Shown here: positions 1 to 36,760 of the stretch, piece after piece
Layout: every line of letters starts with the position of its first letter
Numbering within the stretch: position 1 is the stretch's first letter
Program-made: the position numbers and the translations under genes
Notes under the pieces: generated by a model
What the model was told of the DNA's origin: nothing
Seen by the model: the letters and a program-made list of their open reading frames with translations, nothing else
The model's database searches: none
Origin: Amoebophrya sp. A120
Lineage: Eukaryota > Protista > Dinoflagellata
Length of the DNA stretch: 36,760 nt
Direction: 5' to 3'
NCBI GenBank assembly: GCA_905178155.1
Contig: CAJINV010000023.1
Location: 174,718 to 211,477 of the forward strand

Positions 1-513
1 AAGCAAAAACGAACACGAGCATACCCTCGGAAACACGGAATCACTTTTGCAATTTTTCAATAAAAATAGGCGAGCTTATTCTCCGGCGCTCTCCGATGTG
101 GAGTCTAGGCAAAGACTTTGCGAAACAGCACCTGTAGCAGAAAGCTGTTGCTTCTTTCTCATCCTCGTCAAACATTGTTTTCTTGCCTTTCGGGGGTCCT
201 TTTTGAAGCAAAAACAAACACGCGCATACCGCCGGCAACGCGGAGGCCTTTTTGCGCCTTTTGACTAAGCAGGCGCACTCGACCCACTTCCGTACTGGAA
301 GCATGATATCACCTTGCATTTGGACTTGCTGCAATAAAAGCAGTAAAAAATTATCAAAGTCGTGGTCTGCAACTCGCTAGTCTAGTTTGGCACTTCATTG
401 AATAAGATGCTACTGCTAGCTGCGGCTGCGGGCCGCTCTAGTGCAAGTGCTTGGTAAAGAAACAAGTTTTCATCTTTTTTCAACTCGAGGAATCGACGAA
501 CAAGCACGAAAAG

Positions 514-3500
514 ATGCAGGTGGAGGTGAGTCTGACGCGGAACCGGAATCTTACCGGCTCTGAGCTGATTTTGAAAAACCTAACGTCCACAATCACCTGC
601 GGAAACAGACAGCATACGGCGAGTCTGTACCATGAGGGGCAATATGAAATGCAAAAGCATCGTACTAGTATAAATTGCATGACAAATTCCCTCAGCATGA
701 AAAATGAAACTTGTAATGCGGATTTAGATTAGGAGGGATATTTGTAATGCATGATTGCGATTACTACGAGTACGATACTTTTGCACAGGATAGGCAAGTG
801 TTCAGCTTCGAGGAGGAGCAGCAGCAGATATGCATTGCAAACATATATGTCTGGGAGGATTAGAAACTTGTCTTGCTGATACTCGCATTGCAGTGTGGCC
901 GCTTGTACGGCAGAACAGCATCAGAAGTTTTTCAGGCTCGATGTAGCGGGGGATTCATCAACATTCATAAAGAGCAACACAAACTGGTTTCCAGCATGAG
1001 AAAATCACTAGCCAATCGTATTACTGCATCGTAGATCCTCTTGTCCTTCAACTATCGCATCACAAAATTTCCAGACCCAGACTACACATTTGCAATGCAT
1101 AACAGACCCTGGTGCTCCAAATTCAAAATCAGCAGACCAATATCCTGTGCAAAAGTATCTGATACTCGTATTGCAATCATGCATGCAGTCCACTGAATTG
1201 TCGTATAGACTGAGTTGTAGCAGAATACGAAAGCAAAGCGAAGCGAAGCTTACAGCGTATTGTATACCGAGCGAGCGTTTTCAAAGCAAGAACACGATTG
1301 CAAGCGAATCGCTTAAGCCTAACCATTTTGACCCTTCCGTCGTATATTCACCAAATCCCAAACAATGGCGAGCTCTCTGAATTGTCGCACCCCGAAGCAA
1401 TTCAACGTAGAAAATCAATGCAGCCTAGCGCAGCCGCTCAATGATATAGCGCAGGGGAGCACCAGAAAAAGCTGAAAAAGTAAAAAGCTAAGGGATTATG
1501 AGCAAGCGTTGCGTGAGCAGATTCAGAGAAAAACTCTGGCGCCTCGACGCGCAGCTTGCATGACAAAAATGAAAATGAGGAAGGAAAGCCTGCGCTTTCG
1601 CGCACGGAGCGCGATCTGTTGTTATCAGCGTTGCATCCGTAGTTGCAACGAGAACAAGAGCAAACGAAGCAGAAGTTAGCTTTTCTAGCGAAAATAACAG
1701 CAGAACGAGCACGAGAGTAAAGTAGAGAATACGAAAAAACGAAGACTATACTCGAAGAACAAGAAGTTAATAGTTGAGTGTGAAAATAAAGGAAATAATA
1801 ACAAAACGAAGACAGTAGATGCAAAAAAACTGCGCATGTGGAGTCTTGGAAGTGCAGCTGCTGGGCAGGTTGGTCGAAGCGGAGGCAACAAATCAACTTG
1901 CTTGGTGCGCTGCACTTCATGCTGTGTCTATATCTTCCGAAGGGCTATGCAATAACTAAACGAACGTAGGAAGAAACAACGAAGAACGACACAAACAGAA
2001 GAAGTCTATGAACCGAGAATAAAGGTGTTTGAGCCTTGACAAGAACAGTGCTTGTCATGAGAAGTAAAAGGGGCAAACTGGCAAAAAAAAGAGCGAAATA
2101 GCGTAAAGACACTTGCCGCGGCGCAATTGTAAACACAAAAAAAGAGACGAAGAGCCTACGCTTCTACATTCTTAAACGCAGACAAGGACCGGCGACCCTC
2201 CGAAGCCGAGGACGTGGAGGCCATGCGGTGAAGCTCTTGCAGCTCCGGCGGGGCGCGCGGCTCGATTGTAGTAGTGCGCCAAGTTGTTGGCATTCGCAGA
2301 AACTGGCCCCCCTGGAAATTTCTGGTAAGCGCCAGCGGGATAAACACAACGCAAGGGCAGCGCTGCGCACGCCACCACGCCATGGGCGCCGCTTCATAGA
2401 TGCGCCAGATGATGCTGACCCCTGTGACCCCTTCGATGCGAATTCGAATGCCGCGCGTAGCAGCCTCGACCCGACTAACGGACCCGCGTATGTTCGTTGG
2501 GGTTTGTCGCGGGCCCGCCGTTTCCAGTTCAGCAACGTCAGCGTAGGCGTTTGTTTGCGGATATGCCGTGCCAATTTGCCGCGGCAGCGTTTTTCTTTGT
2601 ACCAAAAGCGAAAAAAGAGACGCAAGCAAGCCCGCGGGGTAGGGCGGGTTTCTGCATGCAAATGGGCGCGCGGCGCCACAAAGAAAACGCGGCGCGGTAA
2701 ATTGGCGTGGCATAGCAATGGCAGCGAGCCTGTTCCGAAAACGCGTTCCATTGCGGGATCCACGGCAACGACGGCCGAAAGGTCGCTTCCTGTTCCGGAA
2801 GGCGCTGCCGCAGTCGGGGGCCCTGCGGGTGCTCTTGGCTGCACGGGCGCCGAAGGCGGCAAAGCGGTGGGCGGGGCTGCGTTGGGGGGGGGCGGCTTTG
2901 GTGCCGCATGGCTTTCGAGCCCGCCGGGGCAGCGCTTCACATCCTTCCACGGGACGTCCTTCAACGACGTTTCCCGCTTTTTGCCAGCAAGCACGCCGTC
3001 GCTGCGAGCATCAATGCCCAACGACTTCAGCTTGGTAACGACGTACGGACCCAAGAATTTTTTCGCGAGCCCGGGGCCTTTCTGGCGGTTTCGGCACAAA
3101 ACGCGTTCCCCAATTTTGAGCTTTTTGATGTCCTTGAGCCTGCTGGCATCGCCGCGGAGTTGGAAAAAGCGCTTCCGGTTCGTGAGCGCCTTCATTTTAA
3201 GGGAACTGCGCAGCGCGTTTGCGGCGGGGTCGCTTCCCGCGTTGTCGCTGCTGTCCGCTGCGTCGTCACTGCTTGTTTCCCCCTGCCGCCCAACCGGCTC
3301 CGCCACTTGTGCTTGCGGCCCGTTTTTCTTTTCTGCTTCTGCGCTGGCTTCGCTGTTGCCAACGATTTTCGGGGGCGCACGCGGCACGGGGTGAAGGGTG
3401 GCTTCCGTTACGTCTCGCAGGGGCCGCAGGAACGTCGCCAAATGCCGGGCAGCCGGAATGCGCCGGCTCCTGGTGGTGCGGCGGTTCAGGGCAGCAACGC

Positions 3501-6500
3501 ACGCCGTGTGGTGTCGCACCCAATCCCCTTCCCCGCCCCTCTTTCGCAGCTGTTGCTTCAATTGCCCATTATAAGACTCAGTGGCCCCGTTGGATTGTGG
3601 ATGCGCCCGGGGGCTCTCCCGGATGTCCGTGCGAAACGCTTGCCCCGCGGCGCTATCCGCCACAAAAGTGGCGCAGCGGTGGTCTCGGGTCAAGCACGTG
3701 CATTGGCTCCAGTCTTTGATCTTTTGCAGCTCGGTACCCTTGTCAATGTTCAGATGATCCGGGACCCCGTGTTCCTCCACCATGTCCAGATAGGCTTGCT
3801 TTACTTCTTCGGCCTCGAAGCTGGTTAGCAGTTTGGAACACACGGCGCCGGTGGTGAGGCAGCACATATTCAGACAGCCGACGAACTTGGTGCCCGCGTG
3901 TTTGCCGCGGTGGGCCGAATTCTCGCAAGGGGTGCAGATGATGCAATCTATTCCGGCCCAGCACGTATACATCGGAAAAGTAGCCCCCCACAATAACCGC
4001 AACGCGCCGCTGCGTGCAACACTCAAAAAAGACGGCGCGCTCTGTGTAGCTTGGCGCTTTCTCTTAGATTTGCGCGCCGCGTGTGGTTGCGGTTACGGGA
4101 GGCGGGGCACTTTTCCACAGGATAGGCGAAGGGGCGTAGCGATTCGTTGGCGGGGTCCCCAAGCGCCGCCAGCGTGGAACTGGCGTAGCTGTCCTGCTGC
4201 CTTGGCGCCGTTTCTTCGTTTGCCGCGCAAGCTTCGCACGCCTGCACTGCCTGCCGGGCACTTTCCTTGAAGCCGCACCATGTGAAACCTAGTTGCTGGA
4301 TGCCCGCCGCGGTCGCATCTACCCCCCCATGGGATCGCAAGTGGGCAAGGGCCGCGATGCGTTGCTTTTCAGCTTCGTCACCGGCGGGCACTACCGTCAA
4401 CCAATCAGGATACACCAAAAGCGCCTCCGTGGATTTGCGTCCATAGCCCTGAAACTCCGCGCGGACCTGCAGCTTGCTAGTGCCTGGGGCCAGGCGAAAA
4501 TAACGGGCCTTGTCCTTCCACCACTTGCGCTGCCGAGCGGTGAGCCCCAACGCCTTGCAGGCCGCCCTGACGTCGGCAGCTGCCAACAGCGTTTCGATCG
4601 TGTCATCGGGCAAAGAGAAATTTTTACCGGCGTTCGACTTACGGCCCCGCTTCAAAGGCGGGGGCGCGCACTCGCTTGAGTCCGAAACGCTTCCCAAATC
4701 GCCCTGCTCCGAATCGCTTGCGGCCGCAACAACCTCAGGCGGCAGCGGCGCGGATGCATTCAGCTCCGCGGGGCGCTTTTGCGGAGCATAGCCGGCGTGC
4801 TTTGGTTCTAGCGCCTGCGGATCATCTCCTATCGAGTGCTTCTCGGGGCCATTTTTGGCAGGCGCGTTTGGCTTTAGCGCTGGCGCGCTCGTTTCCGTGC
4901 CCTGCTTCTGGCAACCCGGGTCACCCCCCGCCGCCCCTGTTTCTGGTGCCTGCGGTGCTGCTTCCGCTTGCGCCGCCGGCCTCGCGCTGCTGCCTCGCGG
5001 GGATGCGCTGGGCAAAACATAGGCGTCATAGTGGCGGCCATCGTACTGCAAGCGGATTTCCGTCGTGCCGGCTCCAATTTTTTGAAACCTTACGGCGGAG
5101 CCGGGGGCGGGCTCGATGCAGATCGTGAGGCCCATCACCTGGGCGGCAGCTTCCAGAAAGGCGTGCCCAAGCCACACGGTTGCGGCTGGATGCAGCAGCT
5201 TCTCCAACCAGGACAGCCACTGGCTTTGCTCTTCCAGGACGCCGCGCCCCGCCGGTTCGTCAGCCCCATACTCCCCCACCCAAAACGGACCAAGCTCTTC
5301 GCTATGCCAATGCGCAACACACCCCCTTCCCCTTTTTTTCCTCCTTTGGCCTCGGTGATTGGCGCCGGGCCAAGCACCATCACAAGCGCCTACCATATGC
5401 CGGCCCGACTCAGAGCGGGTAGTCTCTGGCGCATTTTTGCCAGAACAACGGCAAACCGCCGAAGAACTTGAAAAAAAAAAACCAAAGGGCCGGCAATTCT
5501 GTGCGGAACGGAGAACAGCATCACAAATTTGGCCCGTCGTCTTTAAAGAGGGGGGGGGGGGTGTTGCGCGGTGCCATAATCACGCTTCCCGGCCATGAAA
5601 CCTTCCACCAGCTGCTTCACCTTCGGCATGCTGATACCCGTGGCCGCCGCAATGGAGAGAGGGCAACAGTTGCCGTTCCCCGCAATTTTTTGCAAAACCG
5701 CCTCTCCAGTCGTAGGCGCATCCTGTGCAAAACCCCCCCCCCCTCAAGATCACGGCGCGCCTTTGTCATGCTGTTTGCAACATTTTCCCGGAATTTTTCG
5801 GAAAAATCCGGGGAAAACTGTAAAAGGCCGACAAAATTCGGGCCCTGCGTTTGCGACAAGGAGGGGGGGGGACTATTTTCTTCGCCATATTTTGCCGGGG
5901 CGGCGCCGCTGTGGGGCCCGCTCGCGTGTTCCCCCCGAATCCATTCCACCCGGCAAAGCCATCCCATTTTTCCCGGTTTCGGGTTCCGGCTGCCGGGAAG
6001 GCGGCCGGGCTGACCCGCACGGTTGGCATTCGCGTCGCCGCCCAGGAGGGGCACCATCACGGTGCGGAAGTCTTTTTCGGCCTTTGCGCCCCCCTCCACC
6101 TTGTACCAACCCTGCCAGCACGTTTCTGATGTGCGGGTGACAAATCGGCCTATAAAAATGAAACTTCCCCCCGCCCCGAACTTAGACTCGAAATCTGTCA
6201 TGCAGATTTGTGGCCACAAATCAGATTTGTCATGCTAGAACAAAAAAAATGCAAACTGTAGAGCTGGTTCTCATGAAAAGTCCTTGCATCTTCAGCATGA
6301 CATCGGGCAGCTAGAAGTGCGAAACAACATGACAAATTCGCTGCAAATGAGGCCGCAGCTGCGTCTCTTGGCCTTCTAGCATTACAAGCCGGCCTGACTG
6401 TGTACTCAAAAGCAGCATTACAAATGTCGTTTTTGATATGGGGAGGGGGGTTTTTCATTCTAATACGGCAGCGGTGGTCTTCCTTGGCCTTTTCCACCGT

Positions 6501-9500
6501 CGCCGGCGAAACATTGTCGAGATCGACCAGAATCCACGCCGAGTTGGTCGGCCGAAAAAAATAATGAAACGCCCGCCCCAATTGGTCCGGCCGCCACTCC
6601 CGGGGCAACAAGATCTGGTCCATGACGAGAGTGCCTGTGGAAAATAAAAGCGAAAAATAGCAAAGGGGAGCGACGTGGAAACGAAGGCACATATCACAAA
6701 CGCTATAGAGGCTTGCCCAAGCAAAAGAACCTCCCAAAAAAGTTAACAAAACCACTACGAAAAAGGGCCGGAAACCAAAAACGATAAGCATACCGCCGCC
6801 GCCGCGCACTGGCTCCGTTGTTGTTGTCAAAACCAACTTTCGAAGCCCCCCGATGTCCGGGCAAAACTTGAGGACCCGCGCCATGTCCGAGGTCAAGGCG
6901 GCGGGGTCCAGGTCGTCCGTCACCAGCCCTTCGGACGTGTAGCGGTATCCCGGAAAAACGGACGGCGACCCCAGAACAGGGGGGGGCGGGGGGGGGGTGT
7001 TGTTCGCGCGCAGTCCCCCGCCGCGCCCGCGTCCGTCCCCGTCCGCTTCGGCCTTGCCCGCCTCCGACTCGCTTCCCGGGTCGGAGTCCGCGAGCGAAGA
7101 AGCTGGGCCCGCGTCGAACTTCGGCACCGCTGCCGCCGGTAGGGGGGGCGGGGCGGCCTTTTCGCCCTTTGGGCCCGGAGCACTGGGGGCCGGATCTTGT
7201 AACCAAGACACGTCCAAAACACTGCCCGCGCCGCTGTAGGGAAAAGCCGCCATCAGGTCGGCGTCGCGGGTTTTTTTGGCCACGTTGGCGGCAAAACTTT
7301 TCTGGCCCGGGCTGTAGGGCTGCGCCTCTTCCGACGCCGTAGCCAACATCCCTCCCAGCATGCTGCAACATCATGAAAAAAGCGCGCCCCAGCCGCGAAG
7401 GGCCGCCGGCGTCTGTGATGGGCGGAAATGCGAAAAAAACGAAAACGCCTGCCATGCCTAACATGCTGCCCCTGCTTCGCAAAGCCAGCGGCGCGCTTTT
7501 TTTCTGGGGGATATTTTTTCCTTCGGGTTCAACGTCTTCCCCAGGTCCCGAAGCTTGGCGAAGTTCGCCCAAAGGCGGCCCACCTTCAGGGCCGTAAGCC
7601 GCAGGCGCCGGCGCTGCGTGTCCGAGTAGGCCACCCGGTCGCCCATGTCGATCCAGCCCGCGGGGGTCAGGCGCGGCGGAAAGTTGCCCGAATCCCCGAA
7701 GCAGAATTCGGAATCGTCCGCATCCAGAAAGCCAGCGGCCGCCAAGGCCTTGGCCCGGTCGTAATCGCCGCCCACCGAAACGATTGCCATGGTTTGCAAG
7801 GCGAAATCGAAAAAATGCAAGAAGGAGAAAAACGCGAAACAACGAAAAAGGTAGAGAAGCCAGAAACGTAGCAAGCTAGTGCGTGGCTGGTATTTTTTTG
7901 CTTAGTAGGGAAGAGGTTTTTTGTGGTTAGTGCGCTCGTTTTTCGTCCGAGGTCGACAAGTTGTTTTTTTTTTGGGTAGCGTGTTCTTTTTTCGTCTGAA
8001 CGAGACAAATTGAAGTTGGGCACTGTAGTGAAGATGAAACAAGAAAAAAATAGTATAAGCAAGAGCCACAAAGTCGCGATCGTATGACTATCACGTGATT
8101 GCTCACATGATAGTCATGTGATTTTGGACCCCCATAAGCCAATTTGAATTGTTTCGATCACGTGATAATCAAATGATTATCACATGATAACCGACCCAGG
8201 ACGAAAATTACATCTGTCGCACCATATGACAGATCCCCCGTCATACTTACGCACGAAAAGCAAAAAACATGAACGAAACGCAACGAAAACGGCAAAAGAA
8301 CGAAGACCGAGCGTATATACAATACGATGACAATTCAGATTGTACGAAGCCATGCCGAAAAATAAAGTGAAAAAAGCAATTCAGCGTGGCGCAACTCAGA
8401 TTACTGCATGCATTACAAATTTTTTTCTCAAGGTAAATCCACATTACAAATTTAATTTCTCATGCTGAGGAAATTTGTAATGCATTTATACGAGTACGAT
8501 ACTTTTGCAATGCATAACCAAGACCATGATGTACGTGCGCACCATTCCGCTAAAACAAGTGTTGCAGCACTGCCAGCAGATCAACGGCCCATTTCTGAAT
8601 TGGGTGCCAGTCTACACACCCGGAGACCCGTCAGACCAACGTTTTGATGTCCGACACCCAGCAGAAGACCACGAGCCGCAGGTCTACCTGTCGCTGAAGA
8701 TGTACGCGCGGAGCTCCTACAACAACGCGCTGCCCCCGGGTTCTGGCCAAAACCTCAGGAACATGATGCCCGCAAGCGGCGGCGGTTACTTTCCTCCCGA
8801 AAGAACGACTTCCAGTGCGGTAAACCAAGTGCCACCCCATCCGCCGCAGCCGATGGGCGCAGCAGCAGCAGCTTTCGCGCCCAACTCTCCGCAGAATAGC
8901 AATCCGGGAGTTGGCAGCTACGGAGGTGCAGCCAACATGATTGTGCCAGGCAACATATGCACTGTAAAAGTATCGTATTCGTATAAATTATGCACTGCAA
9001 ATTAGCTCAGCATCACAAATGGAATTTGTCATGCTGATTTACCTTAGCGTGTAGATTTGTAATGCATAATTGCGATTACTACGAGTACGATACTTTTACA
9101 CTTGATAAAACATCCAGCGTAGGAACTCCACTTCCCGGGGGAACCACCCGCAGTCGCCGCCCCAGTCCTCCGAACTGCTCGCAAATAACTATTATCGTGA
9201 GAAAAAATAAGTATAGACAGTTACACATTATGTTGCAGGAGCCACAGACAGAGACAACCTCTGTCATGCAGGAGATGCTTGCCAACCTCATTCCTTTCGT
9301 GTTTTCCCTTATAGTCCGCGCATCACAGGTTTTCCTCGCCATGTCGAGCAACTCGGTGATGCAGAAACTCCAGCAAATGTGTAACTGAAACAGTTTTTTC
9401 CTGTGATACCTATCGCGGGCAAACTACTATCACGGCGGGGGCGCCGCCCGGCGGTCTTGCAGCTGGTGCAGCAGGCGCATCGGCGAATAACTTCGTCCTT

Positions 9501-12500
9501 GAGCACCAACAATTTGGCGCCCAGGTCGGCGGCCAAAACAACCTGCAGAACCAGCCCGCACCAAATATGTACTCGACCCGCCCGCAGACGCACGCGCACC
9601 TGGTCGGGGGACCTGGTGCTCCGCCACACGTCGTCGCGCGGCAAGTGCTAGAGGAGCAGACGCAGTTGCCACAGTCGACGCCATCGTTACGGAGCAACAA
9701 TCAACAGCAGACAGCTCCGGCCACGCTGAACGACGCAGACCTTTCGGAAGCGAAGTGGATGGCCAATCACATCCAGCGCCACATGTATCAAATGGAAATA
9801 TGTCTGGGTCTGGAAATTTCTTGTGATGCAAATCTGTGAATGGTGGGCTCACTACAATATGCAGCCAAGCATGTTGACAAGTTTTTGCAGTGCCATGCGT
9901 TTCGTTTTCCGCATGGCAAGCTGCGTTTTTGCACGACAGGCAAGACGACCCGTTCCTGCTTACGCATCACGACAGATCTAAGAGTGATGCCAGACAAGCA
10001 TGACAAGTCCTGCATTCTTCCAGACCCAGACATTTTTGCAATGCATAACATGGCGCAGTCCGCGATCCAGCAGCAGGCCGTCGAGAAGCTGCTATCGCAA
10101 GGAAACATCCCCCCTCCCCATATTGACGAGGTAGGTTTTCGAAAATTTGTGTTGGTTGATTTGTGACCACAAATCGTGTCTGTCTTGCAGGACTGCGACT
10201 CCACCGGCTCCGCCGCATCAATTACGCAGGCGGTTTGTCATGCCGTTGGGCCTACAGCGCGGACGTTTTTCATGCTAAGCGCCTGGCCTAGGTGGAAGAG
10301 GAAGCCTCTCTACTCAGGCTTGATATGGGTCCGCAGTCCTCTCCAGCAAAAAGACAAGCCGACTTCTGGCCACGTCAAAGCAGCGGCACAAGTTTTCTTT
10401 TCGATATGTGCTGGGGAATTTTTCCTTTTGATAGCTGCAAAACAAAAACAAGAGCCTCGAGCAGCAGTATCAAATGTAAAAATGTCTGGGTCTGGAAGAG
10501 TCATGCTGTTTTTGCATGACACAGAAGGTCTGGCATGGAAGCTCTAGCATCACAGGTTTCGAGAACCTTCCGCAATGCCGAATCCGCATGACAGGTCCCC
10601 TATTTTGCTGGCAAAAAGTGGGAGCTTTTGCTGCGTATGCATGAGAGACTTTTCTGTGTTCTGAAATACGCATTACAAGTTGCATTCTTCCAGACCCAGA
10701 CATTTTTACATTTGGTAAGCAGGTGCAGACACTGAAATCCGAGTATCAAATGCAAAAATGTCTGGGTCTGAAGGAGGAGAACTTTGTCATGCACATTTTC
10801 CATGATCCATGATGTCTCTGATGTATGCCATAGCATCACAGATTTTTTGAGCGCCTATCGATGCGCATCCTGCATGACAAACCAATACACTCTCCACGTA
10901 GCCAAATTTGACTCCTCTTGCTGCTCATGCAATGCAGATTTTTTTAGCATCCAAATGCAGCATCACAAGTTTCTTTGGCTCTTCCAGACCCAGACATATT
11001 TGCAATCCATACCGAGCTGCAGATGACGAAGCACGAAGCAAAGATGGAACTCGAGAAGGTAGAGACGCGGGTGAAGGCAAAGCTGACGCAAGACCTGGCG
11101 GCCGAGCGCAACGAGTGGATTCGGATCAATATATCAAATGCAAATATGTCCGGGTCCTCTGGAAGGATGCAAGCTTGTGTTTGTGATGCGAAGATCACAT
11201 CACATGAAAATCTCTCGTGCCTGGACACGTTGCCCGAATCATTGTCACGGAAGGAGGAAATAAAATCTGTCTTGCGGATTAGGCATTGAAAAGCCTTCCA
11301 AAGTTTTGTGATGCTGGGGCTTGCTTGGCAGACGAGATGACCTTCTGGGTCATGCAAAAACAGCATGTCAGACATCTGCACTCATCGAGAGGACCCATAT
11401 GACATATCTGTATTTGATACAACACGGAAAAAAGCGATTTGCTTCAGCAGGATCTGTATGAATTGAAAAAGTATCGAACTAAGTCTAGTATGAATTGAAA
11501 AAGTACTTCTCACGCCCTTCTTGACACAGATCCGCGTGGGCATTGCCAGGAAGGCTCTTGCGTGTCAAGAAGGTTCCGCTAGCTCGTGTTTCGTTTTCAG
11601 GGGTCCAAAGTTTTTTTGTTCTTCCAGATGCAGCATTACAAGGTTTGAAATCGCTCAAAATTTGAAACACGAGCTAGCGCGCCCTTCTTGACACAGAGCC
11701 GCGCGGGCATTGACAGGACGGCTCTTGCGTGTCAAGAAGGTGCCGTTAGCTCGTGTTTCGTTTTCAGGGTTCCAAAAATGTTTTGTTTTTCCAAATGCAG
11801 CATTACAAAATTTGAAATCGCTCAAAATTTGAAACACGAGCTAACGCGCCCTTCTTGACACAGAGCCGCGCGGGCATTGACAGGACGGCTCTTGCGTGTC
11901 AAGAAGGTGCCGTTAGCTCGTGTTTCGTTTTCAGGGTTCCAAAAATGTTTTGTTTTTCCAAATGCAGCATTACAAAATTTGAAATCGCTCAAAATTTGAA
12001 ACACGAGCTAACGCGCCCTTCTTGACACAGAGCCGCGCGGGCATTGACAGGACGGCTCTTGCGTGTCAAGAAGGTAGTACCGCTAGCTCGTGTTGCGTTT
12101 TCAGGGTTCCAAAAAGTTTTTGTTTTTCTAAATGCAGCATTACAAAGCTTGAAATCGCTCAAAATTTGAAACACGAGCTAACGCGCCCTTCTTGACACAG
12201 AGCCGCGCGGGCATTGACAGGACGGCTCTTGCGTGTCAAGAAGGTAGTACCGCTAGCTCGTGTTGCGTTTTCAGGGTTCCAAAAAGTTTTTGTTTTTCTA
12301 AATGCAGCATTACAAAGCTTGAAATCGCTCAAAATTTGAAACACGAGCTAACGCGCCCTTCTTGACACAGAGCCGCGCGGGCATTGACAGGACGGCTCTT
12401 GCGTGTCAAGAAGGTGCCGTTAGCTCGTGTTTCGTTTTCAGGGTTCCAAAAAGTTTTTGTTTTTCCAAATGCAGCATTACAAAGTTTGAAATCGCTCAAA

Positions 12501-15500
12501 ATTTGAAACACGAGCTAACGCGCCCTTCTTGACACAGAGCCGCGCGGGCATTGACAGGACGGCTCTTGCGTGTCAAGAAGGTGCCGTTAGCTCGTGTTTC
12601 GTTTTCAGGGTTCCAAAAAGTTTTTGTTTTTCCAAATGCAGCATTACAAAGTTTGAAATCGCTCAAAATTTGAAACACGAGCTAACGCGCCCTTCTTGAC
12701 ACAGAGCCCTACCGGCATTGACAGGACGGCTCTTGCGTGTCAAGAAGGTGCCGTTAGCTCGTGTTTCGTTTTCAGGGTTCCAAAAATTTTTTGTTTTTCC
12801 AAATTCAGCATTACAATGTTTGAAATCGCTCAAAATTTGAGACACGACCTAACGCGCCCTTATTGACACAGAGCCGCGCGGGCATTGACAGGACCACGGC
12901 TCTTGGTTGCGTGTCAATAAAGTTCCACTAGCTCGTGTTTCTTTTTCAGGGTTCCAAAATTTTTTTTGAAATCGCGAGTACAGGAGGCGCCGTTGCCACG
13001 TGTTCCTTTTTCAGGGTTCCAAACAGTTTGCGTTTGCCCACATGCAGCATTTTGCGTAACTAGAACCAAAACTACAAGTAGTGCGATATTTTTGCAATGA
13101 ATAACCTGGTATGCACTGCAAATATGTCTGGGTCTGGAGGAAAAGATGGTGCACGCTTTATTGTCATGCAGGTTTAACATAACCAAGAAGGTCTCGAATG
13201 TCGGCTCTAGCATCACAAGTGAAGAAGTTTTGAGAAAGCTCCGCAATGCTGAATCCGCATGCGAAGAGAAGTGCCGCCTTCTGGTAACCAAAAGTGATGA
13301 AGACTTGTTTTCCTGGTCACGCAATATAGATTTTCGTGTCGATCAGATTTAGCATGACAAAGTCGACGGACTCTTCCAGGAGACCCAGACATATTTGCAA
13401 TGCATACCTGGACCGCGCCAAAGTGGAAAAGACCAGTCTGGAGCAGCGCCTGTCGAGCTACGTATGAGAGTGCACAACTCCCCCTCCCCCGCCTCATTTG
13501 TAATGCAAAAACCCAAACTGCTCACACCGTGCTTATCCTTATCAGTGCTGTCTGCATGACAAATTTACGAAGCTCACACAGTGAGTACTACAGTCCGCAA
13601 GTAAATTTGTCACACGGAAACTACATTAAACATTTATTCTGCCGTTGCTTGTATTGCTGTCCATGCCCTACAAATGAGGGGGACGGGGGGGTTGTGCACC
13701 TTCATACTACGAAAAGCTCGAGCACGAGTTGCGAGCCAGAGGTCTGGAATTGGAAAAAGTGAAGGCGGAAAACGAGCAGGTGCGCAGAACTTGCTTTTTG
13801 GTGACACACAGTTGTTCTGAGATGAGCTACGACCTAGGATGTAAAAACTGATACTGATTGAAGTAGGATTTTTAGGGATACAGAAGAATGTAGTTGAAGA
13901 AGATTATGCGTAGTACACAGCTATGAGCTGTCGGGTGGCCTACTTCCAGTTTATCTTATCGTCATGTTCTTGCCCCGGGCATGATCGACTGGGGGCGGGA
14001 CTTTTGCAAGACAAAAGAGGGGGAGGGAAAAATAAAATCATTTCGTGCACATCAAGAACTCTCATAATATTCACATCAGATTAAGCGGCTCCGCGACACA
14101 GCCGAGCACGAGACGAATATCCTGTGCAAAAGTATCATACTCGCACTAATTATCGCAGCCGTGCAAGACAAATTTCTTTTTCAAGCTAAATCAGCATCAG
14201 AAGCTATTCCATTTGTCATGCTGAGCTAAGTTGCTTATTGTTTTTGTATTGCAATTATACTACGAGTGCGATACTTTTCCAATTCATACCGAATCTCCAA
14301 AAGCAACGCTATCAAATGCAAAAATGTCTGGGTCTGGAAGGTTGGAACTTGTGATGCGCATTTCACAACACGCAAAAATCTCTCATGCATTGGTAGCAAA
14401 AGCTGCCCATTTTCTGTCACCGAAATGGGGGATTTGTCATGCTGATTCGGCATTGCGGAAGCTTCTCGAAGCCTGTGATGCTGAGCTTCCATGCCAGACC
14501 TTCTGTATCATGCAAAAACAGCATGACTCTTCCAGATCCAGACATTTTTACATTTGATAAACGCCTACATGAGACAATCCAGAAATCCAGCTTCGAGAAA
14601 AAAACGCAAATATGAGAGTGCACAACTCCCCCTGCTCCCCCTCATTTGTATTTTTGCATGAACAGCAATACAAACACCAGCACACGTGGAGCCTATGCAT
14701 GAGAAATTTATGTCCCTACGTGTAGTAGTAGTACATACTGTTTGGGATTCCGGAATTTCTCCTGTAGTAAACAGTGCCACACAGCAGAGACTGGATCTGG
14801 ATTTGGGGTTTTGCATGACAAATGAGGGGGAGAGCGAGTTATGCGCTTTCATAGCAAAAAGAGGAAATGCAGAAAGAAAGGGAGCACTTTCAGCTGTTGC
14901 TGAAGCAGGCGAGGTATGAACTGCAAAAGTGAGTTGTTGCTTCTAGTGGGAATCGCATGGCAATAAATTTTCTCACCAGCATGAGAAATCAAATTTGTCA
15001 ATGCTGATTTAGATTTTGAGTCACCTTCGGTGGAACGAGATTTGAAAAATTATGCATGATTGCGATTAGTATCACGAGCGCAGTGCTGTTGCAGACAGGA
15101 TAAAAGCGACAAGCACGAGATGAATCAGACCACCATACAGAATACCATAGCGCAAAAATGTCTGGGTCTGGAAGAATGCAACTTGTGATGCTGCATTTGG
15201 ATTCCAAAAAAATCTGTATTGCATGAGTAGCAAAGGGAATGCAATTTTTGCTACGCTGAGAAGGCATTTGTCATGCGGAATAGGCATCAAGAAGCCTTCA
15301 AAAAATCTGTGTTGCCGGGGTATGCATCACAGACATCATGGCTCATGCAAAACGTGCATGACAAGTGCCAGAATCTTCCAGACCCAGACATTTTTGCACT
15401 TCATACAGAACCAGTTCGACGCGGAGTTTGTCGTTCTGATATCCACAGTAAATTAAAATTTCCCGCACATGTACAACAAATTCGGTCTCTGCAAGACAAA

Positions 15501-18500
15501 ACTTGGCTTCGATCGACGTTTAGCATGACTAGTTTTACCCTCTAAATTGGTGAAGTTTGTGATGCATCCACCTGTACATGTAAGTACGGGAAATTTGTAT
15601 TGCATATCTGAAAGAGAAAAACAACGACTTGGAGCTGAAGGTGACCACTTTGAGTGCGCACTATGAGAACGCGCAGGAACTGCTAAAGCAGTACGAGCTC
15701 GACCTTGTGGAGGAAAAGCACGGCGCGAAACTGTTATGGAATGCAAATATGTCTGGGTCTGGTTCTGGAACACTGCAACATGTCATGCTAACGCAGAATC
15801 ATGCAAAAATCTGCCTTGCGTGATTACCAGCAAAGGCTGTGCACTTTCGACCAAGTTTCACGACGCAGGATAGGCATGATGATAGAGATCTCACAGAATC
15901 TGTCATGCTAAATCCTGCATTTCAGACCTCAGGGGTCATGCAAACTCGGCATGACAAATCGCGCATTCTTGTTCCAGACCCAGACATATTTGCACTGGAT
16001 AACTGTTGCAAGAGAACTACCTGAAGCAGGAACACGCACTCAAATCGGAATTGGACCAGACCTTCAAACGGGTAGAAATTATCCTGTGCAAAAGCATCGT
16101 ATTCGTATTGCAGTCATGCATATACAAGTCTTTTTGTTAAGTGTCAAATCCGCATTACAAATTTCATTTCTCATGCGGAGGAAATTTGTAATGCATTTAT
16201 ACGAGAGCTGCGATACTTTTGCAATTGATAGAAATGATCGAGCAGCAGGGCAACAAAGAAGTCGACACGCTCCGAGATTCCCTGCTCATGGAAAAGACGC
16301 AACGAGCGGTATAATCGTCCTCTATGTGCTGTAAAATTTAAAATTTCGCTCTGCTTCTGAGCAGCAGTTTCTCTTTCGCTTTACGAAAGCATCTTGCACT
16401 TGTCCTGCAGTGGTTTCACCGAAAAGAACCCGCTTACTTACCGGCGCCAAAGATTTCGCGTACCGGTGCGCCCATACGCTCCTGTTTGGCTCGCGTACCG
16501 GCGCCGTGCCGGCGCTTCTTTTAGGTGTCTGTGCGGTTTTTTTTGATGTAGTTTTGCCATTTTCTCTGTTCATGTTCTGGCTCTTGAGTAAAAAAAAAGA
16601 ATCCCTATCCTTAGGCCGAGAAAGCGAGCGCCGCGGACCAGATCCGCAAACTGGAGCAGGCTATCCAGGGTCGCACAGCGGAACTTGAGCAGCAGCGCCG
16701 CTATGCAGTGCAAATGTGTCTGGGTCTGGAAGGATGCAAGGTTTGTCATGCTTGTCTGGTATGTCTGAAGAGTCTGTGATGCGGGTCCAAGAAGAGACCC
16801 TCTTGCGTGTCATGCAAAGACGCAGTTTGTCATGTGGAAAATGCAAGAACACTAAAGCAGCGCGGATATTCCCCATGCTTGGCTGTGCATTACAGAGCAT
16901 TCACTATTCGTATTCCCCACCCAGCATTACAAGTTTCCAGACCCAGACGTATTTGCATTCGATAGCCGCGAGACGGAGACAAAACTCATGGAGCAACAGA
17001 AGCTGTTGGCAGACAAACAGAACCTTATGGAGAACGAGTTGGAGAAAACGCGGTCGAGTTTGCTGCTCGACAAGGAGCGCGCCGTGCAGAGTTTGGTAGA
17101 AGAAAAAAACCTAGAGCTGGCGGAAAAAAACCGAGAATGGGATACGAAATACCAGGACATGAAGAACAGCTACGCCAAGGACCTGGACACCACGACGGCA
17201 CTTATGAACCGCATAAGTACCGTACTCGTAGTAATTGGAATTGCAGTCATGCATTACAAATTTTTTTCTTAAGGTCAATACGCATTACAAATTCTATTTC
17301 TCATGCTGAGAAAATTTGTAATGCATTTATACGAGTACGGTACTTTTGCAATGCATAGCACTGACGCAGCAGCAACAGAACGCGCTGCAGCACGAACTTG
17401 AGGGGATCACCAAAGAAAAAAAGCAGCTGCAGGACTATGACCCGCTCAGACGTTACAATCTCAACTGTTACAATAGAATCTGGAAATCTATGATGCAAGA
17501 ACTGCATGATCTAGCCTACTCCCATAGCCATAGGATTACGCATGATAAGTTTCGGAGTCCCAAACCCACCTGAAATCCGGCAAAATTTGTATTGCGAAAA
17601 GCTCGATTCTCTCTGCGTTCCTCATGCTCTTCATGCAATACAAATTCTAGATTCTATTGTAACGTTTGGGATTGTAACGCTTGAGCAGTTCATAAGGATC
17701 TAAGCGACAGACTCGCCAGCGAAAAACAGAAGCTTGAAAGCGAGAAGCGAAGCCTAGAAATGACAATATCGGGGGAGCGGTCAAAACAGGACAAGCAGGC
17801 GACGGAGCTTGCGACGCGGGAAAAGCAGGCGGCGGACCAACTCGCGGCGCTCCGCGCGGAGCTCGTGAGCTTGCAAGAGAAGGCCGATGAGGAGCGACAG
17901 ACCCTGGACCGCGAAAAGCTGGAACTCGAAAGCACTTTGGCCGCGAAGGCGCAGGCCGCTTCGGCGCTCGAGAAGGAGAAGCTAGACTTGCTGGAAAAAA
18001 TGAAAGAGCGGCAATCGGAGTTCGAGTTGCAGAAAAGCCTAACTTATGCAGTGCAAAAGCATACTCGCGCAGCTAGTAGTAGAAGTAATTGCAATAGTAC
18101 GAATTAGCTCAGCATGACGCCGCATCATCATCAAAGTTGTCATGACGATTTAGCTTGAAAAAGAGACTTGTCATTTGCTTTTATTTGTAAATTACTACGA
18201 ATACGACTACACTTTTGCCATGCAAATCGCGTCGCACGAGTCGGAGCAGAAGCTGCAAGATGCGCAAAAGGAATTCCAGAAGGAGTTGCAGGGGATGCAG
18301 ACGCAGGTGATGCGACTGGAAATGGAGAAGAAAAATGCGGAAAAGGGCTACGCGGAGAGGCTAGAAGCCGAACGAGAAAAGCTGGTTAGCGAAAACAACC
18401 AGAGCGCTGAGAAGTACAACAGTTACATCGACACGATGGAGCAGCATTCGCAGTCTTTGCAGCAAGAGCTGGACAACGTGAAGATCCGCAGCACGGACCT

Positions 18501-21500
18501 GGAGCAGTCGGTGAGTGCCCTGCAGCATGAAAAGCACGAGCAGCAGCAGAGCATGGAGCGGGCGAAGCAGGACGCGGACCGAAAAGTGCAGGACCTGACG
18601 CAGCAACTATATTATCCTGTGCAAAAGTATCGTATGTAGTGAGGTCACCGAACGGTTCTAACCAGGGAGTTTTTTTGACAGCTACCCTGAAAAACGACCG
18701 GCAGTTTTCAAGCGGCCGGAGGCGTTTTTTGACATAAAAAATTTTTAATTATCAAGCGGACGGGGCTTTGCCGTCAAACAAGCCCGGTCGAAAACTATCG
18801 ACTCGCACTTGATAAAACGACGCAGGGGAGCCGGGAAAAGGGGCGCCCTTCTGAGGCGCCCGCCCCCTTGGTTTCTGGCGATTTGGGGCGCCCAAAAAGG
18901 GGCGCGCAAAAAACGCGCCCAAAATCAAAACAGCGAAACAGCATGGCACGGCCGCGATTTCGGAGCATTTTGGGCGGCCGCGAAAGCGGCCGCCTTTTCG
19001 CCGGTTTCAGAGCCTGGGAAGCTTTGCAAAAAGCGCCGGCGTGAAAAATAAAAACGCGAAAAAGAAAAAGCGCCCCAGACGCGCAAAGCCAATCCGCATG
19101 CTATGGGCCCGATTTTTCTTCGCTTTTTGGGCGCCCCCCGTGGCACCCGGATCGGCCCCATAGCATGGGGGCTGGCCTTCGGAAAGGAATTTCGGGAATT
19201 TGCCAAAATTTGCGATGTTTATCAAGCGGCCGCCATACCGTGCGGCCTAACGTTACTCACGGCGGTATGGCGAGCCCAGAAAAAGCAAAGCCGCGGCCAA
19301 GGCGATGGCCGGCAAGAAAACGCCCAACGACCTCACTACCTCCGCCCCGGCGGCTATATTTGGTACTCGTAGTAATTGGCATCATGCATTACAAATCTTC
19401 TTCTTAAGGTAGATCCGCATTACAAATTTTATCTCTCATGCTGAGAAAATTTGTAATGCATTTATACGAGTGCGATGCTTTTGCGGTGGATATGTATACC
19501 GAGCAGACCAAAGCCGAGATTTTGCGCAAGGACAAACAAGCCCTAGAATCGGAGGTTTTAACGCTGAAACAGTCCGTCGCGAGCGGCGAGCAGAAGATGG
19601 CGAATTTTCAGGAGGAAGTGCAGCAGTTGCGCAGCTTCCAGCAGCAGACCAACAGCGCGACCAGCGAACAGATGCTGCAATTCCAAACGGAGTTGCAACA
19701 GGAGTTCGAGAAGAAATTTTCCCTACAACTGACCAACCAGCGGGAGGTCATCGAGCAGAAAGACGCCCAGATTATCGCTCTGGAACAGGAAAAGTCGAAG
19801 CACGAACAAGACGTGGACAGCCTCACGGAGATGATGCAGCACGCAATGGTGATGGAGGAAGAAAAGAACACCGAGATCGCGATTCTGAAAAAGTTCATTG
19901 CGGACAACGTGGATCTCAGCGACGACAACAATAACGTCCTGCGCGACATGATCTTGAAGGACAAAGACAGCGCTGGAAATCATCATCTCCTGAACAGCCC
20001 GGGAGGTGGAGCAGCAGGTCCCGTTGCAGCAGGGGCAGCCACGACTGTGTCGGGGAATCCTAGCGGCAATATGATGATCGATCCGAGTTCGCTGAACCAA
20101 ATGATGATGATGCGCATGACGCCGCCGCCGCGGGGAGGCAGTACTAACATGTTCCAGCCCAGTCCGGGTCCAGTCGCTTCATCTGGGGCCGGTAACATCA
20201 ATGTGAATGTGCTGCAGCAGCAGGGGCCAGCACCGCCGCAAGGTTCATCTACCTTTGGAATTTCCCCGTTCGCAGCGCGACCCGGCGGCCTGGTGGGCAA
20301 CATTGGACTACCCTTGCATCTCCCGGCCGTGGGGTTGACCAATCCTGCGGGCGGGCCTGGTGCGGGTCCGCAGATATAACATGCTCAGGTTTTACAATCT
20401 CAAATCGGTTACCATAAAATCTGGAGTTTGTAATGCAAGAAGTGCATTATCTAGCCAACTCTCATAGGATTGAGCATGACAAGTTCTGGAGTCCCAATCC
20501 GCACTACAATCTGGCGAAATTTGTATTGCAGAAAGTGGAATGCTCTGCGAGTCTGTCATGCTCCTCATGCAATACAAAACCCAGATTCTATTCTAACGTT
20601 TGAGATTGTAACGCTTGAGCAGGTCATAGAAGATATGGTCGTCTTCTTCGGTTGAGCAGGAGTATGGCGGCGGGTACACTGGTTTTACCACCAGCACCGC
20701 GAAGTCTGCCATTGTCGTCGGCTGCAACTTATGAACTGCAAAAGTACAGTATCGCACTAGTATAAATTGGATTACGAATTGGCATTGAGTTAGCATTACG
20801 AATTAAATTTGTAAATGCGGACTTGCCCGAATGCGAAGCGCCTGTATGCCGCTGCGAAACGCAGCAAGCTTCTTGCTGAATTTGTCCGAATTGGCGCAGC
20901 AGAGGTAGCTCGTTGGCAGCCTCTCGCCTACGTTTCGCTTGTGCATAAGGACCTCCAGGGCCGTGCGTCATGTTCTGCCTCACGTCTTAGACGGATGCCG
21001 CACGTCTGACCTTCGTGCAGCCTGGGCCCCGACTCATGCCGCCTCTGCCTTTTCGTTGCGCCTTCTACGACGCTCGCCCGCAAAGAAGCGGCGGCCCCCG
21101 CAAACGTTGCCGCGCCCGCCCGCTTGAAGCTGAACGCGGCAAACCCGCACGGGGGGACGAAACGAAGCGCGCGGCGCTGGTGATTCTCGAGACCAAACCG
21201 CGAGGAAAGTCGCCGCCCTTTTCGCAGGAACGCAAAAACGAGACACCCGCCCGCGCCCGTGCTCGCTAATCGCAAAGAAACGGCGGCCCCCGCGGACGCT
21301 TTCGCGCCCGCCCGCTTGAAGCTGAACGCGGCAAACCCGCATGGGGAGACGGAACGAAGCGCGCGGCCCTGGTGGTTCTCGAGACCAAACCGGGAGGAAA
21401 ATCGCCGCCCTTTTCGCAGGAACGCAAAAACGAGACTCCCGCCCGCGCCAGTGCTCGCCTATCGCAAAGAAACGGCGGCCCCCGCGGACGTTTTCGCGCT

Positions 21501-24500
21501 CGCCCGCCTGAAGCGGAACGCGGCAAACCCGCATGGGGAGACGGAACGAAGCGCGCGGCCCTGGTGGTTCTCGAGACCAAACCGGGAGGGAAATCGCCGC
21601 CCTTTTCGCAGGAACGCAAAAACGAGACTCCCGCCCGCGCCAATGCTCGCTAATCGCAAAGAAACGGCGGCCCCCGCGGACGTTTTCGCGCTCGCCCGCC
21701 TGAAGCTGAACGCGGCAAACCCGCATGGGGAGACGGAACGAAGCGCGCGGCCCTGGTGGTTCTCGAGACCAAACCGGGAGGAAAATCGCCGCCCTTTTCG
21801 CAGGAACGCAAAAACGAGACTCCCGCCCGCGCCAATGCTCGCTAATCGCAAAGAAACGGCGGCCCCCGCGGACGTTTTCGCGCTCGCCCGCCTGAAGCTG
21901 AACGCGGCAAACCCGCATGGGGAGACGGAACGAAGCGCGCGGCCCTGGTGGTTCTCGAGACCAAACCGGGAGGAAAATCGCCGCCCTTTTCGCAGGAACG
22001 CAAAAACGAGACTCCCGCCCGCGCCAATGCTCGCTAATCGCAAAGAAACGGCGGCCCCCGCGGACGTTTTCGCGCTCGCCCGCCTGAAGCTGAACGCGGC
22101 AAACCCGCATGGGGAGACGGAACGAAGCGCGCGGCCCTGGTGGTTCTCGAGACCAAACCGGGAGGAAAATCGCCGCCCTTTTCGCAGGAACGCAAAAACG
22201 AGACTCCCGCCCGCGCCAATGCTCGCTAATCGCAAAGAAACGGCGGCCCCCGCGGACGTTTTCGCGCTCGCCCGCCTGAAGCTGAACGCGGCAAACCCGC
22301 ATGGGGAGACGGAACGAAGCGCGCGGCCCTGGTGGTTCTCGAGACCAAACCGGGAGGAAAATCGCCGCCCTTTTCGCAGGAACGCAAAAACGAGACTCCC
22401 GCCCGCGCCAATGCTCGCTAATCGCAAAGAAACGGCGGCCCCCGCGGACGTTTTCGCGCTCGCCCGCCTGAAGCTGAACGCGGCAAACCCGCATGGGGAG
22501 ACGGAACGAAGCGCGCGGCCCTGGTGGTTCTCGAGACCAAACCGGGAGGAAAATCGCCGCCCTTTTCGCAGGAACGCAAAAACGAGACTCCCGCCCGCGC
22601 CAATGCTCGCTAATCGCAAAGAAACGGCGGCCCCCGCGGACGTTTTCGCGCTCGCCCGCCTGAAGCTGAACGCGGCAAACCCGCATGGGGAGACGGAACG
22701 AAGCGCGCGGCCCTGGTGGTTCTCGAGACCAAACCGGGAGGAAAATCGCCGCCCTTTTCGCAGGAACGCAAAAACGAGACTCCCGCCCGCGCCAATGCTC
22801 GCTAATCGCAAAGAAACGGCGGCCCCCGCGGACGTTTTCGCGCTCGCCCGCCTGAAGCTGAACGCGGCAAACCCGCATGGGGAGACGGAACGAAGCGCGC
22901 GGCCCTGGTGGTTCTCGAGACCAAACCGGGAGGAAAATCGCCGCCCTTTTCGCAGGAACGCAAAAACGAGACTCCCGCCCGCGCCAATGCTCGCTAATCG
23001 CAAAGAAACGGCGGCCCCCGCGGACGTTTTCGCGCTCGCCCGCCTGAAGCTGAACGCGGCAAACCCGCATGGGGAGACGGAACGAAGCGCGCGGCCCTGG
23101 TGGTTCTCGAGACCAAACCGGGAGGAAAATCGCCGCCCTTTTCGCAGGAACGCAAAAACGAGACTCCCGCCCGCGCCAATGCTCGCTAATCGCAAAGAAA
23201 CGGCGGCCCCCGCGGACGTTTTCGCGCTCGCCCGCCTGAAGCTGAACGCGGCAAACCCGCATGGGGAGACGGAACGAAGCGCGCGGCCCTGGTGGTTCTC
23301 GAGACCAAACCGGGAGGAAAATCGCCGCCCTTTTCGCAGGAACGCAAAAACGAGACTCCCGCCCGCGCCAATGCTCGCTAATCGCAAAGAAACGGCGGCC
23401 CCCGCGGACGTTTTCGCGCTCGCCCGCCTGAAGCTGAACGCGGCAAACCCGCATGGGGAGACGGAACGAAGCGCGCGGCCCTGGTGGTTCTCGAGACCAA
23501 ACCGGGAGGAAAATCGCCGCCCTTTTCGCAGGAACGCAAAAACGAGACTCCCGCCCGCGCCAATGCTCGCTAATCGCAAAGAAACGGCGGCCCCCGCGGA
23601 CGTTTTCGCGCTCGCCCGCCTGAAGCTGAACGCGGCAAACCCGCATGGGGAGACGGAACGAAGCGCGCGGCCCTGGTGGTTCTCGAGACCAAACCGGGAG
23701 GAAAATCGCCGCCCTTTTCGCAGGAACGCAAAAACGAGACTCCCGCCCGCGCCAATGCTCGCTAATCGCAAAGAAACGGCGGCCCCCGCAAACGTTTCCG
23801 CGCCCGCCCGCTTGAAGTTGAACGCGGCAAATCCGTATGGGGAGACGAAACGAAGCGCGCGGCCCTGGTGGTTCTCGAGACCAAACCGGGAGGAAAATCG
23901 CCGCCCTTTTCGCAGGAACGCAAAAACCAGACGCCCGCCTGCGCCAGTGCTCGCTAATCGCAAAGAAGCGGCGGCCCCCGCAAATGTTTCCGCGCTCGCC
24001 CGCTTGAAGTTGAACGCGGCAAATCCGCATGGGGAGACGAAACGAAGCGCGCGGCGCTGGTGATTCTCGAGACCAAGCCGGGAGGAAAGTCGCCACCCTT
24101 TTCGCAGGAGCAGCACGGCGACCGCCCCGCCTGCGCCCGTCCACCCAAGCCAACCAAACGAGCCCCAGCGCGTTGCTTAGCTTATATCCTTCTCGATTTA
24201 TTGTTCAGTAGAAGGCCGCGGCCGCCCGGACGTCCTGCCGCCCGGTTGTAGCTCTGTCTCCGATGTGCTGCGGATTTGCCTTAGCAAAAAGATCTGGAGC
24301 GCATGCATTGCGTCGCAATATAGACATAGAGCACGAGGGCGCCGAGCACTTTTGCAGTTCATACAACTACCCAAACGTCCGCAACGCGGGTATGGACAAG
24401 CTCGCAAGCGGGGAAGTCGTCAACTGTTAACTTGATTCCTTGTCGTGCGAAATTGGAATTGCCATGCATCAGCTTCAGCATCTTGGATAGTAGCAGAATC

Positions 24501-27500
24501 AAACTGCTTTGCACTTTGCGTGGCAAATTCTCATAGGGCCAAAATCAACATGGGAACAATCTGTGCCAAGATTGTAAAGCCAGGGGTGCGACGAGCTCGA
24601 GCTCCCTCCTTTAAAGTCCCTTTGGCTATTGATTCATGAATCACAAGAAATTCACGCAACAACAGCCGCTGAAAACTCAACGCTTGAGACCTCCATTCCG
24701 GGCCTGCAGCACGCCAATGCGGACGCCATGCAGATCGCGAGATGCTTCGAACAAAGCCAGCAGTTCCGCGGCGGCGCGGGGATACGGGTGTTGACCGACA
24801 CGCTCGAGGCGGCGGTATGAATTGCAAAAGTATCGCACTCGTATAAATGCATATACAAATTCCCTCAGCATGAGAAATAGGATTTCTTTGTAATGCGGAT
24901 TTACCTTAAGAAAAGGGCTTGCTAATGCAAGACTTGCATTTATACGAGTGCGATACTTTTGCACAGGATAGGCGGGCGACGTCAGCGACTCCTCGTCGCA
25001 CAGCGCGAGTCACGGGACAAGTATATGCCTTGCAAATATGCCTCGGTGTGGACACCTGTGATGCTGAATTGAGCATGATTGAAGCGCTTGCGATGTTGGC
25101 ACCCAAGCGTGACAAGCTTTTGAAACGCCTGCTAATGCCTAGCACGCATCACAAATTGCGCTTTTGCACGAGAAAGGAAGCTCCTCTTTTGCTCCTCATA
25201 CAACACAGATTTGCCAGGAATGGAAGACTCGCATCACAAGATCCACTGTCCCAGACTTAGACAGTACATATTTGCACTTGATAAATTACCTGCCACAACA
25301 TTTTCCACGCCATTGAGGACGTGCTGGTCAAGAATTCGAACCCGACAGAGCACTTGTTTTTCTACTTTTCCGGTTACGGCAGCTCGATGAGCAGTAGCAG
25401 TAGCAGCCACGTGCTGGACACCACGGCTCTGATGAGCCACAGTGCTGTATCAAACGGAAAAATCCCCCCTCCCGATGAACTTCTGATGCTGGATTTGTGT
25501 ACACAAATCAGCTTTGTCTTGCAGGAAGGCACTGTGGCCAGATTCCCAGGCTCTGTGGGGGCGTATGGGTCTAGTTGTTCAGCATCGCAAACGGCTGCCC
25601 TTTAGGCCAAACAGCATGGCAAATCGCTCCCATAATGGGAGGGAAGCATCTGCCATTGCCTTCTTGCAAGACAAATGTGATCTGTGGCCTCAAATCAGCA
25701 GCACAAATTTGCGGAGTCATACCTTTTTCAATATGCGTCGGGAGGATTTTTCCCTTTGATATGCTGCATCCTCATCCCCAAGCACCGCGGTTCTCCTTCC
25801 CGCAGATTTTGCGAAGTCGCTCCCTGTACGCGTTGCAAATTAATATGTCTAGATCTGGAGAAACTTCTAATGCTAGTTTGTGAATGGTGGGCGTACTGCG
25901 ATACGCAGCCACGCATGGCAAGCCAGTGAGTTTCTGGGCTAGGCTACCTTCCCGCATGACGATCAAGAGGCTTTTGTTCTCCTCCTCTCGCATTACAGAT
26001 TCAATTGTCATGCGAGACTAGCATGACAAACGTGCATTCTTCCGGTTCCAGACGTTTTTGCAATGCATACCCTGCCGGGTTCGTCGCGGATCCGGAGTGG
26101 AAAAACTCGGTGCAGCACATGGAAAAACACTTCGACTACTCACCGAACAAGACTTCCTCAAACCGCGACCTGACGCAAGTCGTGCAGGGTCAGGTGCAGC
26201 GGTGCGGCTATCGATTCTTTTCGATCGAGCAGCTTTACCAGTGGATCAGGCACTGTGCCAACCGGCGCACGACGGCCTCGGGCGTGCCGGAGCTGAAAAA
26301 AGTCACCTTGATTCTGTATGGCATTCTCAACTGTTACATTCTCAAGTGTTACACGGATTTGTCATGCAAAATTGCCATCAGCCTCCACTTGAGCAAGGTG
26401 CCTAGCATGACAAATCTCCGAAGGGCTAAACAGCATCGAAATCTGCGGAAAATCTGTGATGCGAAAGCTGCAATAATGCAACTTTCACTATTGCTGTTCT
26501 TGCATTACAAATCCATGTAACAGTTGAGAATGTAACGCTTGAGAACGCCATATTCTGGACGCGGGGCTTCTGGTGACGGATCACAGCACGAATAGTTCTT
26601 CCGGCGCCGCGCCAAAACGCGTGCGGGTTTTTGGCCAGGAGGTGTTTTATCCAACGTAAAATCGTCATGATTTATTTGAGCTTCGCCAAGTGAATTAATG
26701 GTGTAAAGTAACTTGCGATGTTGAGAAGTACTTTATGAACCTTCATGACCACATTAGGGCGCTATAAGTCTCCCTGCGAGCTGACTTGCTGGAGTCCGAG
26801 TGACAGCCGCCGGAATCCGCTTCACTCCGATTCGGGCGCTCGTCACTCGGAATGATTCTGGTTCGTTTTTTGTCACTCCGATTCGTGTTGACCAAAATGA
26901 TTTTTTTGACCAACACGAATCCGAGTGAGTGCGAATCAGGCCGGCATGCTCCCCGCAAGCTACCTTGCTGGAGTCCGAGTGACAGCCGCCGGACTCCGCT
27001 TCACTCCGATTCGGGCGCTCGTCACTCGGAATGATTCTGGTTCGTTTTTTGTCACTCGGATCATTCGCGCTCATTACTGCGAAGGTCACCAAGTGAACAC
27101 GTGAAGATGGCATTTTTGGGAAAGCAGATTAGATTTCGATTTTACATTAGCATACCTGAGTCAAGACCAAGCCAGGAGCGACGACGCCCTCCTCGATTTT
27201 CCAGGGGTTTTTCCAGCAGTATGGCGTTCTCAACTGTTACATTCTCAACTGTTTACACGATTTGTCATGCGAGACCACCTTCAAAATCGACACTATCAAG
27301 CTGCTTTGCATGGCAAATTCTCAGAGGGCGAAGCAGGATGATAATCCGTGCCAAATCTGTCATGCAAGACGCGCAAGGTCGCCCCGTTCACTCTTTCCAT
27401 TCTTGCATCACAAATTCATGTAACACTTGAGAATGTAACAGTTAAAAACGCCATAAGCAGAAAAGCGACTCTGCCTCCAGCGGTACAAGCAGTGGCAACC

Positions 27501-28128
27501 GCCATCTGCCACTCCCGCCATTTCCGGTGTTGGATCTGGAGGAAAACTTTCCGCAACCTAGCATGAATGTGCCCAGCCACGACGGAATCGAGATCCGGGT
27601 AATTTGCCCGAAACACAGTTGCAGCGAAGACCAGACGAGTGGGGCCTTCACGTATTGAGAGGAAAAATCCCCCCTCCCCATATCGAAACGGTATGCTTCC
27701 GAAAATTTGTCTTGCTGATTTGAGACCACAAATCACGTCTGTCTTGCCAGAAGACAAGTACACAGGCTCTGCCGCATTACGCAGGCGGTTTGTGATGCTG
27801 TTGGGCCTACAGCATAGACGTTTCCCATGCTAAGCACCTAGGCAAAAACCTCTCCGCTCAGGCTTGGCAGGAGCCTGCAGTCCGCCATTGCAAGACAGAT
27901 CTGATTTGTGTACGCAAATCCAGCATCAGAAACTTCCTTTTGATATGGGGAGGGGGGATTTTTCCTTTTGATATCACGAAAAAAGTGCTTACTGTGCTTG
28001 GCAGTGCAGCGAGCGGGGCTGCAGCGGAGACCCTGAGCTTTCAGCAAGTCGCGGCGAGCAGTGGGACGGCGGGGGAGGAAGTGTTTGTGATGGGTGGGAC
28101 GGGCAGCGGAGAGCTGTTCTACTCTTAA
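514..28128 (+). CDS. Multi-exon gene (~39 exons, ~1,700 aa): N-terminal globular (possibly C2-like) domain, low-complexity linker, long coiled coil, C-terminal catalytically degenerate metacaspase (peptidase C14-like)
   Basis: Manual join, keeping the upstream DR copy: 514-642, 798-828, 1107-1140, 8522-8955, 9113-9192, 9414-9785, 10053-10092, 10439-10467, 10723-10743, 11017-11131, 11425-11456, 13109, 13412-13462, 13712-13779, 14080-14117, 14294-14309, 14565-14610, 14859-14914, 15108-15142, 15411-15439, 15612-15734, 16007-16079, 16236-16308, 16615-16701, 16970-17202, 17363-17435, 17700-18044, 18232-18612, 19498-20374, 20634-20729, ~24666-24815, 24976-25023, 25289-25447, 25767-25826, 26075-26316, 26558-~26620, ~27160-27219, 27461-27652, 27979-28128. 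Phases are consistent throughout. Metacaspase motifs appear in order: KSAIVVGCN, GLQHANADA, IRVLTD, NIFHAIEDVLVK..EHLFFYFSGYG, LLPADF, VTLILDAG, CSEDQTSGAFT. The junctions near 24666 and 26620-27160 are uncertain. Confidence 0.8.
643..792. mobile_element. Introner family A (TIR TATnnnnTGCAAAAGTATCGTACTCGTA)
   Basis: DR ggcaa/ggcaa. Confidence 0.9.
829..1101. mobile_element. Introner family B (TIR TATnnnnTGCAAAWATGTCTGGGTCTGGAA)
   Basis: DR gcaga/acaga. Confidence 0.88.
2156..7790 (-). CDS. Transposon polyprotein (~1,408 aa): unknown N-terminal domain, RepB'-like AEP primase, OTU protease, integrase (H2C2, DDE, GPY), possible OB fold
   Basis: Join 7790-7514, 7363-6794, 6634-6466, 6145-5890, 5713-5579, 5297-4125, 3960-2715, 2556-2156 totals 4,227 nt and is open from ATG to stop. 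Six introns follow the element+5 nt rule and one (6793-6635) is GT-AG. Confidence 0.82.
2562..2714. mobile_element. Degenerate introner in the transposon gene
   Basis: TIR TATGCCGTGCCAATTTGCCGCG / rc TATGCCACGCCAATTTACCGCG; DR decayed; frame restored by element+5 removal. Confidence 0.78.
3020..4360 (-). CDS. Retroviral/Gypsy-type integrase domain (H2C2 zinc finger, DDE core, GPY/F motif)
   Basis: AHLRSHGG...ACEAC; spliced RPFAWAGID; GVPDHLNIDKGTE; HPQSNGATESYNGQLKQQL; DW....ALN; GERVLCRN...KFLGPYVV. Confidence 0.92.
3966..4124. mobile_element. Degenerate introner in the integrase domain
   Basis: TIR TATACATCGGAAAAGTAGCCCC / rc TATCCTGTGGAAAAGTGCCCC; splicing yields RPFAWAGID. Confidence 0.8.
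5010..5713 (-). CDS. OTU-family cysteine protease domain of the polyprotein, split by an introner
   Basis: Cys motif QKIAGNGNCCPLSIAAA (exon 5713-5579), then WLGHAFLEAAAQVMGLTICI and His motif IRLQYDGRHYDA. Confidence 0.8.
5303..5578. mobile_element. Degenerate introner in the OTU domain
   Basis: TIR TATGCCAATGCGCAACACACCCC / rc TATGGCACCGCGCAACACCCCCC; DR ttcgc/atcac. Confidence 0.8.
5719..5889. mobile_element. Degenerate introner between primase and OTU
   Basis: CATCCTGTGCAAAACCCC...GGGGACTATTTTCTTCGCCATA; frame restored. Confidence 0.7.
5930..6634 (-). CDS. RepB'-like DNA primase domain (AEP superfamily) of the polyprotein, split by an introner
   Basis: Spliced peptide HYFFRPTNSAWILVDLDNVSPATVEKAKEDHRCRFVTRTSETCWQGWYKV...LLGGDANANRAGQPGRLPGSRNPK. 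It follows the motif order I recall for RSF1010 RepB' (YIRP..LVLVDD..VETSPxNYQAWVKV..D....GRLAGFTNRK). Confidence 0.8.
6151..6465. mobile_element. Introner family C in the primase domain
   Basis: DR cggcc/cggca; C-rich/G-rich TIR. Confidence 0.85.
6635..6793 (-). other. Canonical GT-AG intron in the transposon gene
   Basis: G|GTATGC ... TTTTCCACAG|G, 159 nt, T-rich on the minus strand. Confidence 0.8.
7369..7513. mobile_element. Degenerate introner in the transposon gene
   Basis: IR AAAAAAGCGCGCC/GGCGCGCTTTTTT; ends CAT...ATA; frame restored by element+5 removal. Confidence 0.65.
8956..9107. mobile_element. Introner family A
   Basis: DR caaca/aaaca. Confidence 0.88.
9193..9408. mobile_element. 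Introner, singleton family (CAGTTACACATT IR)
   Basis: DR actat/cctat. Confidence 0.82.
9786..10047. mobile_element. Introner family B
   Basis: DR acatg/acatg. Confidence 0.9.
10093..10433. mobile_element. Introner family C (TIR ...GGAAAAATCCCCCCTCCCCATA)
   Basis: DR gctgc/gctgc. Confidence 0.9.
10468..10717. mobile_element. Introner family B
   Basis: DR agcag/agcag. Confidence 0.9.
10744..11011. mobile_element. Introner family B
   Basis: DR ccgag/ccgag. Confidence 0.9.
11132..11419. mobile_element. Introner family B
   Basis: DR caata/caaca. Confidence 0.85.
11457..13103. mobile_element. Introner family A expanded by a satellite
   Basis: DR atctg/acctg. Confidence 0.8.
11500..13050. repeat. 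Tandem satellite, ~9 units of 167/170 bp, inside an introner
   Basis: Unit starts recur at 11655, 11822, 11989, 12159, 12329, 12496 and 12663; terminal units are diverged. Confidence 0.95.
13110..13406. mobile_element. Introner family B
   Basis: DR cctgg/cctgg, overlapping the previous DR. Confidence 0.9.
13463..13706. mobile_element. Introner family D (TIR TATGAGAGTGCACAACTCCCCC)
   Basis: DR ctacg/ctacg. Confidence 0.9.
13780..14079 (+). other. Canonical GT-AG intron
   Basis: CAG|GTGCGC...CATCAG|ATT, in frame. Confidence 0.8.
14118..14288. mobile_element. Introner family A
   Basis: DR acgaa/ccgaa. Confidence 0.87.
14310..14559. mobile_element. Introner family B (inverted near-copy of 10468-10717)
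   Basis: DR aacgc/aacgc. Confidence 0.9.
14611..14853. mobile_element. Introner family D
   Basis: DR gcaaa/gcaaa. Confidence 0.9.
14915..15102. mobile_element. Introner family A, degenerate
   Basis: DR decayed (cgagg/aaagc); frame restored. Confidence 0.75.
15143..15405. mobile_element. Introner family B
   Basis: DR cagaa/cagaa. Confidence 0.88.
15440..15606. mobile_element. Introner, singleton family (AAATTTCCCG IR)
   Basis: DR tctga/tctga. Confidence 0.85.
15735..16001. mobile_element. Introner family B
   Basis: DR actgt/actgt. Confidence 0.9.
16080..16230. mobile_element. Introner family A
   Basis: DR gaaat/gaaat. Confidence 0.9.
16309..16614 (+). other. Canonical GT-AG intron
   Basis: GCG|GTATAA...CCTTAG|GCC, in frame. 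Confidence 0.8.
16702..16964. mobile_element. Introner family B
   Basis: DR gccgc/gccgc. Confidence 0.9.
17203..17357. mobile_element. Introner family A
   Basis: DR gcact/gcact. Confidence 0.9.
17436..17694. mobile_element. Introner family E (TIR ...CTCAnnnGTTACAWTCTCAA)
   Basis: DR aggac/aggat. Confidence 0.88.
18045..18226. mobile_element. Introner family A, degenerate
   Basis: Right end ATGCAAA; DR lost; frame restored by element+5 removal. Confidence 0.7.
18613..19492. mobile_element. Introner family A with nested MITE-like insert
   Basis: DR tatat/tgtat. Confidence 0.85.
18635..19361. mobile_element. MITE-like non-coding insertion nested in a family-A introner
   Basis: It splits the introner TIR (aagtatcgta|ctcgta). 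It starts TGTAGTGAGGTC, with the inverted copy GACCTCACTAC at 19329-19339. Imperfect 4-bp flank cgta/ggta. Confidence 0.6.
20375..20628. mobile_element. Introner family E
   Basis: DR gcaga/gaaga. Confidence 0.87.
20730..24665. other. Long intron starting with a family-A TIR and containing the 192-bp satellite; 3' end unresolved
   Basis: TATGAACTGCAAAAGTACAGTATCG at 20730. No right TIR or DR was found; a frame-compatible CAG ends at 24665. Confidence 0.55.
21066..24110. repeat. GC-rich tandem satellite, ~16 units of 192 bp, inside an introner-initiated intron
   Basis: Exact 192-bp period (21650, 21842, 22034 ... 23570); the central copies look identical and the edge copies are diverged. Confidence 0.97.
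24816..24970. mobile_element. Introner family A
   Basis: DR ggcgg/ggcgg. Confidence 0.9.
25024..25283. mobile_element. Introner family B-like
   Basis: DR aagta/aatta. Confidence 0.83.
25448..25761. mobile_element. Introner family C
   Basis: DR tgctg/tgctg. Confidence 0.9.
25827..26069. mobile_element. Introner family B
   Basis: DR ccctg/ccctg. Confidence 0.88.
26317..26552. mobile_element. Introner family E
   Basis: DR ttctg/ttctg. Confidence 0.9.
26785..27060. repeat. ~1.5-copy tandem duplication (period ~179 bp) in a conventional intron
   Basis: cttgctggagtccgagtgacagccgccgga...gtcactc occurs at 26785 and 26964. Confidence 0.85.
27220..27455. mobile_element. Introner family E
   Basis: DR agcag/agcag. 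Confidence 0.9.
27653..27973. mobile_element. Introner family C
   Basis: DR tcacg/tcacg. Confidence 0.9.
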
Positions 28129-29691
28129 GTAAACAGGGGCTGTAAAACTAGTTTTTTCATCCCGTTGGAGGTGGTAGGAGAGATCTTCAGTGAAGTTTTT
28201 TGCAGCTGTCAGTCCACTTCATATATACCGTCGATCAAGAGGAGGATCTCCAGCTGCGGTGCATTCGTCTGACAACTCCACTGAACGAAGGAGATTTTTT
28301 ACCGAAGGGAGGACTAAGTATGTCCATTGCAGCTAACCTTTTAGAGAAGACAGAGATACATCGAAATTGTAATTGTAATTCAAATCGAAAACCAAAAGCA
28401 TGAGATTGTGACTGAAACATTTATGTAGCAGATGATGAACATGAACCCCGCCTCGAAGGACAGGCAAGTACAGAATTGATACAGAACCCGCCTCGAGCGG
28501 AAGCTCACAAATCAGAAATTGATATTCTCACATGGAAGTTGTCGCTTTTTTTCACTTTACATTTTTTTCCAATTATATATAGATTGCACAGGCCACGATT
28601 GATTCAGGCATGATAAAAGAGGTCGTCCGGGAGCGGGATGAACAATGTGGCAATTGGCAAAGGCTCTGTAGTAGAAAAATAACTAGCTCACGCAACAAAT
28701 AAACGTCGCATCAAGTAGTTCAACGAGATAGCCCTACTTAGAAGTTTCATTAATAATTCCAATGGGAACGATTCCGCCGCGGGCGGAGGCGGACCAGCTA
28801 CGATTGCGAACGGAACGGTTATTATTATTAATTCACCTGCTATAATGAAGATGTCCACCAAGAAAGAATTAAGTATATGTTTCGGAATAGTAAATGCAGC
28901 GGTAAAAAACCGATAGCTCAGCGAGCAAGACGTGCTATGAAAATGAAGATGCGCGTCACCATTTCCGCAGACGCGGCATAGAGACACATGACAGAGACAC
29001 AAATTCAAATGAAGCGATGAAACATACAACATGCGTGATCGTACCACGTTCACAACGGCAGTACCACTGTGTGGAAGCGGGTCGATCATTATTACTCAGG
29101 TGCTGCAAAAAAGCAGCGTTTTGAAGAATCAGCCAAGATTTCTATGCCTCTTTCCCCTCCTCCTGAAGTTCTTTTGTCTCACGTTGTTTGTTGATGTTGG
29201 CTTTTCTTGCTGATTATTTTATGTACAGAGTAAAGCGCGCTCCGAGTCGACGAGAGCCAAAAGCAAAATTACACGGAGAGCAATAAAGAGAGCAGAGGGG
29301 GGGGCGGTAGCTGCCCGTGGTTTTAATAATATATACTGGAGCGTCAACAAGCTCAAATCGTGGAGCGGTCGTCTACTGTGTGGTCAGACGCGACAGTGCA
29401 AATTGTGTGTTTCTGCTTCGTTGGACTTCTCCACCCTAGATGAAGATGTTGAAAAACAATAAACGGTAAAGTACTACGAAGCGAAAGTAGAAGTACAACA
29501 AGCCAACCGCAAATGTTGACATAAATCCAGCGGGTCTTCTCGTGCTGGTGCCTGTCGCACCGTCTCCATCCCCGTCCTGTTTTTGGGAACCCGGTGGGCA
29601 CAGCACGAGCACCACTCCGCAGCAAAGGCCGTTGTGCAGAGAGACTTCAGATTTTACCTCCTGAAGTAGCAAAACCCGCAAGTAAAAGAGC

Positions 29692-32600
29692 ATGTTGAAC
29701 GTGGGCCCCCGTACGTTCAATGGCGTGCCGTACCTCGCCGGCGGTCCCAAGAAGACCACCGCCGAAGAGGAACGGATCCTAGCCCTGCGGGCAAACATCG
29801 AGAAAGAGGACAAGGAGCTGCAGCAACTCATCGCCGAACGGGATCGAAGAAAGGATTTGAAGGAAAGACGTGAGATTCGGGCCAGTCTGCTCAAGTACAA
29901 CCAGAAAATGGCCGAGTACGAGAAGCGCACCAAGTCGCTCTCCGGTTCCCGCTCCTTCGGCGAAGATCCAAGTCTACACGACCCGTCCGGCCAGCCAGAT
30001 GACGGCGGAGACAAGGAGGTATCAAATGCAAATATGTCAGAAACTTGTGGTGCTGATACTTGCAACACAGGGTGGTTGCTTGTACGGCATAACAGCATGA
30101 GAAGTTTTCATCCTCGGCTTCTTGTGCATTCATTCGTAAATAGCATGACAAACTGTCTTCCAGCACGACAAAAAAACTCGCCTATCCTCTTCATGCATCA
30201 CACAGCTGTCCTTCAAATTTCGCATCACAAATCCAGATCCAGAAATATTTGCCATGCATAGGAGGATTCGGACGACGATATCGATCCGAAAACGGGGAAA
30301 AAGAAGAAGAAGGACGCGATATCAAATGTAAAAATGTCGGGGTGGGGAAACTTGTGATGCTGAGTGGCGTCTCATGATGAGGCCACAAATGCTGGCTCAG
30401 CATGACAAGTTTCTGAGTTTCTAGGTGTTGCCTAGTGTGCATGACAAACTGCGTTTCTGCATCACAGAAAAATGGAGCTCTTGGGTAACTAACGTGCTGC
30501 ATGACAGATTTAACTGTCATGCCAGACAAGCATGACAAACATGCATTCTCCCACCTGACCCAGACATTTTTGCACTTGATACGCGAAAAAGAAAGGCAAG
30601 AGCGCGGCAAGGAGTCTCGCAGAGTTGAAGGTCGCACAGCAACAGGAAGAGGAAGAAAAGTACAAGGTCAGCTTTCTGCGCGAAGCACAAAAGTTGCGCG
30701 ATGAAGTGGTCCGAGACATGCAGAACGCGGCGACGACCACCGAGGCAGCGAAAATTGCCGGCAAAGAGGTGCTGATTTTTTCATTTTTTCGTTGCGTGCG
30801 GCATGACAAATTCAAAATGTCGCAGTGCTACTTTTCGCAAGACAAAATCGGGGGATGGAACTACTCTTCACAAGAAAGCTGTATTTCTTTTGCTTGTAGT
30901 TGTAATGCTAACACAGTAAAACAGGTTTCCTCCGATTACGCTGAGTTTATGCGGGGCCATATGGAATGCAAATATGTCTGGGTCTGGAAGATTGCCAGGT
31001 TTGTCATGCATATTTTGCATGACCTATGATGTCTGTGATGCATGCCCTAGCATCACATATTTTTAGAGGACTTTGCGATGCCTCTACCGCATGAGAAATG
31101 CCCTCTCTGCATAGCACAAACTGGAGTGCTCTTCTTGGTCATGCAATACACATTTTTTTAGAATCCAGAGACAGCATTACAAGTTTAGCATCTTCCAGAC
31201 CCAGACACTTTTGCAATCCATAGGCCAGGCGGGTATGGCCAGACACCTGAAAGACGGGGCACCGTGGTACTATGCATTGCAAACATTATCGATCTGGTGA
31301 TCTGAGTTTGTCATGCGGGATTTGAAGGACAAAAAAGATCTGTGATGCGTGACTACGAGTACTATCTACAAGTGGCTATAATTTTGCGATACGTGTATGA
31401 TCAGCAACACAAATAATTTCCAGGCCCTGATCGATACTTGCAATGCATAGGTACCGACCGGACGTGATGTTCCGACTGTGGTTGATGAAAAAGCGGTATC
31501 AACTGCAAACATCCCTGGATGTCGGGAAGAATGCCAGACTTGTCATGCAGGTTTTCCATGACCCATGACGTCTGATATGTAGGACATAGCATGACAGATT
31601 CTGTGAGAGTTCTATCATGTTGCCTACCCTGCATCAGAAACTGCCTCTCGGTTAGGTCAAAAGTGGACAGCATTTGGTAATCATGCTGCACAGATTTACT
31701 GTGCACGATTCAGTGTTAGCATGACAAGTTCGTTGGAGAGTTCCAGACATCCAGGGTGGATATTTGCACTCGATAAGTGGTTTCAACAGTACGAGCAGTC
31801 GCTCGGGATCCGAAAGAAGGGCCGCGTCCAGCGGATGGTGGAGTCGCTGGGGTTCGACCTGTTTTTCGGTTTGATGATCTGCGTGAATGCGTTCACGATC
31901 TATCAGATGCAAATATGTCTAGGTCTGGATGAGTGCAAGTTTGTCATGCTTGTCTGGCATGACTCGAGAATCTGTGTTGCATAGGCACGAAAAAGCCCCC
32001 GTACCTGTCATGCAAAAACGCAGCTCGCCATGCGGAATACGTAAGACATGGCAGCCAAAAAATTTGTCATGCATAGCTGCGTATTGCAGTGCGTCTGTCA
32101 TTCCCCTTTAGCATTACAAGTTTCCAGACCCAGACATTTTTGTAATGCATACGATCGGGAGCGGAGCGAAATACCGTGAGGGCGAGGAAAAGCCGTCCAA
32201 CGTGACCATGACGGAAAATTTTTTCACGGGGCTTTTTGTCGGCGAGTTTTTACTGCGGGTGCGCGCGTTTGGGATCATCTGGGTCTTCGACGCCTGGAAT
32301 TTTATGGACTTCCTGCTCGTGTGGGTCACCGGGGTGCTGACCCTGTGGGTGCTGGATATGGGACTCTCAAACTTTACATTCTCAACTGTTACATGATTTT
32401 TTTGTGATGCATTGCAGCAATATGGGAAGGGGCAAGCTTGCGAGTCTCGCATCACAAATTTGCAACAGATTTCGATGCTGTTTGACCCTTCGAGAATTTG
32501 TCATGCGAAGCACCTTAATCTCCTGGCGACTTATGGGAATTTTGCATGACAAAGCACGTAACAAACTGTGACAGTTGATGAGGGTGTATTAACGTTTGAG

Positions 32601-35600
32601 AGCCCCATACTGGAGCCCGCGGGCATGGGCCACCCGATTTTGCGGGGTCTGGTGGTCTTCCGTGTGTTTCGCCTGATTCGTATCCTGAGGAAAAACGTCC
32701 CCACCCCAGAGTTGTCATGCAGATTTGCAACGACAAGGACATCTGTGATGCGCATGCCCATGGTAGACATTTCCAATCGTGTTTTGAAATTTGTGATGCT
32801 GTGAACAGGATAAGCAGATGGATCTGTGATGCGGCTGCACTTGCTAATCTGCACTACCCTACGGAGTGCAACTTGTCATGCGTGACTCCCAAAAGAACTC
32901 ATAGGTTTGTGTTGCAAAATCCCCATCTTGACTGTGGGGTGGGGACGTTTTTACACAGGATAATTCGCGTGGCGAAGGAGCTGCGCATGGTACCGATCTT
33001 CAAGGAGCTGTGGATGCTGGTGCAGGGCATGTACGGGTCCCTCACCTTGATCATGTGGATCCTCACAGTCGGCGCGGTGCTGCTGGTTTTTTTCTCCATC
33101 TTTTTCATGGACCTGATATCCTACGTAAAAACGCGCCCACGCCATAGGTAACGTGGGAAATCTGCTAGACAAATCGGCCAGCCTTGGCTGTTTCGCATGA
33201 CAACTTTGCCTTCGTAGTGTGATCCTCTTTAGCTAGTTCAACAGCATCACAGATCTAGCGCATCATGCTGATTCGAGCATCACAAACTCCAAAGCACGAC
33301 AGCAAAATGCTTCTCTTGGGACTCTGCATGAGAAACATTTTAAGCATGCAGATTTGCATGACAACTCTGGGGTGGGGACGTTTTTGCTCAGCATACCTGA
33401 TCGGCGCGACTCTGCTCTACCAGGGGGCGGACCTGGGCAACAGCTTCTGCGGCATCGACCAGTACACGGAAACCTTTTGCTGGGAGTACTGGTCAACGAT
33501 GGGGGGCTCCATGTACACCCTCCTGCAGATGGCGCTCTTTGACGGGTGGAGCAAAATCGCCCGAGTTTTCATGGAGACAACTGCGGACTACGACAACAAG
33601 ACCTCCTTTCTGCTGGTCATGTTGCTTTACGTGGTCTTCGTATCAATTGCAAATATTTTTGGGGCTGGAACGATGCAAGGTTTGTCATTGTCATGCACAG
33701 TTTGGATGACTCCTGACGTCTGTGCTGCATGCCCTAGCATCACAGATTTTGTGAGGGCTTCCTGATCATGCCTATACCGCATGAGAAATACCCATTCGCC
33801 GTGGCAAAAACTGGACCCCTATTGCTGGGCATGCAATACAGCTTTTTGTAGTATCCAAATGCAGCACCAGCATCACAAGCTGCAACCTTCCAGAACCAAA
33901 CCCAGACATATTTGCATTTGATAGTTCGTCGCGATCGTGTTCTTGAACATCATCTCCGGCATCGTGATTCAGCTCGCGTTATGACAGTGCACAACGAACT
34001 CCCCCTCATTTGCATAGCATGAACGGCATATAAAAGCATCAGCAAGAGTGCCGGTTTTGCATGACAAATTTGCACTGGAGGACTGTACTGCTGTTCCTAT
34101 TTGGACTACCAGAACTTGTCATGCATACAGTGCCGCGTGACAAAGAGTGGATTGGTTATTTTGCATGAGAAATGAGAACGAGGGGGAGTTGTGCACTCTC
34201 ATACGCGTTTGCGGCGAGCGAAAAGGACGCGGAGGCGACCAAGGTCAGGCAGCAGCTGGTATACGCAATGCAAAAGCATCGTACTAGGTAGTTGTAGTAT
34301 AAATTGCATTACAAATCCGCCCAGCATTATAAATTGAATTTGTAATGCTGATTTACGGTGAGAAAGAGATTTGTAATGCATAAATGCAACTGCTACGAGT
34401 ACGATACTTTTGCACAGGATATGGTAGTCCAGAAAACGACACAGGAGCTGCTGATGATTTTCGACGATATGGTATCCTGAGTAAAAACGTACCCACACCA
34501 GAGTTGTAATGCAGATTTGCAAAGACAGGAAGACTTGCAATGCGCATCTCCATGAGAGCCATGGTTTTCAATCGTGTTTTGGAATTTGTGATGCTGTGAA
34601 CAGGATGAGGGGGTGGATTTGTTATGCGGCTTCCCTTGCTAAACTGCATTTACACTACAGCCTGCAACTTGTCATGCGTGACTCACAAAGTTCCTAGGTT
34701 TGTGTTGCAAAATCCCCCTCCTGACTCTGGTGTGGGTACGTTTTTACTCAGGATATATGGATAAAGACGGATCCGGTGAACTGACGAAAGCAGAGTTTGC
34801 GAACCTGCTCTCCGATGCCAAGTTCATCAACAAAATGAAAATCCTATCCTGTGCACAAGTATCGTTTACTCGTATTGCAATCATGCATTACAAATCTGTT
34901 CCTTAAGGCAAGTCCGCATTACAAATTTTATCCCCCAGAGTAGCCCCCCCAACTACTCGCCCGAGCCAATGATCCCACTCGTGCTTCGCACCAACATAGG
35001 ATGGGCTCACTTTCTCGCTTCCAGGGAATGCGAATTGGTTTTTAACCGACTTTGTGCCAAGAGGAGGGCCTCCCCGGGACCGCCTGGCGAAAGCCTGCCA
35101 CGGGTTTCACTGTCCACGGGTGGTGTTGCGGGTAATCCTGGCGAAAGCCAAAAACCGGCAGAAAATGGGGCCACGGAAGCGTTCTTGCTGGACATTACCA
35201 ACATTTGCCCACGCAGAGCCGTCCTCTTGCCGGACACAACCAACATCTGTCCGAAACAGCCTAGGGCCAAGACGACGCCGTGAGGACGACCACAGGGGGT
35301 CTGTCTCAATGATGATGATGATGCTGAGGATATTTGTGATCGCGACGCATTTATACGAGTTCGAGTGCGATACTCTTGCAGTTCATAAATCCTCGACATA
35401 GAGACGCACGACCTCCCCGACATCTTTCGCATCTGCGATGATGGCGATGGAGCAGTGTCTTCCTCGGAATTCTGCAACTATCACACAGAAAAAAGCAGGC
35501 AGGTCGGATTTGTAATGCAAAACAGCGCGCATGTTATGGGGCCGCCCATGACAGATATTTATTTTGTTTGTTTATTTTTGCATTAGATTACAAATGTTCC

Positions 35601-36578
35601 CTGCTAGCTTTTTTCCCTGGGATAGCAACGGGTTGGTGAAGATGCTGAAGATTCCGACCGCGCTGGACATGCTGTCGGTCACGCGGACGGCGCGGGCCTT
35701 GGAGCGATATCCAAGTGAAAAAAGCCCCCAGACCCCATATTCAAAAGACAATTTGTGTTGCTGGATTTGTGTACACCAATGAACTTTGTATTGCAGCAAG
35801 AGCTTGTCGGCATATTCTGAGCCCATCTGGGTATTACGCCTCCGGCTAGCAGCTACGCATGAGAAACAGGTCGGACACAGGCGGAAACGCATGACAGACT
35901 GGCTGCACAATGCGCCACATGGGTGCCGTTTGCCTTGTACGCAAGACAAAGCTGATTTGTGGCCACAAATCAGCATCACAAATTTCCTTTTCGATACGGG
36001 GCAGGGAGATTTTTCCTCACAATAAGCGAACGCTGAATTACATCGTGGACGAACTGGCGCAGGGCATTATCCTGTGCAAAAGTATCGTACTCGTATTGCA
36101 ATCGTGCATTACAAATCTTTTTCTTAAGGTGCATCTGCATTACAAATTTCCTGTCTCGTGCTGAGGATATTTGTATTGCATTTATACGAGTACGATACTT
36201 TTGCAGTTCATAGGCATTTTGCGTGGACGATATCCTGTGTGAAAACGTCCGCGCACCGTAGTTGTCATGCAGATTTGCAATGGCGGCAAGCAACGCTTGT
36301 TGTAATACGCATCTTCATGAGATGCATCGTCCATCGTGTATTTGGCATTTGCAATGCTGCAACCAGGATAAGGAGATGGCTTTATTCTGATGCAGATGCG
36401 GCTTGCCTTTCTAAGAACCTGGACTATAATACAGCGAAAACTTGTCATGCGTGACTCCCAAAAGTTCTGGATTTGTGTTGCAGATTTACCAACAACTTGA
36501 CTCTGGGGTGGGGACGTTTTTCTTTTTCCTCAGGATAGACGAATCGTGAAAATCAGCGACAATGTGCGCGGCATTCAA
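29692..36578 (+). CDS. Single-domain voltage-gated cation channel (Ion_trans, 6 TM) with C-terminal EF-hands; 3' end outside the window
   Basis: Join 29692-30019, 30266-30319, 30587-30768, 30925-30959, 31228-31270, 31455-31496, 31781-31900, 32157-32356, 32615-32680, 32968-33116, 33401-33640, 33929-33979, 34209-34261, 34427-34472, 34761-34844, 35393-35478, 35630-35707, 36030-36067, 36218-36230, 36543-36578 gives 648 open codons. S1 VESLGFDLFFGLMICVNA; S2 ENFFTGLFVGEFLLR; S3 WNFMDF; S4 LRGLVVFRVFRLIRVAKELR; pore TLLQMALFDGWSKIAR; S6 FLNIISGIVI; EF loop DKDGSGELTKAE. Confidence 0.9.
30020..30260. mobile_element. Introner family B-like
   Basis: DR ggagg/ggagg. Confidence 0.88.
30320..30581. mobile_element. 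Introner family B
   Basis: DR cgcga/cgcga. Confidence 0.9.
30769..30924 (+). other. Canonical GT-AG intron
   Basis: GAG|GTGCTG...AAACAG|GTT, in frame. Confidence 0.75.
30960..31222. mobile_element. Introner family B
   Basis: DR ggcca/ggcca. Confidence 0.9.
31271..31449. mobile_element. Introner, singleton (TATGCATTGCAA..ATCGATC IR)
   Basis: DR ggtac/ggtac. Confidence 0.88.
31497..31775. mobile_element. Introner family B-like
   Basis: DR agcgg/agtgg. Confidence 0.87.
31901..32151. mobile_element. Introner family B
   Basis: DR cgatc/cgatc. Confidence 0.9.
32357..32609. mobile_element. Introner family E
   Basis: DR ctgga/ctgga. Confidence 0.9.
32681..32962. mobile_element. Introner family F (TIR TATCCTGnGnAAAAACGTCCCCACCCCA)
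   Basis: DR attcg/attcg; lies inside the S4 coding sequence. Confidence 0.9.
33117..33395. mobile_element. Introner family F
   Basis: DR cctga/cctga. Confidence 0.9.
33641..33923. mobile_element. Introner family B
   Basis: DR cttcg/gttcg. Confidence 0.87.
33980..34203. mobile_element. Introner family D
   Basis: DR cgcgt/cgcgt. Confidence 0.9.
34262..34421. mobile_element. Introner family A
   Basis: DR tggta/tggta. Confidence 0.9.
34473..34755. mobile_element. Introner family F
   Basis: DR tatgg/tatgg. Confidence 0.9.
34845..35387. mobile_element. Introner family A with ~380-bp internal insertion
   Basis: DR aatcc/aatcc. Confidence 0.87.
35479..35624. mobile_element. Introner, singleton (GAAAAAAGC IR)
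   Basis: DR gcaac/gcaac. Confidence 0.87.
35708..36024. mobile_element. Introner family C
   Basis: DR agcga/agcga. Confidence 0.9.
36068..36212. mobile_element. Introner family A
   Basis: DR ggcat/ggcat. Confidence 0.9.
36231..36537. mobile_element. Introner family F
   Basis: DR gacga/gacga. Confidence 0.9.
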
Positions 36579-36760
36579 TACGCAGTGCAAAAGTATCGTA
36601 CTAGTCTGGTAACCAAATGCGTGCGCGCGCGCGCGCAGAGCGCGCGCCGGCCCACGAAGCCGGCGCGCGCGCTCTGCGCGCTTGCGATATTGCTTAGCAA
36701 ACGCAGCGCGAAGGCAGTTGCCGTTACCATATAGGGCAACCGCCGGGAGGCGTGAAGGTC
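36579..36760. mobile_element. Introner family A left end followed by GC-rich foreign sequence; truncated by the window
   Basis: TACGCAGTGCAAAAGTATCGTACTAGT, then unrelated (GC)n-rich DNA from ~36607. Confidence 0.65.

Follow-up and report, generated by a model that had tools for sequence, protein, structure and literature searches.

The genome of the dinoflagellate Amoebophrya sp. A120 contains an undescribed integrase-primase DNA transposon of about 7.2 kb (7,225 bp, minus strand, 8408-1184), found in a 36,760-nucleotide stretch of contig CAJINV010000023.1 (the window). A search of the literature did not find the combination of primase, OTU, integrase and OB domains in one transposon. The fuller reading, a low-copy DNA transposon with a RepB'-type primase, an OTU, an integrase and a likely OB fold which probably moves by self-primed copy-out and paste-in, is judged to be about evenly balanced between right and wrong.

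Element Ends and Target Site

Read on the minus strand, the left terminus is TGCA followed by TGCAGTAATCTGAGTTG at 8408, and the right terminus is CAATTCAGTGGACTGCA at 1184 followed by TGCA; the terminal bases at both element ends are TGCAG. The terminal inverted repeat (TIR) is imperfect, with 13 of the 17 terminal bases identical and motif-level similarity only beyond them. When the element and one TGCA were removed in silico, the junction aligned straight through in all four paralogous host repeats tested. Because the joined flanks align across these empty paralogues, the insertion and the 4-bp TGCA duplication are real. The TG...CA ends, imperfect 17-bp TIR and 4-bp target site duplication (TSD) of the original prediction are confirmed. 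The target site, ATGCAT, is a 6-bp palindrome, and one insertion site was seen.

Both ends carry CTGARTTG motifs (Table 1), which are candidate integrase-binding sites. Near the left end lie two hairpins (z -4.6; 0 of 200 shuffles equally stable), and all five matches to their ATCAC(A/G)TGAT unit in the window fall inside them. A search for an Rfam match found none. The hairpins are candidate single-strand priming signals, or they could be promoter elements since CACGTG is present within them.

Table 1. Features of the transposon, in window coordinates.
Feature	Position	Strand	Basis or remark
Whole element	1184..8408	-	7,225 bp; sits within host introner-type repeat 1141-8516
TSD TGCA, left copy	8409..8412	.	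End reading and empty-site alignment
TSD TGCA, right copy	1180..1183	.	End reading and empty-site alignment
Left end with imperfect TIR (13 of 17 bases) and three copies of CTGARTTG	8331..8408	-	Motif search
Two hairpins built from ATCAC(A/G)TGAT	8079..8188	.	Near left end
Exon 1, ATG 7790, N-terminal region without family assignment	7512..7790	-	Codon model selects frame
Intron 1, inverted-repeat (IR) introner, TAT-N7-AAA at 5' edge	7362..7511	-	IR test; edges approximate
Exon 2, low-complexity linker, then the beginning of the primase domain	6794..7361	-	RepB alignment, codon model
Intron 2, GT-AG, 159 nt, without IR	6635..6793	-	Splice-site join
Exon 3, carrying motif I of the primase (DLD, 6524)	6467..6634	-	RepB profile
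Intron 3, GT-AG, 317 nt, IR, TAT-N7-AAA on both edges	6150..6466	-	IR test, join
Exon 4, carrying motifs II and III of the primase (QGW 6114, D 6036, R 6003)	5887..6149	-	RepB profile
Intron 4, between primase and OTU; TAT-N7-AAA 5889, CAG acceptor 5723	5720..5886	-	
Exon 5, OTU N-terminal part, Cys in GNGNC 5668	5582..5722	-	OTU profile
Intron 5, IR insertion missing from another copy	5301..5581	-	IR test, contig comparison
Exon 6, OTU His (HYD 5033), linker, H2C2 zinc finger 4343-4229	4125..5300	-	Pfam, OTU profile
Intron 6, IR, TAT-N7-AAA on both edges	3970..4124	-	IR test
Exon 7, integrase core D3948, D3744, E3579; GPY 3051; proline-rich tail	2715..3969	-	
Intron 7, strong IR	2563..2714	-	IR test
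Exon 8, lead-level RPA-like OB fold; stop codon 2158-2156	2156..2562	-	Atlas, codon model
Right end with TIR and three copies of CTGARTTG, mirror orientation to left	1184..1384	+	Motif search

Gene Model

Seven interruptions are needed to connect the domains into one predicted ORF. This number agrees with the seven introns first proposed; the length does not, the earlier figure of about 1,408 aa being replaced by 1,417 aa in an IR-guided splice model whose ORF is stop-free, the frame across non-canonical joins being partly open by construction. A single spliced polyprotein of about 1,420 aa is thereby predicted, as a model. Three RNA runs gave 0, 1 and 358 mapped reads, which were confined to host repeats; with host exons as bare of reads as the element, these runs say nothing for or against its transcription. 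In-frame GT-AG joins are possible for introns 1-6, and an in-frame GT-AG intron is able to link the primase to the OTU. For intron 7 such a join was sought and none exists, so that a non-canonical join is required. The OTU and H2C2 are encoded within one shared exon.

Terminal inverted repeats scored at or above the shuffle maximum in five of the seven introns (30, 40, 40, 46 and 50, against shuffle maxima of 28-30 and a maximum of 28 among 55 coding controls), introns 2 and 4 being below this threshold. Most of the interruptions are hairpin introners of the Amoebophrya type. DNA contigs show additional copies that differ from the window; indels of one are located inside intron 3, and one contig copy lacks intron 5 with the frame kept (joint 5302-5592). 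Two options exist for the 3' edge of exon 4, a GT donor at 5950 or the IR edge at about 5887. Exon 1 had no match in Pfam, PHROG or NCBIfam, and its structure model (pLDDT 50) was too poor for a fold search.

Some introns gave positive codon-model scores, mostly from homopolymer runs. Intron 4, read in the primase frame, kept a codon score of 0.11 even without such runs, and its retention could therefore give a stand-alone primase ending at 5617.

Domains of the Predicted Protein

Spliced exons 3 and 4 scored 30.4 bits on a RepB-family profile built from 72 loci (best of 2,000 shuffles, 4.5 bits), and exon 4 by itself scored 22.1 bits. Acidic and Arg residues occupy the positions equivalent to the catalytic D77/D78, D134 and R145 of RepB' (PMC8567376), and identity to pDN1 RepB is 26% over 149 aa. 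The RepB'-like AEP primase that had been claimed is well supported by the profile score and these catalytic positions. A frame with KFHFY as motif II was rejected, having scored -0.5 bits on the same profile. According to the account in PMC8567376, RepB' is inactive without its helix-bundle domain and isolated domains do not prime. A profile of this C-terminal helix bundle, which gives 98.9 bits on its own control, never exceeded 1.7 bits in the exons and stayed at 0.0 in 96 joins of exons 1 and 2. A PriCT-1 profile failed to recover its positive control, so that a diverged PriCT-1 or helix bundle is possible. A permuted N-terminal helix bundle looked plausible by eye, yet it scored 0.0 bits and was rejected as unproven.

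The OTU, at 5722-5007 and thus ahead of the H2C2 (4343), is a weaker match than the primase: it scored 9.8 bits (shuffle maximum 1.9) on a profile of 12 viral sequences chosen by their Cys motif. Its Cys and His are colinear with the profile, which supports the OTU as originally assigned. A search for bacterial OTU relatives found none. The H2C2-DDE-GPY integrase is likewise present. Its H2C2 matched PF17921 at 25.5 bits, right at the Pfam cut-off, and its DDE core matched rve clusters at 0.93; the GPY at 3051 is a motif read by eye, with no Pfam profile match. The D2-E spacing is 54 residues, the usual spacing in integrases being about 35.

Examination of 12 minus-strand ORFs, 12 exon pieces and 12 further ORFs revealed no RT, gag, PolB, capsid or helicase. 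As for LTRs, no long direct repeat of the element occurred among the 20 repeat families listed, nor was one seen by eye at the ends. The asserted lack of RT, gag, LTR, PolB and capsid was therefore borne out in these checks.

The C-terminal exon adds a domain absent from the original prediction. Region 2560-2159 of exon 8 resembles an RPA OB fold (Atlas 0.90), the 10 best family matches all falling in one OB clan and the match sharing 145 of 256 features (170 is typical for same-family matches). No OB match was found in Pfam, PDB, PHROG or NCBIfam, and the single-sequence model (pLDDT 37) was too poor for a fold search. By codon use the OB reading is the best of three frames; the alternative, in which the tail continues in the integrase frame as far as 2164, was rejected at a codon score of -0.12 against +0.03, the winning score itself being low. 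At lead level, exon 8 is likely an RPA-type OB fold that would bind single-stranded DNA.

Comparison With Known Elements

The likeness to Ginger transposons that was first proposed holds for the TG..CA ends, 4-bp TSD, OTU and integrase, and not for the termini, TIR length, TSD sequence or OTU order. As described in PMC2836005, Ginger1 resembles the element in its single protein with an H2C2, DDE and GPY/F integrase plus OTU, its intron-bearing gene, TG..CA ends, 4-bp duplication and size range (2.6-7 kb). However, Ginger1 has TGTNR termini (TGCAG here), TIRs of 40-270 bp (about 17 bp here, or about 35 with the motif pair), CCGG/CCGT duplications (TGCA here, at one site), an OTU or Ulp1 C-terminal to the integrase (N-terminal here), and proteins of 500-800 aa in animal hosts (about 1,420 aa in a non-animal host here); the primase and OB-like domains are found in this element and not in Ginger1. 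The element thus fails several defining Ginger features, and the comparison is looser than first stated. The Ginger2/TDD group, in the same source, shares the occurrence in protists and a 4-5-bp duplication, and ATGCAT is a 6-bp palindrome as is its RTATAY; however, it is described with TIRs of 45-297 bp and without GPY/F or primase, both of which the element has.

Within A120 itself, introner family 38 is a TIR element whose ORFs show homology to the integrase regions of LTR retrotransposons, and it was termed reminiscent of Ginger but not Ginger (Gozashti et al. 2025, PMC12130899). The available description of family 38, by which alone it can be compared, mentions no primase, OTU or OB fold. 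A search of 12 of the 14 supplement files of that paper did not detect the end sequences of the element. The element may be identical with family 38 or one of its sister families.

Polinton-like viruses (PLVs) and Tlr1 are reported to combine an RVE integrase with a replication-initiation enzyme (AEP-S3H, TVpol-S3H or pPolB-S1H) and an OTU-type protease; they are multi-gene elements of 14-40 kb that encode helicases, PLVs having capsid and ATPase genes in addition (PMC11161782, PMC3671162, PMC12220804). The element, in contrast, has one 7-kb gene with a RepB'-family AEP, and no helicase or capsid was found in it. RepB' of the IncQ plasmid RSF1010 shares a colinear catalytic domain, matching catalytic positions and two replicon hairpins (PMC8567376, PMC5862659). 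Unlike in RSF1010 as described there, no helix bundle or PriCT-1 was detected and there is no RepA helicase or RepC; moreover, the primase is fused to an OTU and an integrase, in a eukaryote. Helitrons and Helentrons also combine RPA and OTU domains with an enzyme of replication type, which is, however, a HUH Rep-helicase in the account of PMC6431247; the element has a DDE integrase and an AEP, and no HUH Rep-helicase was found. Helitrons are described as lacking the target duplication seen here (PMC12130899).

Proposed Mechanism and Alternatives

Self-primed copy-out transposition is the likeliest mechanism, and an unproven one. Host splicing would remove the seven introns, the majority of which would be later insertions of introners, to give about 1,420 aa. 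The integrase would bind the paired CTGARTTG motifs, cut at the CA ends and release or displace one element strand, which the OB fold would coat. The primase would then synthesize a primer, the twin hairpins being the probable site, in the way that RepB' uses its pair of hairpin ssi sites; host polymerase and helicase would complete the duplex, which the integrase would insert with a 4-bp stagger. The putative role of the OTU would be to free the domains or to act as a deubiquitinase. Together, primase, single-strand binder and hairpins may form a coherent single-strand replication kit, and the replicative idea is strengthened by two leads, the RPA-like OB exon and the twin hairpins. Against self-priming speaks that RepB' needs a helix bundle and none was detected, nor was a helicase or polymerase. 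A bolder proposal is the founding member of a new class of replicative eukaryotic transposon, with integrase, plasmid-type primase, single-strand binder and a self-cleaving OTU in one polyprotein, single-strand copy-out primed at its own hairpins and retrovirus-like integration; this is tentative, and we lean against it.

The absence of a helix bundle or helicase among the matches sought would also suit Ginger/TDD-style cut-and-paste, in which the AEP core and OB fold would be accessories for gap filling, end processing or donor-site repair. Such integrase transposons typically have TIRs, TG..CA ends and a 4-bp duplication (PMC2836005), and bacterial AEPs are reported to act in end joining as well (LigD; PMC5862659). 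This alternative is nonetheless unlikely, as the AEP belongs to the replication-initiating RepB' family and is accompanied by the OB-like exon and the twin hairpins.

Further analysis of other copies and relatives bears on whether the primase and OB exons play no part in movement, being captured passengers or a one-off chimera, which we regard as improbable. No relative was found in the collections searched: viral contigs and metagenomes gave none, plasmid and phage searches gave chance-level matches only, PDB searches gave no homologue, a further search gave only a weak foamy-virus integrase match (E 1.8), and a word-index search (weak by design) and a profile-free search with 75 aa gave no homologue. 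Exons 3-4 had no variants among the variants listed (40 of 261), so the signs of selection come from outside the primase core, and OTU and RPA are known as cargo in Helitrons and Gingers. However, the catalytic residues and reading frame are retained despite introner insertions, and the codon model finds a single codon bias across all exons. Among the variants listed, 11 of the 19 coding differences between copies are silent (p 0.004, assuming a 27% neutral share), and the contigs that differ from the window extend over both exons 1-2 and the integrase, silent changes occurring in each of these parts.

Least probable is a reduced PLV or Tlr1-type descendant that has lost capsid and helicase and depends, as a transpoviron does, on a helper virus: among integrase look-alikes the best cluster is most frequent in Preplasmiviricota (a few members have taxa), and PLVs are described as pairing an RVE integrase with an AEP-helicase, with a vOTU proposed to cleave their polymerases (PMC11161782), but the single intron-rich gene, short TIR and 4-bp duplication speak against it, as does the lack of any capsid, ATPase or helicase remnant in the sequences checked or of a relative in viral contigs.

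Implications

In the literature surveyed, self-copying eukaryotic DNA transposons use a HUH Rep-helicase (Helitrons), a polymerase or a primase-helicase; Polintons, PLVs and Tlr1 use one of the latter two, mostly alongside capsids. If self-primed copy-out is true, an integrase element of 7 kb that has a primase and a single-strand binder alone would represent a further, minimal replication route, and a bacterial plasmid primase family would be at work in a eukaryotic nucleus. Should the new-class reading hold, the element would work without reverse transcriptase, polymerase, helicase or capsid, and would form a minimal link connecting Gingers and Polintons with copy-out elements of the IS3/IS481 type. 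With its one gene, it offers a system in which to test how integrase transposons gained replication modules. In A120, for which the available account reports no transposase (PMC7789003), the element is a candidate autonomous integrase in a lineage with abundant introners.

Termini and insertion site

On the minus strand the element, a 7,225-bp transposon, carries TGCAGTAATCTGAGTTG at 8408 and CAATTCAGTGGACTGCA at 1184. Thirteen of the 17 terminal bases are paired between the ends, and TGCA flanks the element on each side. The flanks are themselves parts of a host repeat. When joined after removal of the element and one TGCA, they aligned across the junction with all four paralogous repeats tested, which fixes both boundaries and the 4-bp duplication, as read at one insertion site; the discrete ends and target site duplication of the original prediction were thereby upheld. 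The ends and the duplication together form TGCATGCA at both junctions. CTGARTTG has eight matches in the window, six of them within 200 bp of the element ends, with three at each end in mirror orientation; from sequence, we infer that these are candidate integrase-binding sites. Moreover, two hairpins fold far more stably than shuffled sequence, with z -4.6 on one strand and -4.0 on the other and none of 200 shuffles as good, and folding of the terminal 120-140 bases did not go beyond shuffles (z between -1.6 and +1.3). The element may be spliced out along with the host intron that encloses it.

Features of the element and the surrounding window
Feature	Position	Strand	Description
Host introner	1141-8516		encloses element; antisense to apparent host exons 442-642 and 8517-8955
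Hairpin	8157-8188
Hairpin	8079-8122
Direct repeats	7917-8012		two of 47 bp, 74% alike, upstream of start codon
Intron 2	6793-6635	minus	in-frame GT-AG
Intron 3	6466-6150	minus	in-frame GT-AG; terminal inverted repeats; repeat-bearing
Intron 5	5301-5581	minus	begins TATG, finishes CATA
Intron 7	2563-2714	minus	begins TATG, finishes CATA
Tandem array	11495-12969		8-10 copies of 167-170-bp units
Host exons	18154-20379		coiled-coil-like; weak Pfam matches only
Tandem array	21079-24258		~16 units of 192 bp; GC 65%; each strand with open frames of 900-1,050 aa
Exon-like ORFs	32600-33765		two; Ion_trans matched weakly (E 0.001 and 0.005)

Gene model

The predicted gene has eight exons and seven interruptions. 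In-frame GT-AG options are also present for introns 1, 4, 5, and 6; for intron 7 such joins were sought and none exist. Terminal inverted repeats were found in introns 1, 3, 5, 6, and 7 (scores 30-50, against shuffle maxima of 28-30 and at most 28 in 55 coding controls), and introns 2 and 4 fell short in this test. Amoebophrya A120 introners have TAT-N7-AAA as their inverted-repeat motif, and more than 60% of introns in this genome are described as non-canonical (Farhat et al., PMC7789003), so that hairpin-bounded introns other than GT-AG are normal there. The window is densely packed with introns of this type, the motif occurring 107 times (mean 15, maximum 29 in 100 shuffles), which by itself points to an Amoebophrya-type dinoflagellate as the likely host. 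Within the element 6 of its 10 matches lie at the edges of introns 1, 3, 4, and 6. Introns 5 and 7 are without the AAA of this signature and have no internal similarity to each other.

Joining the exons by their inverted repeats gave 1,417 aa with zero stops, a result partly true by construction, as non-canonical intron edges were freely chosen. The seven introns first proposed are retained, with this modelled length close to the ~1,408 aa first given. A leave-one-out codon model chose the modelled frame in 7/7 exons tested, and its preference for that frame in the last exon was weaker. Splicing of all seven introns into one polyprotein is a prediction.

Encoded domains

The predicted primase core lies in exons 3 and 4. 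Pfam RepB_primase matched exon 4 alone weakly (15 bits, under the cut-off of 24.3). A RepB-family profile built from 72 loci gave 22.1 bits for exon 4 and 30.4 bits for exons 3 and 4 together (E 1.6e-11 for one comparison), compared to -2.6 for the reversed peptide and 4.5 for the best of 2,000 shuffles, confirming the expected RepB'-like match to this class (AEP). An alternative reading frame scored -0.5 bits. The spliced peptide is 26% identical over 149 aa to RepB, the primase of the IncQ plasmid pDN1, and its DLD (6524), D (6036), and R (6003) align with D77/D78, D134, and R145 of RSF1010 RepB', which are required for activity (PMC8567376). The same source describes a helix-bundle domain as indispensable to RepB' and locates RepB' priming at two hairpins. 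Built from 29 sequences and scoring 98.9 bits on its control, a profile of this domain had no match in any exon, in 96 joins of exons 1 and 2, or in read-through of intron 4. A PriCT-1 profile (16 sequences) had no match in the element and likewise missed its own positive control; in another family PriCT may stand before the primase (PMC5862659). Upstream of the primase core, exon 1 matched no Pfam, PHROG, or NCBIfam family, and exon 2 begins with a low-complexity linker.

The OTU and integrase domains were recovered as predicted. On the intron-5 join, a profile of 12 viral OTU-like sequences, chosen by a Cys motif, scored 9.8 bits (shuffle maximum 1.9) with Cys and His aligned, a modest match colinear with the profile. 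H2C2 reached 25.5 bits, at the Pfam cut-off. The integrase core scored 0.93 against rve clusters in Atlas (rve in 24 of 30 matches), with weak matches to rve_3 and IS481; D3948, D3744, and E3579 are present, as is GPY at 3051. No match to RT, gag, PolB, helicase, or capsid was found in 12 minus-strand ORFs, 12 exon pieces, and 12 further ORFs, in agreement with the architecture proposed. The frame after intron 7, ending at 2156, resembles an RPA OB domain (0.90; 145 of 256 features). Profile libraries (including Pfam, PHROG, and NCBIfam) and PDB gave no confirming match and the predicted fold was unusable, so this extra candidate domain is a lead only.

Copies and relatives

DNA contigs of run X1 do not differ from three unique host stretches, yet differ within the element, which points to paralogous copies. 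Among 40 listed of 261 differences, 29 lie within the element, 19 of these in its exons (1, 2, 6, 7, and 8, none listed in exons 3-5). Silent changes make up 11 of the 19 (p 0.004, assuming a 27% silent share under neutrality, with three differences sharing one codon and each scored singly). In one contig 5303-5591 is missing with the OTU frame intact, marking intron 5 as a later insertion. Summed depth, which does not equal copy number, is 24-72 inside the element (intron 3 excluded), 79-103 near its ends, and ~30 in unique host DNA, and suggests few copies. Word-index (weak by design), profile-free, viral-contig, and metagenome searches found no relatives.

Relationship to known elements and proposed mechanism

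Integration in the element works as in Ginger. The element differs from Ginger1 in its termini, the length of its TIR, its target sequence, and where the OTU lies, and from Ginger2 by having GPY; the suggested Ginger link holds for integration and not for these features. Helitrons carry RPA and OTU (PMC6431247). Polinton-like viruses (PLVs) and Tlr1 pair an RVE integrase with primase- or polymerase-helicases (PMC11161782, PMC3671162, PMC12220804), and descent as a reduced PLV/Tlr derivative is an improbable account. In Amoebophrya A120, Gozashti et al. (PMC12130899) report TIR elements that bear integrase-like ORFs and are unclassified. The element possibly overlaps with these; its end strings are absent from 12 of the 14 supplement files.

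Insertion is accounted for by the integrase, the ends, and the duplication. The primase, of a family that starts plasmid replication on hairpins, the likely single-strand binder, and the element's two hairpins together suggest a single-stranded intermediate, which favors copy-out and paste-in. The element would be copied out through this intermediate, elongated by host polymerase and host helicase, and pasted in by its own integrase, a route we consider evenly poised. Self-primed replication, as originally envisaged, has these three leads in its favor; against it, the profiles above found neither a helix bundle nor a helicase. Cut-and-paste with the AEP in a repair-type role is unlikely, and passenger capture is improbable. 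Copy-out and paste-in, with host priming, is used by IS3-family elements. Their transposases are related to integrases of this type (PMC2836005). In the literature searched, which left Repbase, Dfam, and most subscription papers outside its scope, a RepB'-type primase was not found in any eukaryotic integrase transposon. The element is an integrase-type DNA transposon and may, tentatively and at less than even chances, constitute a new replicative class.

What the first reader, a model, noticed from the sequence alone, without database searches (positions are those of the whole stretch)
643..36760. About 60 TA-ended, TIR-bounded, 5-bp-DR introner-like elements from at least six families, with no fixed splice dinucleotides
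Seen: 35 elements in gene 1, 19 in gene 2 and 6 in the transposon gene, against only ~5 conventional introns. Almost all start TA(T) and end (A)TA and are flanked by a 5-bp DR of arbitrary sequence. Removing the element plus 5 nt restores the frame at every junction I could resolve. For many DRs (accaa, cctga, tcacg, attcg) no register gives GT/GC-AG. Known: non-canonical inverted-repeat introners with short direct repeats have been reported in Amoebophrya, and their excision machinery and transposase are not established. Inference: these are non-autonomous DNA transposons removed precisely by an end-recognising mechanism.
Basis: partly seen in the sequence, partly recalled or inferred. Interest (0 to 1): 0.82.

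Follow-up and report, generated by a model that had tools for sequence, protein, structure and literature searches.

The report
Transposon introns with a fixed cut
These are the already described transposon-derived introns of the marine parasite Amoebophrya A120, and spliced contigs (likely RNA) show them removed together with five flanking bases, most likely always one base before their TAT start and four bases after their ATA end, a rule the original paper left open and that makes the unknown splicing machine testable.

Summary
I find 61 complete TA...TA elements (37 in gene 1, 18 in gene 2, 6 in a nested transposon gene) and 4 conventional introns. Both host genes match annotated Amoebophrya sp. 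A120 proteins, so these are the published A120 introner elements.

All 21 element joints listed in spliced contigs remove element+5 nt. The junctions with mismatched repeats share only one register: the intron starts 1 nt before TAT and ends 4 nt after ATA. Only one junction (26648) fixes this alone; without it, 3 or 4 upstream repeat bases kept both fit. Since 1+4 equals the 5-bp target duplication, an insertion leaves the mRNA unchanged in either orientation. The repeat itself is not needed for removal. Intron end dinucleotides are arbitrary, but T+2 and A+3 are invariant (61 of 61), as in spliceosomal donors. I favour a modified spliceosome (0.55) over a nuclease-ligase (0.3); no lariat or circle data were available.

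A 7.2-kb insert encoding an intact OTU-zinc finger-integrase-like protein sits inside one element. Its ends (TG...CA, 4-bp duplication) differ from the introners', so it is not shown to move them. The scan has noted similar introns in other genomes.

The parts
514..28128 (+). Gene 1: 1717-aa, largely coiled-coil protein with no Pfam hit; 37 elements and 2 conventional introns
   Evidence: Prediction identical to annotated A120 protein P0004 only at register k=4; no Pfam family
29692..36760 (+). Gene 2: ion-transport and EF-hand protein running off the window; 18 complete elements, 1 cut element (from 36579), 1 conventional intron
   Evidence: 647/647 identical to A120 protein P0001 for k=3-5; Ion_trans E=2e-22
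643..27973 (+). All gene-1 elements: 643-792, 829-1101, 1141-8516, 8956-9107, 9193-9408, 9786-10047, 10093-10433, 10468-10717, 10744-11011, 11132-11419, 11457-13103, 13110-13406, 13463-13706, 14118-14288, 14310-14559, 14611-14853, 14915-15102, 15143-15405, 15440-15606, 15735-16001, 16080-16230, 16702-16964, 17203-17357, 17436-17694, 18045-18226, 18613-19492, 20375-20628, 20730-24363, 24391-24697, 24816-24970, 25024-25283, 25448-25761, 25827-26069, 26317-26552, 26648-27154, 27220-27455, 27653-27973
   Evidence: 21 of them have a joint listed
30020..36537 (+). All complete gene-2 elements: 30020-30260, 30320-30581, 30960-31222, 31271-31449, 31497-31775, 31901-32151, 32357-32609, 32681-32962, 33117-33395, 33641-33923, 33980-34203, 34262-34421, 34473-34755, 34845-35387, 35479-35624, 35708-36024, 36068-36212, 36231-36537
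   Evidence: contig coordinates match the prediction at 8 of 8 points up to 33636
26647..27158 (+). Non-slidable intron: element 26648-27154 plus 1 nt before and 4 nt after; flanks tgttt/cctga share almost nothing. Fixes the register alone.
   Evidence: Joint 26646>27159 with zero slide in X4; k=3 gives a stop, k=5 a different residue from P0004
18045..18226 (+). Element ending AAA, flanks taact/tcgcg; register limited to k=3 or 4
   Evidence: Joint 18042>18230 in X1-X4
14915..15102 (+). Element with flanks cgagg/aaagc; k=2-4; reads GT...AG at k=4 only
   Evidence: Joint 14911>15105 in X1-X4
17436..17694 (+). Element with repeat aggac/aggat; downstream fifth base kept, k at most 4
   Evidence: Joint 17430>17695
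25024..25283 (+). Element with repeat aagta/aatta; k at least 3
   Evidence: Joint 25021>25287
31497..31775 (+). Element with repeat agcgg/agtgg; k at least 3
   Evidence: Arg228 in P0001 and both orthologues P0002, P0003; joint not listed
1141..8516 (+). 7376-bp element: a short family-A element (about 43 bp left, 108 bp right) split by a nested insert; exact repeat accaa
1184..8408 (.). Nested 7.2-kb insert with TGCAGT...ACTGCA ends, subterminal CTGA(A/G)TTG repeats and a 4-bp duplication (6-bp reading also possible)
2156..7790 (-). Intact 1407-aa frame with OTU-like, H2C2 zinc finger and integrase-like regions; 6 elements (7366-7513, 6151-6465, 5719-5889, 5303-5578, 3966-4124, 2562-2714) and 1 conventional intron (6635-6793)
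   Evidence: Integrase_H2C2 E=1.5e-4, below cut-off; rve_3 E=0.048; atlas rve 0.91 and OTU 0.93; no transcript evidence
13108..13108 (+). Predicted 1-nt exon between two adjacent elements
13780..14079 (+). Conventional GT-AG intron
   Evidence: Loose end at 14077 is the upstream exon
16309..16614 (+). Conventional GT-AG intron
   Evidence: Joint 16307>16614
30769..30924 (+). Conventional GT-AG intron

Best explanation
These are the known introner elements of Amoebophrya A120: short inverted-repeat elements, likely moved by an integrase-type transposase, that are cut from transcripts together with five flanking bases, most likely at a fixed register and probably by a modified spliceosome. Shown: TA...TA ends, a duplication of exactly 5 bp, insertion in both orientations, removal of element+5, and removal where the duplication has decayed. 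Shown for one junction and compatible with all others: the intron begins 1 nt before TAT and ends 4 nt after ATA. Inferred: because 1+4 equals the duplication length and the ends are symmetric, a new insertion leaves the mRNA unchanged at any site and in either orientation. Inferred, untested: the paired inverted repeats bring the ends together in place of U1 and of 3'-AG recognition, the element's TA fills positions +2/+3 of a spliceosomal donor, and the 3' cut is measured from ATA.
For: Removal: 21 of 21 listed element joints skip element+5; the same contigs also lack conventional introns, as mRNA would. Register: the allowed ranges intersect at k=4 only; nine informative junctions give P=0.0036 under a uniform random register, 0.021 allowing any of six; P0004 equals the prediction only at k=4. 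Duplication length: among 123 elements from another assembly, with the far end placed by TIR alone, 96 have an exact 5-bp repeat, 1 a 4-bp and 0 a 6-bp repeat. Orientation: one family-A end type lies left in 6 and right in 4 of 12 members. Hairpin: 47 of 55 short elements fold with z below -2, median -5.9, against -1.0 to +0.9 for 3 conventional introns. For the spliceosome: T+2 and A+3 in 61 of 61; GT-AG arises in this same register at 14915 and 30020; the only changed 5' TA among 113 oriented 5' ends makes a GC start (L129), against 6 changed among 121 3' ends (suggestive only); Farhat's nine commonest A120 pairs all have T at +2, and A25's start TT with a TTA repeat; A120 keeps U2, U4, U5, U6 and most proteins, with U1 undetected; Fritillaria is a precedent (via a review). 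GingerRoot integrase-type elements have TA...TA ends.
Against: The exact register rests on one junction in one run; without it k=3 or 4 both fit. X1-X4 are one sample, contigs only, and 'RNA' is the tool's guess; the annotated proteins probably come from similar transcript data and are not independent. No information at +1, -1, -2 (38 dinucleotide pairs in 61) and no bias to G+1 or AG in 112 outside elements (32 and 6), although the spliceosome normally reads these bases (recalled). No adenosine is common to all 3' ends, so no branch point is evident. A 1-nt exon is predicted. TA ends are also what an integrase would need, so their conservation need not reflect splicing. The terminal TAT:ATA pairs are predicted at 0.04 or less in five elements that are spliced (14915, 15143, 16080, 18045, 20375). 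Farhat's pairs may reflect aligner preference. In Euglena similar introns are thought to be non-spliceosomal.
Confidence: 0.55

Rival explanations
1. Same fixed register, but a protein endonuclease measures from the TAT/ATA stem, cuts with 1-nt and 4-nt overhangs, and a ligase joins the exons, in parallel to the spliceosome, as proposed for Euglena nonconventional introns.
For: Arbitrary +1/-1/-2 bases, no branch motif, orientation independence, a predicted 1-nt exon, strong hairpins. Euglena's code also has free bases outside a paired triplet, N3-CDG...CHG-N5-6, and a circular excised form was reported.
Against: T+2/A+3 sit at spliceosomal donor positions in A120 and, from the paper's tables, in A25. 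3' ends tolerate AAA, ATT, ATG and TTG while 5' TA is intact in 61 of 61. The 1/4 geometry does not fit the bulge-helix-bulge cut (recalled as 1/6). No candidate enzyme could be searched for.
Confidence: 0.3
2. The register is not fixed: each element, or each molecule, is cut anywhere within the repeat, and k=4 is a coincidence of few informative junctions.
For: Farhat et al. describe splice sites as variable relative to the hairpin; most junctions here slide; contigs drop minor forms; the codon test on 26 outside elements did not favour k=4.
Against: All nine informative joints include k=4 (P about 0.004-0.02); four runs of one sample show one form at each joint; three elements with almost no repeat left still lose exactly element+5.
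Confidence: 0.1
3. The elements are removed from DNA, like TA-bounded ciliate eliminated sequences, and the spliced contigs come from rearranged copies.
For: TA(Y)...(R)TA ends resemble ciliate eliminated sequences (recalled); X1-X4 are not on record as RNA.
Against: The same contigs lack GT-AG introns and cover the genes with short untranslated flanks. DNA-like contigs of a second study (X7) run across element-exon borders.
Confidence: 0.04

Closest known systems
Introner elements of Amoebophrya sp. A120 (Farhat et al. 2021, PMC7789003)
   Same: Same organism by protein identity. IR starting TAT, seven variable bases, then an A run; 3-5-nt direct repeats; about 240-nt mean length; transcript support; no dinucleotide signature.
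   Different: The paper's text calls the splice sites variable relative to the hairpin and the border unknown, and reports no transposase in A120. Here one register fits all junctions, the repeat is exactly 5 bp and dispensable, and an integrase-like gene is present. I saw text, legends and tables, not the figures.
A120 introner families in Gozashti et al. 2025 (PMC12130899)
   Same: TIR DNA introners; family 38 is annotated 'Ginger, 5-bp TSD, TA/TA termini'.
   Different: Splice sites in the 22 of 58 A120 rows that I saw are scattered over GT/GC/GA/AT/non-canonical, with no common register. I could not assign window elements to their families.
Euglena nonconventional introns (PMC12501133)
   Same: Paired ends, slidable repeats, free terminal bases, fixed distance from a paired triplet to the cut; resolved with non-slidable introns.
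   Different: Triplets CDG/CHG with 3 and 5-6 free bases and a purine after the cut, against TAT/ATA with 1 and 4 here; distant lineage.
Fritillaria borealis MITE-derived non-canonical introns (seen through review PMC11282704 and passages of PMC13326754)
   Same: Transposon origin, TIR and target duplication, non-GT/AG ends, spliceosome proposed.
   Different: Preferred AG-AC/AG-AT ends and a TAC target preference, U1 conserved; here no preferred ends or target.
Ginger1 / GingerRoot integrase-type DNA transposons (PMC6839031)
   Same: Nested insert: TG...CA ends, 4-bp duplication, H2C2, D-D-E spacing and a GPY motif as in Ginger1. Introners: TA...TA ends as in GingerRoot.
   Different: GingerRoot makes 6-bp duplications, the introners 5-bp. 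The window's integrase-like core has no sequence relative in three searches.

Membership tests
A120 introner elements | Lies in the A120 genome | tested here: met
   Both host proteins identical to annotated A120 proteins
A120 introner elements | Terminal inverted repeat TAT + 7 nt + A run | tested here: met
   Position table
A120 introner elements | Direct repeat of 3-5 nt at the border | tested here: met
   52 of 55 host elements with at most one mismatch; decayed in the transposon gene
A120 introner elements | Repeated families | tested here: met
   7 clusters at 40 bits; 152 loci of one family in another assembly
A120 introner elements | Removed from transcripts without GT-AG | tested here: met
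   21 joints; runs are contigs, RNA status guessed
U2-type spliceosomal intron | GT/GC...AG ends | tested here: not met
   2 of 61 GT-AG at k=4; 12 of 61 canonical-like in any register
U2-type spliceosomal intron | U at +2 and purine at +3 | tested here: met
   61 of 61, confounded with transposon end requirement
U2-type spliceosomal intron | Branch-point motif | tested here: inconclusive
   No invariant A; A at -5 or -7 in 60 of 61; A120 U2 sequence available only as a figure
U2-type spliceosomal intron | Lariat intermediate | not testable with these tools
   No raw RNA reads hold the locus
Euglena nonconventional intron | N3-CDG...CHG-N5-6|R code | tested here: not met
   N1-TAT...ATA-N4 with no purine bias after the cut; works alike, not a member
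MITE / non-autonomous TIR transposon | Constant target duplication and TIRs, no coding capacity | tested here: met
   96 of 123 exact 5-bp, 1 at 4 bp, 0 at 6 bp
MITE / non-autonomous TIR transposon | Autonomous partner with the same ends | tested here: inconclusive
   The only transposase-like gene lies in an insert with other ends; no genome held
Ginger1 (nested insert) | TG...CA ends and 4-bp duplication | tested here: met
   palindromic context also allows a 6-bp reading; single copy
Ginger1 (nested insert) | Gypsy-like integrase by homology or phylogeny | tested here: inconclusive
   Weak Pfam and atlas hits; no relatives; model unusable

The most novel reading that the evidence does not exclude
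Amoebophrya A120 has a simple, unreported splicing code, N|TAT...ATA-NNNN, whose 1+4 free bases equal the 5-bp duplication of its own transposons. Any insertion, at any site and in either orientation, is then an instantly seamless intron, cut by a machine that reads only the transposon's ends. The mobilising transposases are integrase-type genes that were missed because they are themselves split by these introns, like the one nested here.
Probability: 0.45. Interest if true: 0.8.

Novelty: already known. Interest (0 to 1): 0.55.

Why it matters
About 65% of A120 introns are non-canonical and their splicing mechanism has been open since 2021. A fixed -1/+4 register gives exact ends for lariat or circle sequencing and for reporter mutagenesis, and would put tens of thousands of scattered annotated borders into one frame. 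It explains how transposons can fill coding sequence (about 73% of the window from the first ATG on is element DNA) without changing proteins. It also suggests where the missing A120 transposases may hide. The elements themselves, the 5-bp duplication and the TA ends are in print. I did not find the register in searches, but I could not see Farhat's figures or Roy et al. 2023.

Tried and rejected
No genome is held, so no search for autonomous elements, snRNAs or ligases was possible. No RNA holder is listed on record for the stretch. Raw RNA runs X8 and X9 gave 97 and 6 laid reads, mostly partial matches inside elements, so they say nothing on these junctions.

A gradient of repeat mismatches in the window (7, 3, 2, 1, 1 by position) was not repeated in outside elements (2, 7, 4, 4, 3), so I dropped it. 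Selection towards G+1 or AG was not found. A codon-usage test of the register on 26 outside elements with mismatched repeats was uninformative: k=0 +3.1, k=1 +0.4, k=2 -1.1, k=3 -7.1, k=5 -2.5 relative to k=4. Strand calls for outside elements come from a codon model that was right in 42 and wrong in 5 of 52 window cases at the threshold used.

The integrase-like core found no relatives and its single-sequence model was unusable (pLDDT 36), so no fold search was run. Reading the whole 7376-bp TAT...ATA unit as the autonomous introner is disfavoured: its outer parts rebuild an ordinary short element around a 4-bp duplication, the insert has its own terminal repeats, and two other family-A elements (18613, 34845) carry different inserts at other positions; a deletion origin of the short elements is not excluded. 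A bulge-helix-bulge substrate was rejected on recalled geometry. A gene-1 exon gave no useful structure hit. Roy et al. 2023 is not held.

Full report
**Observation.** I read the whole window and scanned for TA...TA pairs with terminal complementarity and flanking repeats. Under strict criteria 34 pairs are found against a mean of 0.41 in 100 shuffles; the loose scan alone was noisy (85 against 25-41). Curation by frame and spliced contigs gives 61 complete elements: 37 in gene 1 (514-28128, +), 18 in gene 2 (from 29692, +; a 19th is cut by the window end) and 6 in a gene on the minus strand (7790-2156). There are four conventional introns. Ends read TAT, seven variable bases, an A run, and the mirror image. 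Of 55 host elements 39 have an exact 5-bp repeat, 13 one mismatch and 3 almost none; none of the 6 in the minus-strand gene is exact. Seven clusters and 12 singletons form at 40 bits.

**Organism and genes.** Single exons retrieved annotated Amoebophrya sp. A120 proteins at 100% identity. Removing element+5 is the only choice among +0 to +8 that leaves both genes open. Gene 2 then equals P0001 over 647 of 647 residues and aligns with two orthologues without indels at junctions in the conserved part. Gene 1 equals P0004 over 1717 residues.

**Transcripts.** Runs X1-X4 are contigs of one sample, guessed to be RNA. I laid 24364-36760 (X8, X9, X4, X7) and 14060-20729 (X1-X4); each joint table shows only its 15 best rows. 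Twenty-one listed joints fall on single elements and all skip element+5. The other rows were one conventional intron, one double joint across a short exon, and seven joints between repeat copies; a second double joint appears in the letters-between table. Contig coordinates match the predicted mRNA across the 3.6-kb element and at 8 of 8 points in gene 2. The raw RNA runs did not hold the locus. X7 behaves like DNA and crosses element-exon borders. Elements upstream of 14060, including the 7.4-kb one, rest on the annotated protein and on contig lengths only.

**Register.** Let k be the number of upstream repeat bases kept. The joints allow k=4 (26648), 3-4 (18045), 2-4 (14915), 0-4 (17436), 3-5 (25024), 2-5 (18613), 2-8 (20375) and 1-5 (24391); a contig piece ending at 33636 gives k of at least 1 for 33641. 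The only common value is 4: the intron starts 1 nt before TAT and ends 4 nt after ATA. Under a random register this has P=0.0036, or 0.021 allowing any of six values. Without 26648 the range is 3-4. At 26648 k=3 makes a stop and a nearby GT...AG pair is not used. Orthologues give k of at least 3 at 31497. Three spliced elements have almost no repeat left, so the repeat is not the signal.

**Outside elements.** A pattern for the largest family found 152 loci, the 80 listed all on JACKZZ01 contigs. They gave 123 distinct elements with the far end placed by TIR alone: 96 exact 5-bp repeats, 1 at 4 bp, 0 at 6 bp. Of these, 112 could be oriented by a codon model; they show no excess of G at +1 or AG at the 3' end and no gradient of mismatches. 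A codon test of the register on them was uninformative.

**Signals.** In the k=4 frame, information lies at +2..+4 (TAT), -7..-5 (ATA) and the A/T runs; +1, -1, -2 carry none, and 38 dinucleotide pairs occur among 61 introns. End pairing is 93-98% over the terminal three pairs, 43-70% over the next five, then above 80%. Forty-seven of 55 short elements fold far better than shuffles, but five spliced ones have the terminal pairs predicted open. Family members lie in both orientations. A 1-nt exon is predicted at 13108.

**Mechanism.** Inferred: an integrase-type transposase inserts TA...TA elements with a 5-bp duplication; GingerRoot has such ends and one A120 family is annotated so. Because the cut takes 1+4 flanking bases, the mRNA is restored at any site. 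For the cutting machine I favour a U1-independent spliceosome (0.55). T+2 and A+3 are invariant, GT-AG appears in the same register, the 5' TA seems less tolerant than the 3' TA (1 of 113 against 6 of 121 changed, suggestive only), and published A120 and A25 motifs have T at +2. Against it stand the free +1/-1/-2 bases, no branch motif, and the fact that TA is also a transposon end. A nuclease-ligase path as proposed for Euglena gets 0.3, a variable register 0.1, DNA-level excision 0.04.

**Nested insert.** Element 1141-8516 is a short family-A element split by a 7.2-kb insert with TG...CA ends and a 4-bp duplication. Its 1407-aa frame is intact once six elements and one GT-AG intron are removed, though +2 and +8 would also be open. 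OTU, H2C2 and integrase assignments rest on weak Pfam hits, atlas scores of 0.91-0.93 and motifs; three sequence searches found no relative. Farhat et al. reported no transposase in A120. This one has other ends than the introners and is not shown to move them or to be expressed.

**Literature seen.** PMC7789003: sections 11, 12, 16, passages, supplement part 2 and table rows, no figures. PMC12130899: passages and 22 of 58 A120 rows of one dataset; two supplement files were not searched. PMC11282704: part 2 of 5. PMC12501133: passages and discussion. PMC6839031, PMC13326754, PMC12787238 and bioRxiv 2024.09.05.611473: passages. Roy et al. 2023: not held. Farhat's figures 3 and S19-S23 and Roy et al. 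may bear on the register. [quoted passage not shown] Spliceosome contacts, bulge-helix-bulge geometry, ciliate sequences and the Ginger1 OTU domain are recalled.

**Verdict.** A real and known feature: A120 introner elements. The new parts are a probable fixed cut register, the dispensability of the repeat, and a hidden integrase-like gene. Novelty: already known; interest 0.55.

Noticed in passing
window 1184-8408: Ginger-like insert with an intact 1407-aa OTU-H2C2-integrase-like gene, antisense inside a host intron; its six elements are mostly GC-richer than the host's and have lost their repeats.
   Followed up: partly
window 28126-29691 and 1-513: No element end scoring 10 or more in the untranslated and intergenic DNA or in the three host conventional introns, against 55 elements in 7.1 kb of coding sequence. 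Suggests a strong bias to coding or GC-rich targets; the profile recovers only 93 of 122 known ends.
   Followed up: partly
window 11513-12959 and 21079-24109: Tandem arrays (167 bp x 8.6; 192 bp x 15.8) inside elements; the 3.6-kb one is removed in the X4 contig.
   Followed up: partly
window 18634-19340: Insert in element 18613 with an 11-bp inverted repeat; contigs show other flanks at both ends, so it is probably a separate repeated element.
   Followed up: no
window 13104-13109: Element 13110 inserted into the duplication of element 11457, leaving a predicted 1-nt exon.
   Followed up: partly
window 20700-26600 (gene 1 C-terminal part): Resembles a metacaspase domain with the catalytic His and Cys replaced (recalled motifs); Pfam gives no hit.
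   Followed up: partly
window 17123: An extra A in a homopolymer in the X1 and X4 contigs but not X2 or X3; it would break the frame and is probably an artefact.
   Followed up: no
window 30769-30924: Conventional intron with CTAAC followed by a first AG at 30916 that is skipped; using it would put a stop in frame.
   Followed up: no
L129: The one oriented outside element with a changed 5' TA would begin G-C-A-T, a GC-type donor.
   Followed up: no
window 6635-6793 and 16309-16614: Two of the four conventional introns begin GTAT, like an element preceded by G, but have no matching 3' repeat.
   Followed up: no
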